In this document: positions 1-64,000 of the stretch, in pieces
Layout of the letters: the number at the start of each line of letters is the position of its first letter
Position numbering within the stretch: position 1 is the first letter of the stretch
Assembly: GCA_018652625.1 (NCBI GenBank)
Contig: JABIBT010000021.1
Location: forward strand, 14,502-78,501
Reading direction: 5' to 3'
Length of the DNA: 64,000 nucleotides
Origin: Candidatus Woesearchaeota archaeon
GTDB taxonomy: Archaea > Nanobdellota > Nanobdellia > SCGC-AAA011-G17 > PNOQ01
Made by a program: the position numbers and the translations under genes
Notes under the pieces: model-generated
Told to the model about the DNA's origin: nothing
Databases searched by the model: none
The model's input: the letters and a program-made list of their open reading frames with translations, nothing else

Positions 1-3000
1 TAATGTTCCTAAAATCAAATGTGAAGCTGAAGGAGGAATCCCATTTAACTCTCCAAAAGAATCGGTTCCAGAATGTCAGCTAGGCTGTTGTGATACTGGC
101 GGAGTTTGTACTGTTGTTGAAAATAATGAATGTTTGGGTAATTTTAATGCGGGGCAAACTAATCAAATATTATGTAGTCAATCTTGTTCACCAAGTCAAC
201 TTGGTTGTTGTGAAATGGTTGGAGATTGTTCGTATACTACTTTAGGACAGTGTGATATTGGGAACTCTAATGTTTTAGATTTTTATGGTGGAGAACTTTG
301 TTCTGGGGTAACTTCTTGTGCTGCAAGAGTTGATTCACATGCTTACCAAGCTTGTGGGGACAATAATTTACAAGGAGAAACAAGACATAAAATATATTTT
401 TATGATTCTGCTGGGAATAGGGAGGAGTTAGTTAAGGATTGCGAATATCCTGATGAAACTTGTGATGATCCGGATGGAAAAGGAGGAGAAATTGATGCTG
501 AATGTAGAACAACTGCTTGTGTTTTGGAAGGAGATTGTCCAGACTGTGATATTCAAGAATTTCTAAACGGTGACAGTATTTGTTTAATTTTACACGAAGG
601 ACATTTCTATAATGATGGAAGAAGTAAAGGATTGATTGAAAGAGTTTTAACTTGTAATGCTGGAGTTGTTGAATCTACTCATGATTTAGATAGGGATAAT
701 GAGGTGTGTATAGAAGGCAGTCAAACTTTTGGAGAACTTACTAGAAGAACTTCAAAAGTTATAGATAATAATTGGGGGCAGTGTAGTAGTTGTGGAAGTG
801 GATTTGATTTAGATGCATTTGCATTTTTACCATATTTGGGTGCAGGAATTGTTGCTTTAGGTTCATCTTGTCAAGAACCTATAGATTGGGATTTTGCTGG
901 AAATTGGAAATTAGGAGAAGATTGTAAAGATAGAGGCAAGGTTGGGGATGTTGAAATGTGTGAATATGATCACGATTTATATGCTCCAATTGGGTCCTGT
1001 AATCCAATTTATCCTCCTGCTATAAGTACTGAAGATCAATGTAATAAGTGCGGGGGCGGAGGAGATAGTTTTACGAATGCCTGTACGATTGAAGAGTGTA
1101 ATGCTTTAGGAGATTGTCAGTTTGAGCATAATAATTTAGATTGGAATGGTTTATACAATGCTGGCTTATTAGCTGTTGGTACAGCTACTGCAATAGTTAG
1201 TATTGGATGGGCGGTATGTTCATGGATTCCAGGATTGTGTGCAGCACCTCCTTATTGGGGAACAATTATGAATATTTTAGTTACCGGTGGTTGGTGGAGT
1301 GCAGCTTATTGGGTAGGATTTAGTTTGGTGGTTGGCCAAGGAGCAACATTGGCTAATCCAGATCCACGTTATGATTTTGCTTTTAGAAATGAAGATGATA
1401 GTATTAATTTAGCATGGGGGTTAGCTTTGTCTAATTCAATTGCAAAAGAGATTGAAGAAATTGGTTGGGTAGATCCGGGGATGAGCAGTAGAGGAACTTC
1501 TGAGGGTAGAGCACTTTTATTGGCGGTCTTAAGTGGAATTAGTAACCCAGAGACATTTAGTTCTATAGTTGGAGCATTGGCTGCCCCAATTGGTAGGAAG
1601 ATGTTGAGTTGGGGATTGGAGAGGACAATAAGGAATTATTTAAGAGATGCTGCTTTTGCTGCTACTGATCCAGCTTCTGTTATAGAAGCAGGTATTGTTA
1701 ATGCACTAAAAGGACAAAGTGGACTTAGTAGTGGGCCATTTGCGATAGGAGAGGGTGCTATGGAATATGCAGCAGAACATGCTGCCCAAGCATATGTTGG
1801 TGGGGTCGGTATAGAAACTGCTTCAGAAGTTGGAGCATTGGCAGGCAGTGAAGCTGCCGCAACAGAAACGGTAAAACAGGCAGGAAGTAAATTACTTACA
1901 GCTTTACAAATTATAGGGGCACTGGTTAGTGTTTATACTGTTGCACAAAGTTTGAATACTGGAAATTGTAGGCCAGAAGAAGCATATATAAATAATGATA
2001 GATGTGCCCAGTGTGGTGGAGGAGAAGGACAATGGGCATGTACTCCTATAAGATGTGATATTTTGGGAGGAGGAGATTCTGTTAATAATCCGATTCATTG
2101 TAAATTTTTGCCCGGAGATAGTCCAGATGAAGGGGTTTGTGAACCTTTAGACGTTGATGATACAGCTCTTCCTAACATAGTTAAGGTTGAGGCAACACTA
2201 TTTGATTCTAATGATGATTACGTTAGACAAGAAGGCCCAGTTGATTCTAATAAATTAGAGATAACTGAAAACTTTGATTGGCCAGAATTGGGAAAAATTA
2301 CTTTATCTATTGAAACTAATGAAAGGGCGAATTGTAAATATAGTAAAAATAGTGAAACAGAATATGAAAGTATGAATGCTTTTGACGTTGGAAATTATCC
2401 CTTATCTAATCATGTTAATATTACTTATACCGAAGAGGATAAATCCGAGGAAGATGTCAGAGTGTATATTAAATGTGAGGACCTTAATGGAAACAAACAC
2501 GCTAAAACAGATGATTATAATTACTTAGAAGTGCATTTCAATGAAAGGCCAGATGAATTTCCACCAGAAGTTAGAATAGTTTCTCCTGGTAATAATGTTA
2601 GATTGCCAGAGAGCACTACCCAAATAGAATGGATTATTAATGTAAAAGAAAATAATGGAATTGCTGGATGTAGATATACACAAAGTGGAGTATCAACCTA
2701 TGAAGAAATGGAATCTTCTTTTACATTAATAGGAGATGTTTCATGTATAGGAACAGATTATACTTGTACCGAATATGGAACGACTTTAAATCTGGTGGAT
2801 TTAGAGTATCTTGATATGGAAGAATTAACTGGTGTTGAAGGAGCAGGGAGGAGTTATGTTTTCAATATGAGTTGTATGGATGGAGCAGGAAATTTCAACA
2901 ATCCGCCTCTTCAAATGGGTTTTGTTGTGATACCTACTTTTGCATTAACAATATTATCTCCAATAGATGGAAGTGAATCATATGAATCAAATCCATTGAT

Positions 3001-3454
3001 AGAAGTGCAAACAGATTCATTAACACTTTGTGATTATAAAATGGATGGTCAGGAGTATAATTTTAGTGTAGATGAACCTGGATTTTATTATGATTATAGC
3101 ATCGTGCATCCTGATGCATTAAGTGGAAGTCCTTCTGGAACAAGACACACTTTAGAAGTTACTTGTACTGATGATGCATTCAATACAGTTAGTGAGTCTG
3201 TTGAATTTTATGTGATTCAAGATGTTAATGCTCCAAAATTAGTAAGCATTTATGATAAGAATAGTAAGCTATTTGTTGTTTTAGACGAAGAGGCAACTTG
3301 TACTTATCATACAAGTAATGTAGAAGAAACTCCTATGGTCCCTTCAGTAAATACGTTTAAACACCAATTAAGTTTAGATCCAGACACTTTAATTTATCAT
3401 ATTAGTTGTTTAGACGTTTGGAATAATGAATTAGCGTTTATTGTGTATGTATAA
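1..3454 (+). CDS. Giant cysteine-rich modular envelope protein; its N-terminus lies beyond the left window edge (more than 1150 aa).
   Basis: The frame is open from nt 2 to the TAA at 3452-3454. The ORF-track start at 134 is an internal TTG. Residues encoded upstream of it (ECQLGCCDTGGVCTVVENNEC) repeat the motif found after it (SQLGCCEMVGDC). The translation shows three parts: a Cys-rich N-part, a hydrophobic plus Ala/Gly-rich insert, and four C-terminal repeats of about 90-120 aa. I recognise no family. Confidence 0.6.
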   Translation, partial: NVPKIKCEAEGGIPFNSPKESVPECQLGCCDTGGVCTVVENNECLGNFNAGQTNQILCSQSCSPSQLGCCEMVGDCSYTTLGQCDIGNSNVLDFYGGELCSGVTSCAARVDSHAYQACGDNNLQGETRHKIYFYDSAGNREELVKDCEYPDETCDDPDGKGGEIDAECRTTACVLEGDCPDCDIQEFLNGDSICLILHEGHFYNDGRSKGLIERVLTCNAGVVESTHDLDRDNEVCIEGSQTFGELTRRTSKVIDNNWGQCSSCGSGFDLDAFAFLPYLGAGIVALGSSCQEPIDWDFAGNWKLGEDCKDRGKVGDVEMCEYDHDLYAPIGSCNPIYPPAISTEDQCNKCGGGGDSFTNACTIEECNALGDCQFEHNNLDWNGLYNAGLLAVGTATAIVSIGWAVCSWIPGLCAAPPYWGTIMNILVTGGWWSAAYWVGFSLVVGQGATLANPDPRYDFAFRNEDDSINLAWGLALSNSIAKEIEEIGWVDPGMSSRGTSEGRALLLAVLSGISNPETFSSIVGALAAPIGRKMLSWGLERTIRNYLRDAAFAATDPASVIEAGIVNALKGQSGLSSGPFAIGEGAMEYAAEHAAQAYVGGVGIETASEVGALAGSEAAATETVKQAGSKLLTALQIIGALVSVYTVAQSLNTGNCRPEEAYINNDRCAQCGGGEGQWACTPIRCDILGGGDSVNNPIHCKFLPGDSPDEGVCEPLDVDDTALPNIVKVEATLFDSNDDYVRQEGPVDSNKLEITENFDWPELGKITLSIETNERANCKYSKNSETEYESMNAFDVGNYPLSNHVNITYTEEDKSEEDVRVYIKCEDLNGNKHAKTDDYNYLEVHFNERPDEFPPEVRIVSPGNNVRLPESTTQIEWIINVKENNGIAGCRYTQSGVSTYEEMESSFTLIGDVSCIGTDYTCTEYGTTLNLVDLEYLDMEELTGVEGAGRSYVFNMSCMDGAGNFNNPPLQMGFVVIPTFALTILSPIDGSESYESNPLIEVQTDSLTLCDYKMDGQEYNFSVDEPGFYYDYSIVHPDALSGSPSGTRHTLEVTCTDDAFNTVSESVEFYVIQDVNAPKLVSIYDKNSKLFVVLDEEATCTYHTSNVEETPMVPSVNTFKHQLSLDPDTLIYHISCLDVWNNELAFIVYV

Positions 3455-3960
3455 TGAAAAAAAAAGGACAATTATTTGGACAACCGATTATGTATGTTTT
3501 TTACGCCGTTGTAGCTATTTTAGTTTTGGTTTTTGGTATTAGGATTGCCATACAACTAAATGAGAAAAGTGATTTACTTAAAGAAGAAATTTTTTTCAGT
3601 GACCTCGAAGAGAAATTTGATTCTGTTTATAGGGATAGTTATGGAAGTTCAATAAGTTTGATAGATTTGAAAGTCCCTTCAAATTTTATTGAACTTTGTT
3701 TTATGGATATTGGTCAGGAAAAAGATTTAAGCGAGGTTACTTTAACTAGGCTAAATGATTTAATTGATGCTTCTTATGATGCTGAAGTGGATGATAATGT
3801 TTTTGTTATTAAAGCTGATCAGAAGGACTTATCTGTTGAGATAGGGAGATATTTTGTTCTGGAGGGAAATGCTTCTGTTTTGTGTGATAAACTAACTGAT
3901 GGAAAATTAGATATTAAATTAGTTAACGAAGGACAAGTTATTAGAGCACAACATATATAA
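3454..3960 (+). CDS. Pilin-like protein with an archaeal class III (prepilin-type) signal peptide.
   Basis: The N-terminus MKKKG|QLFGQPIMYVFYAVVAILVLVFGI is a short basic leader, then G|Q, then about 22 hydrophobic residues. The ATG overlaps the upstream stop (TAATG), which suggests translational coupling. Confidence 0.65.
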   Translation: MKKKGQLFGQPIMYVFYAVVAILVLVFGIRIAIQLNEKSDLLKEEIFFSDLEEKFDSVYRDSYGSSISLIDLKVPSNFIELCFMDIGQEKDLSEVTLTRLNDLIDASYDAEVDDNVFVIKADQKDLSVEIGRYFVLEGNASVLCDKLTDGKLDIKLVNEGQVIRAQHI

Positions 3961-3983
3961 ATAACAAATCCAATTTTTTCTTT

Positions 3984-4814
3984 ATGAATAAAAAAGGACA
4001 AGGTGTTCAGTTTAATTGGATTTTTATTGTAATTGCAGGAGTTTTTGTTCTAATGTTTTTTTTGGGTTTTTTAGTTAAATATATGGATATCCAAGATTCT
4101 AAACAAAATGCCCAATATGGTTGGGATTTTAAGAACCACATTTTGGGGTTGAAAAGTACTGAACAATATAGTAATTTTTCTGCACCAAGATTTAAGATTA
4201 ATTATGATTGTGAAAATATAATTATTAATGGGGATCAAGGGTTTAGTATGCCTTACTCTATTTTTATGGAAGAGATTGATTCTGGTGAGATTTTATTTTG
4301 GGTTGAAGAATATCATAAAGGATTTTTAGTTGATAGAGTTGTTTTTATTTCTGATGCTAGCAAAAAGTATTATTTTGATGAAGAGTATAGGAGTAATATC
4401 CCTCCAAATATTAGATTGGTTTCTAGTGCTTCTAATGCTGATGTTGTTGTAAGTTCTGATCCTTTAAAAGTTGTTGATGAGCGAGATAGAAAAGAAATAT
4501 TTGTTAATAATGGAATGATTGAATTTGTCGACGATGGTGAGCGATTCCTTTATGATAATGATTTTTTTATCTATGGGGCAGCTTTTTCTAATTCTGAAAT
4601 CTTTAAGTGCACGCAAGATGATTTAGAAGAAAGATTTGATATTTTATCTGAGCTGTATATTTCTAAAATTTCTTATTTATCTTCTTCACAAAGTGCTTCG
4701 TGTACTCCATTATATAATACTCTTAGAAATGCTTTAACTTTTTCATTAACTGCTGCTGAAATAAAATCTTCAAATGATAATTTAATTAATTATGGTTGCG
4801 AGGTGGTATTTTGA
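3984..4814 (+). CDS. Pilin-like protein with a class III signal peptide (276 aa).
   Basis: The N-terminus is MNKKG|QGVQFNWIFIVIAGVFVLMFFLGF. It is on the same strand as the neighbouring pilin-like genes and tightly packed with them. Confidence 0.65.
   Translation: MNKKGQGVQFNWIFIVIAGVFVLMFFLGFLVKYMDIQDSKQNAQYGWDFKNHILGLKSTEQYSNFSAPRFKINYDCENIIINGDQGFSMPYSIFMEEIDSGEILFWVEEYHKGFLVDRVVFISDASKKYYFDEEYRSNIPPNIRLVSSASNADVVVSSDPLKVVDERDRKEIFVNNGMIEFVDDGERFLYDNDFFIYGAAFSNSEIFKCTQDDLEERFDILSELYISKISYLSSSQSASCTPLYNTLRNALTFSLTAAEIKSSNDNLINYGCEVVF
4800..4806 (+). promoter_or_regulatory. Shine-Dalgarno-like GAGGTGG serving the internal start at 4811.
   Basis: GAGGTGG lies 4 nt upstream of TTG 4811. That TTG overlaps the upstream stop (TTGA). 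Confidence 0.5.
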
Positions 4815-5263
4815 AAAGAGGACAATTACAAATACAGGAAAGTATATTTGTATTGTTTGTTTTCTTTATTATTTTAGTTATTGGCATGGTTGTTTTTTAT
4901 CAAATGGAATTTAGAAGTATTGAACGAATGAGAAAAGAAAATGAAGATGTTACTTTTTATTATTTAATATCTTATGTTCCTGCTATGCCAGAAGTAGTTT
5001 GTTCTGAAAAAGGAATTGTTGAAGAATGTATTGACTTGGTTAAGGCAAGGGCGTTTGCTAGTTACGATAATGATTATTACAGAAAAATATTTGGTAACAG
5101 GAAAATTATTTTGAATGCCGATGGAGAAAAGATAGAACTGTATGATTTTGAACCTTCTAAGTACTCTGCTGAGAGAATAATTTCAACTCCAGTTAGTGTG
5201 TATAATCCTAGAGATAAAAGTTATACTATTGGAAAATTAGAGGTGCATGATTATGAAAACTAA
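4811..5263 (+). CDS. Pilin-like protein with a class III signal peptide.
   Basis: I moved the start from the ORF-track TTG 4796 to TTG 4811. This gives MKRG|QLQIQESIFVLFVFFIILVIG, matching the short leaders of its neighbours. The SD at 4800-4806 and the TTGA overlap support this start. Confidence 0.6.
   Translation: MKRGQLQIQESIFVLFVFFIILVIGMVVFYQMEFRSIERMRKENEDVTFYYLISYVPAMPEVVCSEKGIVEECIDLVKARAFASYDNDYYRKIFGNRKIILNADGEKIELYDFEPSKYSAERIISTPVSVYNPRDKSYTIGKLEVHDYEN
5240..5245 (+). promoter_or_regulatory. Shine-Dalgarno-like GAGGTG serving the start at 5253.
   Basis: GAGGTG lies 7 nt upstream of the second ATG (5253) and only 1 nt upstream of the first ATG (5247). Confidence 0.5.
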
Positions 5264-5663
5264 AGGACAAATAGATATGTTTGGTTTGGTAATAATAGTT
5301 ATACTTATAGTTATGATTGGATTATTTTCTTTATTTTTTATTTCTCGAGGACAAATTGATGAAAGAGAAGAATATTATTCCTACAAAGCTAATAATTTTG
5401 CTAATGCGTTATCTAAATATTCTCGTGGGAATTTAAATTTTAAGGAAATGGTTTTGGAGTGTTGCACTGGAAGTAGATGTGAAGATTTGTTAGACTTTGT
5501 TGAAGATAATTTTGCTTATGTTGATGAGCCGGTTAGTTTTGAAATAGAATGTGCTAATTCTGATTATTCTGGTTCTCGAGGGAGCTGCAGTAGTGGAATT
5601 GCCTCAGAGTCCATAATTCTGCAGTCTGGGGACCTAATTCGAGTAAATTTGTGTAGAAAATAG
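5253..5663 (+). CDS. Pilin-like protein with a class III signal peptide.
   Basis: The N-terminus is MKTKG|QIDMFGLVIIVILIVMIGLFSLFFI. It overlaps the upstream gene by 11 nt. The C-terminal part contains several Cys residues. Confidence 0.6.
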   Translation: MKTKGQIDMFGLVIIVILIVMIGLFSLFFISRGQIDEREEYYSYKANNFANALSKYSRGNLNFKEMVLECCTGSRCEDLLDFVEDNFAYVDEPVSFEIECANSDYSGSRGSCSSGIASESIILQSGDLIRVNLCRK

Positions 5664-5665
5664 GC

Positions 5666-5677
5666 TTTTTTGCTTTT
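5666..5677 (+). terminator. Oligo-T terminator after the pilin-like gene set.
   Basis: TTTTTTGCTTTT begins 3 nt after the TAG at 5661-5663. Archaeal RNA polymerase terminates at oligo-T tracts. Confidence 0.45.
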
Positions 5678-5740
5678 AAAGGTCTTAGGGCTTAAAATTT
5701 GGGTGTTTGGAGGCGAAATATATGCTAAAACAGATAAATG

Positions 5741-5748
5741 TTTATAAA
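5741..5748 (+). promoter_or_regulatory. Candidate TATA box (TTTATAAA) of the S-layer gene, which implies a leader of about 110 nt.
   Basis: This octamer also sits 28-33 nt upstream of many start codons in the window. Here it lies 141 nt upstream of ATG 5882. Confidence 0.45.
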
Positions 5749-5858
5749 TGGAGAAATTGCAATTTTATTAATGAAAATAGAAGATTACAGCGTCGTAGTT
5801 TATAGCAATGACTTAGGAGTTGACTAACAACCTCAAAAATGAGGGAATGTAAAAAGAG

Positions 5859-5878
5859 ATTAACATGGAGGTGTTAAT
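5859..5878 (+). promoter_or_regulatory. Perfect 7-bp hairpin that presents the Shine-Dalgarno GGAGG in its loop, 3 nt before the S-layer ATG.
   Basis: ATTAACA (5859-5865) and TGTTAAT (5872-5878) are exact reverse complements. The 6-nt loop is TGGAGG. GGAGGTG spans 5867-5873. Confidence 0.55.
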
Positions 5879-5881
5879 ATT

Positions 5882-7975
5882 ATGAAAAAATTTATTAGAA
5901 GAGTTGCTGCAGTCGGTATGGGTTCAGCTATGTTATTAGGAACATTTGGCGGAGCACTAGCGGCTAACGAGACTCTAGCAGATTTACCTGCACCATTCGT
6001 TGTGAACGAAGCATATGCTGACGTTGCAATGGTTGTTGGTTCCTTAGCTGGTACCGATGATAATGCTGCAAGATCTGCATTAAAGACATATTTCGACGGA
6101 GAAGCAACAGCTGTTGCTGGAGACACATCCTTGAGTACTGATGCCTATAATAGGGAATTCTACTATGAGTCTGAATTCAATGGAAGTACTCAATTTGGAA
6201 CAGAAGTAGACGATGAAAAAGTGGATACTTTGTATGATGGTAAAATTGACTGGGGTGACAAGTCCTATGATGTTAGAGAACTAATCAACTTTACTGGCGG
6301 AGCTAAAATTAGTACTAGTGTTAATTCGACAGGAGTGAAGGAGTTTGCCGGAGATCCATATGTAACTTTTGAATCAGGGTCTGTTAGCTATCTGTACTAC
6401 TTTGATACACTTTTTGAAGAAAATGCTTCCAGTAGTCACAATTTGAGTTCTACTACGCCTTTAGAATTTACTTTTTTAGGTAAGGATGTAAAGATATCAG
6501 ATGTAAGTACTACTGCAGATACCATTTCTTTGAATATGGCTGATGAATTTACTTTCAAAGAAGGCGAAGTACAAACCATAGAGGGAAGTTCTGTTACTGT
6601 AGGAAGTATCTTTGAATCTTCTGTAGAAGTGACTTTAGATGGTGTTACAAAAATTGTTAGTTCCGGAAGTAGCCATGATTTTGGAGACTTAACTGTTAAG
6701 GTCGACACAATTGGATATAATTCGAACAATCCAGATTTAAGTAAAACTATCTTGAATGTTGGAACTAAGATTAGTGATACTGTAAGTGATGGAGAAGTCT
6801 TTGAATTATTTACTGACTATGATCCAGATAACAATGCCCCTTGGGAATGGGAGATTAGAACAGGTAACACTGCTGCAGGACACTGGATTTCTTGGGTTGG
6901 TGTAACTTTGAGATTGGCAGCAGATGATTTAGATGTTGGAGATACAGACTCTAATCCAGATCCATTTGGAGTAGGAGGTTCATTTGTATTTCCAAATAAT
7001 TATGTAGCTATATCTTTCGATGAAACAACAGATACAAGTTATTGTAAGATAACTATTGAAGCATTGGCTGATAAAGACATAAACTCTTCTGCTGGATCTA
7101 GCGCAAACGGAGACAATACAGACTATCTTCATTTTGTTGGAGATGAAACTAATTGTTTTGCAATTGGAGGCGTAGATACTAATGCTATTTATGCTTTGGA
7201 GCGAAACGATACTTCAGTTGCTTGGGATTTGTGGTATGAAGACAGCGAGGGTATTAAGAAGAACTCTACTGAGACTACGTTTAACATAGATTGGGATGAT
7301 ACAATTATGGCAGTATCTTTTATTAATAACACTGCATCAAATCACCACTATGTCAATATCTCGAAAGACACTAACGCAGATTCTAGAGATGAAAGTATCT
7401 TTTTGAATGTGTCAAGTGGAATTCAAGAATTTGGAACAACAGAAGACTTTGATTCAGGTGAAAGAGAGGTTTTCTATTCTTGGACAACTAGGCCTCAAGG
7501 AGTTGGGATAATAGATCTTTCTGGAAGAGATTACCAAGCATTAACAATGTATGGTGTGATTATTGGAGATGACGGATCTGATGTAGAAGATGATTTAGAT
7601 GCAGATAAGGTGGTTATCCATGTGCCAAATAATCGAGCCCAAGCAGTAGTATCTATTGGTGCTGGTGCACAAGTTACTGGTGGAGCAGTTGTTGAACCTG
7701 CATTAGTTAATGATGCAAGTGCAGCAGGATATAACAACTTAATCCTTGTAGGTGGACCTTGTGTAAACGAGTTAACAGCAGATTACTTAGGACTAGATTT
7801 CCCTTCATGTGAAGGTGTTTCTGGAATACTAGAGAACAAGGCGATTGTTCAATTAGTTGAATCTGGTGGAAAAACTGCATTGATTGTAGCTGGATGGGAA
7901 GCTGCTGACACAAAGAGAGCTGCTGACACAGTTGCTGCAGGCGGATTAACAGGTGCAGACATTATCGTAGAGTAA
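5882..7975 (+). CDS. S-layer protein of the Methanococcales/Thermococcales type (S_layer_N / S_layer_C-like ends).
   Basis: There is a Sec signal peptide, MKKFIRRVAAVGMGSAMLLGTFGGALA|ANE. The N-terminal DVAMVVGSLAGTDDNAARSAL and the C-terminal NLILVGGPCVNELTADYL ... TALIVAGWEAADTKRAADTVAAG match my memory of conserved S-layer ends. The protein is acidic and rich in Thr/Ser/Asn, has about a dozen N-x-S/T sequons, and has a strong SD. Confidence 0.7.
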   Translation: MKKFIRRVAAVGMGSAMLLGTFGGALAANETLADLPAPFVVNEAYADVAMVVGSLAGTDDNAARSALKTYFDGEATAVAGDTSLSTDAYNREFYYESEFNGSTQFGTEVDDEKVDTLYDGKIDWGDKSYDVRELINFTGGAKISTSVNSTGVKEFAGDPYVTFESGSVSYLYYFDTLFEENASSSHNLSSTTPLEFTFLGKDVKISDVSTTADTISLNMADEFTFKEGEVQTIEGSSVTVGSIFESSVEVTLDGVTKIVSSGSSHDFGDLTVKVDTIGYNSNNPDLSKTILNVGTKISDTVSDGEVFELFTDYDPDNNAPWEWEIRTGNTAAGHWISWVGVTLRLAADDLDVGDTDSNPDPFGVGGSFVFPNNYVAISFDETTDTSYCKITIEALADKDINSSAGSSANGDNTDYLHFVGDETNCFAIGGVDTNAIYALERNDTSVAWDLWYEDSEGIKKNSTETTFNIDWDDTIMAVSFINNTASNHHYVNISKDTNADSRDESIFLNVSSGIQEFGTTEDFDSGEREVFYSWTTRPQGVGIIDLSGRDYQALTMYGVIIGDDGSDVEDDLDADKVVIHVPNNRAQAVVSIGAGAQVTGGAVVEPALVNDASAAGYNNLILVGGPCVNELTADYLGLDFPSCEGVSGILENKAIVQLVESGGKTALIVAGWEAADTKRAADTVAAGGLTGADIIVE

Positions 7976-7986
7976 ACCTCTACAAC

Positions 7987-8005
7987 TTTTTTCTTTTTTT
8001 ATTTT
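7987..8005 (+). terminator. Oligo-T terminator after the S-layer gene.
   Basis: TTTTTTCTTTTTTTATTTT starts 12 nt after the TAA at 7973-7975. Confidence 0.5.
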
Positions 8006-8046
8006 AACGAAACATTTTTATTTGTATTAGTTATTGGTATTTTAAG

Positions 8047-8520
8047 ATGAAAAAAAACAGAAACAAATTATACATTGGATTATTTATTGTATTTTTGATG
8101 GTATCTAGTACTATTGGATTTTTATATAGTTCTGAGGATTCAAAAAAAGTAAATGGAAATAAATTTACTTTAACAGATAAAGGATGGCAGCTTTATTCCG
8201 GTGGAAATTATTGGTATTTTGATTATTTGCCTAGTGAACTGAATTTTGAATCAGATATGAGAACAATATCAAATTTGGTTTATGTTTCTGTTTTGGATAA
8301 TCAATATTTTTATGAAATAAGTAATAAGTTTGCTTTGTTGGGAGTAGTTGTAGAAAGGGTTAGTTTGGAAGAAATAGATTGTGATACGGAAATTACTACA
8401 TTAGTATTTATGTATGAGAATGACAATAAAATTTATAAAGAAGGTAGTTGTGTCTATTTTGAAGGGCGAGAGGATATGCTCATTGATAAATTATTTTATG
8501 AAATGTTGGGAGTGATTTGA
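8047..8520 (+). CDS. N-terminally anchored hypothetical protein, paralog of the next gene.
   Basis: A single N-terminal TM segment is present (LYIGLFIVFLMVSSTIGFLY). The C-terminal motif ENDNKIYKEGSCVYFEG ... LFYEMLGVI is shared with the downstream ORF. Confidence 0.5.
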   Translation: MKKNRNKLYIGLFIVFLMVSSTIGFLYSSEDSKKVNGNKFTLTDKGWQLYSGGNYWYFDYLPSELNFESDMRTISNLVYVSVLDNQYFYEISNKFALLGVVVERVSLEEIDCDTEITTLVFMYENDNKIYKEGSCVYFEGREDMLIDKLFYEMLGVI

Positions 8521-8521
8521 T

Positions 8522-9178
8522 TTGGAGAAAAAACAGGAAAAAATAATAGTGGTTGTGTTGATTTTAGTTATATTAGCACTAGCCTTTGGAATTAGTTATT
8601 CTGTTTATTCAAGAACAAGTAAAGAATATACTTATTTAGGACCGGCGGGAAACTTTTCTTTTGTTTTAGATAGACATACTGGAAATGATGTGCATATTTT
8701 AGCTTTGCCTTACATGCCAAATAGTTTATGGGAAAAAACTTTTTTGATTCCTTTTAATTATGGCCCAGAAGAGTTGGAAGGGATTTATACGGAAGAGGTT
8801 AGAGAATTGATTATTGATTCGCCAGAAATTTATATGGTTAGAGATGTTTATTTAGATGAGAAGACACAGAATAATATAGCTGTTGCTATATTGAATGTAG
8901 ATAGAGTTGTTGGTCAAGATATGTTAACTCCTCCAATTTATAATATTCCTATTACGTTTGGAGCTATTGAAGAAAATAGTTTGTCTCAAGGACTTGGTTT
9001 ACAAGTCATGACCTGTGAAGATGCTCACGCAGTTACAACCGTAATTTGGTTTAAGGAAGGAACTGAAAATAAAATCTATAAAGAAAATGAGTATTGTGTT
9101 GTTGTTGAATTTAAAGAAGGAGAGAATCCAATAAAATCTGCAACTAGATTAGTTTATCATATAACTGGAGTTATGTAA
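8522..9178 (+). CDS. N-terminally anchored hypothetical protein, paralog of the previous gene.
   Basis: The TTG start is 1 nt after the upstream stop. The TM segment is IIVVVLILVILALAFGISYSV. The shared motif is GTENKIYKENEYCVVVEFKEG ... LVYHITGVM. Confidence 0.5.
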   Translation: MEKKQEKIIVVVLILVILALAFGISYSVYSRTSKEYTYLGPAGNFSFVLDRHTGNDVHILALPYMPNSLWEKTFLIPFNYGPEELEGIYTEEVRELIIDSPEIYMVRDVYLDEKTQNNIAVAILNVDRVVGQDMLTPPIYNIPITFGAIEENSLSQGLGLQVMTCEDAHAVTTVIWFKEGTENKIYKENEYCVVVEFKEGENPIKSATRLVYHITGVM

Positions 9179-9208
9179 GTTGTCAGCTTGCCATGCACGG
9201 GGAAATAA

Positions 9209-9216
9209 TTTATAAA
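9209..9216 (+). promoter_or_regulatory. TATA box (TTTATAAA) for the LAGLIDADG ORF.
   Basis: It lies 29 nt upstream of ATG 9238. This spacing implies a leaderless or near-leaderless mRNA. Confidence 0.55.
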
Positions 9217-9237
9217 CTACTTCTAATTTTTTATTAG

Positions 9238-9873
9238 ATGGATTTGAATAAACTGGCTTTATTTTTAGGTATGTTAGTTGGAGACGGTTCTATATCAAAC
9301 AGAAAAAATGGTTTTGGGTATCCTACTTATTCAGTTGCTTTTTGGAATACTCGAAGGGAATATGTGGATTTATTCTCAAACCTTAATTCTGATTTATTTG
9401 ATTCTGAGGGCAAGATAAATCCACGACACAGGCCAAATAAGAAAGTACTTTATGAATTTCGTATTTACTCAAAACCTATTTTTGATTATCTTGTTGATGA
9501 TGTTGGAATTCCTTCTGGGAAAAAGGCTGCGATAGTTAAGATCCCAAAGATAATACTTAAATCAAATAATGAGGTTAAGAAATATTTTTTTCTTGGTTTA
9601 TTTTTGACAGATGGTGGATTAAATAAGCGAGGAAATCTCCATTTTCATATGGCCAGTAGGGAGTTATTATCGGGATTGAGTGGTATGATCAAAGATATTT
9701 GGGGATTTGATAAAGAAGTTAAAAATGTTATACAAAAAAATAAATATTTTTCTTATCAGTTAAATTTAAATATGGATGAAAGTAGCGTTGTATTACATGA
9801 CTTATGCCGGGATCGCATAATCTGGTATTGCACTGATTCAGCTGAGTTAGTCTCTCTGAAGTGTAAGCCTTGA
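9238..9873 (+). CDS. Double-motif LAGLIDADG homing-endonuclease-like protein; its 3' end reads into the tRNA-Ser gene.
   Basis: There are two LAGLIDADG motifs, LALFLGMLVGDGSI and YFFLGLFLTDGGL, and both keep the acidic residue. The last 68 nt of the ORF (9806-9873) are tRNA sequence. Confidence 0.7.
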   Translation: MDLNKLALFLGMLVGDGSISNRKNGFGYPTYSVAFWNTRREYVDLFSNLNSDLFDSEGKINPRHRPNKKVLYEFRIYSKPIFDYLVDDVGIPSGKKAAIVKIPKIILKSNNEVKKYFFLGLFLTDGGLNKRGNLHFHMASRELLSGLSGMIKDIWGFDKEVKNVIQKNKYFSYQLNLNMDESSVVLHDLCRDRIIWYCTDSAELVSLKCKP

Positions 9874-9933
9874 AATAATACGCAGGTTAGCCAGGCCCTA
9901 ACGGGCATCTGGGTTCAAATCCCAGTCCCGGCG
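9806..9933 (+). tRNA. tRNA-Ser(UGA) with two BHB introns: 31 nt at position 29/30 (9836-9866) and 14 nt at 37/38 (9875-9888).
   Basis: The ends are identical to the intronless tRNA-Ser at 60140-60220. Removing the two segments gives an 83-nt class II tRNA with anticodon stem CTGGC/GCCAG, loop CTTGAAA and variable arm GCCC-TAAC-GGGC. Both segments lie in bulge-helix-bulge geometry (detailed in the findings). An oligo-T tract follows. Confidence 0.8.
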
Positions 9934-9946
9934 TTTTTAATAAAAC

Positions 9947-9954
9947 TTATAAAT
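9947..9954 (+). promoter_or_regulatory. TATA box (TTATAAAT).
   Basis: It lies 28 nt upstream of ATG 9975. Confidence 0.5.
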
Positions 9955-9974
9955 TAGGTGTTCTTCGCTTTTTT

Positions 9975-11150
9975 ATGGCAAAAATTGTTGCTATTACAGA
10001 GCATACCGGTCCAGGGAAAGCAATTAGAGAAGTTGTGAAGACTTTGAGAGAGGAAAGTGGCATTGAAACTAGTTTATACCCTACAGCTTTAACTTCAAAT
10101 TTATATAGAGATCTCCCTGAACTGAAAGAACTATCAGAAGAACAAGTAAGTACATTAAGAGGAGAACATATGTCTCCAGAGAGTTTAGATTCTTTTGTTC
10201 AATCAATTTTTGAAGAGGAAAAACCAGACTTGATTTTAACTGCTTCTATTGATCCTAGCCCTGCTATTGATAAATCTATGATAAGAGAAGCAAATAAAAG
10301 AGATATACTTAGTATAGCAGTTATGGACTACTGGAGTAGTCCCGACTTATACGGGAAAAGATTCCCTTCTAAAGAGTTTTATCCTACTAAAATAGCTTCC
10401 TTGGACGATATAGATACTGAAAATTTAATTTTATCAGGGATTCCTAAAGATATAATAGTAATTACTGGAAATCCAAATTTTGATGGTTTAAAGATGGCTA
10501 GAAGGGCATTTGAAGGTAAAGAAAAGGCGTTTAGACCGTTTGATTTAAATCCAACAAACATACTAGTTACTTATGCTCCAGATCCCTTACATAGTGATTT
10601 TCTTCCCTTTGACGAGGCATATAAGATAAACAGAGATACATTTGATTCTATGGCTTGCGGACTTTCAAGAGTTTCAATGGATAATAGAAAGAAGGTTGAT
10701 CTTGCTGTTATGTTACATCCTAAAGATATTAGGGCAGAAGGAGGAATTGATAGTTGGAAAGAGATTTTTAAACTGAATCAAGCCGGATATGTAAATTCTT
10801 TTTTGGGTAGAGAGAGCATGGAAGACACTAGAGTTAATTTAGATAATGCCAGATTGAGTTCTAATTTGGTTATGTCTGGTAGAAGCACTTCTGGAGCCGA
10901 ATGTTTGTATTTGGGTAGTCCGGTTATGATACTTCACCCTGGTTTGGAATTTTATAGAAATGGTCTTAATCATTTTATTGAAAAAGGAATTATACCTGCT
11001 GCAAATTCTATTGAAAGTGGAATCGATCAAATTTATAGATTTTTCTCTAACTCTAAATTTAGAGAAAATTGTCTTGGAAGACAGGAAGTTTATAAAAATC
11101 AACCAGATTCTTCTCCCAGGGTTGTAGAATTAATAAAAAGTATGTTATAA
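9975..11150 (+). CDS. Hypothetical protein that may have a GT-B fold (sugar-nucleotide epimerase or glycosyltransferase-like).
   Basis: Only weak resemblance supports this: ITGNPNFDGL and SGRSTSGAECLYLGSPVMIL look like Rossmann-type GT-B enzymes. I can name no diagnostic motif. Confidence 0.3.
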   Translation: MAKIVAITEHTGPGKAIREVVKTLREESGIETSLYPTALTSNLYRDLPELKELSEEQVSTLRGEHMSPESLDSFVQSIFEEEKPDLILTASIDPSPAIDKSMIREANKRDILSIAVMDYWSSPDLYGKRFPSKEFYPTKIASLDDIDTENLILSGIPKDIIVITGNPNFDGLKMARRAFEGKEKAFRPFDLNPTNILVTYAPDPLHSDFLPFDEAYKINRDTFDSMACGLSRVSMDNRKKVDLAVMLHPKDIRAEGGIDSWKEIFKLNQAGYVNSFLGRESMEDTRVNLDNARLSSNLVMSGRSTSGAECLYLGSPVMILHPGLEFYRNGLNHFIEKGIIPAANSIESGIDQIYRFFSNSKFRENCLGRQEVYKNQPDSSPRVVELIKSML

Positions 11151-11168
11151 TAAAAAAAAATAAAAAAA

Positions 11169-12476
11169 TTAAAGTTTTTTCTTCTTTTTAGTTATTGTTA
11201 TGTAAGCCACTATTGCTACTATTATTATTGCAGCAATAACGATCCATGTTGTTGAGCTTCCACTTGTTTCTGCTATGTCTTCAGGACTTTCTCTAACCGG
11301 AGTTGTATCCACTGGTTCTTCAGTTTCTGTTGTATCTTCTGTAGTTGTAACTTCTTCTGGTGTAGTGTAAGCCCTAAATGTAATTTCGGCTGTACTTCCA
11401 TCAATATTATTTAGAGTTATGGTTAAATCATTTGAACCATCCTCATCTAAATCGAAGTTTTTAGTTTTTCCTACATCAATAGTTGTTGTTATTGGTGTAG
11501 AAGATACAGTTATTTTTGCAGTGTCATCATCCACAATGCTGTTTAATTTAAGACTGTGTGAGTCTCCATTGTAGTTGAAATCTACTGTTTTTCCAGTGCT
11601 TATTTCTTTTTTAGTTCCAGTTATACCAAAGTCATCAATATCTCCAAGGTCTTCGTTAGAAGATCCACTTGGACCAGAGCCAGTTCCTTCTGAAGATTCT
11701 TCTTGTGCTGTATATACATTGTATATTAGAGATGTTCCAAGCCGGTTGGTTACATTGTCGTAACAGCCTATATACCATTGTAGTGGCCTTCTCATGTAAG
11801 ATGAATTTAGCGCCACATTAAATGATTTAGTTTGTGTATTAGCTGTACTATTCAAGGCCGCTGTCCCATTGTATCCAGTTGTCCCATTTATCACCCCTCC
11901 AAAATATAAAGAACAATTAGCTACATCACTAGATTTATCTGATACATTGTATGTAAAATTCACTATTCCATCCATGTCTTCACTGTTGTGCACAGGGCTT
12001 ATTAGTACAATTACTGGTGCGTCAGCATCTACCCCAAAAGTTATATTGCCAGTCATGTTATGACTCACATTTCCACCGACAACTGCACTGTTATTTGTTC
12101 TAATCCAACAATTCCAAGACCAGTTTAGTCCAATACTATTGGGTATTGTTGTTGAAAAGTTTCTAATCACTGTGGCTCCGACTGTTCCATTTGTAGCATT
12201 TGTAGTATTCAAGTAGACAATAGGTGTACCGCTGGTAAGATTCCATACAACTAACGTTACGTTGTCTACATAATCAGTTGCATTAATTGGACTACCAGTA
12301 CAGTTAAAACCAAGGGTTGTAGTATTACTCCAGTTTCCTGCACTAACACCTTCTCCTTCACCAAGAGTGTAATTTAACCTAACCTCTTTTACTCCGGTTC
12401 CTAACCCTGTGTTTACACCATATAGCAAAACAATAAGAGCCATTATAACAATAACACCTCTCTTTATATTCACCAT
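11169..12476 (-). CDS. Secreted, C-terminally anchored surface protein with extreme N-glycosylation sequon density.
   Basis: It has an N-terminal signal/TM segment (VIVIMALIVLLYGV). By hand count there are 24 N-x-S/T sequons in the first ~245 aa. A Thr/Glu/Pro linker follows, then the C-terminal TM WIVIAAIIIVAIVAYITI and a KKKKKL tail. Confidence 0.6.
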   Translation of the reverse strand: MVNIKRGVIVIMALIVLLYGVNTGLGTGVKEVRLNYTLGEGEGVSAGNWSNTTTLGFNCTGSPINATDYVDNVTLVVWNLTSGTPIVYLNTTNATNGTVGATVIRNFSTTIPNSIGLNWSWNCWIRTNNSAVVGGNVSHNMTGNITFGVDADAPVIVLISPVHNSEDMDGIVNFTYNVSDKSSDVANCSLYFGGVINGTTGYNGTAALNSTANTQTKSFNVALNSSYMRRPLQWYIGCYDNVTNRLGTSLIYNVYTAQEESSEGTGSGPSGSSNEDLGDIDDFGITGTKKEISTGKTVDFNYNGDSHSLKLNSIVDDDTAKITVSSTPITTTIDVGKTKNFDLDEDGSNDLTITLNNIDGSTAEITFRAYTTPEEVTTTEDTTETEEPVDTTPVRESPEDIAETSGSSTTWIVIAAIIIVAIVAYITITKKKKKL

Positions 12477-12516
12477 TTTTATAATCTTGTAGATATATTG
12501 TCAATTATAAGCTTTC

Positions 12517-13992
12517 CTATGCTATAAGTATAGATTTTCTAGCTAAGGATTTTGCATATTTTAGTTTTGTTTTAGAATCAGAATAAATTGTCATTACTTT
12601 TTCTCCTCTTTTTACTTTTTGGTTTAGTTTTTTGTATAAATAGATTCCTGCTTCTTTGTCATGCGGTGCACCAGCTATTCTAGATATTCTAGATATTACT
12701 TTGTTGTCTATTTCTTTTATTTTTCCAGTTTTACTTGACTTCATAGTATATTCAAATTTTCCCAAAGCTATAGAATCTGGAATTATTTTTGGATCTCCTT
12801 CTTGTTCTTCCATTATCTTCATAAATTGAGTGTAGGCTTTGCCAGAATCTAGTATCTCTCTTGCAGATGCTTTAGTTTTTGTCATTTTAAATATCAAGTC
12901 AGACATATGAACTGCCTTTTCTTCTAAATCTTTTGGTGCTCTTGGATCTTTTCTTAATATGTAAAGAATATCTTTAGCTTCTAGATTTGGACCGATTCCA
13001 TTTCCAATGGGTTGAGAACCATCTGTTATTATTACTTTGATTTTTATTTTTATTTTCCTTCCCAATCTTTCAAATGATTTTTTTAAAGACATAGCTTCTT
13101 TTTTTGTTGTAATTTTTGCTGTTTTTCCAATTGGAATATCTATTAGTATGTGGGTTGAATTAACTGCTAATTTTTTTGATAGAATTGAAGCTAACATAAT
13201 TCCTTTTGGATCAAGTCTTAAAGGATGTCTAACTTTGATTAGTTTTTCGTCTGCTGCAGCCAAGTCTATTGCTCCACCCCAAACTATGCATCCATTTATT
13301 TTTTTTATTATTTTGACTATTTTTTCAATAGGAAAAGTTACGTTGGATAAAACCTCCATTGTGTCTGCAGTTCCGGCAGGAGAAGTTATAGATCTAGAAC
13401 TTGTTTTTATCATTGGAACACCTGCTGCCGTTACAATAGGAACTACTAACATTGTTGTTCTATTATTTGGTACTCCTCCAATGCAGTGTTTGTCAGCAAT
13501 TATTTTTCTGTTAAAATCTATTTTATCTCCATGTTTAGTAATTGCTTCTATTAGATATGCTGTTTCTTTAAATGATAAATCTTTTTTATAACATGCTGAA
13601 ACGAAATAAGTTAGTTCAATTTCTGTTAATTCCCCATCTATAAGGTCTTTTATTATTATTTCTATTTCTTTTTTTGTTAATTCTTTTTCATCTAATTTTT
13701 TTCTTATTATTTCTATAGAATGCGGAATAGTTGTACTTAGTACTCCCAAAGTTGTTTGTTTTTTTATTCCCAACTCTTTTATTACTTCCTTGAATAGGCC
13801 TATTTGTCCTTTTTTTATTCCATTATTACTTTCAGAGATATCTATTGCTGTGACTACTGATTTTCTTCCATGTTTTATTTTTAGTCTGTCTAATGGTTGT
13901 AAATCTAGTTCTTCTGCGTCTAACCTGTTTAGAATTACAATAAGTGGTCCGCCAGTAGATATTTTTATATCTTTAGACTTAAGTCTCAACAT
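12517..13992 (-). CDS. deoA: AMP phosphorylase (thymidine phosphorylase family, archaeal DeoA type).
   Basis: It matches the Thermococcus AMPpase pattern closely: HCIGGVPNNRTTMLVVPIVTAAGVPMIKTSSRSITSPAGTADTMEV and VWGGAIDLAAADEKLI. I set the start at M15 (MLRLKSK, ATG 13992) rather than the ORF-track 14034. It overlaps the upstream permease by 14 nt. Confidence 0.85.
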   Translation of the reverse strand: MLRLKSKDIKISTGGPLIVILNRLDAEELDLQPLDRLKIKHGRKSVVTAIDISESNNGIKKGQIGLFKEVIKELGIKKQTTLGVLSTTIPHSIEIIRKKLDEKELTKKEIEIIIKDLIDGELTEIELTYFVSACYKKDLSFKETAYLIEAITKHGDKIDFNRKIIADKHCIGGVPNNRTTMLVVPIVTAAGVPMIKTSSRSITSPAGTADTMEVLSNVTFPIEKIVKIIKKINGCIVWGGAIDLAAADEKLIKVRHPLRLDPKGIMLASILSKKLAVNSTHILIDIPIGKTAKITTKKEAMSLKKSFERLGRKIKIKIKVIITDGSQPIGNGIGPNLEAKDILYILRKDPRAPKDLEEKAVHMSDLIFKMTKTKASAREILDSGKAYTQFMKIMEEQEGDPKIIPDSIALGKFEYTMKSSKTGKIKEIDNKVISRISRIAGAPHDKEAGIYLYKKLNQKVKRGEKVMTIYSDSKTKLKYAKSLARKSILIA

Positions 13993-15004
13993 TTTCCTCT
14001 TTTTCTTCCATGTAAAGTTTGTATAATAAGACAAATAGGGAGAGTATCAATGGTCCAATTATCAATCCAACTATTCCAAATAAAAGTATTCCTCCAAAAA
14101 TTCCAAGTAATGAAATTATAGGATTTATTTTTGCTGTTTTCTTTATTAGTTGTGCCCTTAGTATGTTGTCCATGTAAAAGCTTAGAACTAAAATGAAGTA
14201 AATTGCTATGAATATTGCTTGTCCAGTTTTTCCAGTTATGAATAAATATATTACTGATGGTGCCCAGACTGCTGCAGGCCCAAGAAGCGGAATATATGCA
14301 AAGATTGCAATTATTAATGACCAGAGTAATGCGTTTTCTATTCCTCCTATAGAAAAACCAATGAATGCAGCTATGAATTCTGCTATCCCTAAAGCTAAGA
14401 AACCTAGGAAGATACCATTAATTTTATCTACTGTTCCCTTAAACAGTCTTGTTTTTTGATATTCAGATAATGGAAGACTTTTTCTAATCTCTCTTAGGAT
14501 TCCCTTCCCATCTCTCAAAAAGAAGAACATTATGAAAAATGTTGTAAATAAATGTACAAATCCTGTGGCTAGAAATCTTATCATGTCGCTACTGGATCTT
14601 ATAAAAAAGTTTGAAGCTTCTTTAACTGTTTCTTTTACATACCTATCAAACTCAATATTTAGACCAGTCATTTCTTTTAGCCTTTCTGAAGGAGTATGAA
14701 AGTCCATTGTTCCAATAGAATTGTGAATTGTTATTGCTTCATGTAATAATGTATTTGAAAAGAATAATGCAGGAATTGTTATAAGAAGTACTACAAATAA
14801 AGTTACCAACAAGGCGGATAATGTTTCTTTTCTTATTTTATTATCTAGTTTTTTGTGTAGTGGGTATGCTACTATCGCTAATACCATTGCTGCTAAAATT
14901 GCTCCAACAAATGGAGAAATAATCTTATATGAAACATATATGAATGCTGTTAAAATTATAATGAAAAGAACTTTTCCATAGTCCTTTAAGCTTATAGTTT
15001 TCAT
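13979..15004 (-). CDS. Polytopic membrane protein, AI-2E/PerM (UPF0118)-like permease.
   Basis: It is 341 aa with about 8 predicted TM helices, and its length and topology are typical of UPF0118. The family assignment is from memory, with no diagnostic motif. Confidence 0.45.
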   Translation of the reverse strand: MKTISLKDYGKVLFIIILTAFIYVSYKIISPFVGAILAAMVLAIVAYPLHKKLDNKIRKETLSALLVTLFVVLLITIPALFFSNTLLHEAITIHNSIGTMDFHTPSERLKEMTGLNIEFDRYVKETVKEASNFFIRSSSDMIRFLATGFVHLFTTFFIMFFFLRDGKGILREIRKSLPLSEYQKTRLFKGTVDKINGIFLGFLALGIAEFIAAFIGFSIGGIENALLWSLIIAIFAYIPLLGPAAVWAPSVIYLFITGKTGQAIFIAIYFILVLSFYMDNILRAQLIKKTAKINPIISLLGIFGGILLFGIVGLIIGPLILSLFVLLYKLYMEEKEENVET

Positions 15005-15047
15005 AGTAGGAAGTCTGGAATCTAAATTTATAAACCTTTTGTATGAT

Positions 15048-16295
15048 TTAAATTGGTTTAGAGAAATGCCACTTTGATAGTGCTTGTTTTAGTTCTTCGT
15101 TTTTTTCTGAATATTTTTTTAATGGAATATTTTTTAGTGTTGCATCTATAGCTTGCCTTGTAGCTTTTGAACCTGCATGGGTTCCTTTGGGGTGCCCATG
15201 AATTCCTCCACCTAATTGAATGCAGATATCTTTGCCCAGCATTTTAGTTATTTCTGGTATTAGTCCGGGGTGCAATCCTCCAGAAGAAACGGGGATTGTG
15301 TCTTTTAGTCCATACCAGGGGTTTGTTATTTCATCTTCTATTTGTAAAACTTCATCTTTTGTTCCTACCAACTTTCCTATGACTGTTCCTATATGTAAGG
15401 TGTCTACTCCAATCAATCTTGCGAGCTTTGCTATTACTAACATAGACATGCCGTGTTTTGGATTTCTATCAAATGCTGCGTGGAAGGCTCTGTGTGCATG
15501 AATGGCCATTTTTAGTTTTTGAGTTTCGTTTCTTAATGTCTGAACTGCTGCCCAGCCAACCGTCATTATATCTACCATTACATATCTAAATCCGTATTTT
15601 TTGACTAATCTCGCTCTTCTTATCATTTCATTTGTTTCTGCAGTTACATTGATGAAATAATCTTTTTTTTCGCCAGTTATTTTTTCTGCTTTGTCTCTTG
15701 CTTTTGCACAGGCCTTTAATCTTGATTCGAATTTGTTAAAATTCTGATCTGTTAAATTCTCATCATCTTTTAGGAAATCTACTCCGCCAGTCCATGCATC
15801 AAATCCAACTTTAGTATGCTCTTTTGTTGTCATTCCCACTTTTGGTTTTGGAACTGTGGCTATTAGTTGCCTGTCTTTTATTTTCATGAATTTTCTTACT
15901 CCTTTAATCCCAAATTGGGGCCCTTTGAATGATTTTACATATTTTTTTGGAAAATGAATATCTTCAAGTCTTAGATTGTTAATTGCTTTCATTCCGAAAA
16001 TATTTCCTGCTACAGAAGATAATAATTGTGGGATACTACCGAGCTCAAATAATTCTATTGGATAAGCTATTTTTAAATAAGGCCCCTTTATTTCAAAAGC
16101 TCTTGCTCTCATTTTTCTTATTCTGGGAGTTAAAGTAGAAAGAGTTGTCCAGGTACCATTTGAGGATTCTGCGGCTATTCTTCCTGCTGCTTCTTTTATA
16201 GAAATTCCTTTAGCTGGTTCGAATCTGAATAGACATACTAAGTCTGTTTTTTTTGGTTTATATTTTAAATCTACAAAATCCAGATATTGACTCAT
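15048..16295 (-). CDS. rbcL: Form III (archaeal-type) RuBisCO large subunit.
   Basis: GGVDFLKDDENL contains the carbamylated-Lys KDDE motif. IHAHRAFHAA and SSGGLHPG ... LGGGIHGHP are also present. It shares an operon with AMP phosphorylase and R15P isomerase. Confidence 0.9.
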   Translation of the reverse strand: MSQYLDFVDLKYKPKKTDLVCLFRFEPAKGISIKEAAGRIAAESSNGTWTTLSTLTPRIRKMRARAFEIKGPYLKIAYPIELFELGSIPQLLSSVAGNIFGMKAINNLRLEDIHFPKKYVKSFKGPQFGIKGVRKFMKIKDRQLIATVPKPKVGMTTKEHTKVGFDAWTGGVDFLKDDENLTDQNFNKFESRLKACAKARDKAEKITGEKKDYFINVTAETNEMIRRARLVKKYGFRYVMVDIMTVGWAAVQTLRNETQKLKMAIHAHRAFHAAFDRNPKHGMSMLVIAKLARLIGVDTLHIGTVIGKLVGTKDEVLQIEDEITNPWYGLKDTIPVSSGGLHPGLIPEITKMLGKDICIQLGGGIHGHPKGTHAGSKATRQAIDATLKNIPLKKYSEKNEELKQALSKWHFSKPI

Positions 16296-16936
16296 TTGGT
16301 TACCTCTTTTATTAATTTTGGTAGTTCTTTTATATCTTTAATCTTGTAATCTGCTTCTTTTAAATCTTTCCAGACTTGTTTTGGGCTGGTTAGGATAATT
16401 ACTGATTTTACTTTTGATGATTCTGCAGTTTTTATATCTTGTAAACTATCCCCCACCATGAATTGAACTTTTTTCTTTAATTCTTTTTCTGCTTTGTAAA
16501 TTTCATCTGGAAATGGTTTTGCTCTCCTTACATCATCATATCCTATTATTACTTTGAATAGTTTTTTATCTATTTTTGTTTGTTCTAGAATCAACTCTAT
16601 TTTTGTGTGCGTATTATTACTTAGAAGGCAAAGGCAATATTTTTTTGATAATCTCTTTAATATTTTTTTAGTGTTTTTGTAAGGTTTTATTCCTTCTAAT
16701 GTGTTTTCTCTTTCTTTTTCAAAATCTCTTCTTATTTGTTCTATTTTTTCTTTTTTGATTTTTGGAGAAATTATCTTTATTTGATCTTTTAAAGTCATTC
16801 CCCACATATCATATAATTGATTTCTCTTAACTTTTATTCCATTTTTTATAAATGATTTTAATTCTGCATCCACATTCCAATCGTGTGTGTCTACTAATGT
16901 TCCATCTAGATCGAAGCAAATTATCATCTTATCCAA
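16292..16936 (-). CDS. HAD-superfamily phosphatase (subfamily IA; phosphoglycolate or sugar phosphatase-like).
   Basis: HAD motif I is ICFDLDGTLVDT, motif II is LLSNN, and motifs III/IV are K ... MVGDSLQDIKTA. It overlaps both operon neighbours. Confidence 0.7.
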   Translation of the reverse strand: MDKMIICFDLDGTLVDTHDWNVDAELKSFIKNGIKVKRNQLYDMWGMTLKDQIKIISPKIKKEKIEQIRRDFEKERENTLEGIKPYKNTKKILKRLSKKYCLCLLSNNTHTKIELILEQTKIDKKLFKVIIGYDDVRRAKPFPDEIYKAEKELKKKVQFMVGDSLQDIKTAESSKVKSVIILTSPKQVWKDLKEADYKIKDIKELPKLIKEVTK

Positions 16937-17727
16937 GAATAAGTTTTTTTAACTTTTTTTACAAATTTCTTAGGTTTAAGTATTCCCAAACCCGAGACTA
17001 TTGCCGTTATGTAGTCTGGACCAACTAATTCGAAAGCAGGATTTTTTATAGTTATATATTTATTTGATTTTTTCCAAATTTCTTTTGTATCTCTTTGTTC
17101 TATTTTTAGTTTTTTTGGAGAATATTTCCATGTGCTTGTGAGAATGTATACTGGAATTTTGTAAGTCCTTGCTAATTTTGCTATCATTTCTGAGCCTATT
17201 TTATTTGCTACTTCTCCATTTGGTGTAACCATGTCTGCACCCAATAATATTACGTCTGATTGTGATATGGCTTCTTCTGCTCCAGAATCTACGAAGTGTG
17301 TGTTTTTTATTTTAAGTTTTGCCAAATCCAAAGAAGTTATTCTTCCTTGATATCTTGGTCTTGTTTCTGTGTTTAACACTTCAAACTTTTTCCCGTGTTC
17401 TTTTGCGTATTTTAATGTGTTAATTACAGTTGTAGAATGACAGTGTGTGAATACCCTTGAATTATTTTTTATTAGACGTGCTCCTAAAAGTGTAGTTTTT
17501 TTCTCCGAATCTTTTAGATAATTTTTTGCAGTTTCTATGTCTGCTATTTTTGAAAACATAACTGCATTTTTTAATGCGGGTTCAGTTGGTCTGGCCGATA
17601 ATATTTTTTTTACTGCTTTTGGAGAACTGTTTATTTCTAATGCTTTTAAACCTGCTAGAGCAATCTTATTTGCTCCTTGTATTTTTAAAGATTTTATATC
17701 ATTATAGATTTTATTAAATTTATTCAT
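16924..17727 (-). CDS. Ribose-1,5-bisphosphate isomerase (eIF-2B alpha/beta/delta family).
   Basis: IQGANKIA, RPTEPALKNAV, THCHSTTV, TETRPRYQGRIT, GADMVTPNGEVANKIGS and NPAFELVGPDYITAIVS run parallel to the Thermococcus enzyme. Confidence 0.8.
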   Translation of the reverse strand: MNKFNKIYNDIKSLKIQGANKIALAGLKALEINSSPKAVKKILSARPTEPALKNAVMFSKIADIETAKNYLKDSEKKTTLLGARLIKNNSRVFTHCHSTTVINTLKYAKEHGKKFEVLNTETRPRYQGRITSLDLAKLKIKNTHFVDSGAEEAISQSDVILLGADMVTPNGEVANKIGSEMIAKLARTYKIPVYILTSTWKYSPKKLKIEQRDTKEIWKKSNKYITIKNPAFELVGPDYITAIVSGLGILKPKKFVKKVKKTYSWIR

Positions 17728-17790
17728 ACTTTATTTTATTTTTAACTCTTTAAAAACTTTTTCTTGTGAAATGAAGACTATTTCGCAAGA

Positions 17791-17798
17791 TATATAAA
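17791..17798 (+). promoter_or_regulatory. TATA box (TATATAAA) for cysQ.
   Basis: It lies 29 nt upstream of ATG 17820. Confidence 0.55.
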
Positions 17799-17819
17799 AG
17801 GAAATGGGTTGCTATTTTT

Positions 17820-18641
17820 ATGATTGAAAAAGAGATTAAATTAGCAAATGAACTTGAAATTGCTAAGGCATTATCTGTTAATGCCGGTAAAGCTATTATG
17901 GAGATTTATACTTCCAATAGTTTTGATATTGCTAATAAAGAAGACAATATTTACATTAATGCTAATCTAAAATCTAGTGACATCATTAATAATGGATTGA
18001 AAAATGATTTTCCAAACTATGGTTTGTTAAATGAGAAAACTGCCGGTATGACTGATAGACTTAATAAGGATTATGTTTGGATTGTTGATCCCCTTGATGG
18101 AGTAAAAGAATTTATTTCTGGAAATGAAGAATTTACAATTAATATTGGTTTGGTTTATAGGGGAGAGCCGGTTTTGGGGGTTATTTATTTGCCTGCAAAA
18201 GATATTCTGTTTTTTGCTACTCGCGGAAATGGTGCGTTTTTTGAGAACAAAGGAAATATGACTAAACTATCGACTTCTAATAAGTTTAATGTTGATGAGA
18301 TGATTATTATTAAAAATAAATATCTTTCAGAAGAAAGAGAAGACAAATTGATTAAAAGTAATCGTTTTAAAGAAATTAAGACTGCTGAAAGTTCTTTTAA
18401 TGGATGCTCCATTGCTAAAGGAGAGTCAGATGTTTATTTTAAATTTGGATCAGTTTATGAGTGGAATATCTGTGCTATGAATGTAATTTTAATGGAGGCT
18501 AAGGGAGAATTAACTAATTTGGGCGGGTTTAGATTAAAGTATAACAAAGAGAATACTTTAATTGAAGATGGATTTCTGGCTTCTAATGGAAAGATCCACA
18601 ATTATTTGTTAGCATTAGAGGAGATTGACCAAAATGGATAG
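17820..18641 (+). CDS. cysQ: 3'(2'),5'-bisphosphate nucleotidase (PAP phosphatase; inositol monophosphatase family).
   Basis: The WIVDPLDGVKEF motif is present, the length is typical of the IMPase fold, and it sits directly upstream of cysD/cysN. Confidence 0.7.
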   Translation: MIEKEIKLANELEIAKALSVNAGKAIMEIYTSNSFDIANKEDNIYINANLKSSDIINNGLKNDFPNYGLLNEKTAGMTDRLNKDYVWIVDPLDGVKEFISGNEEFTINIGLVYRGEPVLGVIYLPAKDILFFATRGNGAFFENKGNMTKLSTSNKFNVDEMIIIKNKYLSEEREDKLIKSNRFKEIKTAESSFNGCSIAKGESDVYFKFGSVYEWNICAMNVILMEAKGELTNLGGFRLKYNKENTLIEDGFLASNGKIHNYLLALEEIDQNG

Positions 18642-19437
18642 GATGGAAGAATTAGAATCGAAGAGTATTTATGTTTTAAGAGAGGCGTACAAAAAGTTTG
18701 GAAAAGTCGGAATTTTATGGAGCATGGGCAAAGATTCTACTGTTTTGTTATGGTTGGCCATGAAGGCATTTTATGGACATGTTCCGTTTCCAGTGATTCA
18801 TATTGATACTACATTTAAGTTTCCTGAGATGTATGCTTTTAGGGAAAATTTGGCTAAGAAATGGAATCTTAATTTAATGGTTGGGATGAATAAGGAAGCC
18901 ATTCTAAATGGGATTAATTATGATAATAATTCTGCCTTAGAAGTATGTGATCATATGAAAACTGTTGCTTTAAAAAATTTTGTTGGGGAAAATAAATTTG
19001 AGGGTCTAATTTTAGCTATTCGTGCTGATGAAGAGGGTTCTAGATCCAAAGAAAGATTCTTTAGTAAGAGAAATTCTGATTTTGAGTGGGATTATACTGA
19101 TCAACCTCCAGAACTGTGGGACCAATTTAATTCTGATTTTAAAAAAGATGAACATATTAGAGTACACCCAATTTTACATTGGACAGAATATGATGTATGG
19201 GAATATATCAAGAGAGAAGGTATACCGGTTATTAGTTTATATTTTTCTAAGGAAGGTAAAAGGTATAGAAGTTTAGGATGTATGCCTATCACTTCTCCTA
19301 TGACCTCTAATGCAGATACAGTTGATAAGATTGTTGAGGAAATAAGGACAATAAAAACTGCAGAAAGGGAAGGCAGGGGCCAAGATAAAGAGGACGCATA
19401 TGCATTACAAAAACTAAGAGCAAAGGGGTATATGTAA
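18634..19437 (+). CDS. cysD: Sulfate adenylyltransferase subunit 2.
   Basis: MDRMEELESKSIYVLREAY ... LWSMGKDSTVLLWL contains the PP-loop and aligns with E. coli CysD from ATG 18634. A GAGGAG lies 10 nt upstream. The ORF-track start at 18625 is a TTG. Confidence 0.85.
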   Translation: MDRMEELESKSIYVLREAYKKFGKVGILWSMGKDSTVLLWLAMKAFYGHVPFPVIHIDTTFKFPEMYAFRENLAKKWNLNLMVGMNKEAILNGINYDNNSALEVCDHMKTVALKNFVGENKFEGLILAIRADEEGSRSKERFFSKRNSDFEWDYTDQPPELWDQFNSDFKKDEHIRVHPILHWTEYDVWEYIKREGIPVISLYFSKEGKRYRSLGCMPITSPMTSNADTVDKIVEEIRTIKTAEREGRGQDKEDAYALQKLRAKGYM

Positions 19438-19644
19438 ATGGGTGATAAAAATACACGTTCTATTGTAAAGGCAATAACTTGGAGAGTTTTTGCTACTTTA
19501 ATTACTATGCTTTTAGTGTTTTTTATAACTAAGGAGGTTGCTCTTTCTTTTGGAATTGGTATTTTGGATGTATTTTACAAATTATTATTTTATTATTTTC
19601 ATGAAAGAACATGGAATCATATTAAATGGGGGAAAGATTCATGA
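19438..19644 (+). CDS. Small membrane protein, DUF2061-like.
   Basis: It is 68 aa with two TM segments ([25 protein letters not shown] ... [10 protein letters not shown]). From memory this family is often found in sulfate-activation clusters. It has an ATGA overlap with cysN. Confidence 0.5.
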
Positions 19645-21512
19645 ATAAAGAATCTTTAAAATTTGTAATTGTTGGCCATGTTGATCACGGTAAAAGTACA
19701 CTTATTGGTAGGTTATTGTATGATACAGGTTCTTTGAAAGAAGGAGTGATAGAAAAAGTTAAGAGAGTTTCAGAAGAAATTGGAAAAGAGTTTGAATATG
19801 CTTATTTATTGGATGCCTTAAAAGAAGAGCAAGAGCAGGGGATTACTATAGATACAACTAAGATTGAATTTTCTACCGATAAGAGACAATATACTATTAT
19901 TGATGCCCCGGGGCATAAAGAGTTTTTAAAAAATATGATTAGTGGTGCTTCTAATGCTGAGGCAGCTATTTTAATTGTTGATGCTGATGAAGGAGTCAGA
20001 GAACAAACTAAAAGACACGCGTATATTTTGTATTTGCTTGGAATAAAACAAGTTCATGTTATTATTAATAAAATGGATTTAGTTGATTTCTCACAAGAAA
20101 GGTATGAGGAAGTTAGAGATGAGATTAAAGATTATTTGGTGAGGTTGGAAATTTTTCCTAAAAAATATATTCCTATTTCTGCAAAATTAGGTGATAATGT
20201 TATTAAAAAATCTCCAAATATGGAATGGGGAAATAATGAAACTGTGTTGAGTGCTATTGATGATTTTGAAAAATTGGAAGGATTGGAGGATAAACCTTTA
20301 AGATTTCCAATCCAAGATATTTATAAGTTTGATGATCGAAGAATAATTTCTGGAAGAATTGAATCTGGATTTCTTGAAGTTGGACAAGAAATTAGGTTAT
20401 TGCCTTCTAATCAAAAGACAAAAGTTATCTCAATTGAACAATGGAAAGAAAAGGAAAAGAAAACTTCTTTGATGTGTGGAGAATATGCAGGAATAACCGT
20501 ATCGGATAACCATTTTTTTAAAAGAGGAGATGTTATTACTTCTCTAAATGATCTGCCTACAATTAATAATTTGTTTGGATGTAGTTTGTTTTGGATGGGA
20601 AAAAATGATTTAATTAAAGGAAAACAGTATATTTTAAAATTAAATTCCCAAGAAATTCCTTGTGAAGTTTATGAAGTCCAAGGAGTTATTGATTCTAACA
20701 CTTTAGAACAAATTCCCGGAAAAGATTTTTTATCTAAACATGATGTGGGAAATATTATTATTAAAACTAAAAAACCTATTGTTTATGATCCCTTTAACGA
20801 AATTCCTACCAACGGTAGATTTGTCCTTGTTGATGAATTACAGGTTTCTGGTGGGGGAATAATTGAGAAAAGTTCTAAAGAGATTAAGGAAAGAAGAGTA
20901 ATTGAGACCAGCAAGGAAGTTTCTGTTGTTCCAAAATCTAGTTTGATTGAACCAAAAGATAGGCATAAGAAACAAGGGCATAAGGGAAATGTGGTTTGGC
21001 TTACTGGAATTCCGGGTTGTGGAAAAGAAATGATTGCAAAAAATTTAGAAAAAGAGTTGTTTAAGAAAGGAAAATCTGTTTGCTATTTAGATGCTAGTAA
21101 TATTCGATTGACTTTAAATTCTGATTTGAATTTTTCTAAAGAATCAAGATATGAACATATAAGGAGGCTAGCAGAAGTTGCGAATATTTTATATAATCTT
21201 GGACATATTGTAATTGTTTCTGCAGTTAGTCCTTACTCTGATGGAAGAAAATATGCTAGAAGTATAATTGGAGTGGATAATTTTATAGAGGTTTTTGTTG
21301 ATATGCCATTAGATATTTGTAAAGAAATTAACCCAAGGGGAATTTATACAAAAGCAGAAAAAGGAGAGCGAAAAGGGGTCCCCGGTGTAGATATAGAATA
21401 TGAAAAATCTGATTATCTGATTCATACCCTGAATATTAATAAAAAAGAGTTTAATATATCTGAGAAAGTAACTGAATTGCTTTCTTTATTGGATAAAAAT
21501 ACCAAGTTATAA
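19641..21512 (+). CDS. cysN: Sulfate adenylyltransferase subunit 1 (GTPase) fused to a degenerate APS-kinase-like domain.
   Basis: The GTPase motifs [14 protein letters not shown] and NKMD are present. The C-terminal ~185 aa align with APS kinase, but with GIPGCGKEM in place of GLSGSGKST and [11 protein letters not shown] in place of LDGDNVRHGLN. Confidence 0.8.
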
Positions 21513-22982
21513 TTTGTTATTAGAACTATTCTTTATTTTATTTATTAAATTAGTTGTACTTTTTCCTTCCTTTAGTCTGATTAATTCTACTTCTCCACCA
21601 TGTTGTTTTACTATATCTCCTCCAACCACGCCAGATTCTTCATAATCTGAAGCTTTGACTAATTTATGAGGAATTATTTCTTTTATTAAATTCAATGGAG
21701 TGTCTTCATCAAAGAAGATAATATAATCTACGCTTTCTAAACTTGCTAATACTTCTGCTCTTTCTGCCCCGTTATTTATTGGTCTTGTTGGTCCCTTTAT
21801 CCTATTTATAGACTCATCAGTGTTCAATCCTAATATTAAGGTGTCTCCTAAGGATTTTGCTTCTTTTAGCAAGTGGGTGTGTCCTGCGTGAAGTATATCA
21901 AAACAACCATTTGTGAAAACTATTTTTTTATTGTTGTTTTTTAGTTTTTCTACTATTTCTTTTATTTCTGATAGATGTTTTATTTTTGTTTCTTGTATGC
22001 TGAAACTTTTCTTCAATTCATTTGTTGAGAGTGTGGAGGTTCCTAATTTTCCTATAACTATTCCTGCAGCGTGATTTCCAAGAATTATACTTTCATGGAG
22101 GTTTGAATTTGAAGAAATTGCTAAAGCAAGGGTTGCCATGAATGTGTCTCCTGCTCCGGAAACATCATAAATCTCTTTTGCCTTTGTTGGAAAATAGTGA
22201 GTTTCCTGTTCTTCAAATAAATATGCCCCTTTTTCTCCACACCTTAGAATTAGTTTTGTGTTGAAATTTTTGGTTATTTTTTCTCCAATTTTATTTATAT
22301 CTTTTTCTTTTGTTATTTCTTTACCTTCTTTTAAATTTGGAGAAATTATAAATGTATCTTTATAATATTCAATATTTTCTGGCTTTGGATCCACTATTAT
22401 TTTTTTATTTAATTCTTTTAATTTTGACATTAAATATGGGGTGATAATTCCTTTATTATAATCTGAGATCAAAATTATATCAAAGTTATTTTCTTTTATT
22501 TTTTCAATTATTTTATCTGCTTCTTCATCTTTTATTTCTATTATATTTTCATTGTCTATTCTGATTACTTGTTGGTTTCTAGCAATTATTCTTGTTTTTT
22601 TTATTGTTGGAATGTTTTCATTTTCTATTAGAAAATATCTTATCTCTTTGTCGTTTAGTTTTTTAATTAGAATTTCTTTTGTTTCATCTTTTCCTATTTG
22701 TCCAATTAATGTACATTTCCCCCCTAGGGAAACAATATTGTTTGCTACGTTTGCAGCTCCACCAAGCCTATGTTCCGTTTTTTGTGTGTCTAATACTGGG
22801 ACCGGTGCTTCAGGATTTATTCTGGAAACTTCTCCGATTATATACTCGTCTATCATTACGTCTCCAATAACTAAAATGTGTTTTTCTTGAAATTTATCTA
22901 TGATATTATCTATTTCTTGCATTTTATTCTGTGAAAACATTTTTCTTATATCAACGGGGCACCGAGAATTATTTATAAACAT
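21507..22982 (-). CDS. hldE: Bifunctional D-beta-D-heptose 7-phosphate kinase / D-beta-D-heptose 1-phosphate adenylyltransferase.
   Basis: The N-terminal ribokinase-like domain has [17 protein letters not shown] and DVSGAGDTF. The C-terminal cytidylyltransferase domain has [12 protein letters not shown]. The true start may be M15 (22940) or M21 (22922), and TATA-like boxes lie inside the first codons. Confidence 0.85.
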
Positions 22983-22997
22983 TATGAATCTATTTTC

Positions 22998-23567
22998 TTA
23001 AAATAAATTGTCTTCTATTAGTTTACACCAAGTGTGGATAATTGTTATGTGAGATTCTTGTATTCTAGCTGTGTTTTGAGAAGGAATTATTAAGTTGGAG
23101 TTTAAGTTTAAGTTGTTTATTTTTCCTCCGTCTTTCCCGTTTAGACAGATTGTTTTCATTCCGTTGTTTTTTGCTATTTCAAAAGCTTTTATTATGTTGT
23201 TAGAATTTCCAGAAGTGCTTATACCTACTAATACATCTCCTTCGTTTCCTAATGATTCTATTTGTTTTTTGAATACTTCTTCATATCCGAAGTCGTTTGA
23301 ACATGCTGTTAAAGTTGAAGTATCTGTTGTTAATGCAATGGCGGGTAAAGATTTTCTGTCTTTTTCAAATCTAATCAAAAGTTCTGCTGCGAAGTGTTGT
23401 GCGTCTGCTGCAGACCCGCCATTTCCACAAATTAGAATTTTTTTATTGTTTTTTAAAGAATTTATTAAAATGTTTGCTGAGTTTTCTATCTCTTTTGTTA
23501 GATTTTGTATTACTTTATTTTTTGTTTCTATTGAATCTTGAAATATTTGTTTTATAGTATCTTCCAT
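22998..23567 (-). CDS. gmhA: Phosphoheptose (sedoheptulose-7-phosphate) isomerase.
   Basis: The SIS domain motifs [16 protein letters not shown] and GISTSGNS are present. Confidence 0.85.
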
Positions 23568-24637
23568 TTTTTATTTAGTTTGTTTACCTCTTTTATTACA
23601 TCTTCAACTTGTATGTTTTTCATGTGTGGATGATTTTTACAGTTAGGAATTTTGTATTCATGTACGTTTATACATGGTTTTGAAAGTATTGGCTTATATA
23701 CATAACTATTTTTTTTGCCTAGTGGTGCAAATCTTACCGGGGTGTTTGGGCAAAATAGGCCTATTGTTGGAGTTCCTTGTGCTGCTGCTATGTGCATTGG
23801 TCCAGTGTCAGAACTGATCATAAGGTTTAGTTTAGAAGTTAGAGCCAATGTCTTTTTTAATTCTATATTAGTTGTATTGGCTGTATTTAGATAATTTAAT
23901 TTCTTTTGAAATGATTCAATTATATCTTTTTCACTTGGAGATCCGATAATTATAAAAGTAGGATTATATTTTTTTATTAATTCTTTAGAAAGTTCTAACC
24001 ATTTGTTCATTGGCCACCTTCTTGAGGTTCCAGTCCCTCCAGTTGTTATGCATAGTCCGATTAATGGTTTTTTTAGAACTTTAGAGTTTGCCCAGTTTAT
24101 TGAGTCATTTCCAGGATTTAATTCTGTCAATTCTGTCAATTTGTCTTGAGGTACCTTTAATGTGTTTGTTAGTTTTATGAAGTTGTCTGCTGAGTGTATT
24201 TTATCGTTGAATTTTATTTTTTTTGTGTAGAGGAAAGCAGCTTTTTTTTGTTTGTAACCTATTGAGTTCTTTGCTAACCAAAATGAAAAGAAACTTCCTA
24301 AGTTCATGAAAGGTTCTGTGTCTATAGCTAAATCAAACTTTTTAAACATAAGAAATAATTTTAAGTTGAATGTTTTTATTTCGTCTATGAACTCTTGATT
24401 TTCAAATAGTATTTTGTTTTGAGTAGTGCATATTACTGTTATTTTTGAGTTTGGATATTTTTCTTTTATTCTTTTTATCATTGGTAATGTTAGAATTGAT
24501 TCTCCAAGTGACCAAAATCTTATTATTGCTATGTTTTTTATTTTCTTTTTTGCTTTGAATATTTTTAGAATAGATAAAAAGTAGCATAGTATTAAAATTA
24601 AATACTTATCTGTTATTTTTGCTAGTTTTACTTTCAT
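23552..24637 (-). CDS. Glycosyltransferase family 9 (heptosyltransferase-like).
   Basis: [21 protein letters not shown] is the characteristic GT9 C-terminal motif. It lies in the operon with gmhA and hldE. Confidence 0.75.
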
Positions 24638-24941
24638 TTTTTATTGCAACTGTTCTTATTATTTTTGTTATTTTTTTCTCGGTATCTTCAAGCTTTGCGT
24701 ATAGTCTAAATATCATATAAGAGAGTACTATTAATGTTGCGTAGATACTCAAATAAATACCAGATGAAACTCCTAGGATTTCTGCTAGTTTGATAACGAA
24801 AGTTGGGTAGATTGCTGCAGCCATAACCCCTAACCAAAAAACCATCCAGAACATAGATTCTAGTCTGTTTTTTATATTTAGTATAACTCTACTAAATGCA
24901 AATAAAGCGAAAATTAATATTATGATTTGTATGAAGTCCAT
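24606..24941 (-). CDS. Small membrane protein, DUF2304-like, the usual partner of the upstream GT2.
   Basis: It is 111 aa with three or four TM segments and a charged C-terminal helix. The GT2 plus DUF2304 pairing is recalled from bacterial and archaeal glycan loci. Confidence 0.5.
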   Translation of the reverse strand: MDFIQIIILIFALFAFSRVILNIKNRLESMFWMVFWLGVMAAAIYPTFVIKLAEILGVSSGIYLSIYATLIVLSYMIFRLYAKLEDTEKKITKIIRTVAIKNESKTSKNNR

Positions 24942-24944
24942 TTT

Positions 24945-25625
24945 TTAGGTTCCCATTTTTTTGAATATCATTTTTAGTAATATTTGTATTGCGTCAAATC
25001 TACCTTGGCCCTTTCTTCCTTCTTTTAAGTGTCTTTCTTCATAGATAATATTTACTGGGATTTCTTTGTATCTGACTTTGTTCTTTTTTATTTTTTCAAG
25101 TATTTCTGAAGCGTGTTCCATTTTGTCTGTTGTCATTATTGTTTTCTTTGCTCCTTCTCTTGAGAATGCCCTGAATCCATTGTGTACATCTGTTAGTTTT
25201 ATGTGATACATTACCCAAATTAGGAATATGCCTCCCTTTAAAACAATTTTTCTTTTTAGTGGCATTTTTTGTTTACTTAGAAATCTTGATCCTAAACAAG
25301 CTTCAAAATTTTCATTTTTTATTGGTGCTAAGAGTTTTTCTATTTCGTCAGGATTGTGTTGTCCATCTGAATCGAAGTGGATTATATACTCTGCGTTATT
25401 TAATAGGGCGTAAGTCATTCCAGTTTGCAGTGCTGCCCCTTGTCCCCTGTTGATTATGTGTTTTAATGCTGTTACATTCTTTGATTTGGCTACTTCGTAA
25501 GTTTTGTCTGTTGATCCATCATCTACTACAACAATATTATTGTATCCTCTTTCTTTTAGGTTGTCTAATACCTGGCCCAAGTATTTTTCTTCGTTTAAGG
25601 CAGGTATTACTATAAATGTACTCAT
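24945..25625 (-). CDS. Glycosyltransferase family 2.
   Basis: FIVIPALNEEKYL, VVVDDGSTDKT and FDSDGQH are present. Confidence 0.8.
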   Translation of the reverse strand: MSTFIVIPALNEEKYLGQVLDNLKERGYNNIVVVDDGSTDKTYEVAKSKNVTALKHIINRGQGAALQTGMTYALLNNAEYIIHFDSDGQHNPDEIEKLLAPIKNENFEACLGSRFLSKQKMPLKRKIVLKGGIFLIWVMYHIKLTDVHNGFRAFSREGAKKTIMTTDKMEHASEILEKIKKNKVRYKEIPVNIIYEERHLKEGRKGQGRFDAIQILLKMIFKKMGT

Positions 25626-25692
25626 TAGATTTGTGATTTCTTGATTGTTTATAAGAATAATGGAGTTTTCTTCTATTTAAAAAAAGAAAAAA

Positions 25693-27165
25693 TTAGTGTG
25701 GTGCGGCCATAAAAAAGATGTCCGGGATGTGTGGATTTAAGACATTTATTATTTTTGAAGCTCTGTTGTTTGTTTCATCTATTTCTTCGATTATGTTGTA
25801 TCTGTCTACAATTACTATTATTTCATGTTCTCCTGGCGAAGTTACTGTCCAAGGGATTATTACTACTTCTGTTTGTAAACCTTCTATGGACATTTCTATC
25901 TCTCCAAGTATAGAGTGTGTTCTCATATCATAAAAGAAAACTGTGAAATTTTCTGCTGTAAGATTTTCTATGTTTCTTACCATAGCAAAAATTTGTATAT
26001 TGTCTCCAGGTTTTGGGTGATTGTTGCTAAATCCTATATCTTGATCTCTTATTCTTAAATCTGGAAGAGTAAATACACTAATTGGTTTGAATGCTATATT
26101 GTTTTCTTCGTTTTCTTCATTTATTTGGTCATCTGCATCAACCCACACGTGTATATCGTAGTCTCCTTCTATTTCTGGAATCCATTCTAGTTGTGCGAAG
26201 AAAGTACTTCTGTCTTTTATTTGAACTAGGTCTTCTCCAAGATATGTTTCTTCAGATGGTTCTCCAGAGTAGAATCTTACTAAAATTTGTTCTGGATCTT
26301 CATCTAGAAGGTTTTTGAAAAAAGCAGTTATTGTTACCGGTGTTCCTTTCATAATTGAATCATTGCTAAAAATAATATCTTCTGAAGTTATTTCGAAATC
26401 TGCGTTTATATTTATTTGAAATGGATAAGCCAATCCTTCATTATTATTGTATAATTCCAGAATTTCTTCTTCTGATAATGCTCTGTGCCATACTCCCATT
26501 TCATCAAGATCGCTGTTTAAATATTCTCCGATTGATTGTAGTAGTCCAATCGTTGTTTCTGTATTATGGGTGTGCATTGATGTGGCATATTCAAAATTTA
26601 TTGTTTCGTCGACTCCATCAAGATATATTTTTCCTGTATCCTCCCCGGCCCAAGTAATAACAACATGGTGCCATTGATTATTAGAATAAAAATCGGGACC
26701 TTTATTGTTTCCAGTATCGGCAATGACATAATTATCATTATTTGCCCAAGATCCAAAATTTATTTTTTCATTTAATTGATTTGGGTAAATTAATCTAAAT
26801 GTCCATTGGTTTTGGCTTCCAGAATAACATGAAATTATTGTTTGTAATGGGGTAGAACTGTCCATTTTAATCCAAGTTGAAATAGAAAAACTTTCTGCAC
26901 CAAGCAGCAGATTTTCTGGTATTATTATATAATCTTGACTCCCATCGAAATGAAATGCTTCACCAATTACCCCGCTGGCTCCGGTTGTAACCCCCGTCAT
27001 TAATCCGGTATGGTTGTTATCCGATAAGTCATAAATTGTATCTCCAGAGATATGCGAGTCATCAAAAGAATAATACATTTCTAGATCATCTATCAGTTCT
27101 GCGTTGACGTTGTTTATAGAAATCATGAATAAGGCCAAAATTATGATTAAAATCTTGTATTTCAT
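25693..27165 (-). CDS. Secreted LamG (concanavalin-like lectin) domain protein with two CARDB-like domains.
   Basis: There is a signal peptide. The LamG_3 pattern is YYSFDDS ... DLSDNNHTG ... AFHFDGSQDYIII ... WHHVVITW ... DEMGVWHRALSEEEILELYN. The CARDB-like E-x-N-E-x-NN motifs are NEENEENNIAF and EIDETNNRAS. Confidence 0.7.
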   Translation of the reverse strand: MKYKILIIILALFMISINNVNAELIDDLEMYYSFDDSHISGDTIYDLSDNNHTGLMTGVTTGASGVIGEAFHFDGSQDYIIIPENLLLGAESFSISTWIKMDSSTPLQTIISCYSGSQNQWTFRLIYPNQLNEKINFGSWANNDNYVIADTGNNKGPDFYSNNQWHHVVITWAGEDTGKIYLDGVDETINFEYATSMHTHNTETTIGLLQSIGEYLNSDLDEMGVWHRALSEEEILELYNNNEGLAYPFQININADFEITSEDIIFSNDSIMKGTPVTITAFFKNLLDEDPEQILVRFYSGEPSEETYLGEDLVQIKDRSTFFAQLEWIPEIEGDYDIHVWVDADDQINEENEENNIAFKPISVFTLPDLRIRDQDIGFSNNHPKPGDNIQIFAMVRNIENLTAENFTVFFYDMRTHSILGEIEMSIEGLQTEVVIIPWTVTSPGEHEIIVIVDRYNIIEEIDETNNRASKIINVLNPHIPDIFFMAAPH

Positions 27166-27189
27166 CTTGATTGGGGTAGTTTATATCAA

Positions 27190-27197
27190 TTTATAAA
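27190..27197 (-). promoter_or_regulatory. TATA box (palindromic TTTATAAA) for the LamG gene.
   Basis: It lies 32 nt upstream of the start at 27165 on the minus strand. Confidence 0.5.
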
Positions 27198-27213
27198 TGT
27201 TATTTTTAGAAAA

Positions 27214-27221
27214 TTATATAA
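27214..27221 (+). promoter_or_regulatory. TATA box (TTATATAA).
   Basis: It lies 31 nt upstream of ATG 27245. Confidence 0.5.
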
Positions 27222-27244
27222 ACTGAATAAAAAATTACTATAAT

Positions 27245-28096
27245 ATGGCTTTAGAGTCAATTATTAATCCGGCAAAGGCAGCCCAACATCCAAGTAGGAT
27301 GCTTTTTATTGGTTTTTTATATGCCAGTATTGCTTTATTTTTATCTACTTGGATTTTTAGAAGCCATGCAAGCCTGATTATGGTTTTTTTGACAGTTATT
27401 GCTTCCATTCCATTTATGTATAAAACCCTTAAGATGGAGGAGAAGTTAGATATAAAGTTAAAAAAAGAAAGTAAAATACTTAAGGAACATGCTAGGGTCA
27501 TTAAGGCTTTATTATATTTGTTTGGAGGATATGTTTTAGCTTTTTCATTGTGGTTTATTGTTTTACCTAGTGGGATGGTTCAAAGTTTGTTTTCTGCTCA
27601 GTTAGATACTATTAGTGCGATTAATAATCAGATTTCTGGAAATGTAGTTAATTCTGGATCTATTTTGTTACAGATATTTTTTAATAATTTTAAGGTTATG
27701 TTATTTTGTTTGTTCTTTTCTTTCTTTTATGGAGCAGGAGCAATTTTTATTTTAACCTGGAATGCTTCTGTTATTGGAGCAGCAATTGGTAGTTTTGTTA
27801 AAGAGAAGCTTGCTGCCTTAGCATTATCTGCCGGGTCTGCTAATATTTTTCATTATTTTCAATTTTTATCTTTGGGGTTGGCTAGATATGCCATTCATGG
27901 AATTCCAGAAATAGCTGCGTATTTTGTAGCTGGGCTGGCTGGAGGAATAATCTCTGTAGCAATGGTTAATAGAGATTTGGATAGTCCCAAATTTCATATT
28001 ATTTTGAAGGACGCTTTGGAACTTGTTTTGATTGCTATTTTGATTTTAGTTGTAGCTGCATTTATGGAAGTGTATTTGACACCAGTGTTTTTTTAA
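27245..28096 (+). CDS. Polytopic membrane protein, SpoIIM/DUF95-like.
   Basis: QIFFNNFKVMLFCLFFSFFYGAGAIFILTWNASVIG matches the F-x-NN ... G ... NG/NA pattern of the stage II sporulation protein M family. Confidence 0.55.
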   Translation: MALESIINPAKAAQHPSRMLFIGFLYASIALFLSTWIFRSHASLIMVFLTVIASIPFMYKTLKMEEKLDIKLKKESKILKEHARVIKALLYLFGGYVLAFSLWFIVLPSGMVQSLFSAQLDTISAINNQISGNVVNSGSILLQIFFNNFKVMLFCLFFSFFYGAGAIFILTWNASVIGAAIGSFVKEKLAALALSAGSANIFHYFQFLSLGLARYAIHGIPEIAAYFVAGLAGGIISVAMVNRDLDSPKFHIILKDALELVLIAILILVVAAFMEVYLTPVFF

Positions 28097-28113
28097 TCTA
28101 ATCTTTCAAAACA

Positions 28114-28121
28114 TTTATAAT
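28114..28121 (+). promoter_or_regulatory. TATA box (TTTATAAT).
   Basis: It lies 33 nt upstream of GTG 28147. Confidence 0.45.
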
Positions 28122-28146
28122 CAAACATAATTTTCTCATCTTTAAC

Positions 28147-29622
28147 GTGAGTATTGAAAAAAGAACTACAAAAGCAGCCCTAATAGTTTCTGTTGCAGGA
28201 ATAGTAGTAGTTTTGTTATCATACCTATTAAGAGTTATTTTAGCTAGAACTTTAACATTAGCAGATTATGGTTTGTTTTACGCAGTTTTTGCTGTTGTTC
28301 AACTTTTCTTGTTTTTTGAAGGTTTTGGAACCCCTACGGCCCTAGTTAAATTTATTTCTCAGTTTAAATCACAGGAAGAATATGGAAAAATAAAAACAAT
28401 TATTTTCTCTACTTTTTTTATTCAATTGATATCTTTATCTTTTATTAGTTTAATTTTATATTTAATTGCTCCATTTTTAGCAGAGCATTATTTTAAGACT
28501 AGTGCAGCAGAATTATTGATTAAGTTATTTGTTTTATACATACTATTAGGATTCTTATTTAAATTAACTAGGGGGATTTTTAATGGATTTCAAAAGTTTA
28601 AGATTTTTGCTTTAATGGAACCAATAAGGTTAATTATTGTTATTTTTTCTTTGTTCATTTTACTAGCTTTAGATTATGGAGTTTTGGCTCCAATATTAGC
28701 TTTCAATATAGCTTGGATTCTTACCGTTTTGTTTTTTGTTATTCCTTTATTTAAAACAGTGAAATTTTCAAAGTACAAAATTTCTAAACCCTACTTAATG
28801 GGAAGAAAATTACTAAAATTTGGATTTCCTTTGATGTTTGTAGGGGTTAGCAGTAAAGTAATATCATATCTTGATACTATTGTGCTAACATATTTTATTG
28901 GTTTAGACCAGGTAGGAATCTATAATGCAATTTTACCTTCATCTTTAATATTTTTATTTTTAGGAAATGCACTAGCTAATGTTTTGTTGCCGGTTTCTTC
29001 TGAATTGTGGGTTTCAAAACTGAAAGATAAGATTTCTAGTAGTTTAAATAATGCTTACAAATTTGTTTTATTTTTTACTTTGCCTTTGATTTTAGCAGTT
29101 ATGATTTATGCTGAATTTTTTATAGGATTTGTTTTTGGTGAGGGGTTTGTCCCTGGAGCAAATGTTTTTAGGATTTTATTAATAGGTGTTGCTTTTTTTA
29201 GTATTGCAGTTATGAATAACTCTATTTTAGTGGGAGTTGGAAAAACTAAAACGGTTATGAAAATTTTAATATCTGCTTCTATAATTAATTTGATTTTGAA
29301 TTTAATCTTAATTCCTTCTTTTGGAATAATGGGGGCCGCAGTTTCTACTTCATTTAGTTATATTCTTGTTTTAGCATTTAATTATAATTTTATTAAAGAG
29401 AAAATGGGAGTTTCCTTAAATAAATCAAATATTGTTAAATTAGTAATTGGTTCGTTAATTTTTGCTTTGATTTTGTTAATTTTGAAATCAGTTGTTGATT
29501 GGGGAATTTGGTATGAACTAATCTTTGGAATTTTAGTTTCTGGAGCAGTTTATGTTTTGTTTATGTTTAAAATGAAAGTAATTACAATTTCTGAGTTAAG
29601 AAGATTAGTTAGAAAGGAGTGA
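28147..29622 (+). CDS. Oligosaccharide/polysaccharide flippase (MOP superfamily, Wzx-like).
   Basis: It is 491 aa with about 14 TM helices, and has the typical Polysacc_synt length and topology within a glycan locus. Confidence 0.7.
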   Translation: MSIEKRTTKAALIVSVAGIVVVLLSYLLRVILARTLTLADYGLFYAVFAVVQLFLFFEGFGTPTALVKFISQFKSQEEYGKIKTIIFSTFFIQLISLSFISLILYLIAPFLAEHYFKTSAAELLIKLFVLYILLGFLFKLTRGIFNGFQKFKIFALMEPIRLIIVIFSLFILLALDYGVLAPILAFNIAWILTVLFFVIPLFKTVKFSKYKISKPYLMGRKLLKFGFPLMFVGVSSKVISYLDTIVLTYFIGLDQVGIYNAILPSSLIFLFLGNALANVLLPVSSELWVSKLKDKISSSLNNAYKFVLFFTLPLILAVMIYAEFFIGFVFGEGFVPGANVFRILLIGVAFFSIAVMNNSILVGVGKTKTVMKILISASIINLILNLILIPSFGIMGAAVSTSFSYILVLAFNYNFIKEKMGVSLNKSNIVKLVIGSLIFALILLILKSVVDWGIWYELIFGILVSGAVYVLFMFKMKVITISELRRLVRKE

Positions 29623-30714
29623 GTTGTAGAGTTCTAAATATTTTTTAGTTATTAGTTTTACATCGAACTGTTTTGATTTTTTATAACCGTTTAAAGCTAT
29701 TTTATCTCTTAGTTTTTTATTGTTTAGCAATTTTATTATTTTCTCAGTTAGGTCCTTTACATCTCTTGGTTTGGTTAATATTATTTCTTTGTCTTTTTCA
29801 AAAATTTCGTTTAGTTCTGGCAAGTCAGAGGAAATTACTGCTGTTCCGCAGGACATGCTTTCTAAGATGCAAGAAGGATTACTTTCTGTTGCTTGTAGAT
29901 TGGGGTAAGGCAATACAACAAGTTCAGATTTATTTATGTATTCTGGGATGTTGGCTTGCTTTACAATGAGATTAAGATGTTTTGAAATTTCTGGGTTTTT
30001 CAATAATTCTTTATAGTGCGGTTTTATTTTTGTTGGTTTGATTACAAAATAGAATTTTACTTTTGTTTCTTTAGCTATTTTTGGGATTGATTTAAGCAAA
30101 TATGTTGCTCCCTTTCTGTCTACTAATGGTCCGTAATAAAGTACTATTTTTTCTTTCTTTGTTTTTGTTTTTTTGAAATATTCAGTATCTATGTGGGAAT
30201 TTATTATTCTTATTTTATTATTTTTTATCCCTTCTTTGATTAATTTTTGTTTTGTGATATTTGATTGAACTGTTATTGTATCACTGAAGTTTAGAATTCT
30301 TGTTAGAACGTTCCATTTTGTTTTTTTTGGTGTTGATTTTATAGAATGGACTAGCTTTGCTCTCTTTGAAGCTTTTTTAGCTAATAAACCTCTTAAAACA
30401 AGTAATGGAGAAGAGCTGAAATTATGAATTATATCAAACTTTAATCCCTTCTTTTCTAAATATTTAATTGATTTTGGAAATGCTGTAAAATAGTTTAGGA
30501 TTTTGTTTGGTTCTGTGTTTTTACTTTTTCCGTATAGTCTATAGACTTTTATCCCTTCAACAACTTCTTCTGATACCAGATGTTTTCTTTTATCTGAAAT
30601 TATTACTACATTGTGGCCTAATTTTTTTAATTCTTTAGCTAAGAGTAAGACTGTTACTTTTGTTGCTTCTCTTATTCTTATATCGAATCCAGTTAGTAAT
30701 AGTGCTATGTTCAT
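29605..30714 (-). CDS. Glycosyltransferase family 4 (GT-B, Glycos_transf_1).
   Basis: GPLVDRKGATYLL and ESNPSCILESMSCGTAVISSD (the E-x7-E region) are present. Confidence 0.75.
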   Translation of the reverse strand: MNIALLLTGFDIRIREATKVTVLLLAKELKKLGHNVVIISDKRKHLVSEEVVEGIKVYRLYGKSKNTEPNKILNYFTAFPKSIKYLEKKGLKFDIIHNFSSSPLLVLRGLLAKKASKRAKLVHSIKSTPKKTKWNVLTRILNFSDTITVQSNITKQKLIKEGIKNNKIRIINSHIDTEYFKKTKTKKEKIVLYYGPLVDRKGATYLLKSIPKIAKETKVKFYFVIKPTKIKPHYKELLKNPEISKHLNLIVKQANIPEYINKSELVVLPYPNLQATESNPSCILESMSCGTAVISSDLPELNEIFEKDKEIILTKPRDVKDLTEKIIKLLNNKKLRDKIALNGYKKSKQFDVKLITKKYLELYNSLLSN

Positions 30715-30760
30715 TTCTTAAGGAAAATTCATAACTTATATAAATCTTATTAAAGAATAT

Positions 30761-31822
30761 CTATTCCAATAATTCTTTTGATATAGGATCAAATTTCCTG
30801 AGATCTTCTTTTAATCTTTTCCCTACAACTTCTTCGTATTTCTCAGAAGGCAAACCGTTTAAGTGGGCCTGTGGACGCATTGCGTATAACATATCTGCTG
30901 TTATTATTGTTCCTTCTCTTAAGTCTTGACTGGCTACAAGTGTTTTTCTGAATAAAGGTCTAAATACAGATTCTCCTTCCTGTAGAAGATTTTCTTGAAC
31001 TCCCATGCTTTTTTCAAGCATCCTTGTTCCATCTACTAATTTTTTTAGTTCTTCTGGGAGTAAAGAAACTTTATGGTCTGAGCCCCAATGTTCCCTATCA
31101 AATGAGAAATGTTTTTCTATTATTCTTGCTCCCATTACAACTGCAGCTAGAGCTGAGTCTATTCCTACTGAGTGATCTGAAAATCCTATAATTAGAGTAG
31201 GATACTTTTTTTGAAAATGTTTTATTGTTCCTAAATTTAATTCTTCTGGTGGGCATGGATATTTTGAAACACAATGTAGAAGTGCTACTTCTGCTCCTCT
31301 TTTTCTTAAGAAATTTAGAGACATCTCTGTTTCTTCTTCTGTGCTCATTCCAGATGAAAATATGATTGGTTTTCCTGTTGATGCAATGTAATCAAGAGTT
31401 ACAAAGTCTAGAATGTCCCCAGAACCGACCTTCCATAGTTCTACTCCTAGTTCATTTAGTTTTTGTGCTGCCTTTTTGCTCATTGGAGTTGAAAAGAAGA
31501 TTATTCCTATTTCATCACAATATTGTTTCAAAGGTTTCCAGAATTGTTCTAAGGGGGTGGCTTCAGTGTTTCTTTTTACCCAATTATATCTATCTGATCC
31601 TTGAAAGTGTGGAGAAGTTACATCAATATTTGCTTGTTCGTCTTCTACTTCGTGAGTTTGGAATTTTACAGCATCTGCCCCTGCATCTTTTACTGCCTTG
31701 ATTAATCTCTTTGCTCTGCTTAGATAGACTTCTATAGGGAGAACTTCTTCTTCTTGAATAAAATTTTTACCTATATCTGCTATTATGAATACTTTTTCTG
31801 AAGTTAGTTCTTTCAAATTCAC
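30761..31822 (-). CDS. neuB: Nonulosonic acid synthase (NeuB family: sialic, legionaminic or pseudaminic acid synthase).
   Basis: It has a TIM-barrel NeuB domain (AVKFQTH, GFSDHSVG, IIEKHF) and a C-terminal SAF domain. The start is GTG. The usual I-G-x-NH segment reads IGKNF here. Confidence 0.8.
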   Translation of the reverse strand: MNLKELTSEKVFIIADIGKNFIQEEEVLPIEVYLSRAKRLIKAVKDAGADAVKFQTHEVEDEQANIDVTSPHFQGSDRYNWVKRNTEATPLEQFWKPLKQYCDEIGIIFFSTPMSKKAAQKLNELGVELWKVGSGDILDFVTLDYIASTGKPIIFSSGMSTEEETEMSLNFLRKRGAEVALLHCVSKYPCPPEELNLGTIKHFQKKYPTLIIGFSDHSVGIDSALAAVVMGARIIEKHFSFDREHWGSDHKVSLLPEELKKLVDGTRMLEKSMGVQENLLQEGESVFRPLFRKTLVASQDLREGTIITADMLYAMRPQAHLNGLPSEKYEEVVGKRLKEDLRKFDPISKELLE

Positions 31823-31846
31823 CTTAATATGGAGATTTTTATTTTG

Positions 31847-31854
31847 TTTATAAG
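31847..31854 (-). promoter_or_regulatory. TATA box for neuB (CTTATAAA on the minus strand).
   Basis: It lies 32 nt upstream of the start at 31822. Confidence 0.45.
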
Positions 31855-31883
31855 TGTTATGAAGAACTACCTTTTAGTAAATC

Positions 31884-31891
31884 TTTTAAAT
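31884..31891 (+). promoter_or_regulatory. TATA box (TTTTAAAT) for the kinase gene.
   Basis: It lies 29 nt upstream of ATG 31913. This supports that start over the ORF-track 31829. Confidence 0.5.
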
Positions 31892-31912
31892 CTTCTATCT
31901 TTCCTCTTTTTT

Positions 31913-32989
31913 ATGGTTGAAGAGTCATTGTTAGAGGTTATGAAAGATACCGCTAGTTATTTTGGGCGTAGTGGTGTAATAGATTATGTAGAAGATATTG
32001 GCAAAAAGTTCAATGGCAAGAGAAATGAGACCCACCTTATAGAAATTGGAATGGTAAGGAGATTTCCATTCGTTTGGAAAAGGTTTGTTGAAGACTTTTC
32101 TAAGGAACAGGTTTTATTTCAAATAGAAATTTCTGATGCTTTAAAAAAGGAAGGTATATTGACTCCCGTATTTTATGGAAGAAATGATTGGAAAAGAATT
32201 TATGAAAGAGATGGCAGAAATATTGTTTTGCAACAGTATCTTCCTTCAGAACAGATTCAGGATGCTAGTTTAGAACAATGTGTTTCTGCTGTTGAGATGC
32301 ATGGAAGGTTTATGAAAGCACTTGAAGGAAAGGAGTTTGAATATGCTCAATATGCTCCTAGTAGAAAAGGGATTGTTGCTGCTAGAGAAGAACTTACTCG
32401 GTTGTTAGATGCTGAATTGATTGAAGGTACTGGCACGTCTAGAGAAGAAGAAAAAAGAATAAAGGGAGATGAAATTCCTAGATTATTAAATTTATCTAAT
32501 GAATTAAAGCAATATGATTCTGAAGAGGGAGTTTCTATGATACATGGAGATTTTCAATGGAAAAATATAGGTTATGTTGGTGGCAAAGCCGAAATTATTT
32601 ATGATTTTGATCAAGTTAGGTTAGATTTACCAAGTGCAGATTTAGCACATACTATTGATATGTTTACTATAAAAAGACAAGAAAAAGATTATGACCCAAA
32701 TGCACCAACCGGAGCATTTAGATTCTCTCCATATGAAGTGAATTATGAAAAAGCCGAAGCTTTAGTAAATATTTTAAGAGATAAAGGAATTTTTTCTGAT
32801 GAAGAAATAGCTAAGATGCCAGAGTCTTTAGCCATTTGGACTTTGAATGGTTTGGCTATGCACTATCATTATGGTATGGAAGTTCCTACAATGGGGCATA
32901 AGAAGTTGTCTAGAGAGTTTATGTTACAGACTAGATTGAATGCATGTTTAAATAATGAAAAGTTTAGAGGAATTTTTAAAGATGCTTAA
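31913..32989 (+). CDS. Aminoglycoside/choline-kinase-fold (APH-like) small-molecule kinase.
   Basis: IHGDFQWKNIGY is the catalytic-loop H-G-D-x4-N motif, and IYDFD is the DFD Mg site. The start is trimmed to M29 using the TATA spacing. Confidence 0.65.
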   Translation: MVEESLLEVMKDTASYFGRSGVIDYVEDIGKKFNGKRNETHLIEIGMVRRFPFVWKRFVEDFSKEQVLFQIEISDALKKEGILTPVFYGRNDWKRIYERDGRNIVLQQYLPSEQIQDASLEQCVSAVEMHGRFMKALEGKEFEYAQYAPSRKGIVAAREELTRLLDAELIEGTGTSREEEKRIKGDEIPRLLNLSNELKQYDSEEGVSMIHGDFQWKNIGYVGGKAEIIYDFDQVRLDLPSADLAHTIDMFTIKRQEKDYDPNAPTGAFRFSPYEVNYEKAEALVNILRDKGIFSDEEIAKMPESLAIWTLNGLAMHYHYGMEVPTMGHKKLSREFMLQTRLNACLNNEKFRGIFKDA

Positions 32990-33746
32990 TGAAGTTAGAG
33001 GAACTTATGAGGGAAAAAAAGTTGCAATTCTTGGTTCTGGTCCATCACTTACTGATTTTTTTGAAAGAAATGAAGATTTGGTTATAGGTGTTAATGGTGC
33101 TGGCAAATTATTAGAATGTGGCGATTATTTTTTTTCCGCAGATCAAGCTGCTCATTTAAGGTCATGGTTTTTGGATTTAAGTCCCGGGGTTATTAGTACT
33201 TTAAGATGTATTTCTGCAATATATTCCGATAGTTTTTTTTCAGATAAACAAAGAATACAGCCGTTTATAGATGAATATGAAAATTATATGAGAGAACATC
33301 CTGAGTTTGTTAAACCTACTGCTCATCCAGAAGTTAGTTATATTGGAGCAGGTACTGGCGGTGCTTGGTGGTTGGATGCTTTTGGAAAAAGAGTTCCAGA
33401 GCCGAGATATCCTAATTTGATGTTAAGAACAATTACAAAAAATGAACCAGTTGGATTAAATCAAAGAACAATAAATAGTGGTGGAACAAGCTCCGCGGGA
33501 GCTATGCAGATGGCTGCCGTTTTGGGAGCAAAGGAGATTCACTTGTATGGTGTGGAGTTTAGTAATGATACTTCTGAAAAAACCCATGGTAAGAATTATT
33601 TTTATGAACCTGCTTCTGGAGAGCTTGGAAAGACTACAGATAAACAATTAGCAAACATGGATGGGATGGTTGATGAATTAATGAATCAAAATATTTTAGT
33701 TTTTTCTCATGGTCCAACTAGATTAGAAAATACAATTAAAGCTTAA
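32955..33746 (+). CDS. DUF115 / Maf (motility accessory factor)-like protein; candidate nonulosonic acid transferase.
   Basis: KKVAILGSGPSL and GGTSSAGAMQMAAVLGAKEIHLYGVEF match the MptE/Maf-like DUF115 pattern. It is embedded in the neuABC cluster. Confidence 0.55.
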   Translation: MKSLEEFLKMLNEVRGTYEGKKVAILGSGPSLTDFFERNEDLVIGVNGAGKLLECGDYFFSADQAAHLRSWFLDLSPGVISTLRCISAIYSDSFFSDKQRIQPFIDEYENYMREHPEFVKPTAHPEVSYIGAGTGGAWWLDAFGKRVPEPRYPNLMLRTITKNEPVGLNQRTINSGGTSSAGAMQMAAVLGAKEIHLYGVEFSNDTSEKTHGKNYFYEPASGELGKTTDKQLANMDGMVDELMNQNILVFSHGPTRLENTIKA

Positions 33747-34459
33747 TTTTTTAGAAGTAATTCTGCTGTTCTAAAATCATGCTCAGTATCAATATTTACA
33801 AAGTTTTCTTTATCCATTACATAAGCAAAACAATGCTTCCCATATAATCCGGCTTCTCCGTGTCCACCGGTTGTCATAATAACTTCTTTTTTTGTTAAAT
33901 ATATTGCTCCGTTTCTGTAATATGTTTTTGGTAAAAGTTGCCTTCTTGTTTTGAAGTCTTTTATATTTGAATCGTATTTGTTCATGAATAGTTTTATTTC
34001 ATTACTCTCATCCAAAGATATTTGCCATAATGGACTAAAGTGCCCCGGAACCGAATCAACGCTTACTAAAGAATCTGGTTTTTTTTCTTTGAATAATTCA
34101 ACTGCTCCATCTATATCTTCTACTGTCCTAAATGGAGTTGTTGGTTGTAATAACATTACTGCATCAATCTTTTCTCCTTCTTTTTCAAGAGTTTCTACTA
34201 CGTGTTGGATTACTGGAAGGGTTGGAGCTGTATCGCTTGCTAATTCTTCAGGACGCATAATAACTTCTGCACCTAAGTCTCTAGAAATTTGAGCTATTTC
34301 ATCATCTTCTGTAGAAACGATTACTCTGTTTATATTATCTGACTTTTTTGCTTCATCAATAGTATATTGAATTAATGGTTTTCCTGCTAACTCTTTAATA
34401 TTTTTTCTATGAACCCCCTTTGATCCCCCACGTGCAGGTATTACTCCAATTACATTCAT
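33743..34459 (-). CDS. neuA: CMP-nonulosonate synthetase (acylneuraminate cytidylyltransferase).
   Basis: The N-terminal signature VIGVIPARGGSKGVHRKNIKELAGKPLIQYTI is present. Confidence 0.85.
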   Translation of the reverse strand: MNVIGVIPARGGSKGVHRKNIKELAGKPLIQYTIDEAKKSDNINRVIVSTEDDEIAQISRDLGAEVIMRPEELASDTAPTLPVIQHVVETLEKEGEKIDAVMLLQPTTPFRTVEDIDGAVELFKEKKPDSLVSVDSVPGHFSPLWQISLDESNEIKLFMNKYDSNIKDFKTRRQLLPKTYYRNGAIYLTKKEVIMTTGGHGEAGLYGKHCFAYVMDKENFVNIDTEHDFRTAELLLKN

Positions 34460-34460
34460 T

Positions 34461-35615
34461 TTAGTAACTTATCCTTTTCTGTACATCCAAATTACATTGA
34501 CTTAAAACTTCCGGTATTACTTTACTTGGAGTACCAGTATAAATTTCTTCAGATTCGTATTTTCCGTGTTCCATTTGTCTTTGAATAGAATTTCTAATTT
34601 GTTCTTGATCGTATCCACAATCTATTACATTTTTTCCCCTTAACCTTCCTGCTTGTCTAGTCCCAATGTTTACAACTGGGATTCCTAGAAATGAGCTTTC
34701 TTTTATTCCAGTTGAGGAGTTTCCGATTAAACATGAACAATGATTGATTAGTCTTGTGTAATCTTCAGAAGAGAGATGTCTAAAAAAGTGTATGTTCCCC
34801 TTTACATCGTTTTCTTCTCTAAAAGTTCTTATTCCCTTTGCTATTTCCTCAGATCCTGCGTCCATGTTTGGCCATAGCCAGATTGTAGGAGTGTCTAAAT
34901 TATTTATTGCTTGAAGAGTATGTTGAATTTGTTTATATCCTTCCCCATATTCGGTTGTTACGGGATGTTGTAACACTACTAAATATTTTCCACTGATATC
35001 TGCCTTTTCTCCCACTCCACCATATCTTTGGTATAGGTCATGTAATGGGGAAAGATCACAATTTTTTATGAATTCTATATCTGGACTTCCAGCTAAAAAT
35101 ATTTTACTTGGATTTTCTCCAAGTTTTACTATTCTTTCTGCTGAATCTCTATTTGTTGGAAAATGAATATGGGATAATTTTGTTATGGCATGTCTTACAC
35201 TTTCATCTATTGAACCGGTCACGTCTCCTCCTTCGATGTGTGCAATTGTTATATTCATATATGATGCTGCTATTGCTGCAGATAAAACTTCGAATCTATC
35301 TCCCCTAACTAAAACAATATCTGGCTGTAAATTATCAAAGACGCTTGAGAATTCTATAATACCAAGTCCTGTTGTTTTTGACATTGAAAGTGGTGTTCCT
35401 CCTTCTATGTTCATTGTTAGTTTTGCATTAATGTGAAATCCATCTTTTTCGATGTCTTTTATTACGTCTCCGTATCTATTCAGAACTGCTGAGGCACCAA
35501 CTATAATTTGAAGTTCAATCGATGAAGTATTTTTTAATTCTCTTAGAATGTGCTTGAATCTACCGTAGTGAGCTCTACTTGTTATAACAACACACACCTT
35601 CCTTTTTTCTTCCAT
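34461..35615 (-). CDS. neuC: UDP-N-acetylglucosamine 2-epimerase, hydrolysing type.
   Basis: VCVVITSRAHYGRFKHIL, VRGDRFE and IAHIEGGD are present. It lies directly upstream of neuA. Confidence 0.8.
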   Translation of the reverse strand: MEEKRKVCVVITSRAHYGRFKHILRELKNTSSIELQIIVGASAVLNRYGDVIKDIEKDGFHINAKLTMNIEGGTPLSMSKTTGLGIIEFSSVFDNLQPDIVLVRGDRFEVLSAAIAASYMNITIAHIEGGDVTGSIDESVRHAITKLSHIHFPTNRDSAERIVKLGENPSKIFLAGSPDIEFIKNCDLSPLHDLYQRYGGVGEKADISGKYLVVLQHPVTTEYGEGYKQIQHTLQAINNLDTPTIWLWPNMDAGSEEIAKGIRTFREENDVKGNIHFFRHLSSEDYTRLINHCSCLIGNSSTGIKESSFLGIPVVNIGTRQAGRLRGKNVIDCGYDQEQIRNSIQRQMEHGKYESEEIYTGTPSKVIPEVLSQCNLDVQKRISY

Positions 35616-35637
35616 TAATGAGGAGGACCCTGATTAA

Positions 35638-35645
35638 TTTATAAA
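35638..35645 (-). promoter_or_regulatory. TATA box (TTTATAAA) for neuC.
   Basis: It lies 30 nt upstream of the start at 35615. Confidence 0.5.
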
Positions 35646-35680
35646 GATTATGAAGGTTCAATAGTAATCTTTAGTAATCT

Positions 35681-35688
35681 TTATATAT
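35681..35688 (+). promoter_or_regulatory. TATA box (TTATATAT).
   Basis: It lies 29 nt upstream of ATG 35710. Confidence 0.5.
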
Positions 35689-35709
35689 CTCTGCTTTTTT
35701 TTCTTTGTA

Positions 35710-36624
35710 ATGGCAAATCTTACTATTGTAAATTACCATTATGTTAGAGATATGCATGAAACTAAGTATCCTGGCATAAAAGGATTTCTAATTAAATACT
35801 TTAAATTTCAAGTTGATTATCTAAGTAAAAAATTTAATATGATTTCTATGAGCCAATATGTTGATTATTTAAATGGTAATGGGGAGATTCCTGAAAATTC
35901 TTGTTTGTTAACTTTTGATGATGGTTTGAAAGACCATTATGAAAATGTTTATCCTGTTTTGAAAGAGAAGGGAATTTCTGGGATGTTTTATCTTATTTCT
36001 CAAACTTTAACTGATTTTAAGGTTCCACATGTCCATAAAGTTCATTTTTTGTTGGATAAATTAGGAAGTGAAAAAATAGCCGGGTTTGCCAATGAATTTT
36101 TTAAAAGTAAAGGAAACGAGGTATTTGAAAAATATAGAATTCATGGAGAGTTTAGAATAAATCCTAAAAGAAGATTTGATGATAATTTGACAGCTAATCT
36201 AAAACAAAATTTAGGAGTTATGCCTTTTTCGCTTAAGGATGAATTATTGAACGATTTATTTTCTGAATGTTTTGAAGAAGAAAAGTTTTGTAAGGAGTTA
36301 TTTTTATCTGAAGAAGAAGTTAAAGAAATGATGGAAAATGGAATGGAATTTGGTAGTCATAGTCATTTTCATAAACAACTGGCTTCTTTGAGTGAGAAAG
36401 AACAAGAAGAAGAATTTGTGAAGTCTACTGAGATTTTAAGAGATAAGTTTGGAAAAATAGACTCTTTTTCTTATCCAAATGGGAGCTATACAGAAGAAGC
36501 AATTGAAATGTTAAAAAAATTAAATTATGTTAGTGCAGTTACTGTTGAGCTTAAGGAAAATGAAGGAAAAGTTAATCCTTTCAAGATAGCAAGATTTGAT
36601 GCCAATGATTTTCCTAAAGAGTAA
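35710..36624 (+). CDS. Polysaccharide deacetylase (NodB/CE4 family).
   Basis: The NodB motif LTFDDGLKDHYENVYPVL and downstream His motifs (GSHSHFH) are present. Confidence 0.75.
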   Translation: MANLTIVNYHYVRDMHETKYPGIKGFLIKYFKFQVDYLSKKFNMISMSQYVDYLNGNGEIPENSCLLTFDDGLKDHYENVYPVLKEKGISGMFYLISQTLTDFKVPHVHKVHFLLDKLGSEKIAGFANEFFKSKGNEVFEKYRIHGEFRINPKRRFDDNLTANLKQNLGVMPFSLKDELLNDLFSECFEEEKFCKELFLSEEEVKEMMENGMEFGSHSHFHKQLASLSEKEQEEEFVKSTEILRDKFGKIDSFSYPNGSYTEEAIEMLKKLNYVSAVTVELKENEGKVNPFKIARFDANDFPKE

Positions 36625-36638
36625 GTTTTAAAAATTGA

Positions 36639-37571
36639 ATGGGGGTACATATAAAAATGGATAATAAAGAAATAAAGGGTCCAGATTTTTTGGTCATAGG
36701 TTTACAGAAATGTGGGACTTATTGGATAACCGGGTTGCTTAATAATCATCCAGAAATTAATTGTGTCCCTTCTTTACCCCAGGGGCAGGATGGAATTTTA
36801 GAAGGCCACATATTTGATAATTTAAAATCTATAGATGATGACGGAGGTAAGCATTTTTGTGAGGTTTTTAGTAGGGTACATAATGGGTTTTTTTCAGATT
36901 TAGTCCCAATGTTAGAAAAATTACCAAGACATAAGTTTTATGATTTGATGAAGGAAAGGTATATTGCTTATTGTAATCAATTTAGAACAAAGAGATTGTT
37001 TGGTGAAAAAACTACGGAGTATGTGTGGTGTTTAGATATTATAGATTACTTTTTTTCAGACATAAAAAAATTATGTATTCTCAGAGATGTTAAAGACAGA
37101 ATTGTTTCTTGGCATTTTCATCAGGTTAGGAAAAAAAGGATTCCTGAGGCCCAAGCAGAAACTGTAAGTGATGAACTTATAGCAGATTATTGCAAACGTG
37201 TTAAAAGGGAGTATGGGTCTCTTTTGTTGTATCATAATAATATTCATTGTTTTTCTTATGAGGATATGAAACATGAACCAAAAAAAGTTGTTAAAGAAAT
37301 TCTTAGTTATTTAGATGCCGATGTTAGTGAAGAAATTATAAATGAATTAATTGAGAAAGCATCCTTTGGAAGTTTGACGAAAGTTAGTAAGGTTGGAGGC
37401 GATTATGAGAGAAAGGTAGGTCAAGAGTTGAGAACAAGCCATTTTAGAAAAGGTGTTGTCGGAGATTGGAAAAATTATCTTAAAGAGTATCAATTAGTTT
37501 ATATTAGGGAGCAACTTAAAGAATTACAAGATAAAATAAATCAAAAGTTTGGGTTTAATTTAGAAATTTAA
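36639..37571 (+). CDS. PAPS-dependent sulfotransferase.
   Basis: The 5'-PSB loop is GLQKCGTYW (P-K-x-G-T-T-W type). The 3'-PB motif is RDVKDRIVSWHFH (R-x7-S type). Confidence 0.75.
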   Translation: MGVHIKMDNKEIKGPDFLVIGLQKCGTYWITGLLNNHPEINCVPSLPQGQDGILEGHIFDNLKSIDDDGGKHFCEVFSRVHNGFFSDLVPMLEKLPRHKFYDLMKERYIAYCNQFRTKRLFGEKTTEYVWCLDIIDYFFSDIKKLCILRDVKDRIVSWHFHQVRKKRIPEAQAETVSDELIADYCKRVKREYGSLLLYHNNIHCFSYEDMKHEPKKVVKEILSYLDADVSEEIINELIEKASFGSLTKVSKVGGDYERKVGQELRTSHFRKGVVGDWKNYLKEYQLVYIREQLKELQDKINQKFGFNLEI

Positions 37572-38977
37572 TTATCTTTTTCTATTTCCTTTATGTGGTC
37601 GATAATTCCTTCTGTTACTAAATCAAGATTTTTTTCATCATATAATGATTTTTCTAATTTTCCTATGAACTGGAAATTCCCTGGACGGACGGACTTTTTA
37701 AGTGCGACTATAAATTTTAATAATTTTTCATAATCAAATTTAGAATTTAGAGCTTTTTTAAGTGTTTCATTAAATTTGTAAAAATCTCTTATTGGGTAAA
37801 CTAAGCCGGAGCGATCGTAAAATGCTGTTCCAAATGTCAAAACTGGTTTTTGGTGAAGCATTGCTTCCCAACCTGCATTAGAATTTATTGTTATGGTACA
37901 ATCGGCTTTTTCTATTAGATCATGACTACTTATTTTGGGTTTAAGCAGTCTTACATTCTGCATTTTTTTTAGTTTTCTTAATTCTTTTAATGATGTTTCT
38001 CCTGCACCATTGGGATGTTCTTTTACATATAATTTGTATCTTATTGGTAAATGATTAGAAATATTTTGTATAAAACTAATTTGATTAGCATATTGTGGTG
38101 CTCTTACTAAGATGGCCGCATCTGTTGCTCGGTGTAAGGGATAATAAATAAATTTTTCTCCTTCTACTGGTTTTTCATAGAAAATTTTTGTAAATCTTTT
38201 CCTTATTGATCTTGCACCGAGTTCTCCAGCTATTTTTAATAAGTCCGCATAAGGGTTTTTCATCTTTTCTTTTACGAAATTTATATAAAATCGTTTTACT
38301 GTTAGTTTAACATTATCTAGATTTATTGCTGGAGGAATTATAACTAAATTAACTCCTTTCTTTTTTTCTATTGTTTCTTTCATATAATTTTCTGCCCATT
38401 CTCTTTCTTCCTTAGTTAGTAGTTTATCTTGATTTTCTTCCCAATATTTATCTAATAAATAAATTCTACCTATGTGATCTGGAGAGATTGTGAATGTGTT
38501 TGGTAGGGGTTCTACTTTTCCTGATAAATGAATTCCTCCCTGTTTTTTTATTATGGCTCTTGGGACTTCATTTATGAACCTTTCAACCCCTCCAATAATT
38601 AAATCAATGCTATTGGTTTTGAAGTATTTCTCCCAAAATTTAAAATGTTGAACTAATCCAATTAATGCATTTTTTCTTCCTTTTCTAGAGTAGTTTTTAT
38701 CTCCCAGCAAGAGTAAGTTCATACTTGGGATATCATATTTTTTTTCATAGTATTCAAGATAATTATTTAATCTATGTTGCGGATTAAAACTTAAAATATC
38801 ATCTAAGATAAATGTAGCATTTACTCCTCTTTCTTTGAAATAATTCATGCATTCTTTAGAATAGGTTGCATATTGAATTTTATATCCTTTTTTTTCTAGC
38901 CTTTTCCCAAAAGGATAGGTTCTTTCTGCAAATTGTATGGCATTGGATATAAAAAGAATGTTTTTTATTTTTTTCAT
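37568..38977 (-). CDS. Capsule polysaccharide biosynthesis protein (Capsule_synth, KpsS/KpsC-like).
   Basis: The resemblance is from memory: YYPLHRATDAAILVRAPQY ... YVKEHPNG and a GT-B-like layout. A TATA box lies about 26-33 nt upstream (39003-39010). Confidence 0.5.
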   Translation of the reverse strand: MKKIKNILFISNAIQFAERTYPFGKRLEKKGYKIQYATYSKECMNYFKERGVNATFILDDILSFNPQHRLNNYLEYYEKKYDIPSMNLLLLGDKNYSRKGRKNALIGLVQHFKFWEKYFKTNSIDLIIGGVERFINEVPRAIIKKQGGIHLSGKVEPLPNTFTISPDHIGRIYLLDKYWEENQDKLLTKEEREWAENYMKETIEKKKGVNLVIIPPAINLDNVKLTVKRFYINFVKEKMKNPYADLLKIAGELGARSIRKRFTKIFYEKPVEGEKFIYYPLHRATDAAILVRAPQYANQISFIQNISNHLPIRYKLYVKEHPNGAGETSLKELRKLKKMQNVRLLKPKISSHDLIEKADCTITINSNAGWEAMLHQKPVLTFGTAFYDRSGLVYPIRDFYKFNETLKKALNSKFDYEKLLKFIVALKKSVRPGNFQFIGKLEKSLYDEKNLDLVTEGIIDHIKEIEKDN

Positions 38978-39051
38978 GTGTCTTAGAAGTTTTGATGAGG
39001 ATTTATAAAATTTATCTATTTTTAGTTTCCCAATTTATTTGAGAGGGGGTA

Positions 39052-39633
39052 TTATAATTTAAGATATTTCATTATTTCTTCTACACACCCTTCTACGTTT
39101 TTATCCTTTGTATTTATTGTTATTTCTGGATTTTCCGGAACTTCATAGGAGTGGCTTATTCCTGTGAATTCTTTTAGTTCACCAGATCTTGCTTTTTTAT
39201 ATAGCCCCTTGGTATCCCTTTTTTCACATTCTTCTAGTGGGCAGTCTACATACACTTCAATAAAGTCTTCTCCAGCATAACTTCTTGCTAAATCCCTTTC
39301 TTTTTTTAATGGACTTATGAAGGAAGCTATTGTGAATATTCCAGCGTCATAAAATAATTTTGTCAATTCTGCCAACCTTCTTATGTTTTCTTCCCTATCT
39401 TTTGTTGAGAAGCCCAAATCCTTGTTTAGGCCGTGTCTTACATTATCCCCATCAAGAACATAACTTAGAATTCCTTTTTCGTGTAGTTTTTTCTCTAATT
39501 CAATAGCTATAGTTGACTTTCCAGAGCCAGATAAGCCGGTAAACCAGATTACTTTGTTTTTGGTTTTAGTTAGCTCTAACCTGTTTTCTCTTGAAATTTT
39601 TCTACTGTGCCAAATTATATTTGGTGAAGGCAT
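39052..39633 (-). CDS. cysC: Adenylylsulfate (APS) kinase, canonical.
   Basis: WFTGLSGSGKSTIA, LDGDNVRHGLNKDLGFS and SFISP are all intact. Confidence 0.9.
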   Translation of the reverse strand: MPSPNIIWHSRKISRENRLELTKTKNKVIWFTGLSGSGKSTIAIELEKKLHEKGILSYVLDGDNVRHGLNKDLGFSTKDREENIRRLAELTKLFYDAGIFTIASFISPLKKERDLARSYAGEDFIEVYVDCPLEECEKRDTKGLYKKARSGELKEFTGISHSYEVPENPEITINTKDKNVEGCVEEIMKYLKL

Positions 39634-39654
39634 AAATATAGAGATTTTTATGTT

Positions 39655-39684
39655 TTTTTATAGTTTATGATTTTGTTTTCTATT
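39655..39684. repeat. 30-nt exact direct repeat, copy 1 (TTTTTATAGTTTATGATTTTGTTTTCTATT).
   Basis: It is identical to 40794-40823. A related TAGCT-containing tail and a TATA-like box follow at the same ~20-nt offset. On the minus strand its 5' part reads CTATAAAAA, about 27-30 nt upstream of the cysC start. Confidence 0.85.
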
Positions 39685-39981
39685 GTAGCTAATCTCTCTA
39701 AACTTATATAGACTAATTTATTTTATATATTGCCCCAAATTAATTATTGAATTTATTGTATACTTTATTGAAATATCATAAATATTATTTAATGTATTTA
39801 ATAGCTCTGTTATAGAAACTTATTTAAAACAGAAGAAGTTTGATATAAAGATATATTTTTTAATATAAAAAGAAAAAATGTTTAAATATTTTATAAAATT
39901 TAATAAATTAAGGAAGATGTGAACATGGCTGAAATTAATTTGCCCAAATTTAAAATTATTTGTATTAATGGAGGATAGATA

Positions 39982-40731
39982 ATGGAGAAAAAAATGGAAA
40001 CAAAAAAAAGTTTAGATTATTATGATTATTATAATAATAAAGATTATGCTTTAAAAAGATTTAAGAAATTATCTAATTCAAATTATAGAAAGTTTTATGC
40101 TCATTTTTATAATAGAGTTTCAGTTAAAAAGGAGATGAAAGTTCTTGATGTGGGGTGTGGAGTTGGTTATTTTACTAATTTAGTAGAATTAAAAGGAGCA
40201 AAGGGGTTTGGTATTGATATCTCTAAAGAATGTATTAAATTAGCCAAAGAAAATTTTAAAGGAGAATTTTTAGAAGGAGATATTACTAAATTGCCCTACG
40301 AAAATAATTTTTTTGATGTAATCCATTGTGATGAAGTAATTGAACATTTGTCTTTAAATGAGGCTAGATTGATGGTAAATGAAATGCAGAGGGTATTAAA
40401 GAAAGGAGGGAGAATATATGTCAAGACCCCAAATAAAGAAGCTACCGGATATAGATGGTTACTTCAAAAGTTTAAGGGTCAACAAAAAATAAAGAAAAAT
40501 GATACCCATATATTTGAGTATACAAAACGGGAGTTGTATAATATGTTTAATAAATTTGGAATAAATTATATAAAACAAGAAACTTATATCCCTAATAAAG
40601 GTGTTTTAGGGGTTTTTTTGGGTAGTTTTTTTAGTTTTCCTATTTTGAGGAAATGGTTCGGAATAAAACTATTTATGGAAGCGAAGAAAATTAATGAACT
40701 AGATGATGTTGAGAAAATTCTAAATACTTGA
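39982..40731 (+). CDS. Class I SAM-dependent methyltransferase.
   Basis: Motif I is VLDVGCGVGYFT. GGAGGA lies 6 nt upstream of the ATG. Confidence 0.75.
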   Translation: MEKKMETKKSLDYYDYYNNKDYALKRFKKLSNSNYRKFYAHFYNRVSVKKEMKVLDVGCGVGYFTNLVELKGAKGFGIDISKECIKLAKENFKGEFLEGDITKLPYENNFFDVIHCDEVIEHLSLNEARLMVNEMQRVLKKGGRIYVKTPNKEATGYRWLLQKFKGQQKIKKNDTHIFEYTKRELYNMFNKFGINYIKQETYIPNKGVLGVFLGSFFSFPILRKWFGIKLFMEAKKINELDDVEKILNT

Positions 40732-40793
40732 GTTTTTTTATTAATATTTTTAATTTTATATTTTTTACATTAAAAATTTATTTTTTGATATAA

Positions 40794-40823
40794 TTTTTAT
40801 AGTTTATGATTTTGTTTTCTATT
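40794..40823. repeat. 30-nt exact direct repeat, copy 2.
   Basis: It is identical to 39655-39684 and lies 1139 bp downstream. It ends 20 nt before the TATA box at 40844-40851. Confidence 0.85.
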
Positions 40824-40843
40824 AAATTAGCTCTTTCGGAATG

Positions 40844-40851
40844 TTTATAAA
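40844..40851 (+). promoter_or_regulatory. TATA box (TTTATAAA).
   Basis: It lies 32 nt upstream of ATG 40876, which supports that start. Confidence 0.5.
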
Positions 40852-40875
40852 ACCAACTTTATTCCACAAATTACG

Positions 40876-41781
40876 ATGCATAGGTTAAATTTTTGTGGAA
40901 CTTTATGTTTGCCCAATCAGGTTGAGGGATATCCTTCTAGGGGTATGAATGTTGTTAAGGATTTTGAAGAAGGGGCAGTGATTCCTATGGCAAAACCTGC
41001 AGCTACAAGACATATACTTTATTCTTCTAGACCTGTTGAGTATAATCTGAAAACTGACGAATCTAGAATATTACAAGCAAAGGATCTTGATAGTGAAGAT
41101 AAAATTAGTGCGTTATTGGCTAATCCAGATATGGTTGTTGGTAGTCCAGATCATGCCTTGGATACGGATTCAAGGTTGGATGCTGTTTTTTCTAGAAGGG
41201 ATGAAAATTTAAGACATATTGTTGATAGATTGTTCACTTATGACCAAAGAGATGTTCTTATTTTTATAAATAATGGAATAGGTACCAATGGAATTGTTAG
41301 AGATGAAAATGGTCTAGCCTATGCAGTTAAAAAAGATGGAAAAATATTTGATCAACATCAAAAAGGACTTCCTGGAAGTTATCAAAATTCTGCTCATGAA
41401 CATATTCATGTAATGCCCGCAAGCTCAGAACTGGATAGTGCATTGTTTTCGGGTTTGAAGGAGTTACATAAACATTATTCTTCCCATTGGGTTCCTTTAA
41501 ATGACCGTATTTCTGGAGTGAGAGATGGGGAATTACCTGAATTTGAAGCTGTGCCCTGTATAGCTATTTCTTTTATTGAATATGGGGCTAATTTGAATAG
41601 AGAATTATTATTTGGTTATTTTCCTGCAAACGATTTAATTGGAGAACAGAAAGGAATGGCGGGAATAGCAAGAAATCTTCTTCAAGCGCATAGTGAATCT
41701 CAAGGTATGTCTTTTGAAAAAGAAGATGTTAGAGATATGGTTAGTAGAACTGCAGATTTTTATGCTAAAATACTTAGTTGA
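40876..41781 (+). CDS. Hypothetical protein with a histidine-triad-like H-x-H-x-H motif; possibly a HIT/GalT-superfamily nucleotide transferase or phosphorylase.
   Basis: NSAHEHIHVMP resembles H-phi-H-phi-H-phi-phi. The composition is visibly less Lys/Ile-rich and more GC-rich than the neighbours. I recognise no other motif. Confidence 0.3.
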   Translation: MHRLNFCGTLCLPNQVEGYPSRGMNVVKDFEEGAVIPMAKPAATRHILYSSRPVEYNLKTDESRILQAKDLDSEDKISALLANPDMVVGSPDHALDTDSRLDAVFSRRDENLRHIVDRLFTYDQRDVLIFINNGIGTNGIVRDENGLAYAVKKDGKIFDQHQKGLPGSYQNSAHEHIHVMPASSELDSALFSGLKELHKHYSSHWVPLNDRISGVRDGELPEFEAVPCIAISFIEYGANLNRELLFGYFPANDLIGEQKGMAGIARNLLQAHSESQGMSFEKEDVRDMVSRTADFYAKILS

Positions 41782-41784
41782 TTT

Positions 41785-43197
41785 TTGCTTAATAAGTTTT
41801 ATAAGTTGGATGTTTCTGCCCGTATTATGTTACAAGATTACTTAATTGATGAGCAATATAACTCTCCTTTAAAATTATTAAAAGAGAATAACTTGTCTTA
41901 TGTTTTATTCAAACAAACTAAAAAGTACAATCATTCTATTGGGGGACTTGATATTTTGATTACTCCAATAAAAAAGTATAAAGAATCTATCGATTTGTTG
42001 AATAAAAATGGATTTTCTATTTATTTTAGCGAAAAGAATGAGCCATACAAGACTATGATGGTTAAATACTGTGAAGGATTCTTATTAGTTTTACATATCC
42101 ACCGGCAAATTGGTTGGTTGGGGATGAAGTGTCTAACTGCAAATGAGGTTGAAAAAACTAAAATTAAATTAAATGAATTGGTTTATATTCCTTCTTTTGA
42201 AAATCAATTAATGATCCATATATCTCATATATTATTTGAAAATTATAAAATTGAAGAATATGAATATAGGTTGATTTCTGATTTATTAAAAAAAGAATTG
42301 GATTGGAAATATATTTATTCTATAACTGAGGCGTATGGTTGGAAATATTCTTTCTCTAGATTTATTGGATGTTTTAAAACCAACCCAGAGGAATTGTTTT
42401 CTAATTCTAAGAATTTTCCTTATTCTTTGAAAAATTCTTTCACAGTCCCTGCAAATTTTAAAAGAATTTTTAGTAAAGATTTTGGTTTGATTAGTTGGTT
42501 TTTGTTTAAACAGATTTTTCAATTCTTTTCAAAAAGAGCTTCTCTAAAAAGGAAGGGAACTTTGATTGCTTTTTCTGGAGTTAATGGTTCTGGCAAAACC
42601 ACCCTAAGTAAGGGTCTCTTGAAGGCATATGCAAAACTCTTTGATAGACTAAATCTTAATTCAGAATATTATTACTTTGGTTGGAAACCAATTTTTCCTT
42701 GGACAAAATTAATTTCAAAGAAAATGGAAAAAAAGGGTAAAAGAGTATATGATGAGTCTATAAATAAAGAAAAGATACCAAATTTTAGTTTAAAATTGGA
42801 ATTATTGTTTTTGTATGTTTTTATTGAAGATTTATTTAGATACTTGTTTCATATTTATCCAAAGTTAAGAAAAAGAGAATTGGTAGTGTCAGACAGATAT
42901 TTTTATAGAATGTATGGGCAATATCCTTATGCCAAAAATAGCAGATTGATAAAATACTTGGTTAAAATGTTTCCTAGGCCAGATTTTACTTTTTTGTTGG
43001 AGGTTGAAGTGGATATATTGGCAGAAAGAAGAAAAGACCAGACTAGACAAAACTTAGAAGAGCAACGTGATAATTATACAAATTTAATTAAGATTGTAAA
43101 ACCAATAAGAGTTAAAAGTAGAAAGTTTGTTGACAAAAACTTATATAAATTGATTGAAGTTACATGGAAAGATATGTTTAGGAAACTGGGGTATTGA
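41785..43197 (+). CDS. Fusion protein: N-terminal minimal-nucleotidyltransferase-like domain plus a C-terminal thymidylate-kinase-like P-loop domain.
   Basis: The N-terminal part YVLFK ... GGLDILI ... LLNKNGF resembles uncharacterised NTase families. The C-terminal part has the P-loop FSGVNGSGKTT and VVSDRYFY (the TMK DRY motif). The start is TTG, 3 nt after the upstream stop. Confidence 0.45.
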   Translation: MLNKFYKLDVSARIMLQDYLIDEQYNSPLKLLKENNLSYVLFKQTKKYNHSIGGLDILITPIKKYKESIDLLNKNGFSIYFSEKNEPYKTMMVKYCEGFLLVLHIHRQIGWLGMKCLTANEVEKTKIKLNELVYIPSFENQLMIHISHILFENYKIEEYEYRLISDLLKKELDWKYIYSITEAYGWKYSFSRFIGCFKTNPEELFSNSKNFPYSLKNSFTVPANFKRIFSKDFGLISWFLFKQIFQFFSKRASLKRKGTLIAFSGVNGSGKTTLSKGLLKAYAKLFDRLNLNSEYYYFGWKPIFPWTKLISKKMEKKGKRVYDESINKEKIPNFSLKLELLFLYVFIEDLFRYLFHIYPKLRKRELVVSDRYFYRMYGQYPYAKNSRLIKYLVKMFPRPDFTFLLEVEVDILAERRKDQTRQNLEEQRDNYTNLIKIVKPIRVKSRKFVDKNLYKLIEVTWKDMFRKLGY

Positions 43198-43198
43198 G

Positions 43199-44497
43199 AT
43201 GTATGAATCAACTGAAATTATAAAAATAATATTGAATGAATTTGATTCAAGTAATCTTGATTATGCAATTATTAGAAACTATGGTTTTTTGTCTGATGAT
43301 AATGAACAAGTTGGAAAGGATGTAGATATTGTCATAGAAGAAGAAAAGGCTAATGAATTTGGAAGTATACTTACTTCTAATGGTTTTTTTAGGCAACCTA
43401 TAAGCCCCCATTCTAGTCATTCTGGATTTTGGAAATATTTACCTGAAGAGAAAAAGTTAGTTAAATTCCATTTTCATGAAGGTGGCATTTCTGGGAATAG
43501 TATACCTTATCTTAAAGCAAAACAAGTTTTGGAAAGAAGAAGAAAAATGGACTCTTTTTATGTAATATCTGATGAGGACTTGTTAATTAATATTCTCTTT
43601 CATTCAAAATTAAGCGGAGAAAAAGCTAGATATGCTCCATTAGTTAGAGAGCTTCGTAAAAAGAGATTAGATACTAGTTATGTTTTTAATTCAATAAAAG
43701 ATATTTTGGGTAGAGAATTGTCAAAGAATATGTTTCATGCATATAAGGAATTAAATTTTGAGAAGTTGGATAACTTGAAACCCGAAATTAAGAAATCCTT
43801 GGTTATGAGAAATCCTTTTCCAGTTTTTAGGACTTTGTTTTTGAGCTCTTTATGGAAAATTGGTAGATTGATTAAACCTAGCCCATTAGTGTGCTTTATT
43901 GGTATGGATGGTTCTGGGAAAAGCACCGTTACTAGTAACTTATCTGATGTTTTTAAGAAGAATAAATTGAAGTCTTCATTAATATATACTGGGAGAGGTA
44001 GAAATAATCTTCTTCCAATACAATTCTTTGGTAGAAAGTATAAAGCTAAAGAGAAAAAAGAGGAGACTTCGGAAAAAAGATCAAATAAATCTTTGAAAAA
44101 GAAATTAATTTATTCATTAGCTGCTCCGGTTTTTGCTTTGGATTTGTACTTAAGATATTTGAAAGATATTTTTCCTAAAAGAATTAAAGATGAAATTGTT
44201 ATTGTAGATAGGTATGCTACCGATTTATTATTAATGAAAAATGTTAATAATAAATTAAGAAAAGTATTGTATTCTATTTTTCCAAAGCCAACAATGGTTT
44301 TTTATTTGTATAATGATCCAGAACTTCTTTATCAGAGAAAGCCCGGCCATCCAGCAGGAGATTTAGAAAGGCAGGAAAAGTTATTTGATATGATTTTACC
44401 AACGTTGGATAATTTGAATAAAATTAAGTCTGAAAGTGAAAAACAAACGTTAGATGATGTTTCTAATTTATTATTTCCCAAATTTTTAAACCATTGA
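43199..44497 (+). CDS. Paralogous fusion protein: NTase-like N-domain plus TMK-like P-loop C-domain.
   Basis: YAIIRNYGFL ... GKDVDIVIEEEKA ... LTSNGF is followed by IGMDGSGKST and IVDRYATD. The start is set at ATG 43199, 1 nt after the upstream stop, rather than the ORF-track 43154. Confidence 0.45.
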   Translation: MYESTEIIKIILNEFDSSNLDYAIIRNYGFLSDDNEQVGKDVDIVIEEEKANEFGSILTSNGFFRQPISPHSSHSGFWKYLPEEKKLVKFHFHEGGISGNSIPYLKAKQVLERRRKMDSFYVISDEDLLINILFHSKLSGEKARYAPLVRELRKKRLDTSYVFNSIKDILGRELSKNMFHAYKELNFEKLDNLKPEIKKSLVMRNPFPVFRTLFLSSLWKIGRLIKPSPLVCFIGMDGSGKSTVTSNLSDVFKKNKLKSSLIYTGRGRNNLLPIQFFGRKYKAKEKKEETSEKRSNKSLKKKLIYSLAAPVFALDLYLRYLKDIFPKRIKDEIVIVDRYATDLLLMKNVNNKLRKVLYSIFPKPTMVFYLYNDPELLYQRKPGHPAGDLERQEKLFDMILPTLDNLNKIKSESEKQTLDDVSNLLFPKFLNH

Positions 44498-45487
44498 ATT
44501 GTATAATTTTAGGTACCTATTGAACATCTTTTTCTCAGTGTATTCTTCTAAAATTCTTTCTCTTGCTTTTTTTCCTAAGTTAATTCTTTTTTCTTTATTA
44601 TTCAATAAATCTACAATTTTGTTTTTTATTTGATTTGGAGAATTTGGTTTGACATACTCTACTGAATCCTGTGCAACTTCTTTTAGATTTTCTAGATTTG
44701 TTGTGATAACTGCCCTTTCACATGCCATCGTTTCTAGAAGTACCAATGGAATTCCTGTTGCTCCAGCCTTAGTTCTATATGGAATTACTATTATGTCGCT
44801 TTCATTGTATGTTTTTTCTATGTTTTCTACTTTTCCAAATACTTTTATTTTTTTGTTATGTTTTTTTGCAAGCTTTTCTGTTTTTTTAGAAAATTCTGAA
44901 AGGTAGATATGTAATTCTACATTGGATTTTATTTTCCCAAATGCCTTTATTACGTCATAAACTCCTTTCAAAGAATCGTTGTGTCCAAAATATGAAACTC
45001 TCAAGGTATTCCTTTTTATTTTTAAATTTTTGAATCTTTTTTCATCTATTCCGAAAGGGATAACCCTTATATTTGAAAGGTTTAGTTCATTTTTCATGTG
45101 GAGAGTCGGAACAACTAAAATGTTCATATTTTTTAGATAGTGTTTTTTTAATTTCAGGGGGATTAGTGAACTTAAGGATGGTAAGAACATATCTTTAATT
45201 CTTGAGTGCCCTTTTGGATACTCTTGCCCAAGTTTGAGATTGGATTCTAATGTGTTGAAGAAAGTTTTGTACCCCTTTTCATTTATGTATGAATAAAGAG
45301 AGTATATTTTTTTTATCTTTTCATTTTTTATTGAGGAAAAGAATCCATGAGAGTGAATATGTCTGAAATCTTCCCCATTATTTACAAATTCTATCTTATT
45401 TTTTTGCATAAACTCTTTTATTTTTTTAGATATAATAGTTAGCCCTTCGGTTGAAAATTCTCCTGGTGAGAGATAATTAACTTTCAT
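44486..45487 (-). CDS. Glycosyltransferase family 4.
   Basis: GATGIPLVLLETMACERAVITTN is the E-x7-E region. Confidence 0.7.
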   Translation of the reverse strand: MKVNYLSPGEFSTEGLTIISKKIKEFMQKNKIEFVNNGEDFRHIHSHGFFSSIKNEKIKKIYSLYSYINEKGYKTFFNTLESNLKLGQEYPKGHSRIKDMFLPSLSSLIPLKLKKHYLKNMNILVVPTLHMKNELNLSNIRVIPFGIDEKRFKNLKIKRNTLRVSYFGHNDSLKGVYDVIKAFGKIKSNVELHIYLSEFSKKTEKLAKKHNKKIKVFGKVENIEKTYNESDIIVIPYRTKAGATGIPLVLLETMACERAVITTNLENLKEVAQDSVEYVKPNSPNQIKNKIVDLLNNKEKRINLGKKARERILEEYTEKKMFNRYLKLYNSMV

Positions 45488-46107
45488 TTTTTAATCATGA
45501 TTAAAGTTTGAACTTTTTTATTTAGTAGAAGATTTATTATTGTTTTTATTGGCTTGTTTTTTCTTAAGAAATATTGATATTCTATTACTCTAATCTTATT
45601 TTTTGGATACAATCTTTTTATTAATCTAAACCAATCTTTACTAGACATCAATCTTTCATTTCCTACATCTTTAGTACCATAATTCTTGTTTGGTACACTA
45701 ACGAAAATCATATCCTTACAAACTCTTAATTGTTCATCAGTTATTTTTTTTATTTCTTTATTTGAAAAATGTTCATATAGTCCCTGTGAAAAACTTATAT
45801 CGAATGAATTATCTTTGAATTCTAGATTGAATCCATCTCCTACTTTGAATTCTGCACTTCCGTTAAATTTTTTGTTATTCTTTTTTGCTATTTCAATTAC
45901 TCCTTTATCACTATCAATTGAAACTACCTTGTATCCAAGATGACTTAGGAGTATTCCCATTACTCCTGAACCCGAACCAACTTCTAGAATTTTTTTTGGA
46001 TTTCTTTTAGCCATTTCACTAAAAAATTCATGACTATAGAAGTTTCCTAAAAATTCTTTTAAAGTTATTTTGTGACTATAAAATTCTGTCCAGCTTTTAA
46101 TCCCCAT
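45484..46107 (-). CDS. Class I SAM-dependent methyltransferase.
   Basis: ILEVGSGSGVMGILLSHLGYKVVSIDSD is present. Confidence 0.7.
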   Translation of the reverse strand: MGIKSWTEFYSHKITLKEFLGNFYSHEFFSEMAKRNPKKILEVGSGSGVMGILLSHLGYKVVSIDSDKGVIEIAKKNNKKFNGSAEFKVGDGFNLEFKDNSFDISFSQGLYEHFSNKEIKKITDEQLRVCKDMIFVSVPNKNYGTKDVGNERLMSSKDWFRLIKRLYPKNKIRVIEYQYFLRKNKPIKTIINLLLNKKVQTLIMIKK

Positions 46108-46131
46108 ATTTTAGGCTAAAATCGAGGTTAA

Positions 46132-46139
46132 TTTATAAA
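46132..46139 (-). promoter_or_regulatory. TATA box (TTTATAAA) for the methyltransferase/GT4 operon.
   Basis: It lies 32 nt upstream of the start at 46107. Confidence 0.5.
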
Positions 46140-46164
46140 CCTTATGAATTTTATGTTGGAAAGC

Positions 46165-46172
46165 TTTATAAT
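46165..46172 (+). promoter_or_regulatory. TATA box (TTTATAAT) for gmd.
   Basis: It lies 29 nt upstream of ATG 46194. Confidence 0.5.
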
Positions 46173-46193
46173 CCAATCTTTTTTCTCTTTTCT

Positions 46194-47240
46194 ATGAAGA
46201 GAGCCTTGATAACTGGTGTTACTGGTCAGGACGGTGCGTATTTGGCCCAATTTCTATTAAAGAAAGGTTATGATGTTTATGCTATCTATAGAAGGTCTTC
46301 TACTCCTAATTTTTGGAGACTACAAACCCTGGGAATTTTAGATAAGATAAAATTGATTCCTGCAGATATGGCAGATATGGGTGCTTTAATGGAAGCAGTC
46401 AAGATTGCTGACCCTGATGAAGTGTACAATTTAGCTGCTCAAAGTTATGTTGCTGCTAGTTTTGATCAACCTTTGTTTACGGCAGATGTTGATGGGTTGG
46501 GAGTTACTAGATTGTTAGAGATAGTAAGAAATTACAATAAAGAGATAAAAATTTATCAGGCATCTACTAGTGAACTTTATGGTGGCGTTAAGAAAATGCC
46601 ACAAGATGAGAAAACAGCATTCATACCAAATTCTCCTTATGCTGCTGCAAAATTGTATTCTTATCATATGATGAAGATATATAGAGAAGGATATGGAATG
46701 TTTGCTTGTAATGGAATTTTGTTTAATCATGAAAGTCCGTTAAGAGGACTGGAGTTTGTTACTAGAAAGATAACTAATGCTGCTGCCAGAATAAAATTAG
46801 GATTACAAAAAGATTTAGAATTGGGAAATCTTGATCCAAAAAGAGATTGGGGATTTGCACCAGATTATGTTAGATGTATGTGGATGATGTTACAACGAGA
46901 CAAGCCCGAGGATTTTGTTATTGCAACTGGAGAAACACATAGTGTTCAAGAATTTGTGGATACTACTTTTTCTTCTTTGAAATTGAATTGGAAGGACCAT
47001 GTTAAAATAAATAAAAAATTTGTTAGGCCATTAGATGTTTTTCATTTATGTGGAAATCCCGCTAAAGCAAGAAAAGAATTAAAATGGAAACCCCAAATTA
47101 AGTTTAAGGAACTGGTTAAAATTATGACTAAGGCGGATTTAGATAGATGGAAAAAGCATCTTAAAGGAGAGACTTTTCATTGGGATGCACCAAATTATCC
47201 TGATAATATAAATATTTATAAAAGGAGTCTTGATAAATAA
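46194..47240 (+). CDS. gmd: GDP-mannose 4,6-dehydratase.
   Basis: ALITGVTGQDGAYLAQFLLKKGY, YQASTSELYG, SPYAAAKLY and FNHESPLRG are present. Confidence 0.9.
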   Translation: MKRALITGVTGQDGAYLAQFLLKKGYDVYAIYRRSSTPNFWRLQTLGILDKIKLIPADMADMGALMEAVKIADPDEVYNLAAQSYVAASFDQPLFTADVDGLGVTRLLEIVRNYNKEIKIYQASTSELYGGVKKMPQDEKTAFIPNSPYAAAKLYSYHMMKIYREGYGMFACNGILFNHESPLRGLEFVTRKITNAAARIKLGLQKDLELGNLDPKRDWGFAPDYVRCMWMMLQRDKPEDFVIATGETHSVQEFVDTTFSSLKLNWKDHVKINKKFVRPLDVFHLCGNPAKARKELKWKPQIKFKELVKIMTKADLDRWKKHLKGETFHWDAPNYPDNINIYKRSLDK

Positions 47241-47680
47241 TGATAATGGAAATCAAAAAGAGTATTGAAGGATTTGAAAAGATATTCCATAATAATCAGT
47301 TGCTAGCTATTGTTGTTAGAGATAATTTTAACGAAGCTGGCCCAACTTTTTTTACTGAACAAGAACATGGATTCCAGTTAGCAGTTCATAATGTTGAAAA
47401 GGGTAAAAGATACAAAGCACATATTTCTTTACCATTTAAAACTCTTGAAAATTTAAATCCTAATAAAGTTTATTTTATGAAAAAAGGGAAATCTAAAATT
47501 GATCTTTATGATAATGAAGGCTTGTCTGTTGGAGAAATGGTTTTGAACCAAGGAGATTTAATTCTATTTATTAGTGGCGGACATGGATGTGATATTTTAG
47601 ATGATTCCTTTATGATTGAGTTAAAGCAAGGCCCTTATAGGGGTATCGAGGACGATAAAAAATTCTTGGAGAATAGTTAA
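47240..47680 (+). CDS. Small cupin-like protein (WbuC or sugar isomerase/epimerase-like); function uncertain.
   Basis: It is 146 aa with a beta-rich pattern and lies between gmd and the aminotransferase. The assignment rests on size and context only. Confidence 0.3.
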   Translation: MIMEIKKSIEGFEKIFHNNQLLAIVVRDNFNEAGPTFFTEQEHGFQLAVHNVEKGKRYKAHISLPFKTLENLNPNKVYFMKKGKSKIDLYDNEGLSVGEMVLNQGDLILFISGGHGCDILDDSFMIELKQGPYRGIEDDKKFLENS

Positions 47681-47681
47681 A

Positions 47682-48137
47682 GTGTCTGGTAAGTTATCTG
47701 ATGAATTGTATACGAAGTTTCATGAGAGTATGCCTATTTTTTGTGTTGATATTGTTTTAAAAAATTCTGAAGGAGGATTTTTATTGGTTAAACGATCAAA
47801 TGAGCCTGCAAATGGGCAGTGGTGGCTTCCCGGAGGAAGATTACTTCGAAATGAAACTATTGATGAGGCTGCTGTAAGAAAAATAAAAGAGGAAGTTGGA
47901 CTAGATATTAAATTGTTTAAAGGAATGAATAAGTGTTATGAATTAATTTTTAATGAGTCTCCTTTTTCTCACGGCAGAGGAACACATAACGTTACTACTT
48001 GTGTTTCTGCCGAAGTTTCTGATTTTGATGATTTTAAATTAGATGGAAATCATTCCGAGTTAAAATTGTTTCATAAAGTTGATGAAGATTGGCATCCTTA
48101 CGTCAAAGAATGTTTGAGAGAGGCAGGAATAAGATGA
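47682..48137 (+). CDS. Nudix hydrolase (GDP-mannose mannosyl hydrolase-like by context).
   Basis: The Nudix box is GGRLLRNETIDEAAVRKIKEEVGL. The start is GTG. It has an ATGA overlap with the next gene. Confidence 0.65.
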   Translation: MSGKLSDELYTKFHESMPIFCVDIVLKNSEGGFLLVKRSNEPANGQWWLPGGRLLRNETIDEAAVRKIKEEVGLDIKLFKGMNKCYELIFNESPFSHGRGTHNVTTCVSAEVSDFDDFKLDGNHSELKLFHKVDEDWHPYVKECLREAGIR

Positions 48138-49243
48138 TACCAGTTTGTGAACCTACTTTAACTGGAAAAGAAAAGGAATATGTTGGCCAGTGTTTTGATA
48201 CTAATTGGATCTCTTCTGCTGGAGAGTTTATTAAAAAATTCGAAGATGGCTTTTCAGAATATTGTGGTGTTCGACATGGCGTTGCTTGTAGTAATGGAAG
48301 TACGGCTTTACATTTAGCAGTGGAATCTTTGGGAATTGGAAAAGGTGATGAAGTTATTATGCCCGACTTTACAATTATTTCGTGTGCTAAATCAATTTTA
48401 CAATCTGGAGCTAAACCTGTTTTTATTGATGTTGAATCAGATACTTGGAATATTGATCCAAAGAAGATTAGAGAGAAAATTAATTCTAATACGAAGGCCA
48501 TTATGGTTGTACATCTTTTTGGTCACCCTTGTGAAATGGATGAAATTATGCAAATAGCTAGCGAACATAATCTGAAAATTATTGAAGATTGTGCTGAAGC
48601 GCACGGTGCAGAATATAAAGGAAAAAAAGTTGGTTCTTTTGGGGATGTTGCTTGTTTTAGTTTTTATTCTAATAAAATTATTACAACTGGTGAAGGGGGA
48701 ATGGTTATTACAAACAGCGACGAGATTGCTGAAAGATTAAGGTTATTGAGGAATCTTGCTTTTACTGAACCCAGATTTGTTCATCATGATTTTGGATATA
48801 ATTATAGACTTACTAATGTACAGGCTGCCATGGGGGTAGCACAATTGGAGAATATTGATAATTTTGTTAAGGCCAGAATTAATAACGCTAAATCTTACAA
48901 CGAGTTTTTTAAAAATTCTGATTTAGTAAGAACCCCAATTTGTAGGGAAGGAAGTAAAACAGTTTATTGGATGTATTCTGTTTTGTTGAATCAACATGAT
49001 CGAGATGATGTTATGAATAAATTAAATGAGAAAGGGATACAAACTAGAACTTTGTTTTATCCAATGCACATGCAACCTTTATTGAAAGAGAAAGGACTTG
49101 TTGATGAAAATGAGAGATTCCCAGTTTCTGAAGATTTGTGGAAAAGGGGATTTTATTTGCCTTCAAGTAGCTCTTTAACTATGGAACAGATAAAATTTAT
49201 AAGTGAGACCTTGTTAGGGGTTTTGAATGGAAATACCAACTAA
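48134..49243 (+). CDS. DegT/DnrJ/EryC1 PLP aminotransferase, GDP-perosamine synthase-like.
   Basis: MIPVCEPTLTGKEKEYVGQCFDTNWISSAGEFIKKFE runs parallel to Per/RfbE. The PLP-Lys region is FSFYSNKIITTGEGG. The start is at M16 of the ORF-track entry. Confidence 0.75.
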   Translation: MIPVCEPTLTGKEKEYVGQCFDTNWISSAGEFIKKFEDGFSEYCGVRHGVACSNGSTALHLAVESLGIGKGDEVIMPDFTIISCAKSILQSGAKPVFIDVESDTWNIDPKKIREKINSNTKAIMVVHLFGHPCEMDEIMQIASEHNLKIIEDCAEAHGAEYKGKKVGSFGDVACFSFYSNKIITTGEGGMVITNSDEIAERLRLLRNLAFTEPRFVHHDFGYNYRLTNVQAAMGVAQLENIDNFVKARINNAKSYNEFFKNSDLVRTPICREGSKTVYWMYSVLLNQHDRDDVMNKLNEKGIQTRTLFYPMHMQPLLKEKGLVDENERFPVSEDLWKRGFYLPSSSSLTMEQIKFISETLLGVLNGNTN

Positions 49244-49754
49244 ATTAAATATTGGATGTGGAAAAGATTCTAAGCCAGGTTATTATAATGTTGATTTGAT
49301 TAAATTTGATGGTGTTGATAAGGTTTTAGATTTGGATAAATTCCCATATGATTTACCTTCTGATCATTTTGATGAAATCTATTGTAAGTCTGTTTTACAA
49401 TGTGTAAAAAATCCAACTGAAGTTGTGAGTGAATTTCATAGATTATTGAAGAAAGGAGGAAGACTATACTTTGATGTTCCACATTTTAGTTCTAAAAACT
49501 GTTGGAAGGACATAACTCATAGAAGAGGATATGCGTTTCACTCTTTTGATATTTTTATGGATAATAATTTTTATGTAAGTGGTGCCAAGGTTTCTTTTTC
49601 TAGGATGAAAAGAAAATTATTTTTTGGTAAAAAGTATGCTATTTGGAATTATTTAATTGAACCATTGGCAAATAAGTATCCTAACTTATATGAAGATACT
49701 TGTTTAAGGGCTTTGTTTCCTGGTTTAGTTTTGAAAATTGAGTTTATTAAGTAA
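49227..49754 (+). CDS. SAM-dependent methyltransferase (Methyltransf_11-like).
   Basis: LNIGCG ... NVD ... LKKGGRLYF are present. Confidence 0.55.
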   Translation: MEIPTKLNIGCGKDSKPGYYNVDLIKFDGVDKVLDLDKFPYDLPSDHFDEIYCKSVLQCVKNPTEVVSEFHRLLKKGGRLYFDVPHFSSKNCWKDITHRRGYAFHSFDIFMDNNFYVSGAKVSFSRMKRKLFFGKKYAIWNYLIEPLANKYPNLYEDTCLRALFPGLVLKIEFIK

Positions 49755-50970
49755 AATTTTCTTTAAATCTCTTATAGAAAATATTGAAGTTAAACTCTTT
49801 TTTTACTCTATTTTGTGCTTTTTTTGTTAATTTATCAAATGATTTTTTATCTGTTTTATATTTTACAAATAACTCTTCGAAGGTGTTTTTTATTTTCAAT
49901 TTGTTTCTTCTGTTAACTAGAATTCCATCTTCCCCGTCTTTTATTAGTTCTGGAGGTCCTCCATTATCTGAAGCTACTACAAAACATCTTGAACCCATTG
50001 ACTCTAAAATTGTCAAAGGTCCGCCAGTTTCTTTATCTCCTAGAAATGAGAATACGTTTGCTGAGTTAAATAAATCGTATAGCACTTCATCTGGAATGAA
50101 TCCTAGGACATGTATATTTTTTGCTTTTTTACTTATGTCCTTTATTTGATCATATAATTCTCCTTTTCCACCAATTAATAATTTTACATTTGGCATATTT
50201 CTTAACTCTCTTGTTGCAGCCATTAATTCTAGAATACCTTTACTCTTTTCTAATCTAGACTGAGATAGAATAATAAAATCGCCTTCTTTTAAATCTAAGT
50301 TGAATTCTTTGTTTATTATTTCTCTTGAGGCCTTTTTGCTTTTCTTAGACAATTTTTTTGTATCTATGTACATTTGTAATCCGTTATACGCATCTTTTCT
50401 ATTGTAAATTGTGTTTGTCTGATGTGCTACGTATGCAGATAGAGTTATTATTTTATGTGTCTTTTTTTCAACTATGAATCTATCTATCTTTCTCCAATTA
50501 TTTAGAAATTTTGAATATAATCCAAATTTTTTATCTTTTACATCTGTTGGTATGAAATTTGCCTTTACTTGTTCATTGTAGTAGAGAATCCTATCTGGTT
50601 CAAACGATATGAAATATATCTTGTTTTTTAATTTTTTTAGTTTGAGCATTTCATATACAATTAAAGAACCTGGAAAATTAGTAAATACTATCTTATCATC
50701 TTCTTTTAATGTCATTAATATTCTTTCTGCCAATAGTTTAGAATAAGCTCTTATTTTTGGATTTACTTTGAAACCGAGTAAATTACTCAAAGGAATGTTT
50801 TTTACCCTTAAATGAAAGAAATTGTCTACCGTTTCATCTAGATCTGGTTCAAAGAGTGTAAATATTTTAGAATCTATTTTATTTTTTAGTAATGTCCCAT
50901 GTATATCTAACATTACTTTTTCTGCTCCGCCATATACATTGAATAATGGATGAATAAAGATGTAACCCAT
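49747..50970 (-). CDS. Glycosyltransferase family 4.
   Basis: ETGGPLTILESMGSRCFVVASDNGGPPELI is present. Confidence 0.7.
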   Translation of the reverse strand: MGYIFIHPLFNVYGGAEKVMLDIHGTLLKNKIDSKIFTLFEPDLDETVDNFFHLRVKNIPLSNLLGFKVNPKIRAYSKLLAERILMTLKEDDKIVFTNFPGSLIVYEMLKLKKLKNKIYFISFEPDRILYYNEQVKANFIPTDVKDKKFGLYSKFLNNWRKIDRFIVEKKTHKIITLSAYVAHQTNTIYNRKDAYNGLQMYIDTKKLSKKSKKASREIINKEFNLDLKEGDFIILSQSRLEKSKGILELMAATRELRNMPNVKLLIGGKGELYDQIKDISKKAKNIHVLGFIPDEVLYDLFNSANVFSFLGDKETGGPLTILESMGSRCFVVASDNGGPPELIKDGEDGILVNRRNKLKIKNTFEELFVKYKTDKKSFDKLTKKAQNRVKKEFNFNIFYKRFKENFT

Positions 50971-51015
50971 AAAAAAGGAAAATTGATAAATCTTAAAAAG
51001 CTTATGGTAGAAAAG

Positions 51016-52020
51016 TCATTTGATAGATTTTATTACTTCTTTTACAGTTATTGATTTTATTGGGTTTATTCTTTTATTTGTTATGTTTCCATATATGTCA
51101 TATGTTGGCCTTTTTAGCTTCCAGTAATACTTGGAACCTTTATTTAATGGTGCCAGTACCTTTGGATTTGTTGGCCCAAAAAGACTTATTATTTTATTGT
51201 TTACTGCAGACGCAATATGCATTGGGCCAGAATCATTTGTTAATACAATATTTGCTTTTCTCATTATTTCTGCTGTTTCATGCAAGGTAGTGTTTCCTAT
51301 TAGAGAAAGAACTTTGATTTTACTTAGTATTTTTTTCTCTATTTTTTTATCTGTTTCCCCACCTAAAAGGATTATTTTATACTTTAATCTTAGTTTTTTT
51401 ATTAATTCTATATAATTTTCTGTTGGCCAAACTTTTAGAGAAAGTCTTTGTCCTATATTCTGCCCTCCGCCTGGACAGATTACTAACACTTTTTTGCTTT
51501 TCAATTTATTGTCTTTCCAGAATTTATTTGCAAAAACTTTATCTTCTTCTGTTGGAAAAACCCCCATCTTTGTGTCTTTATAGTCTACTGGGTTTATTTT
51601 ATTTAATAATTCTAAATATGCTAGAATATCATGCTTGTTTTGAAAATAATCAACTTTTTTTGTTAGGAAAATTCCATCTTTTTTTAGTCTATTAAATCCT
51701 ATTCTTGTTTTTATACTGGTTAATTTTGCTGTCAAATTGAATATTTTATGTTTATCTAGTACAAATATTAAATCATAGTTTTGTTTTTTTATATTTCTTG
51801 TTAGTTTTAGCCATCTTAAGATTCTTTTATTTGTTATTATTCTTTCATTGAATTTAATTATTTTATCAATATTTTTGTTATTCTTTAAAATTTGAGATGA
51901 AGATTCTCCAACTAAGTAATGTATTTTTGCTTTTGGAAATGCTTTTCTTGTTTGTTTGACTAATGGAGTAGTCATTAAAACATCTCCAATTGCTCCCATC
52001 TTAAAAAATAAAATTTTCAT
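51016..52020 (-). CDS. Glycosyltransferase family 9 (heptosyltransferase-like), second copy.
   Basis: TNDSGPMHIASAVNNKIISLFGPTNP and the N-terminal GAIGDVLMTTP are present. Confidence 0.75.
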   Translation of the reverse strand: MKILFFKMGAIGDVLMTTPLVKQTRKAFPKAKIHYLVGESSSQILKNNKNIDKIIKFNERIITNKRILRWLKLTRNIKKQNYDLIFVLDKHKIFNLTAKLTSIKTRIGFNRLKKDGIFLTKKVDYFQNKHDILAYLELLNKINPVDYKDTKMGVFPTEEDKVFANKFWKDNKLKSKKVLVICPGGGQNIGQRLSLKVWPTENYIELIKKLRLKYKIILLGGETDKKIEKKILSKIKVLSLIGNTTLHETAEIMRKANIVLTNDSGPMHIASAVNNKIISLFGPTNPKVLAPLNKGSKYYWKLKRPTYDIYGNITNKRINPIKSITVKEVIKSIK

Positions 52021-52063
52021 TAATTTGTGGAAAATTTAAATTGCTTATAAGTCTTATGAATTA

Positions 52064-52384
52064 TTAGCTTACTATTAGTATGATTCCTAGTATTATAGAA
52101 ATTACACCAAGTATTTCCTTTGTTTTTACTTTTTCTTTTAGAATGTATTTTGATAATAAAACGGTCCAAACGTAAACTAGAGAAGTTATTGGATATATTA
52201 TTGAAAGATTTCCGAATCTTAAAGCCAAGACTCCAAAAATAAGCCCAGCTCCAAATATAAGAGCTATGAGAATTAAATTTTTCATTAATTTTTTTCTTAA
52301 CATACTAACTTTAAGGAAAAGCATACTTAAGGCTCCAAAAATGCTTCCTATTAATGCCAAATACAATCCGGTGAAACTTATCAT
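52064..52384 (-). CDS. Four-TM EamA/SMR-like half transporter (ArnE/ArnF-like).
   Basis: The start is set at ATG 52384 (MISFTGLYLALIGSIFG), which forms an ATGA overlap with the upstream paralog. It is about 106 aa with 4 TM segments. Confidence 0.55.
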   Translation of the reverse strand: MISFTGLYLALIGSIFGALSMLFLKVSMLRKKLMKNLILIALIFGAGLIFGVLALRFGNLSIIYPITSLVYVWTVLLSKYILKEKVKTKEILGVISIILGIILIVS

Positions 52385-52719
52385 TTTTTGTATAAAATTA
52401 AAGTTATACCTCCCATTATTAATAAAAAACCAAAAATGTTGAACATACTTATTGTTTCTCCTAAGATAAAATAAGAGATAAGATAAATCCAAATTAGACT
52501 TAGAGAAACTATGGGATATGTTTTTGACAGATACTCATTTCTTAATGAAACAATAAAGAAAAATGTAGCTATGCCATATAGAATTAAACCTAGGTAAAGA
52601 TATGGGCTTAAAATAGAATCGTAGATTGTTTTATCGGTCATACTTATCTTAAACATAAGTTGTGCAAACGCTATGAATAAGGAAGCCAATATTGCTATTA
52701 AGATATTATTCTTTTTCAT
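52381..52719 (-). CDS. Four-TM EamA/SMR-like half transporter (ArnE/ArnF-like).
   Basis: It is 112 aa with 4 TM segments, is a paralog of the downstream gene, and overlaps the upstream GT-C-like gene by 4 nt. Confidence 0.55.
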   Translation of the reverse strand: MKKNNILIAILASLFIAFAQLMFKISMTDKTIYDSILSPYLYLGLILYGIATFFFIVSLRNEYLSKTYPIVSLSLIWIYLISYFILGETISMFNIFGFLLIMGGITLILYKK

Positions 52720-54521
52720 TTTACTTCATAAATTCTAGATAATATTTGTCCATCTTTTTCGTAATTCCAAACTTCTTCTAAATGGTCATCCAACGATTCA
52801 TCCCATAAAGTTTCAAAACTATTTCTTTTTGGTAGAATAAATAATAAATCGAATTTTTTATATTCCTCTCCTTGGAGTGTTGGATCTACCCAGGTGTGTT
52901 GATTAAAATATGTAATTTCATTTGAATCTAGGAAATCTCTGTTTTCTGGAGTATCAAAGATAAGTAATGGATCAAATCTATCTACTATTTGTCCTTTATC
53001 ATCTAACCTGTATTCTGTTGTTATCCAGTCTCCGCTCCAAAAGAGATATTTTATTTTAAATTTTTCAATGTAATGTTGCCTTAGTTCTTCATTGTTACTA
53101 TACAGAATTATTGCTGCCGCCTTTACTCTTTCCTCCATGTCTAAGAAAGGATCGTTTTGAGCACGTCTGCTTACTAATACTTTTCTTCCAGTAAGGCCGT
53201 TTAGTGCAAAGCTTAATTCATTGCTGCTTAGAAAAACATCATTTACATCTGTGTTTTCTATTATGTATTCACTCATTGCTTCTAAATTTTCTGGAAGAGG
53301 GTTTCTACCTTGCTTTGCCCACATGTTCTCTTGAGAATACTCATTGAATGCCATTAGATTTAATGGAAGTAATAGTAAAATCAAAAGAAATGGGATTATA
53401 TTTTTCTTTATTTTTACTTTTTTTAAAATGAGGGTTAAACTCAACCCTATGAAAATGGTTTTTACTATTGGGATGAAAAAATCAGACATTCTTGTTGGAT
53501 AAAAATCTACTCCAATTAGGGGTCTTGTTATGAAAAAATGAAACAATCCAATTATTGCCGAGATTAAAAATACATTAATATATCTTGTAAGAGTATTCTC
53601 TTTTTTTATCAAAAATAAAGTTAGTATTCCTAGTATACAGAGTAATGATACGATTATATTTGATATTCCTGAAAAATTAAAGAATAATCCCTTGAATACG
53701 CCAACTACAAAGTCCTTTTGTGTTTCCCCATTGCTAAAATCTTTATTATTCCAGTCCAAATAGTTTTCATTTGTTTGTCCGTGATGTACAAAAATTGGTT
53801 TGAACCAATAAAGCTGTGCAATTATTAATCCTATAAGAATTAATATTCCAAATACTTTCAGGAATTTTATCATTGCTTTTTTATTTTTCAAGTTTCTGAA
53901 TATTCCAAAATAAAGAGTAGATACTCCAATTAAAATTGTTGAAGAGATAAAAGAAACTCCGTGGGAGATAGCACTTATTCCGTATATTATTCCGGTTAGA
54001 ACTGCATATTTGTAACTTTTTGTTTTTATTGTGTATAATAATGATATAAACACTAATGGCATGATGATAAAGGAGGTAAATGGAGTATACTTCATAATCA
54101 TTGAACTTTTTACTCCTAAAATTAAGAGAACTGTTGCTATCGCTATAAGTTTATTTTTGAATAATTTATAACTTACAAAAAATAGTGTAAGAAATGATAA
54201 TATTGAAAAAAGTACTGACATGGACAACATTGCAGTTATTCCACTTAAAAAAAATATATTTGAGAAAACTGCTACAAGTAAGGCATAGAATGGAAGGTAC
54301 CCTGGAAGTCCTTCTAGAACATTTGACCCTCCGAAAATATCTCCCCCATATTTTATATGGTTAATTCCTCCAAGTTGGTAATAATAATCTCCCCCATAGA
54401 TTGGACTGGGTAATTGATTTAAGCTTAATAGAAAAGGGATTATAACAGCAACATACAATACTATGCAAAGAATTAACAAATAGTTTATTTTATCTTTATT
54501 AAACTTATCAAGTATTTTCAT
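52716..54521 (-). CDS. Polytopic GT-C-like membrane protein (putative ArnT/AglS/PMT-like lipid-phosphate-sugar-dependent glycosyltransferase).
   Basis: It is 601 aa with about 12 TM helices and then a soluble C-terminal domain of ~200 aa. The first loop contains acidic and aromatic residues (GGDYYYQLGG). It sits between a Dpm1/ArnC-like GT2 and the EamA pair. Confidence 0.45.
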   Translation of the reverse strand: MKILDKFNKDKINYLLILCIVLYVAVIIPFLLSLNQLPSPIYGGDYYYQLGGINHIKYGGDIFGGSNVLEGLPGYLPFYALLVAVFSNIFFLSGITAMLSMSVLFSILSFLTLFFVSYKLFKNKLIAIATVLLILGVKSSMIMKYTPFTSFIIMPLVFISLLYTIKTKSYKYAVLTGIIYGISAISHGVSFISSTILIGVSTLYFGIFRNLKNKKAMIKFLKVFGILILIGLIIAQLYWFKPIFVHHGQTNENYLDWNNKDFSNGETQKDFVVGVFKGLFFNFSGISNIIVSLLCILGILTLFLIKKENTLTRYINVFLISAIIGLFHFFITRPLIGVDFYPTRMSDFFIPIVKTIFIGLSLTLILKKVKIKKNIIPFLLILLLLPLNLMAFNEYSQENMWAKQGRNPLPENLEAMSEYIIENTDVNDVFLSSNELSFALNGLTGRKVLVSRRAQNDPFLDMEERVKAAAIILYSNNEELRQHYIEKFKIKYLFWSGDWITTEYRLDDKGQIVDRFDPLLIFDTPENRDFLDSNEITYFNQHTWVDPTLQGEEYKKFDLLFILPKRNSFETLWDESLDDHLEEVWNYEKDGQILSRIYEVK

Positions 54522-54522
54522 C

Positions 54523-55395
54523 TTATAATTTGGTTCTTTTTATTATTAAATCTGCTATTAATGCCAATACCATTATCTGAAGACCCGTTAAAAATATCAT
54601 TATTGTTCCTGCCCCCACAGAGTTTTGAGTAACGAAATCTATACTTCCTTTTATGATACTAGAAATTAATAAAGCTAACCCCAATGGAGTAAATATTTTT
54701 AATGGATTAAAATACATAACTATCTTGAAGACTAGACTAATAAAACCTACAAAATCTCTTATTGGACTAATTGTTGATTTTCCTTCTCTTTTGAAATATT
54801 GTATTGGGATAAACATAACTGAATAATTGTTTACCATACTAGATACAGTTATTGTTGATGTAAAAGAAAATCCATTTGGAAATAAGTTCCAAAACCTTAA
54901 TGCTATATCTTTTTTGAATATTCTCAAACCAGAATTTATATCTGGGATTTTTTTACCAGTTAGGAATTCTGCTAGTTTTTTTATCATCCATTTAGCCGGT
55001 TTCCTTATTGTCGGTGCTTTAGATCCTTTTTTTGTTCTAGCACCAATGACCATATCACAAATCTTTGTATATTTTATTAATTTTTTTAAATCTTCAATTG
55101 GGTAAGTACCGTCTGCATCGGTTATTGCAATCCATTCTCCTTTTGCTTTTTTAATTCCAGTTTTTAATGAAGCTCCATATCCTTTGTTTCTTATGTGCCT
55201 CAAGTAAACTATTCCTTTCACATCTTTTAGAATTTTGTGAGAATTATCTTTTGAACCGTCATTAACTATGACTATCTCCGATTTTAATTTTATTCCCTTT
55301 AACGTTTCTTTTATTCTAATTATAGTATCTACAATTGATTTTTCTTCGTTGTATACGGGAACAACTACAGATAAATTTACCATTTTACTTTCCAA
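54523..55395 (-). CDS. GT2 polyprenyl-phosphate glycosyltransferase (Dpm1/ArnC/GtrB/AglD-like) with two C-terminal TM helices.
   Basis: VVVPVYNEEKSI, VNDGSKDNS and TDADGTYP are present, followed by the C-terminal TM pair. Confidence 0.8.
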   Translation of the reverse strand: MESKMVNLSVVVPVYNEEKSIVDTIIRIKETLKGIKLKSEIVIVNDGSKDNSHKILKDVKGIVYLRHIRNKGYGASLKTGIKKAKGEWIAITDADGTYPIEDLKKLIKYTKICDMVIGARTKKGSKAPTIRKPAKWMIKKLAEFLTGKKIPDINSGLRIFKKDIALRFWNLFPNGFSFTSTITVSSMVNNYSVMFIPIQYFKREGKSTISPIRDFVGFISLVFKIVMYFNPLKIFTPLGLALLISSIIKGSIDFVTQNSVGAGTIMIFLTGLQIMVLALIADLIIKRTKL

Positions 55396-57911
55396 ATATA
55401 GATGTTAAAACCATCCATTCCAGTTTCGTGGTGGAATAATTCAAACCTATTTAAGTTTTTTCCTTCATAAAAGTATAATTCTGTGAACATACTTCCTAGT
55501 AGCTCTGGATTCATCATCATAATTTGGGAATTATGTGGGAAATAAGCTGCTGCAGTATCTGCTACTGGATTTTCTGAGAGATATATATTTTCGTCGTCTC
55601 TATAGTCTAGAAAAATTTCTTCTCCTTCAGTAGTTTGTGCTTTGGCTATTCTTTTATTTTGATCTATGATTATTCCATTGCTACAATAGAATGTGTTATT
55701 TTGGTTTTGGCAACTTCCAATTCCAGAGTATCCAGGGTATGGAGCAATCCATTGATTTGCATCTTCTTCCGAGATACCTTTTAATTGTCTATAGGTTCTT
55801 TCTGCCTCTTCTTGAGAATATTCTAACCTATCCATTAGTATCTCCAATGCCTCTTCTTTTGGATTGGATTTGATTGTAGTATAAGCAAATGCTCTTTTGA
55901 AATCCCAGGAACCGAAATGTGCCCAAACTGCTGATTTTGATACCATATCTTGAGAGGTTATGAAATAATTTTCTGGAGGATTACAATGTGTTTTTTCTAA
56001 TATTCTATTAGGATTTTCAACATATTCTGATAATGTGTTTCTTGCAGTGTTTTCATCCTCTAAAATTATTCTATCAATTATTTCTTTTGTTAATAATGGG
56101 TCTTGTGTCTCTTCCAGCAAAAAATCATATGCATCATTAGCTCCACAATCTAACATCCTTAATATTGCAATTGCTTCTTCTTCATTATCTGTTAAAAGTA
56201 TTTTTCCCATCCAGTGGGCTTGTGGATTGTTTTGGGATGCCCCATCAAAAGTTACTTTTCTGTCTGCTATGGCTTTAAACCAATGCCCAAAATCCCACCA
56301 AGAATTTACTATAGCGTCCTCTGGTGTTTCTCTTTCTATTTTTGTTAGTGAATCATACCAAGCATCATTCATTGATGGTGCTTCCCTAATTGCCGTTTCA
56401 TTTGCAGATTTGGTTAATGGGACAAAACTTACTACAGTGAGTAATATGAGACATATCGAAAGAAGTTTTTTGCTAAGATCTAACTCTTTGGACGCCCATT
56501 CAATAATTAATGTGTATGCCTTTCCGAAGAAAATTCCTAAGCCTATTGCAAATACTGGAACCATAAACATAACGAATCTTACTCCCTTTGTCGTAGTATA
56601 TAATGTTACTATTGCCCATAGGATTAATAAGATTCCATATTTTATATCAAGTTGAACTTTTTTCTTTTTTAGAAATACAAAAAGTATACCTATTACAGCT
56701 ATTGCTACAAGTATTTTTCCTCCAAGTTGAGAAACAACACTACTCATAGAAATTTTGTTTAGTTCTGCTACTGTAGTATAAACATTTGGCCAAAGTGTTT
56801 TTTTGGCTGCTTCTTTTATGAATATTATGCTTGCTGGAGCTTCAAGAAATTTAAAGAAAGCTCTAAATCTCCCCATAAAAATGGACACAAATAATGCAGA
56901 GGACAATAAGTATATTGCTCCTGTTTTTATTAAATTTTTTGTTTTCAATTTTTTAAATATGTTTTTATGATACTTTATTAATAGATAAATGAAATAAACC
57001 CCCATTCCTGCCAAGATTATATCAAACATATACCACCACCCACTCCATGCGAATGAGAATATGCCGGTTAGTAATCCAGTTGATACTCCCAATATATATC
57101 TAGATTTATTAGTTTTAGCGGTGAATGTTTCCATAAATAACCAAATTAAAATTGATGAAAAGAAAATGCCATATGCATCTGTGTCTGCAAATCCTGCTGG
57201 AGTCCTTCCTAAAAAGGCGGGATGAATTGCTAATACGAATGCAGCTACCACGCCCCCAAGATTCCCGGATACTTTTCTTGCTATGAAGAAGATAGGGATA
57301 ACCGATAGTGTTGCAAAAAGTAGTGGGAGTATAAACATAGTTTTCATTAATGAATCATTTCCAAAGATGCTACTTATTTTATGAAGTATTGCTCCAGCAA
57401 AAGGATGAAAACTGTTACTTACTGGTTTTCCATTTGGAGCGTACATGTGATTGTTGAATGGTTGGCCATCTCTTATTTCATCACCAACATGTCCATTTTC
57501 TAATACATTTTTAGTTTGTCTGTAATAGTAATATGGATCTATTGCTAAGAGGTAAGTTTGACCAGAATCATCTTTATAATAATTTTTTAGTTGTTGTGAA
57601 ACTTGTTCTGTTTGATCGGTTATGGCTTGTTGGTTTGAACTAATGAACGCCTGGTACCTTTGACTTGTTAATATATCTAATGTGTTTTGATCAATGTCCC
57701 GGGTTTGGGACATTATCTCTGACTGTATTTGATTTTTTATGTTTCTTTCCATAGATTCTTCTGCTAGTTTGTCGGTCATTGGAAGATCATAGGTGTATGC
57801 TCTAAAGAAAATTGCAAAGAAAATAGGGATAATTAAAAGAAGAACAATGTAATATTTTTTGATGAACTTCTTTATCTTTTTAGTATCATATCTTATATCT
57901 ATCTCTTCCAT
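55377..57911 (-). CDS. aglB: Archaeal oligosaccharyltransferase (STT3 homolog).
   Basis: It is 844 aa with 13 or so N-terminal TM helices. The catalytic WWDFGHW (WWDYG) motif is present, followed by a soluble C-terminal domain. Confidence 0.9.
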   Translation of the reverse strand: MEEIDIRYDTKKIKKFIKKYYIVLLLIIPIFFAIFFRAYTYDLPMTDKLAEESMERNIKNQIQSEIMSQTRDIDQNTLDILTSQRYQAFISSNQQAITDQTEQVSQQLKNYYKDDSGQTYLLAIDPYYYYRQTKNVLENGHVGDEIRDGQPFNNHMYAPNGKPVSNSFHPFAGAILHKISSIFGNDSLMKTMFILPLLFATLSVIPIFFIARKVSGNLGGVVAAFVLAIHPAFLGRTPAGFADTDAYGIFFSSILIWLFMETFTAKTNKSRYILGVSTGLLTGIFSFAWSGWWYMFDIILAGMGVYFIYLLIKYHKNIFKKLKTKNLIKTGAIYLLSSALFVSIFMGRFRAFFKFLEAPASIIFIKEAAKKTLWPNVYTTVAELNKISMSSVVSQLGGKILVAIAVIGILFVFLKKKKVQLDIKYGILLILWAIVTLYTTTKGVRFVMFMVPVFAIGLGIFFGKAYTLIIEWASKELDLSKKLLSICLILLTVVSFVPLTKSANETAIREAPSMNDAWYDSLTKIERETPEDAIVNSWWDFGHWFKAIADRKVTFDGASQNNPQAHWMGKILLTDNEEEAIAILRMLDCGANDAYDFLLEETQDPLLTKEIIDRIILEDENTARNTLSEYVENPNRILEKTHCNPPENYFITSQDMVSKSAVWAHFGSWDFKRAFAYTTIKSNPKEEALEILMDRLEYSQEEAERTYRQLKGISEEDANQWIAPYPGYSGIGSCQNQNNTFYCSNGIIIDQNKRIAKAQTTEGEEIFLDYRDDENIYLSENPVADTAAAYFPHNSQIMMMNPELLGSMFTELYFYEGKNLNRFELFHHETGMDGFNIYIWKVKW

Positions 57912-57933
57912 TAAAAGTAGAATTTTAGATGAA

Positions 57934-57941
57934 TATATAAA
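57934..57941 (-). promoter_or_regulatory. TATA box for the aglB operon (TTTATATA on the minus strand).
   Basis: It lies 30 nt upstream of the start at 57911. Confidence 0.5.
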
Positions 57942-58035
57942 TGTTATGTAAGTTTTAGTTATATAAAGTTATTTAAAATAAATTATAATCTAATTTTTAC
58001 GTGAAAATTGATTGTTTGATTGAAGATTAATAAGT

Positions 58036-58043
58036 TTTATAAA
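58036..58043 (+). promoter_or_regulatory. TATA box (TTTATAAA) for asnB.
   Basis: It lies 30 nt upstream of ATG 58066. Confidence 0.55.
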
Positions 58044-58065
58044 TTCTCCATTTGTCCTAATTTTT

Positions 58066-60006
58066 ATGTGTGGAATTGCTGGATATAATTTTGAAGATAA
58101 AAAATTGATTAAACGTATGATTGATCTCATTGCCCATAGGGGACCAGATGATAAGGGTGTTTTTTCTGAGGAAGGAGTTACCTTTGGTCATTTGAGATTG
58201 AGTATTCTTGATTTGAGTAAAAAAGGAAAACAACCTATGCAGAATAAAAATAACTTAACTATTGTTTATAATGGGGAGGTTTTTAATTTTAAGGAAATTC
58301 GTGAAAGTTTAGAGAAAAAAGGGTATAGATTCAAAAGTAACACAGATACTGAAGTTATTTTAAATGCTTACGATGCTTACGGAAAAGATTGTTTAAAATT
58401 ATTTAATGGGCAGTTTGCTTTTGTTATTTATGATCCCAAGAAAAAAATATTTTTTGGGGCCAGGGATAGAATCGGAATTAAGCCATTTTATTATTATAAT
58501 AAAGATGAAAAATTTATTTTTTGTTCTGAAATGAAGGGAATATTAGTTCATGAAATTGCAAAAAAAGTTAATAAAGATTCTTTAAATCGATTTATTGCTA
58601 ATAGGTATATTTCTGGACCAAATACAATTATGAAAGATGTAAAAAGATTGTTGGCTGGGCATTACTTTATCTATGATTTGAAATCTAATGAAATGAATAT
58701 AGAAAAATATTGGGATCTTTCTTATAATATTCAAAATAAGAGTGAGCAATATTTTGTTGATACGTTTAGAAAAGGGTTTGAGGAATCTGTTAAGAGAAGA
58801 ATGATTAGTGATGTTCCGCTTGGTGTTTACTTAAGTGGAGGAATTGATTCTAGTGCTATAGTTGGCACTATGAGTAAGTTTACTAAGGATATTAAAACCT
58901 TTTCTGTGGGATTTGGTTATGGGGAAGAAGTTGATGAATTGAAATATGCTAAAGAAGTAAGTGAAAAGTTTAATACGGATCATAAGGAATTTATTGTACA
59001 ATCTGATTTAATGAAAAATCTTCCTAAAGTAATTTGGCATGGCGATGAACCCTTGGCAGATCCTGCTTCGTTGCCTGTTTATCTATTATCTGAAAATGCT
59101 AAGAAACATGTAACTGTTGTTCTAACGGGAGATGGTGGCGATGAGTTGTTTGCAGGCTATGAACAGAATAAATTTCTTATGCTTAGAAATAAATTAAAAT
59201 ATATTCCTAAACCAATAAGACAGTTAGGGGTAAAAGGTGTTGAAATTGTTCCAGAGAAAATATTAAATCATTTCTTTGCATATTCTTCTAATATTGGAAA
59301 AGAAGGGAGAAAGAGATTTTGCAATTATGCTACAAATATTGATAATAAAGCGAAGGCGTATTTTGAGATTATGGGGATATTTAATGATAAAGAAAGAAAG
59401 GAATTATTTACTCATAATATGTTGTCTGATGTGAAGTTGTTTTCTCATATGAATAGAATCAACAAAACATATTATAATGATAAAAATAATTATTTAAACC
59501 AAATTTTAAAGTATGAGATAAAAGAACCACTCCCAGAAAATTTATTAATGAAAACAGATAAAGCCACTATGCCATATGCTATTGAAGCAAGAGTTCCTTT
59601 TTTGGATCACAAATTTGTGGAATTTTCTTCTACCCTCCCAACTCATTTAAAATTGAATAAGATTAAGGGTGGCGATAAATATATTTTGAAAAAAGCAATG
59701 CAACCTATTTTGCCGAGCAGTATAATAAAAAGACGAAAACAAAGATTTTATGTTCCAATTGATTTATGGTTGCAGAAGGAAGACATCCGTGGAATGGTTG
59801 ATAATTTATTGGATGAAAAAACGATAAAGAATCAAGGATATTTTAATTATAGTATAATTGAAAAGATAAAAAGAAACTATGGTGATTCAAAACTATTTTA
59901 TGCTAGACAAATGTGGTCTTTACTGAATTTCCAAATATGGAATAAAGTTTTTATTGAAGAGGATATAGCAAATAAGAAAGGCAAAATAAGTAATTTATTT
60001 ATCTAA
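58066..60006 (+). CDS. asnB: Asparagine synthase (glutamine-hydrolysing) family amidotransferase.
   Basis: The N-terminal nucleophile is MCGIAGY and the PP-loop is YLSGGIDSS. Confidence 0.85.
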   Translation: MCGIAGYNFEDKKLIKRMIDLIAHRGPDDKGVFSEEGVTFGHLRLSILDLSKKGKQPMQNKNNLTIVYNGEVFNFKEIRESLEKKGYRFKSNTDTEVILNAYDAYGKDCLKLFNGQFAFVIYDPKKKIFFGARDRIGIKPFYYYNKDEKFIFCSEMKGILVHEIAKKVNKDSLNRFIANRYISGPNTIMKDVKRLLAGHYFIYDLKSNEMNIEKYWDLSYNIQNKSEQYFVDTFRKGFEESVKRRMISDVPLGVYLSGGIDSSAIVGTMSKFTKDIKTFSVGFGYGEEVDELKYAKEVSEKFNTDHKEFIVQSDLMKNLPKVIWHGDEPLADPASLPVYLLSENAKKHVTVVLTGDGGDELFAGYEQNKFLMLRNKLKYIPKPIRQLGVKGVEIVPEKILNHFFAYSSNIGKEGRKRFCNYATNIDNKAKAYFEIMGIFNDKERKELFTHNMLSDVKLFSHMNRINKTYYNDKNNYLNQILKYEIKEPLPENLLMKTDKATMPYAIEARVPFLDHKFVEFSSTLPTHLKLNKIKGGDKYILKKAMQPILPSSIIKRRKQRFYVPIDLWLQKEDIRGMVDNLLDEKTIKNQGYFNYSIIEKIKRNYGDSKLFYARQMWSLLNFQIWNKVFIEEDIANKKGKISNLFI

Positions 60007-60106
60007 AACTTCTTTTAGTTTTCTTGATAGAATTGTTACATTTCTCTTTTCATTATATGTTGGAACTATAATAGATATGTCCATTAACGAGGGGATTAGA
60101 GTAAGG

Positions 60107-60114
60107 TATATAAA
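60107..60114 (+). promoter_or_regulatory. TATA box (TATATAAA) for tRNA-Ser(CGA).
   Basis: It starts 33 nt upstream of tRNA position 1 (60140). Confidence 0.55.
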
Positions 60115-60139
60115 TGTTGTGAAGGTTTTATAGGGTCAT

Positions 60140-60220
60140 GCCGGGATCGCATAATCTGGTATTGCACCGGTCTCGAAAACCGGGCCTTCGGGCATCTGGG
60201 TTCAAATCCCAGTCCCGGCG
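60140..60220 (+). tRNA. tRNA-Ser(CGA), intronless, class II.
   Basis: The folded cloverleaf has acceptor GCCGGGA/TCCCGGC, anticodon stem CCGGT/ACCGG, loop CTCGAAA, variable arm GCC-TTCG-GGC, T arm CTGGG-TTCAAAT-CCCAG and discriminator G. TTTT follows. Confidence 0.9.
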
Positions 60221-60222
60221 TT

Positions 60223-61101
60223 TTATACTGGACAGGTTCCTACAAAAGTAGCACAGTCAATGTTTTGTCCGTAATAAGAACCAAAGCATACTTGATCTAT
60301 TTCACCAATACAACAATCTTGGTTGAAATCTGCTTTCCAATATTGTTCAAAGTTTTCTGGAGAGGTTTCGTAACATAAAGCCATTCCCATGCCTAAATAC
60401 ATCATATCTTCGAAGTTAACTACTCCGTCTTCAATTCCTTCTGGTCCGGTCATATCTGGACAGAACGGTCTAGTGAATCCCCCACATAATGGTGGCTCTT
60501 CTGGTACTTCTATGCCCTCTTCAACTCCAGTTATTAATAAACCTTTTTTTGTGTGGCTTATTCCTTCAGCAGTTAAAGAATATTCAAAAACAAGTTCTCC
60601 CTTGAATTTACTTCCCTTTGTTTCACTAATTATGCAATTATCTGAGCTCCACCTTGAAGAAGCCCCATTGGAAAGAGCATTTGAACCAGAGCAACCCTCT
60701 GTACAGGTTAAGATACATAATGTTGCTTTAGTATCTGGATCTGCTAAACTAATTGATATGTCATTCAAATTTTGACCCTGCCCATTTAGTATATTTATTT
60801 CTACTTGTCCAGTTTCTGTGATTCTAAAATCTTCACAATCAATTCCAGGGACTATTGTACAGCTTGCTGGAATTATGTTAGCAGAATCTAAAACGCCAAA
60901 ATATGCTAGTGCTCCGATTGCAGCCATTACTACTAAAATTGCCCAACCGTAAGTCATCAAGAATTCCATAGAGGCTTGTCCGCCCCTTTTTACCTTTTCT
61001 TTTAACCTGTTTTTATATGCTATTTTTATGGCTTCCTTTGCCCATTTGGGTAAACCGTTATAAGTACGTCTTTTTATTCCATGGATTGTATTGGTAACCA
61101 C
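60223..61101 (-). CDS. Type IV pilin-like protein (class III signal, Glu at +5) with a long basic leader and a Cys-rich C-terminal domain.
   Basis: KRGG|QASMEFLMTYGWAILVVMAAIGALAYF is the canonical archaeal pilin N-terminus. The only in-frame start upstream of it is GTG 61101, which gives a 41-aa leader. That start has a TATA box 30 nt upstream. Confidence 0.7.
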   Translation of the reverse strand: MVTNTIHGIKRRTYNGLPKWAKEAIKIAYKNRLKEKVKRGGQASMEFLMTYGWAILVVMAAIGALAYFGVLDSANIIPASCTIVPGIDCEDFRITETGQVEINILNGQGQNLNDISISLADPDTKATLCILTCTEGCSGSNALSNGASSRWSSDNCIISETKGSKFKGELVFEYSLTAEGISHTKKGLLITGVEEGIEVPEEPPLCGGFTRPFCPDMTGPEGIEDGVVNFEDMMYLGMGMALCYETSPENFEQYWKADFNQDCCIGEIDQVCFGSYYGQNIDCATFVGTCPV

Positions 61102-61123
61102 GTTTAATTCCTTGTATGTAAGA

Positions 61124-61131
61124 TATATAAA
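61124..61131 (-). promoter_or_regulatory. TATA box (TTTATATA on the minus strand) for the pilin gene.
   Basis: It lies 30 nt upstream of GTG 61101. Confidence 0.5.
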
Positions 61132-61150
61132 TGTTTATAATTTAGAAAAC

Positions 61151-61158
61151 TATATAAA
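61151..61158 (+). promoter_or_regulatory. TATA box (TATATAAA) for the small ORF at 61180.
   Basis: It lies 29 nt upstream of ATG 61180. Confidence 0.45.
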
Positions 61159-61179
61159 CAAATTATCTAACGATGAATT

Positions 61180-61299
61180 ATGGCAATAGAACAACCATTA
61201 TATGCCCCGGCAAAGAATTTAACTTGGATAATTGTTAGCATTGTTGCAATTATTGTTATTTATGTTCTTTCTCAATATTTGAAAGTTAAAAAGAAATAA
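61180..61299 (+). CDS. Unannotated 39-aa single-TM small protein.
   Basis: The translation is MAIEQPLYAPAKNLTWIIVSIVAIIVIYVLSQYLKVKKK. It has its own TATA box at the standard spacing. It is absent from the ORF track, probably because of the length cutoff. Confidence 0.4.
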   Translation: MAIEQPLYAPAKNLTWIIVSIVAIIVIYVLSQYLKVKKK

Positions 61300-62877
61300 T
61301 TAGTCCTCTTTTTTAACTAAGGTTTCTATCATTGCAGCAAATGCTGGTCTTGTTATGAAAACACCTATTGAGATTCCAATTATTGTTATTAATGCGAATC
61401 CCCTTATTAGTCCTGCTCCTGCCCTGAATAAAGGTAACATTGCAGCGAAAGTTGTGAAGTAAGCTGCCATAATAATGAAGAATGCTTTCTTTAGTCTGTG
61501 TTTCCATGAAGAAGCAAAAGTATAAGATTTAGATAAAACTTCGTCTATGATTACGATTTGATCGTCTACTCCGGTACCCACTGCTGCGATTATTCCTGCA
61601 ATTGCTGCCATGTCTAAATTATATTTAATTAGTGCAGAGAATCCTAAAATTATGAAAACTTCTGAGAGAGATGCAATTATCATTGGAATTGCTATCTTGA
61701 AATTTCTGTATCTTATGAAAACAACTATTGCTACTGCTAATATGGATAATAGTCCTACTTTTATTGCATTATCTACAAAAGAACTTCCTAATGTTGGTGA
61801 GATTGTATCTAATTTTACTACTTCTAATTTGAATGGAAATGAACCAGTTAATAAAATTGTTTGCAATTTGTTCATCTGTTGTTGTGCATTCATTATTGCT
61901 TCTTGTCTAGTTTCTCCATATCCTGGTCCAGAGATCTGAATCTGTGTTGCTTCTAGTCCTTTTAGATCAATACCAATATTTAATGAGTCAACTAATGTTT
62001 CGTCTAGGTAAAAATCGATTTGTTTTTCTAAAATTTGATTTCCACCTTCTGTTGTTATGATTTCTAATTCTGAAGTTATTTCGGCGTGTCTTTTTGCAGC
62101 ATTTGGTGATAAGTGTATTACGAATTCAAATCTACAAAATTCTTGTCCAGTTTGTTGATCAGTGTTACAGTCTGAAACACCTGCACACGTTCCGTCATTT
62201 CTACATACAAAAGTTATGTCTTCTCTTCCGCCCCTAAAAGCAGTGTCATTTCCTATTCTTGCTTCGAAGTTTCCTTGAGATGCTATTAAATCAGAAACTT
62301 CTTGTTTTGTTGCTCCCGCTATCTCAACTAAAATATATTTATTTCCTAGTAAGTCGTCAGACTTTCTTATTTCAACATCAGATAGACCATATGTGTTTAA
62401 TCTGTATTCCATTACTTGAATTAATTCATCTCTTTGTGAGTCTGTTATTTGTGTTTCTGGTTTTAGTAGAACTCTAGTTCCTCCTTGTAAATCCAAACCC
62501 TTTCTTATATTATTTGATGGAACTTCTTGTACAATTAATCCTAACTCTTTTACAGTTTTTGTTAATGTATAAACCTGTTTGTCTGTTTTTATTATTACAT
62601 TTTCATTAAGTAAAATTTGAGAAGTTATATCTGAGTAACCTTCCAAGTTTAATACCTGTTCTCCGTTTATTTCTAAAATTCTTTCATAATTAGTTGGAGA
62701 AACTTCTCTTGAGGGTGCTTCAAAACCAGCTAAGTCTGCTACTGAATCTGGCTCTATTCCCTTTATTGCTACACCTTCTTTTGAAAATTGAGGACTTATT
62801 GAAGTAAAACTAACTAGTAGGAAAAATAGTAAAATCCATATTCTTGCTTTTCTGAATAATTTTCTAGCTTTGTTCAT
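61300..62877 (-). CDS. secD: Protein-export membrane protein SecD.
   Basis: It has an N-terminal TM, a large extracytoplasmic domain, and a C-terminal 5-TM bundle containing AAVGTGVDDQIVIIDE. Confidence 0.8.
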   Translation of the reverse strand: MNKARKLFRKARIWILLFFLLVSFTSISPQFSKEGVAIKGIEPDSVADLAGFEAPSREVSPTNYERILEINGEQVLNLEGYSDITSQILLNENVIIKTDKQVYTLTKTVKELGLIVQEVPSNNIRKGLDLQGGTRVLLKPETQITDSQRDELIQVMEYRLNTYGLSDVEIRKSDDLLGNKYILVEIAGATKQEVSDLIASQGNFEARIGNDTAFRGGREDITFVCRNDGTCAGVSDCNTDQQTGQEFCRFEFVIHLSPNAAKRHAEITSELEIITTEGGNQILEKQIDFYLDETLVDSLNIGIDLKGLEATQIQISGPGYGETRQEAIMNAQQQMNKLQTILLTGSFPFKLEVVKLDTISPTLGSSFVDNAIKVGLLSILAVAIVVFIRYRNFKIAIPMIIASLSEVFIILGFSALIKYNLDMAAIAGIIAAVGTGVDDQIVIIDEVLSKSYTFASSWKHRLKKAFFIIMAAYFTTFAAMLPLFRAGAGLIRGFALITIIGISIGVFITRPAFAAMIETLVKKED

Positions 62878-63736
62878 TTTTTCTTTTTATGTACCATACT
62901 AATAATGAAGTATTCATGATCCAAGTTGATATTATGTCAACTACTAGTGCGATTAAAACAATTCCAAACATTTGTTTAATTACTAATGAATTTGTTATGA
63001 AAAAACCAACCGTTAGTGCTACAATGGTTGTGACCGTCATAGTAATTCCCGTTTTGAAAGAATTTTTTATTTTTTCTTCTAAGGTTCCTTCTTTCCTTTT
63101 TATTAATCTAGTTGTTAAGAGTACATCTGTATCTACTGAATAACCTATTACCATTAAGAAAGCGGCAATTCCCGCAGTAGATAATTTAATTTCGAATAAA
63201 CTTATTACAGCCAAGGTTACAACTAAGTCTAAAATTGCTGAAAGTATTACTGCCAAAGAAGGGACTAATTTTCTAAAAATTATGAAAATAACTATTGCCA
63301 TTAAAATTAATGCGAATATGATTGCTCCTATCATTTCTTTGAAAAAAGATTCACCTAATCCTGCACCCATTTCTTGAATAGATATTTCATTGTAAGGCAA
63401 GTTCTCTTCTAAGAAAAGTTTAAACTCTTGAGAAGTTGTTCCTGTTATGTCTATAATTATTCCTGTTTTTTCTTTTGAACCAAAAGTAGATAACTCTCTG
63501 ATTGAGATATCTGAGTCTGGAAAGTTTTCTTCTAATAGAAATCTTATTTCTTCTAAGTTGTATTCGTCTAAAGTTAGAGTTGCAGAGACCCCTCCTGATA
63601 GAGAGACATCCTTTTCTATTATATACCCTTTTGAGGAATATTGCATTCCTAAAATTGCTAAACTTATAATTAATAGTAATAAAGGAATTAATAATAATTT
63701 TTTATATTTATTAATTATTAAGTTTTCTAAATTCAT
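62864..63736 (-). CDS. secF: Protein-export membrane protein SecF.
   Basis: It is 290 aa with an N-terminal TM, a small extracytoplasmic domain and 5 C-terminal TM segments. It overlaps secD by 14 nt. Confidence 0.8.
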   Translation of the reverse strand: MNLENLIINKYKKLLLIPLLLLIISLAILGMQYSSKGYIIEKDVSLSGGVSATLTLDEYNLEEIRFLLEENFPDSDISIRELSTFGSKEKTGIIIDITGTTSQEFKLFLEENLPYNEISIQEMGAGLGESFFKEMIGAIIFALILMAIVIFIIFRKLVPSLAVILSAILDLVVTLAVISLFEIKLSTAGIAAFLMVIGYSVDTDVLLTTRLIKRKEGTLEEKIKNSFKTGITMTVTTIVALTVGFFITNSLVIKQMFGIVLIALVVDIISTWIMNTSLLVWYIKRKNEQS

Positions 63737-63758
63737 GAATTTTTGAGAAGAGAGAGTA

Positions 63759-63766
63759 TTTAAATA
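63759..63766 (+). promoter_or_regulatory. TATA box (TTTAAATA) for trm56.
   Basis: It lies 30 nt upstream of ATG 63789. Confidence 0.5.
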
Positions 63767-63788
63767 GTTTTTGTATTGTTTTCTTTTT

Positions 63789-64000
63789 ATGATTGAAGTT
63801 TTAAGATTAGGACATAGAATTTCTAGAGATAAAAGGATTAGTACCCATGTTGCTTTAGTTGCTAGAACTTTTGGTGCTTCTAGACTTTATTATACTGGAC
63901 AGAAAGATGGCGAGATGGAATCCTCTGTTTGTAAAATTGTTTCTAAATTTGGTGGAGACTTTTCTGTTGAACATGTTAAAGATTTTAAAAAGTTGTTTCT
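63789..64000 (+). CDS. trm56: tRNA (cytidine56-2'-O)-methyltransferase aTrm56 (SPOUT); the 3' end lies beyond the window.
   Basis: MIEVLRLGHRISRDKRISTHVALVARTFGA matches the conserved archaeal Trm56 N-terminus (M-I-x-VLRLGHR-x2-RDKR-x-TTHVAL-x-ARAFGA). It is missing from the ORF track because no stop is reached. Confidence 0.8.
   Translation, partial: MIEVLRLGHRISRDKRISTHVALVARTFGASRLYYTGQKDGEMESSVCKIVSKFGGDFSVEHVKDFKKLF

Follow-up and report, generated by a model that had tools for sequence, protein, structure and literature searches.

We identified a glycan island of about 36 kb adjoining aglB in a 64-kb stretch of DNA (the window, analysed as a whole) from an uncultivated archaeon of the Woesearchaeota (DPANN). 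We put the probability at roughly 60% that this is a Woesearchaeota N-glycosylation (agl) island, in which a conserved scaffold has been diversified by cassette exchange. What the sequences show directly is the family-level identities of the genes, their archaeal and non-chimeric context, the retention of the gene set beside aglB, and cassette variation. Since relatives share the island in shuffled versions, the cells of this tiny archaeon are likely to bear an elaborate and rapidly diversifying coat of sugars.

Gene content of the island

Every ORF of at least 100 aa was scanned with Pfam and NCBIfam models, and 36 genes lie between positions 21,507 and 57,911. A first-pass annotation of this DNA had described a ~36-kb glycan super-locus next to aglB with about 35 glycan-related genes. 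We recovered its gene content at these positions, but only about 30 of the 36 genes carry a direct glycan-pathway domain, which is absent from the LamG/CARDB protein, the SpoIIM-like protein, u301 and u146. Transfer and export are represented by two GT9, three GT4 and two GT2 enzymes, one Capsule_synth (KpsS-like) protein, a Wzx/MOP flippase and AglB; Pfam found all of these as claimed, together with the deacetylase, the kinase and AsnB. However, we found three methyltransferase domains rather than four, and the supposed Maf/DUF115 protein is an MptE-like match of 30.9 bits, below the Pfam cutoff of 34.6, that spans only 37 residues. Absent from the earlier list were a GT-C enzyme, an ArnE/F-like pair, a DUF2304 partner and two NTP_transf_5-like plus thymidylate-kinase-like (TMK-like) proteins. 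Co-regulation is not evident, because the genes alternate between strands in 11 blocks. Two of the genes have no evident glycan function (Pfam):

25693-27165, - strand: LamG + CARDB protein, secreted or anchored
27245-28096, + strand: SpoIIM-like 7-TM protein

In two relatives SpoIIM again marks the edge of this block, beside Wzx in L093 and beside GT4a in L098.

The locus is archaeal and not chimeric

Could the locus be a chimera made in assembly, or archaeal DNA with contaminating bacterial sequence attached? The best-characterised homologues of many island genes are bacterial, and the closest named relatives of its sulfotransferase outside Woesearchaeota belong to CPR bacteria. However, the same gene order recurs on many independent contigs (ENA, NCBI, JGI and Logan assemblies), and other Woesearchaeota MAGs keep the gene set in synteny. 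Contigs in 42 collection blocks encode the exact AglB protein, and contigs in 37 blocks the exact NeuB protein; around NeuB, 18 of the 24 contigs examined share the neighbour genes of the first place, and the other places shown keep the same order. Archaeal informational genes flank the island on both sides, and PCNA, RpoL, TFS, ScpB, SecD/F and Trm56 lie around it on the same contig. The first-pass annotation had named a coverage or composition break as the sign of a chimera; composition is uniform, and at least 18 contigs reproduce the locus as separate assemblies. There are no breaks in GC, GC3 (0.16-0.27 across all 59 genes) or tetranucleotide usage (island versus flanks, r = 0.987). The chimera and contamination readings are effectively refuted.

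A conserved scaffold with exchanged cassettes

Contig CAYFOF010000007.1, from a relative, carries 27 of the window genes, including AsnB, mostly at 46-67% identity and in largely collinear order, ending at its own aglB. That the same gene set adjoins aglB at this distance strengthens the super-locus idea. A sister species (L097) and another lineage (L098), both closer than the CAYFOF010000007.1 relative, have cassette-swapped versions of the island. The differences include a carbamoyltransferase/SGNH cassette and a sulfotransferase with only 59-61% identity amid neighbours at 85-97%. One methyltransferase gene lies in a repeat-bounded cassette:

39655-40823, + strand: MT1 methyltransferase cassette (gene 39982-40731), flanked by direct repeats

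Its borders are two 30-nt direct repeats, 39655-39684 and 40794-40823, which are 100% identical (repeat family D8). In the related lineage L098, MT1 is missing and a single copy of this 30-mer sits in the 101-bp spacer between CysC and u301: the empty site of the cassette.

Downstream of MT1 lie u301 and two tandem proteins:

40876-41781, + strand: u301, no known family (Pfam/NCBIfam)
41785-43197, + strand: NTP_transf_5-like + TMK-like protein, first of tandem (Pfam/NCBIfam give the TMK domain only)
43154-44497, + strand: NTP_transf_5-like + TMK-like protein, second of tandem (likewise TMK domain only)

The tandem proteins are 447-470 aa each. An AF2 model (pLDDT 88.7) has a C-terminal half resembling dTMP kinases (TM-score 0.72, target-normalised). 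Only 40 homologues carrying PF14907 and PF02223 were found, and they sit in glycan loci in all four other lineages checked: STT3 is in the same stretch in L095 and L096, and the L093/L094 locus runs on to aglB on the same contig.

Activated-donor genes

Four donor branches had been proposed. The first is ADP-heptose:

21507-22982, - strand: HldE, bifunctional heptose-7-P kinase + heptose-1-P adenylyltransferase (PfkB + CTP_transf_like)
22998-23567, - strand: GmhA, sedoheptulose-7-P isomerase (SIS_2; TIGR00441 214.9, above cutoff 209.45)
23552-24637, - strand: GT9a, heptosyltransferase family, hydrophobic N-terminal segment (PF01075, 95 bits)

HldE scores 477 bits with NF008454 (cutoff 521) and 192.6 with TIGR02199 (rfaE domain II; cutoff 181.5), and has the motif LKEGKSTT at residues 470-477. 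GmhA and HldE are thus present as claimed, but the pathway is incomplete in the window: tblastn found no GmhB in the 64 kb and HldD is absent too; the route needs a phosphatase encoded elsewhere. The ~6.5 kb of contig seen upstream of the window held no further heptose genes; CAYFOF010000007.1 carries both GmhB and HldD (TIGR02197 329, cutoff 275). Of 80 related species loci, 27 have GT9 or heptose genes (GT9/HldE/GmhA) no more than 10 kb from aglB, and 26 have GT9a relatives there. Being widespread beside aglB in Woesearchaeota, this module resembles a long-standing trait of the lineage; a recent transfer from bacteria is unsupported, there being no compositional signal either. Known GT9 acceptors are lipid A-Kdo or proteins, whereas GT9 activity on dolichol-linked glycans is not known, which weighs against the agl-island reading.

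The CMP-nonulosonate branch was found as claimed (Pfam/NCBIfam) and is given here with its neighbours:

30761-31822, - strand: NeuB (NCBIfam NeuB model 275, PseI 233, both below cutoff)
31829-32989, + strand: APH-like kinase (Pfam)
32955-33746, + strand: weak MptE-like protein (Pfam, below cutoff)
33743-34459, - strand: NeuA-like cytidylyltransferase, CMP-nonulosonic acid (NulO) synthetase (best NCBIfam PseF, 160 bits, below cutoff)
34461-35615, - strand: NeuC hydrolysing 2-epimerase (TIGR03568 407 bits, cutoff 236)
35710-36624, + strand: polysaccharide deacetylase (Pfam)
36639-37571, + strand: Sulfotransfer_1 protein (Pfam)
37568-38977, - strand: KpsS-like protein, candidate CMP-ulosonic-acid transferase (Pfam Capsule_synth)

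The last three are kept as a trio in three lineages, including L097 and L098. No known sialyltransferase family was detected in the window. The best NCBIfam matches of the KpsS-like protein, both weak, are KpsS and the BFO_1060 family, BFO_1060 being the nonulosonic-acid transferase homologue of Tannerella (PMC5420450). Its E-H-P motif (residues 320-322) is invariant across four lineages; this HP motif and a weak match of 33 bits make it a candidate NulO transferase.

Genes for a GDP-perosamine-type branch (Gmd and DegT, with Nudix) were likewise found at family level:

44486-45487, - strand: GT4b (Pfam)
45484-46107, - strand: MT2 methyltransferase (Pfam)
46194-47240, + strand: Gmd (TIGR01472 411.8, cutoff 415; NCBIfam LegB model only 96)
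47240-47680, + strand: u146, no assigned family (Pfam scan)
47682-48137, + strand: Nudix protein (best NCBIfam model GDP-mannose mannosyl hydrolase)
48089-49243, + strand: DegT aminotransferase (best model LegC family, 370, cutoff 420)
49227-49754, + strand: MT3, short methyltransferase (Pfam)

ManB/ManC and GlmU-type precursor genes were not found in the 64-kb window, nor were supply genes for GDP-mannose, UDP-GlcNAc or sedoheptulose-7-P.

The claimed PAPS branch is present, with a CysC and the sulfotransferase inside the island and three genes just upstream:

17820-18641, + strand: CysQ (Pfam Inositol_P; TIGR01331 162.6, below cutoff)
18625-19437, + strand: CysD (Pfam PAPS_reduct; NF003587 350 bits, above cutoff)
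19626-21512, + strand: CysN-CysC fusion (GTP_EFTU + APS_kinase; apsK domain 165.8, cutoff 138.7)
39052-39633, - strand: stand-alone APS kinase CysC (PF01583 225 bits; NF003013 277, cutoff 163)

CysDN and CysC are standard assimilation enzymes, scored as such by NCBIfam, and their place is outside the block shared with CAYFOF010000007.1, a relative in which the sulfotransferase and CysC are both missing. CysQ, CysD, CysN-CysC and possibly CysC might then serve ordinary assimilatory sulfate activation and adjoin the island by coincidence. We regard this as improbable: the window holds neither PAPS/APS reductase nor sulfite reductase (its PAPS_reduct match is CysD), the second, stand-alone CysC lies ~1.5 kb, or one gene, from a PAPS-type sulfotransferase inside the island, the same pairing is seen again in L097 and L098, and CysQ removes PAP, as a sulfotransferase requires.

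Proposed assembly, export and acceptors

Candidate genes for lipid-linked assembly and transfer lie near the left end of the island and in a block (49747-57911) that is co-directional on the - strand:

24606-24941, - strand: DUF2304 small membrane partner of GT2a (PF10066)
24945-25625, - strand: GT2a, PpgS/AglJ-like polyprenyl-phosphate sugar synthase (PF00535; PpgS best NCBIfam, 158.8 bits, below cutoff)
28147-29622, + strand: Wzx/MOP-family flippase, AglR-like role (Polysacc_synt + MurJ, Pfam)
29605-30714, - strand: GT4a (Glycos_transf_1 + Glyco_transf_4)
49747-50970, - strand: GT4c (Pfam)
51016-52020, - strand: GT9b (Pfam)
52064-52719, - strand: two ArnE/F-like 4-TM proteins (best NCBIfam ArnE/ArnF, weak)
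52716-54521, - strand: u601, 601-aa GT-C glycosyltransferase by fold (AF2 + Foldseek)
54523-55395, - strand: GT2b, AglJ-like (Pfam)
55377-57911, - strand: AglB (Pfam; WWDFG motif at residue 538)
58066-60006, + strand: AsnB-family glutamine amidotransferase, directly after the island (Asn_synthase + GATase_7; TIGR01536 510 bits, above cutoff)

A PpgS-like GT2 lies within 10 kb of aglB in 64 of the 80 loci and DUF2304 in 21. The u601 model (pLDDT 93) matches STT3, PglB, AftA and DPY19, and its homologues are named GT39 or bear PMT_2. AsnB is inside the aglB cluster in the relative L014. Wzx has ~11 TM segments and weak NCBIfam matches to O-glycosylation Wzx and MurJ; Wzx and the KpsS-like enzyme are equally compatible with a separate polymer. 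Candidate acceptors lie outside the island:

5882-7975, + strand: S-layer-like protein, 12 sequons (PF05124 S_layer_C, 34 bits)
11169-12476, - strand: likely acceptor glycoprotein, 435 aa, N-terminal signal/TM segment, C-terminal TM anchor, 24 N-X-S/T sequons

The sequon density noted earlier for the second protein is real: shuffling gave 9.4 +/- 2.6, and none of 2000 shuffles reached 24. For the S-layer-like protein shuffling gave 7.1 +/- 2.3, and 12 was reached in 3.4% of shuffles. Pilins had also been proposed as targets, but no more than one sequon (0-1) occurs in any of the small proteins that begin with a TM segment.

In the agl-island reading we infer the donor identities beyond family level, the acceptors, the sequence in which the steps follow one another, and the number of glycans made, one or several. 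Cytoplasmic enzymes would make the activated donors: a CMP-nonulosonic acid of the Neu/Leg (manno-derived) type from NeuC, NeuB and NeuA, a GDP-4-amino-4,6-dideoxyhexose from Gmd and DegT, and PAPS from CysD/CysN-CysC and CysC, with PAP cleared by CysQ. An AglJ/PpgS-like GT2 may charge dolichyl phosphate, and the KpsS-like CMP-ulosonic-acid transferase, together with the three GT4 and two GT9, would lengthen the oligosaccharide on its lipid carrier at the cytoplasmic face, with decoration by methyltransferases, sulfotransferase and deacetylase. Wzx would then flip the oligosaccharide, and AglB would transfer the glycan to sequon Asn of surface proteins such as the 11.2-12.5 kb protein and the S-layer-like protein. 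By a second route, a GT2 may form a polyprenyl-phosphate monosaccharide, to be flipped by the ArnE/F-like pair and added outside the membrane by the GT-C u601.

Alternatively, the island might serve two or more glycoconjugates. AglB, the two GT2, GT-C, GT9 and the heptose genes would make an N-glycan core, and the KpsS-like protein and Wzx, acting with the genes for NulO, sulfate and amino sugars, could make a capsule-like or lipid-anchored polymer; the second product could instead be an O-linked or pilin/archaellin-type modification through the MptE-like protein. Most relatives have the core genes alone within 10 kb of aglB (among the 80 loci NeuB occurs in one, and NeuC, the sulfotransferase and the KpsS-like protein in none), Capsule_synth with Wzx is typical of capsule and O-antigen systems, a weak MptE/Maf-like protein is in the window, and the strand-alternating blocks suggest independent units. 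However, CAYFOF010000007.1 unites NulO, KpsS-like, TMK-like, GT4, GT9 and heptose genes with aglB in one uninterrupted ~30-kb stretch, in largely the window's order; Wzy polymerase, Wzz, a Kps ABC transporter and a phosphoglycosyltransferase were not found in the window; and the sub-threshold MptE-like protein is missing from that relative. We consider two or more products less likely, though a serious contender, and favour the agl-island reading.

Comparison with known archaeal glycans

A role of the glycan in host mimicry or attachment is speculation. The first-pass annotation regarded the combination as not characterised in archaea, which is only partly true, since each sugar type has archaeal precedent. 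The N-glycan of Thermoplasma contains heptose, Halorubrum has legionaminic acid, and the N-glycans of Halobacterium and Haloferax are sulfated (PMC11407970); functional heptose enzymes are known from archaea (PMC11461863); and sialic-acid genes have been reported in a nanohaloarchaeon, for which host mimicry was proposed (PMC10266531).

Gene content of the aglB island

All 36 non-overlapping ORFs of at least 100 aa in the glycan island (positions 21,507-57,911, ending at aglB) were scanned with Pfam profiles, and most with NCBIfam models. These family-level scans agree with the gene list of the first-pass annotation, which was essentially right:

Genes of the island by function
Activated donors (island; Pfam/NCBIfam): HldE, GmhA; NeuB, a NeuA-like cytidylyltransferase, NeuC
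Activated donors, continued (island; Pfam/NCBIfam): Gmd, a GDP-mannose mannosyl hydrolase-like Nudix protein, a DegT aminotransferase
Sulfate (Pfam): stand-alone CysC and a Sulfotransfer_1 protein in the island; CysQ, CysD and a CysN-CysC fusion directly upstream
Transferases (island; Pfam): two GT9, three GT4, two GT2, one Capsule_synth protein (KpsS-like)
Others: polysaccharide deacetylase, APH-like kinase, Wzx-type flippase, AglB; AsnB immediately past the locus

Positions of genes named below
23552-24637: GT9a
24606-24941: DUF2304 protein
24945-25625: GT2a, PpgS-like
36639-37571: sulfotransferase
37568-38977: KpsS-like protein, 469 aa
39982-40731: methyltransferase MT1
40876-41781: u301
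41785-44497: TMK-like pair
47240-47680: u146
51016-52020: GT9b
52716-54521: u601
54523-55395: GT2b, AglJ-like
55377-57911: AglB
58066-60006: AsnB

A few assignments changed. Four methyltransferases had been claimed; the domain scan finds three. The match behind the Maf/DUF115 call spans 37 residues at 30.9 bits, under the Pfam cutoff. The transferase families listed earlier are all present, but that list missed a GT-C enzyme (u601), an ArnE/F-like pair and a TMK-like tandem. For u146 and u301, Pfam returned nothing even at E <= 5, and a PDB sequence search was also empty.

The TMK-like proteins (447-470 aa, in tandem) join an N-terminal half resembling NTP_transf_5 to a half with a thymidylate-kinase fold. 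The family is rare, with 40 homologues found in all, and these sit in glycan loci in every lineage examined (L093, L095, L096, L097 and L098, each a relative's locus). STT3/aglB lies in the same stretch in L095 and L096, and the L093/L094 locus runs on to aglB on the same contig. The fusion family might phosphorylate or nucleotidylate some glycan substituent. In L095 and L096, the more distant lineages, the TMK-like genes stand beside those for Epimerase_2/TagB-like proteins, with CDP-alcohol phosphatidyltransferase genes near. A role for CysC and the TMK-like proteins in a phosphoramidate modification, like Campylobacter MeOPN, was proposed because genes like Cj1416-1418 adjoin the TMK-like gene of L095; we rejected it, since the window lacks such genes. 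Next to aglB in L095 (5515-9856; contig GC 0.30), genes for a PEP-utilizer/cytidylyltransferase fusion, a Peptidase_C26 glutamine amidotransferase and an NTP_transferase form a set similar to the Campylobacter Cj1418-Cj1416 phosphoramidate pathway, and near them lie a NeuA-NeuB fusion and FkbH/ACP genes.

The island is archaeal

Bacterial-type pathways beside an archaeal oligosaccharyltransferase could reflect a chimeric or contaminated assembly. This is ruled out by uniform composition, repeated independent assembly and archaeal genes on both flanks. The window is AT-rich (GC 0.27-0.39) and free of the composition break that the first-pass annotation had named as a sign of a chimera; GC3 lies between 0.16 and 0.27 across all 59 genes, and tetranucleotide usage in the locus tracks that of its flanks (r = 0.987). 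Contigs with the exact AglB protein were found in 42 blocks of the collection, and contigs with the exact NeuB in 37. Around NeuB, 18 of 24 contigs read have the same neighbouring genes, and the remaining places shown keep the gene order; one of the contigs is NCBI JABHWC010000004.1. On the contig of the locus, PCNA, RpoL, TFS and ScpB lie upstream of it, and SecD/SecF and Trm56 downstream. Relatives of AglB in GTDB species genomes are nearly all labelled Woesearchaeota or Nanoarchaeota (top match 91% identical), and NCBI lists the window proteins under 'Candidatus Woesearchaeota archaeon'. Thus, the locus is real, archaeal, conserved and aglB-adjacent, and its composition shows no sign of recent foreign origin. 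Of the first-pass suggestions, transfers from bacteria, an exceptional share of coding capacity and host mimicry are not supported.

Two observations concern the flanks. An archaeal AMP-salvage set (AMP phosphorylase, form III-like RuBisCO and ribose-1,5-bisphosphate isomerase) occupies 12517-17727, interleaved with genes for an AI-2E transporter and a HAD-IA phosphatase. The window has a single aglB, between SecDF and the island; one relative (MAG ERP019367_co1_57, loci L008 and L014) has two AglB paralogues, of which the one on the SecD/SecF side is 59% identical to the window AglB and the one in a heptose/nonulosonate island 50%.

AglB and a proposed polyprenyl-phosphate-sugar route

AglB matches PF02516 at 171 bits, with the STT3-PglB core domain and WWDFG at residue 538. 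The Wzx/Polysacc_synt flippase, three GT4 and two GT9 all lie within 30 kb of aglB, and Pfam scans detected no PF00953 or PglC-type enzyme in the window. The best NCBIfam models for both GT2 proteins are polyprenyl-phosphate sugar synthases (PpgS, AglJ and ArnC), with AglJ/PpgS scores of 106-159 bits against cutoffs of 325-370. One of the two is accompanied by the DUF2304 membrane partner. Adjoining aglB is u601, of 601 aa and about 11 TM helices, itself lacking a Pfam match; its homologues either bear the name 'glycosyltransferase family 39' or contain PMT_2. In Foldseek searches with its AlphaFold (AF2) model (pLDDT 93, pTM 0.92), every significant PDB match was a GT-C enzyme (STT3, PglB, AglB, AftA or DPY19), with E-values of 7e-11 to 1e-9 against STT3 and AftA and a TM-score of up to 0.62. 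WWDxG is absent from u601, and D45 is invariant in its first external loop, 'PSPxYGGDYY'. On this evidence u601 is a predicted multi-TM GT-C-fold protein whose first external loop bears an acidic residue, and it belongs to a family of its own. For the two small membrane proteins next to it, the top NCBIfam models are ArnE and ArnF, with weak scores. Taken together, the GT2, DUF2304, ArnE/F-like and GT-C genes look like a route in which a polyprenyl-phosphate sugar would be made, flipped and transferred outside the cell.

Heptose genes and GT9 recur beside aglB

All window proteins were run by tblastn against the surroundings of aglB (flanks of up to 10 kb) at 80 loci from related species. The resulting counts are lower bounds because many contigs end early.

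Window genes detected near aglB in related species (loci out of 80; lower bounds)
AglJ-like GT2: 69/80
PpgS-like GT2: 64/80
DUF2304: 21/80
GT9a: 26/80
HldE: 14/80
GmhA: 7/80
GT-C (u601): 11/80
Any heptose-related gene: 27/80

GmhA and HldE of the window exceed the cutoffs of TIGR00441 and TIGR02199, and the full-length HldE model scores 477 bits. GmhB gave no tblastn match in the window at E <= 10 with an E. coli GmhB query; the same query matches 11 relatives' loci. We considered the HAD protein at 16292-16936 as a GmhB, but it is HAD-IA/PpaX-like. Nor did Pfam scans of the window reveal an SDR protein of the HldD type. The heptose branch, if active, therefore needs a phosphatase encoded elsewhere, and the lack of both GmhB and HldD in the window suggests a D,D-heptose.

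Both missing enzymes are present in a divergent relative, contig CAYFOF010000007.1 (30.9 kb, GC 0.29). Its HldD scores 328.7 on TIGR02197 (cutoff 274.6), and its GmhB was confirmed by NCBIfam (175.5 against a cutoff of 178, with HAD-IIIA models over cutoff).

Gene order of contig CAYFOF010000007.1
Part 1: SpoIIM, Wzx, GT4a, NeuB, NeuA, deacetylase, methyltransferase, KpsS-like, NeuC, Gmd
Part 2: TMK-like x2, MT3, GT4b, MT2, GT4, GT9b, HldD, HldE, GmhB, GmhA, GT9a
Part 3: DUF2304, GT2a, GT-C, EamA, AsnB, GT2b, AglB

This contig shares 27 window genes, AsnB included, most at 46-67% identity and in largely the same order. NeuB, DUF2304 and the EamA protein match less well, at 30-38%; for SpoIIM and one GT4 the link is a shared Pfam family only. 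It lacks the sulfotransferase, CysC, DegT, Nudix, APH and MptE-like genes.

GT9a and GT9b both belong to PF01075, and each falls under all equivalog cutoffs. The window contains no lipid A or Kdo genes, and the heptose genes lie beside aglB; hence, the acceptor of these GT9 enzymes would differ from that of LPS, and may be a dolichol-linked glycan. Heptose has archaeal precedent, as the N-glycan of Thermoplasma acidophilum contains one (PMC11407970). A commentary on Tang et al. describes archaeal heptose-biosynthetic enzymes shown to be functional, and an arginine at the HldE 'STTR5' position as predicting CDP/UDP-heptose synthesis (PMC11461863). The window HldE has Val at position -5 from L470, as does E. 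coli HldE, and Arg at -1, in the numbering as read here. In the open-access literature we found no paper tying Woesearchaeota to heptose genes or to GT9 at aglB.

Nonulosonate, GDP-sugar and sulfate branches

NeuC, a hydrolysing UDP-GlcNAc 2-epimerase, scores 407 bits on TIGR03568 (cutoff 236). For NeuB, the NeuB model gives 275 bits and the PseI model 233, neither reaching cutoff, and the top model for the NeuA-like cytidylyltransferase is PseF, at 160 bits and likewise under cutoff. By established pathway knowledge, NeuC points to a manno-configured precursor, and so to a Neu- or Leg-type rather than a Pse-type nonulosonic acid. In the proposed GDP-perosamine-type branch, Gmd, a GDP-mannose 4,6-dehydratase, matches PF16363 at 421 bits and falls marginally under the TIGR01472 cutoff (411.8 against 415). 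The DegT aminotransferase has a strong family match of 412 bits, and its top specific model, 'LegC family', is under cutoff. A legionaminic reading of this pair, as LegB/LegC-like enzymes, is not favoured: Gmd scores 412 bits against 96 for LegB, and the window has neither a LegB-type dehydratase nor a PglD/LegH-type acetyltransferase. The genes for GDP-mannose supply, ManB and ManC, are not in the window.

No sialyltransferase family has a Pfam or NCBIfam match in the island, where the candidates are a weak KpsS/BFO_1060-like protein and a sub-threshold MptE-like one. The best NCBIfam models for the former are the BFO_1060 family and KpsS, very weakly (33 bits, cutoff 200, and 30 bits, cutoff 600), and its E-H-P motif is invariant in four lineages. 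BFO_1060 is the homologue of a Tannerella forsythia Pse/Leg transferase, and both comparison families use CMP-activated ulosonic acids (PMC5420450). We therefore nominate the KpsS-like protein as a candidate nonulosonic-acid transferase. A metagenome scan with it returned a single locus, of 2.7 kb.

A set for PAPS-dependent sulfation (ATP sulfurylase, APS kinase, PAP phosphatase and PAPS sulfotransferase) is present in the window, as CysD, CysN-CysC, CysC, a CysQ-like protein and the sulfotransferase (PF00685 Sulfotransfer_1, 96 bits). Beyond Woesearchaeota, the closest named homologues of the sulfotransferase belong to CPR bacteria (Parcubacteria, Sungbacteria) and Omnitrophica. Sulfated sugars are known from Halobacterium and Haloferax (PMC11407970).

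A conserved scaffold with exchangeable cassettes

The 25-kb middle block of the island is absent within 10 kb of aglB in relatives, and we considered it as a lineage-specific insertion; this was rejected, as one relative's contig has the block just past the 10-kb flank. In the sister species (L097), most proteins are 85-97% identical to those of the window. In place of MT1 and u301 it has a cassette that encodes a methyltransferase, DUF5989, an SGNH esterase, a carbamoyltransferase and a NUMOD3 protein. The deacetylase/sulfotransferase/KpsS-like trio, CysC, u301, a single TMK-like gene and Gmd all occur in a third lineage (L098), which also carries the carbamoyltransferase cassette. Between the window and L097 (1717-2625), the sulfotransferase shows just 59% identity, against 85-97% for neighbouring genes, a gap that suggests replacement of the allele or diversifying selection.

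MT1 stands between the two copies (39655-39684 and 40794-40823) of a perfect 30-nt direct repeat, TTTTTATAGTTTATGATTTTGTTTTCTATT, which has a TATA-like TTTATA inside. L098 lacks MT1 and has a single identical 30-mer (16492-16521) in its 101-bp CysC/u301 spacer. We read the repeats and the single-copy site as the footprint of a cassette that was gained or lost. Proteins of the two lineages are only 61-93% identical, yet the 30-mer shows 100% conservation, and so may also be a regulatory element. We found no long terminal repeats flanking the island and no tRNA gene at its left boundary; the sole tRNA gene of the window, tRNA-Ser (CGA) at 60139-60221, lies just after AsnB, about 2.2 kb past aglB. 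A free-standing LAGLIDADG endonuclease-like ORF (9238-9873) stands in the surface-protein region of the window, and the NUMOD3-domain ORF (7978-8808) lies inside the variable cassette of L097; these two may be traces of mobile DNA. The relatives' shared order and swapped cassettes argue that the island is a conserved scaffold on which decoration modules are exchanged, much as in O-antigen or capsule loci.

Candidate acceptor proteins

A membrane-anchored protein of 435 aa (11169-12476) has 24 sequons, against 9.4 +/- 2.6 in shuffled sequences, and none of 2000 shuffles reached 24. An S-layer-like protein has 12. Both are likely AglB acceptors on sequon content. Earlier, pilins had been proposed as targets together with the sequon-dense protein; enrichment makes the latter plausible, but the pilin-like proteins have just 0-1 sequon each. 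These are six small ORFs of 138-276 aa flanking the S-layer-like gene (3454-5663 and 8047-9178); each has one hydrophobic segment, at the N-terminus, and matches no family, and they look like pilin-like or class III signal peptide proteins. Upstream of them is a 1247-aa protein, also lacking a family match, whose start lies beyond the window edge. A 391-aa protein (9975-11147) adjoins the sequon-dense one and has a marginal Epimerase_2 match (E = 0.015).

Proposed working of the island

The locus is most likely an agl island, serving AglB-dependent N-glycosylation. Nucleotide sugars would be made in the cytoplasm, and a GT2 would load dolichyl phosphate. The GT4, GT9 and KpsS-like enzymes would lengthen the lipid-linked glycan, which would next receive methyl, sulfate and de-N-acetyl modifications. 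Wzx would flip the glycan and AglB would move it onto protein, with a second, polyprenyl-phosphate-sugar branch added outside the membrane by the GT-C enzyme. All donor and acceptor specificities, and one glycan rather than several, we infer.

We give roughly a one-in-three chance to the broader proposal that Woesearchaeota and allied Nanoarchaeota build a heptose core on a dolichol-linked N-glycan precursor, using GT9 enzymes fed by aglB-linked GmhA/HldE/GmhB(/HldD). Decoration cassettes (nonulosonic acid, sulfate, carbamoyl, methyl, amino-sugar) would be swapped around this core in serotype-like fashion, perhaps under virus or host pressure. If true, archaea would have in this heptose core their own counterpart of the inner core of LPS, and GT9 heptosyltransferases would gain a new class of acceptor. 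For DPANN cells, which live as episymbionts, surface contact with other microbes is essential, and the searchable literature has no structurally described DPANN surface glycan. The island offers a concrete set of conserved genes for that surface, in which aglB comes with GT9/heptose genes in about one-third of related species, together with swappable decoration cassettes. It also nominates three enzyme candidates: GT9 enzymes whose acceptor would not be LPS, a PAPS sulfotransferase encoded within an aglB island, and a KpsS-like protein as putative nonulosonic-acid transferase. This significance is bounded, resting on MAG gene content and by itself opening no long-standing question.

Comparison with known systems

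In Haloferax and other archaea, glycosylation genes as a rule lie clustered with aglB. The agl cluster of Haloferax volcanii encodes AglB, the Dol-P-hexose synthases AglJ and AglD, the flippase AglR and the extracytoplasmic mannosyltransferase AglS. The window island likewise joins aglB to glycosyltransferases, AglJ-like GT2 enzymes, a MOP-family flippase and a probable polyprenyl-phosphate-sugar route to an extracellular-acting membrane glycosyltransferase, with S-layer or surface targets inferred. It differs in its heptose, nonulosonic acid, 4-amino-6-deoxyhexose, PAPS sulfotransferase and GT9 genes; it is far larger and more mosaic, and has a DPANN host.

The ArnC/ArnE-ArnF/ArnT and mycobacterial PpgS-Rv3632-Rv3779 modules each combine a polyprenyl-phosphate-sugar synthase, a small membrane partner or flippase and a GT-C transferase. 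The window parallels the former in a GT2 matching the ArnC model, the ArnE/ArnF-like pair and a GT-C-fold enzyme, and the latter in a PpgS-matched GT2, DUF2304 as small membrane partner and the GT-C enzyme. However, all window matches are under family cutoffs, and the GT-C enzyme is of its own family and lacks WWDxG.

With the bacterial LPS inner-core system (GmhA, HldE, GmhB, HldD and the GT9 enzymes WaaC/WaaF) the island shares two GT9 and a GmhA and HldE that match bacterial equivalog models nearly full-length, and the relative's copy has all four biosynthetic enzymes. In contrast, the window lacks lipid A/Kdo machinery, and its heptose genes adjoin an archaeal aglB. The Tannerella forsythia nonulosonic-acid transferases (Tanf_01245/BFO_1060) and the KpsS/KpsC beta-Kdo transferases are the top two families for the 469-aa protein, which has an invariant HP motif, but its match scores are very weak.

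Archaeal NeuC/NeuB/NeuA-type genes have been tied to surface glycosylation before. Halorubrum sp. PV6 has legionaminic acid in its N-glycan (PMC11407970), and the nanohaloarchaeon Ca. Nanohalococcus occultus, a published DPANN precedent, expresses sialic-acid genes for which host mimicry was proposed (PMC10266531). Unlike in these cases, the window genes lie inside a conserved aglB island, not a horizontally acquired one. Thus, the earlier description of the island as uncharacterised in archaea was overstated, since each sugar class has archaeal precedent and the principle is already known; what is new is the combination, the DPANN host, the recurrent linkage of aglB, GT9 and heptose genes, and the cassette dynamics.

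Follow-up and report, generated by a model that had tools for sequence, protein, structure and literature searches.

The window analysed here is a stretch of 64,000 nucleotides from a Candidatus Woesearchaeota archaeon. The part of interest is a run of three plus-strand genes, together with the genes on either side of it. The features discussed below are these:

37568-38977, minus strand: GT-B 'Capsule_synth' (KpsC/KpsS-like) enzyme, cluster c13 (PF05159, E=5.7e-15)
39052-39633, minus strand: canonical stand-alone APS kinase gene, cysC (PF01583, E=5.5e-67)
39655-40823, unstranded: insertion with a methyltransferase gene at 39982-40731 and a copy of a perfect 30-nt direct repeat on either side
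40844-40852, plus strand: TATA box of gene 1, TTTATAAA(A) = TTTATAAAA (direct reading of the sequence)
40876-41781, plus strand: gene 1, a divergent HIT-superfamily protein of 301 aa (open reading frame)
41798-41804, plus strand: second TATA-like box, TTTATAA, before gene 2 (sequence and comparison with genome G003)
41827-43197, plus strand: gene 2, type B NTase-like/TMK-like fusion, 456 aa (from ATG 41827)
43199-44497, plus strand: gene 3, type A NTase-like/TMK-like fusion, 432 aa (open reading frame)
44486-45487, minus strand: GT4/GT1-family glycosyltransferase, cluster c1, a recurrent neighbour of the fusions (Pfam)

An earlier note on this DNA described three plus-strand genes behind a single promoter. 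The three open reading frames are all there (40876-41781, 41785 or 41827-43197, and 43199-44497), and the TATA box at 40844-40852 does stand about 30 nt ahead of the ATG of gene 1 at 40876, in an upstream module that by sequence comparison is also common to the close relative L001. However, the promoter is not the only one: the TTTATAA box lies 22 nt ahead of the gene 2 ATG, and is kept almost base for base in the intergenic region between cysC and gene 2 of G003, a genome of the same genus that has no gene 1. This box is likely to be gene 2's own promoter. Since a second, conserved TATA box precedes ATG 41827, translation of gene 2 probably begins there, rather than at the upstream TTG at 41785, which would give 470 aa. 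Within the window, gene 1 could be co-transcribed with genes 2 and 3.

The description of gene 1 as HIT-like is upheld by its motif, its conservation pattern and its fold. It carries the motif AHEHIHVMP, with the triad H174-x-H176-x-H178, and a family alignment adds H46, Q170 and N132-G-I-G, with H46, Q170 and H176 invariant throughout the gene 1 family. At the sequence level the HIT resemblance is limited to the motif, and none of the Pfam families HIT, GalT and CwfJ is matched; profile comparison with the PDB gives NitFhit and the HIT protein 3ksv as best matches. The AF2 model (pLDDT 85.5, pTM 0.88) finds meaningful Foldseek matches that all belong to the HIT superfamily, these being two spliceosome chains (3jb9_c and 9l5r_U, both at probability 1.0), Cdh, HIT proteins and GalT, with E-values of merely ~1e-3. 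Gene 1 is apparently a separate HIT-superfamily nucleotidyl hydrolase or transferase with a predicted competent His triad, from a rare family found in only a handful of DPANN lineages, and APS or an NDP-sugar is a possible substrate. Its unusual composition had also been pointed out, and gene 1 does have a higher GC content (0.35 vs 0.26-0.29) and less Lys (4.7% vs 12-15%) than its neighbours. The excess GC stems from the amino-acid composition, however, and its GC3 of 0.18 is the second lowest among ten genes compared, so that there is no sign of foreign codon usage.

The reading of genes 2 and 3 as NTase-like/TMK-like fusion paralogs is borne out; the two proteins align collinearly, with 27% of residues identical across 415 aa (E=1e-13). 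At 40.9 and 33.0 bits, both C-terminal domains pass Pfam's PF02223 gathering threshold of 27, and both carry a P-loop, a DRY motif and the lid Arg. In gene 2 the P-loop is GVNGSGKTT, followed by DRY; in gene 3 it is GMDGSGKST, followed by D337-R338-Y and the lid R380. The fusion AF2 model (pLDDT 93.9) matches TMKs in Foldseek at TMt ~0.7 and probability 1.0, and the acceptor-phosphate arginines of TMK seem from alignment to be kept as R319 and R338. The C-domains are a thymidylate-kinase-fold P-loop kinase without the thymine-reading residues of TMK. The P-loop Lys, DR(Y) and lid Arg are intact in both proteins. In the N-terminal domains the DxD is complete only in gene 3, where GKDVDIVI contains D41 and D43; the GGLDILI of gene 2 retains a single catalytic Asp, as Gly has replaced the first residue of the DxD. 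The fusion N-domains have no canonical pol-beta G[GS] motif, and in the A1 and B groups a His (FHFH / LHIH) occupies the position of the third carboxylate. Among 81 family members, PF02223 is matched by all 81, PF14907 by 53 and PF10706 by 2; gene 3 singly reaches 17.8 bits for PF14907, under the gathering score of 31.2. The N-domain profile has a sole match in the PDB, LinA/Lnu(A), with the DxD aligned and a marginal E=0.1. Judged by these profiles, the N-domains have a predicted pol-beta-type nucleotidyltransferase fold, PF14907-like, with LinA as the nearest solved relative. Residues invariant in the family are D43, G235, G238, G240, K241, D337, R338, R380 and Q392. The hydrophobic and basic insert reported between the domains resolves into two separate elements: an all-helical linker (about aa 125-225, with an amphipathic helix at its end) and a Lys-rich loop that follows the P-loop within the kinase domain itself, at about aa 277-299. 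We found no characterised member of the fusion family, in agreement with the earlier note, which had recognised no described system here.

The fusion family splits into two clades, type A, in which the DxD is kept, and type B, in which the first Asp is lost; type B is monophyletic in the tree (support 0.93). Exactly two copies are present in 21 of the ~27 sampled genomes with full-length fusions. All ten two-copy loci examined pair one P-loop type A with one partner, which is type B in nine and in L040 an intermediate that is sister to type B. Since G061, G070, G166 and G183 have a single copy, the A/B pair is not obligatory. Sub-groupings within the two clades are congruent across lineages, which suggests that A and B are inherited together vertically. 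Genes 2 (type B) and 3 (type A) are an ancient paralog pair. The host genome also holds a separate canonical tmk, and likewise a candidate cmk gene.

It was proposed that the fusions might travel with glycan genes, and they clearly do: all 25 fusion loci examined are glycan loci. A GT4 glycosyltransferase of cluster c1 is found in 24 of them, and a c4 or c13 protein in 18, the other 7 having neither within 10 kb. The Pfam matches of c4 are PF04464, PF07388, PF05159 and PF02350, and ten genomes, belonging to several families, have a PF05159 match at most 7 kb from a fusion. In L045 and L036 the order A-GT4-B-c4 forms an operon with overlapping stop and start codons. In the window, the c13 enzyme corresponds to c4, the polymerase-like protein next to type B fusions elsewhere. 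The conserved unit is type A, a GT4 glycosyltransferase, type B and a KpsC/TagF/polysialyltransferase-like GT-B enzyme. GT-B enzymes of the KpsC/KpsS-TagF-polysialyltransferase kind take their donors in CMP- or CDP-linked form.

The presence of gene 1 varies from genome to genome. The two copies of the direct repeat (39655-39684 and 40794-40823) delimit a methyltransferase insertion that is missing in L001, L003 and G003, where homology breaks exactly at the repeat. G003 (~85% nucleotide identity) has the order cysC|gene2-gene3-GT4, whereas the close relatives L001 and L003 have cysC|gene1-gene3, without gene 2. The stand-alone cysC, whose motifs are intact, in contrast to the degenerate CysN-fused copy, is head-to-head with gene 1 in the relatives and with gene 2 in G003. 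Gene 1 and a fusion occur together only in this lineage. All four other species genomes screened that have a gene 1 homolog lack the fusion (L023, a fifth species, lay outside the screen), and the homolog there has housekeeping neighbours (RFC, aaRS, RsmB, SufBD); conversely, gene 1 is absent from the ~26 other fusion-bearing genomes of the sample. The neighbourhood survey that the earlier note had called for accordingly places the fusions with glycan genes and never in defence islands, and the distant gene 1 homologs among housekeeping genes; its view of the three genes as one module does not survive.

The host is a DPANN archaeon with a small genome, and we consider it reasonably probable that the region is a mosaic within a hypervariable island of surface-glycan genes, in which genes 2 and 3 are the B/A pair of the conserved GT4/GT-B unit and gene 1 is separate, so that there is no three-gene module. 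Only in this lineage would gene 1 have entered, or been kept, between cysC and the fusion genes. Our best guess for the fusions is a putative kinase-plus-transfer step in surface glycopolymer synthesis. Types A and B would act together, probably as a heteromer, with type A as the catalytic transferase and type B, whose NTase site is broken, as the partner coupling it to the GT-B polymerase. The kinase domain may use ATP to phosphorylate an intermediate bearing a phosphate or hydroxyl, which would next receive a nucleotidyl, phospho-head-group or glycosyl unit from the NTase-fold domain. The product might be a phosphodiester-linked element, or a primer, of a capsule- or teichoic-acid-like polymer.

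Gene 1 adjoins an APS kinase gene both in the window group and in L011, which are separate lineages, and its position may therefore not be accidental. One reading, which we regard as unlikely, is that gene 1 partners the adjacent APS kinase and not the fusions: as an APS hydrolase, APS phosphorylase or ADP-sulfurylase of the HIT type, it would adjust or supply the APS pool on the way to PAPS for glycan sulfation. Gene 1 is head-to-head with the window's sole canonical cysC, and has the same placement in L001-L005; its L011 homolog (~40% identical) lies 18 nt from a CTP_transf_like-APS-kinase fusion, and in G259 an APS kinase gene is 15 kb from the homolog. The window contains a sulfotransferase and cysQ-cysD-cysN, and APS is among the substrates of the HIT enzymes Fhit, Hint and Apa1/2. 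However, G280 and G424 have gene 1 homologs but lack any APS kinase, the APS kinase of G069 is ~570 kb away, and the gene's neighbours elsewhere are the housekeeping genes. The orientation is divergent or convergent and never that of one operon, and the complete CysDN route to APS leaves no pathway gap to fill.

For the fusions, a somewhat more doubtful idea is that the NTase-fold domain, like LicD or fukutin, transfers a head group from a CMP or CDP donor, and that the TMK-fold domain rephosphorylates the released CMP/NMP locally. Cytidine-nucleotide chemistry is indeed abundant around them: 7 loci have CTP_transf_3/NeuA-like genes and 8 a CDP-alcohol phosphatidyltransferase, 3 carry a PntC-Ppm fusion, L008 has a Cj1416/1418-like gene, and the c4/c13 enzymes are akin to CMP/CDP-donor families. 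The apparently kept acceptor-phosphate arginines fit as well, as do the lone type A copies that adjoin phosphonate genes (L030, L031) and the published Ppm flanked by TMK and PF14907 (PMC8942020). Against this, PF14907 is distinct from the LicD family, the genome already has its tmk and candidate cmk genes, and the idea gives no reason for keeping a second paralog whose transferase site is broken.

It is improbable that genes 1-3 are a co-transcribed module for an unusual nucleotide-activated donor, with the HIT enzyme working directly with the fusions. The genes are tightly spaced on one strand behind a TATA box, all three have nucleotide-handling folds, and a type A fusion directly follows gene 1 in five related contigs; but the co-occurring contigs are closely related and syntenic (71-75% identity), and so are not independent. 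The gene 2-gene 3 arrangement beside cysC in G003, the separate distributions of gene 1 and the fusions, and gene 2's own conserved promoter box largely refute the module as a conserved unit. A horizontally acquired nucleotide-based defence or toxin module, the earlier note's alternative, is very improbable indeed: conflict systems do include NTase-fold and P-loop kinase domains, the island is mosaic and the base composition of gene 1 differs, but the PADLOC matches are weak P-loop noise (best E=0.0015), the context is that of glycan genes at all 25 fusion loci examined, the GC3 of gene 1 is native-like, toxin, antitoxin, nuclease and sensor partners are all absent nearby, and the A/B sub-groupings suggest vertical co-inheritance.

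Compared with known systems, gene 1 shares with the HIT superfamily (Fhit/Hint, GalT, CDP-diacylglycerol pyrophosphatase and the Cwf19/Drn1 C-terminal domain) the motif Q-N-x-x-H-x-H-x-H-h-x-P with its invariant middle His, the invariant upstream His in an 'H-h-L-Y' strand and the N-N-G-I-G loop. It differs in its length of ~300 aa, with ~35 aa inserted after the NNGIG loop and ahead of the triad, a C-terminal extension that is helical and ~110 aa long, and an N-terminal H-x-L-N-F-C-x-x-L-C-L-P motif. The C-domains of the fusions have the fold of thymidylate kinase (PF02223; Sulfolobus tokodaii ST1543, PDB 2plr/4nzy), its G-x-(D/N)-G-x-G-K-(S/T)-T P-loop, DR(Y), lid Arg and PKP-x-x-x-x-L strand, but score 44.8 and 31.4 bits, far under the dTMP-kinase equivalog cut-off of 83.25, have lost the base-reading S...AYQ residues after DRY, and add both the Lys-rich insert after the P-loop and the NTase-like domain. 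The N-domains have the same order of helix, strand with (K/R)-D-x-D-h-h-h, and helix as PF14907 (NTP_transf_5), LinA/Lnu(A) (PDB 4wh5) and ANT(2''), although the scores are weak, G[GS] is missing, type B is without the first Asp and His stands in place of the third carboxylate.

Bifunctional kinase/nucleotidyltransferases such as HldE and Fkp also combine a kinase with nucleotidyl transfer in one polypeptide, and also in glycan loci, but their folds are wholly different (a PfkB or GHMP kinase with a cytidylyltransferase-like domain or pyrophosphorylase), and they do not come as A/B paralog pairs. The phosphonate family GCF 540, in which Ppm is flanked by a thymidylate kinase and PF14907, was described as unusual and uncharacterised (PMC8942020). 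It places the two Pfam families of the fusions beside a PEP mutase, the source being silent on domain fusion and organisms; Ppm occurs in merely 3 of the 25 fusion loci, as the PntC-Ppm fusion, and not in the window. [quoted passage not shown] PsmK is HPr-kinase-like, and the two are separate proteins from a bacterial host, acting on a peptide; their kinase-then-transfer logic is nevertheless the same as that proposed here for the two fused domains.

The main interest of this part of the window lies in a conserved, uncharacterised pair of fusion genes, types A and B, together with their GT4 and GT-B glycosyltransferase partners; a rare, divergent branch of the HIT family is of secondary interest. 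The fusions have recognisable folds and conserved catalytic-type residues, they occur as A/B pairs, and in glycan loci they are coupled to GT4 and polymerase-like GT-B genes. The features discussed here are:

17.8-21.5 kb: cysQ-cysD-cysN operon, with a degenerate APS-kinase-like domain on cysN
39052-39633: cysC, stand-alone APS kinase
39655-40823: methyltransferase insertion (gene 39982-40731), with a perfect 30-nt direct repeat on both sides
40844-40852: TATA box TTTATAAAA, about 30 nt before the ATG at 40876
40876-41781, plus strand: gene 1, HIT-like protein
41798-41804: TTTATAA box in the spacer between genes 1 and 2, 22 nt before the ATG at 41827
41827-43197, plus strand: gene 2, type B fusion
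43199-44497, plus strand: gene 3, type A fusion

The assembly is 658 kb long and 86.7% complete, and its contig C32 contains the window; overall GC is 0.31. The public-record labels of its relatives are Woesearchaeota or Nanoarchaeia, both DPANN archaea. Genes 1-3 are surrounded by a large surface-glycan island, which holds a CMP-sugar synthetase, a UDP-GlcNAc 2-epimerase, a polysaccharide deacetylase, a sulfotransferase, a PF05159 'Capsule_synth' GT-B enzyme, the APS kinase, methyltransferases, GT1/GT4 enzymes and a GDP-mannose-dehydratase/DegT branch. The APS-kinase-like domain fused to CysN (20940-21509, the C-terminus of ORF 19626-21512, with cysQ and cysD just upstream) has GLSGSGKST, LDGDNVR and TGIS all replaced, PGVD being among the replacements. 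The proposal of two functional APS kinases, with a second, Cj1415-like role, is weakened, because this copy is degenerate and only the stand-alone cysC is canonical. What looks like an archaeal AMP/nucleoside salvage set is grouped at 15048-17727: a homolog of the RuBisCO large subunit (15048-16295), a HAD hydrolase, and a protein of the IF-2B family (16924-17727).

An earlier note had read genes 1-3 as one nucleotide-handling module expressed from a single promoter. Its observations are largely borne out. The three plus-strand ORFs are present as it described them, as is the TATA box before gene 1, but the TTTATAA box before gene 2 speaks against a single promoter. The spacer containing this box is near-identical to the stretch between cysC and gene 2 in G003, a same-genus genome without gene 1; since it is kept there, gene 2 likely begins at 41827 (456 aa) under a promoter of its own. 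Nucleotide comparison of the window with its close relatives, G003 and the loci L001 and L003, showed that the gene content varies. G003 (~85% identity) has cysC / gene 2-gene 3-GT4-methyltransferase, without gene 1 and without the methyltransferase at 39982, while L001 and L003 (72-90% identity) have cysC / gene 1-gene 3 / methyltransferase, without gene 2, GT4 or the methyltransferase at 39982. Among the arrangements compared, the window alone has gene 1, gene 2, gene 3, GT4 and both methyltransferases. Homology with all three relatives breaks exactly at the 30-nt repeat, and all three lack the insertion. The repeat is a duplication of the promoter module proximal to cysC. Outside the window lineage, no combination of gene 1 with a fusion was found in the four other gene 1-bearing species genomes screened. 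The arrangement of genes 1-3 is thus a mosaic, and the one-module reading is not supported, because gene 1 is missing from G003, which carries the fusions, and the fusions are missing from those four genomes, which carry gene 1. Annotation should not pass the three genes on as one operon or module.

The unusual composition claimed for gene 1 is borne out, in that it is GC-richer (0.35 vs 0.26-0.29) and Lys-poor (4.7% vs 12-15%). It has the second-lowest GC3 (0.18) of ten genes compared, so the GC difference reflects protein composition and not foreign codon usage. Searches of the Pfam, NCBIfam and PADLOC models gave no match for gene 1, and the family is very rare: it gave three clusters in a 5.8-billion word search, 20 representatives among 1.84 billion proteins, and, by pattern search of the GTDB genome collection, five species/loci, all Woesearchaeota or Nanoarchaeia. 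An earlier pattern set had found none in genome contigs and one short contig in metagenomes. Homologs are present in 5 of the 401 sampled genomes of the phylum, the window's genome included.

The histidine-triad-like motif attributed to gene 1 is carried as AHEHIHVMP, within a family block Y-Q-N-x-A-H-x-H-I-H-(I/V)-x-P. In the alignment of 19 sequences H46, D96, G134, G136, G139, Q170 and H176 are invariant. The triad is H174-E-H176-I-H178-V-M, with H174 at least 90% conserved and H178 being His, or Gln in two sequences; the GalT branch has the same Gln at this third position. The invariant middle His is the pattern expected of a HIT nucleophile. The N-terminal motif H-x-L-N-F-C-x-x-L-C-L-P is also conserved, and may bind metal. 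The top matches of the family profile to PDB sequences were NitFhit (1ems, E=0.089) and the HIT protein 3ksv (E=0.76), both with weak E-values and both aligned at the triad; NitFhit is also collinear at the upstream GH-x-L strand. The AlphaFold2 model, built from nine sequences, has a pLDDT of 85.5 and a pTM of 0.88. All its interpretable Foldseek matches belong to the HIT superfamily, with E-values of only 1e-3 or weaker: two ~300-aa spliceosome chains (3jb9_c and 9l5r_U, probability 1.0, TM 0.41-0.44), the CDP-diacylglycerol pyrophosphatase Cdh (2pof), the small HIT proteins 3lb5 and 2eo4, and GalT (6k9z and 5in3). The two spliceosome chains come from yeast and thermophile structures, and are probably the HIT-like C-terminal domain of Cwf19, a domain confirmed to be present in the spliceosome complex. 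Gene 1 was rejected as a prokaryotic CwfJ domain, there being no CwfJ Pfam match, so that the likeness is structural only. None of the 19 members matches the curated HIT-clan models PF01230, PF04677 and PF04676; the one gene that PF04677 picks up is the canonical HIT of 139 aa, PF04676 picks up none, and hhalign of gene 1 against Fhit aligned only a 19-residue motif (probability 11%). The intact triad and the HIT-type fold of the model support the earlier HIT-like reading, and we conclude that gene 1 is a divergent HIT-superfamily enzyme, probably catalytically competent. It is distinct from the housekeeping HIT, for which the same genome has the canonical 139-aa gene on contig C2. Gene 1 adds a very rare and structurally divergent branch to the superfamily.

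Distant gene 1 homologs (33-37% identity) adjoin genes for the RFC small subunit, a Cas4-like nuclease, TyrRS/TrpRS, ThrRS, NFACT, RsmB and SufBD; the 10 kb around them contain no homolog of the fusions, of APS kinase or of Capsule_synth. The sole recurring neighbour of the family is APS kinase. The two genes are head-to-head in the window lineage, they lie 15 kb apart in the sampled genome G259, and on the short groundwater contig L011 a gene 1 homolog is tail-to-tail with, and 18 nt from, a 341-aa fusion (1157-2182, minus strand) of a CTP_transf_like cytidylyltransferase-type domain (HxGH) to a canonical APS kinase. This fusion is a possible minimal enzyme of the PAPS-synthase-like or Cj1416/Cj1415-like kind. 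An APS-related role of gene 1 together with cysC is possible; APS kinase is missing altogether from two of the genomes that carry gene 1. A role as the missing ATP sulfurylase was rejected: PF01747 is absent, but the window has both cysD and cysN.

Genes 2 and 3 are paralogs, as the earlier note had it, being collinear over their full length (27% identity over 415 aa, E=1e-13). Its description of them as NTase/TMK-like fusions, with an N-terminal nucleotidyltransferase-like and a C-terminal thymidylate-kinase-fold domain, is supported by the 81 collected family members, all of which match PF02223 and 53 of which match PF14907 at E<=0.01 (best E = 2.6e-9). The hydrophobic/basic insert placed between the domains is two separate things: a linker of helices, the last of them amphipathic and directly before the P-loop strand, and a Lys-rich loop, which sits within the kinase domain.

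Both C-terminal domains pass the PF02223 gathering threshold (40.9 and 33.0 bits vs 27), and in the model of gene 3 (pLDDT 93.9) the domain superposes on thymidylate kinases (Foldseek, TMt ~0.7, probability 1.0). Invariant in the 81 sequences, in gene 3 numbering, are G235, G238, G240 and K241 of the P-loop, D337-R338 of the DRY motif, Q392, and R380, the lid arginine that had been named as a catalytic residue to look for. Both domains miss the cut-off of the dTMP kinase equivalog TIGR00041 (44.8 and 31.4 bits vs 83.25), after DRY they have A-T-D-L-L-L or F-Y-R-M-Y-G in place of the base-reading S..AYQ segment, and a canonical tmk is found elsewhere in the genome. On these three grounds the fusions are TMK-fold kinases with an acceptor other than dTMP, and they should not be named thymidylate kinase. 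The proposal that they fill a gap in CMP kinase was rejected, a candidate cmk being present in the genome.

The list of Foldseek matches for the whole gene 3 model was filled by TMK, and the N-terminal domain was instead compared with PDB sequences through its profile. The only match was LinA, a lincosamide nucleotidyltransferase, with K-D-x-D placed on R-D-I-D at a marginal E=0.1. Gene 3 scores 17.8 bits with PF14907 (gathering cut-off 31.2), and gene 2 has no match. Both catalytic carboxylates of the strand 2 motif, D-h-(D/E)-h, are present in gene 3 and the A1 clade (D41-V-D43); D43 is the only residue of the pair that is invariant in the family. The h-G-[GS] motif was not found 9-13 residues before the DxD, type A having I-R-N-Y and type B F-K-Q/C. 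The reading of these domains as nucleotidyltransferase-like is supported, but gene 2 has lost the first Asp.

Typing from the alignment divides the family into two clades. Type A (gene 3) keeps the D-x-D, or has a variant with the Asp on the next strand, and has the P-loop G-(M/P)-D-G. Type B (gene 2) has lost the first Asp (G-L-D in gene 2, N-L-D in the rest), has the P-loop G-V-N-G, and is monophyletic with support 0.93. Full-length fusions are present in ~27 of the 401 sampled genomes, and 21 of these have exactly two copies. Among ten two-copy loci examined, type A was present in all and a type B partner in nine; at locus L040 the partner of type A is intermediate, and sister to type B. 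The same locus groups cluster together within both clades, and therefore the duplication is ancient and the genes have been inherited as a pair. Fusion-like matches broken by several stop codons each were seen in a number of DPANN genomes (G236:C5:17519-18196, G217:C1:427049-427951, G317:C13:511-1302 and G371:C85:3527-4291), that of G236 adjoining a strong PF05159 hit; these are possibly pseudogenes or remnants of the module.

The ORFs of 25 fusion loci from several DPANN families were clustered. The fusions have glycan genes as neighbours in every one of these loci, with a GT4/GT1 glycosyltransferase in 24 of the 25, which answers the earlier question of whether they travel with glycan genes or with defence islands. 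The alternative of an embedded defence or toxin module is not supported, PADLOC giving only matches restricted to the P-loop (E>=0.0015) and no locus resembling a defence island. A GT-B protein is present in 18 loci, either of the PF05159 type found in the window (6) or a protein of ~530 aa, c4 (12), which has weak matches to TagF-like Glyphos_transf, polysialyltransferase, Capsule_synth and Epimerase_2. In 11 loci c4 immediately adjoins type B; the order is GT4-B-c4 in L036 and A-GT4-B-c4 in L045, where stop and start codons overlap. Independent whole-genome searches found PF05159 hits <=7 kb from a fusion in 10 genomes. Other recurrent neighbours are a CDP-alcohol phosphatidyltransferase (8 loci), a NeuA-like cytidylyltransferase (7 loci), GT2 plus DUF2304, AglB, flippase-like proteins, and a PntC-PEP-mutase fusion (3 loci). 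At locus L008 (3515-7071), immediately upstream of a type B fusion, a 980-aa CTP_transf_like, PPDK_N and PEP-utilizers protein is encoded ahead of a Peptidase_C26/GATase protein, an arrangement reminiscent of Cj1416/1418/1417, the O-methyl-phosphoramidate genes of Campylobacter.

Despite their tiny genomes and a life attached to host cells, DPANN archaea carry large surface-glycan islands, and to our knowledge almost nothing is known of how their surface polymers are made. We infer that the A/B pair acts in making or decorating a capsule- or teichoic-acid-like polymer. Common to several DPANN families, and translationally coupled to a polymerase-like GT-B and GT4, it offers a concrete, clonable entry point into DPANN glycan chemistry, and could be the first case in which a function is assigned to PF14907 and to a non-dTMP TMK-fold kinase.

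As to mechanism, we lean tentatively towards a kinase-then-transfer logic. The TMK-fold domain would phosphorylate an intermediate, the NTase-fold domain of type A would next move a nucleotidyl, phospho-head-group or glycosyl unit, and type B, being degenerate, would serve as the partner that is tied to the polymerase. Alternatively, the fusions might carry out a LicD-like transfer from CMP/CDP donors and rephosphorylate CMP locally. A more speculative reading is that the pair might be a new two-component glycopolymer enzyme, in which TMK-fold and pol-beta-fold domains would install phosphodiester-linked units (phospho-glycosyl, phospho- or phosphono-head group, or nucleotidyl primer) and, with a KpsC/TagF-like polymerase and GT4, build a DPANN surface polymer, type B being a catalytically degenerate adaptor.

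Two published systems bear comparison. At L030 (11906-13204), and also at L031 and L046, a PntC-like cytidylyltransferase is fused to PEP mutase and accompanied by an Fe-ADH-like gene, which indicates phosphonate head-group synthesis beside single type A fusions. These loci match 'GCF 540', a published oddity in which PEP mutase is 'flanked by thymidylate kinase and PF14907' (PMC8942020), and which the fusion family would explain. The nearest precedent for the kinase-then-transfer logic is PsmK/PsmN, where an uncharacterised DxD-dependent NTase-fold enzyme adds a hexose to a kinase-made phosphate (PMC6993621).
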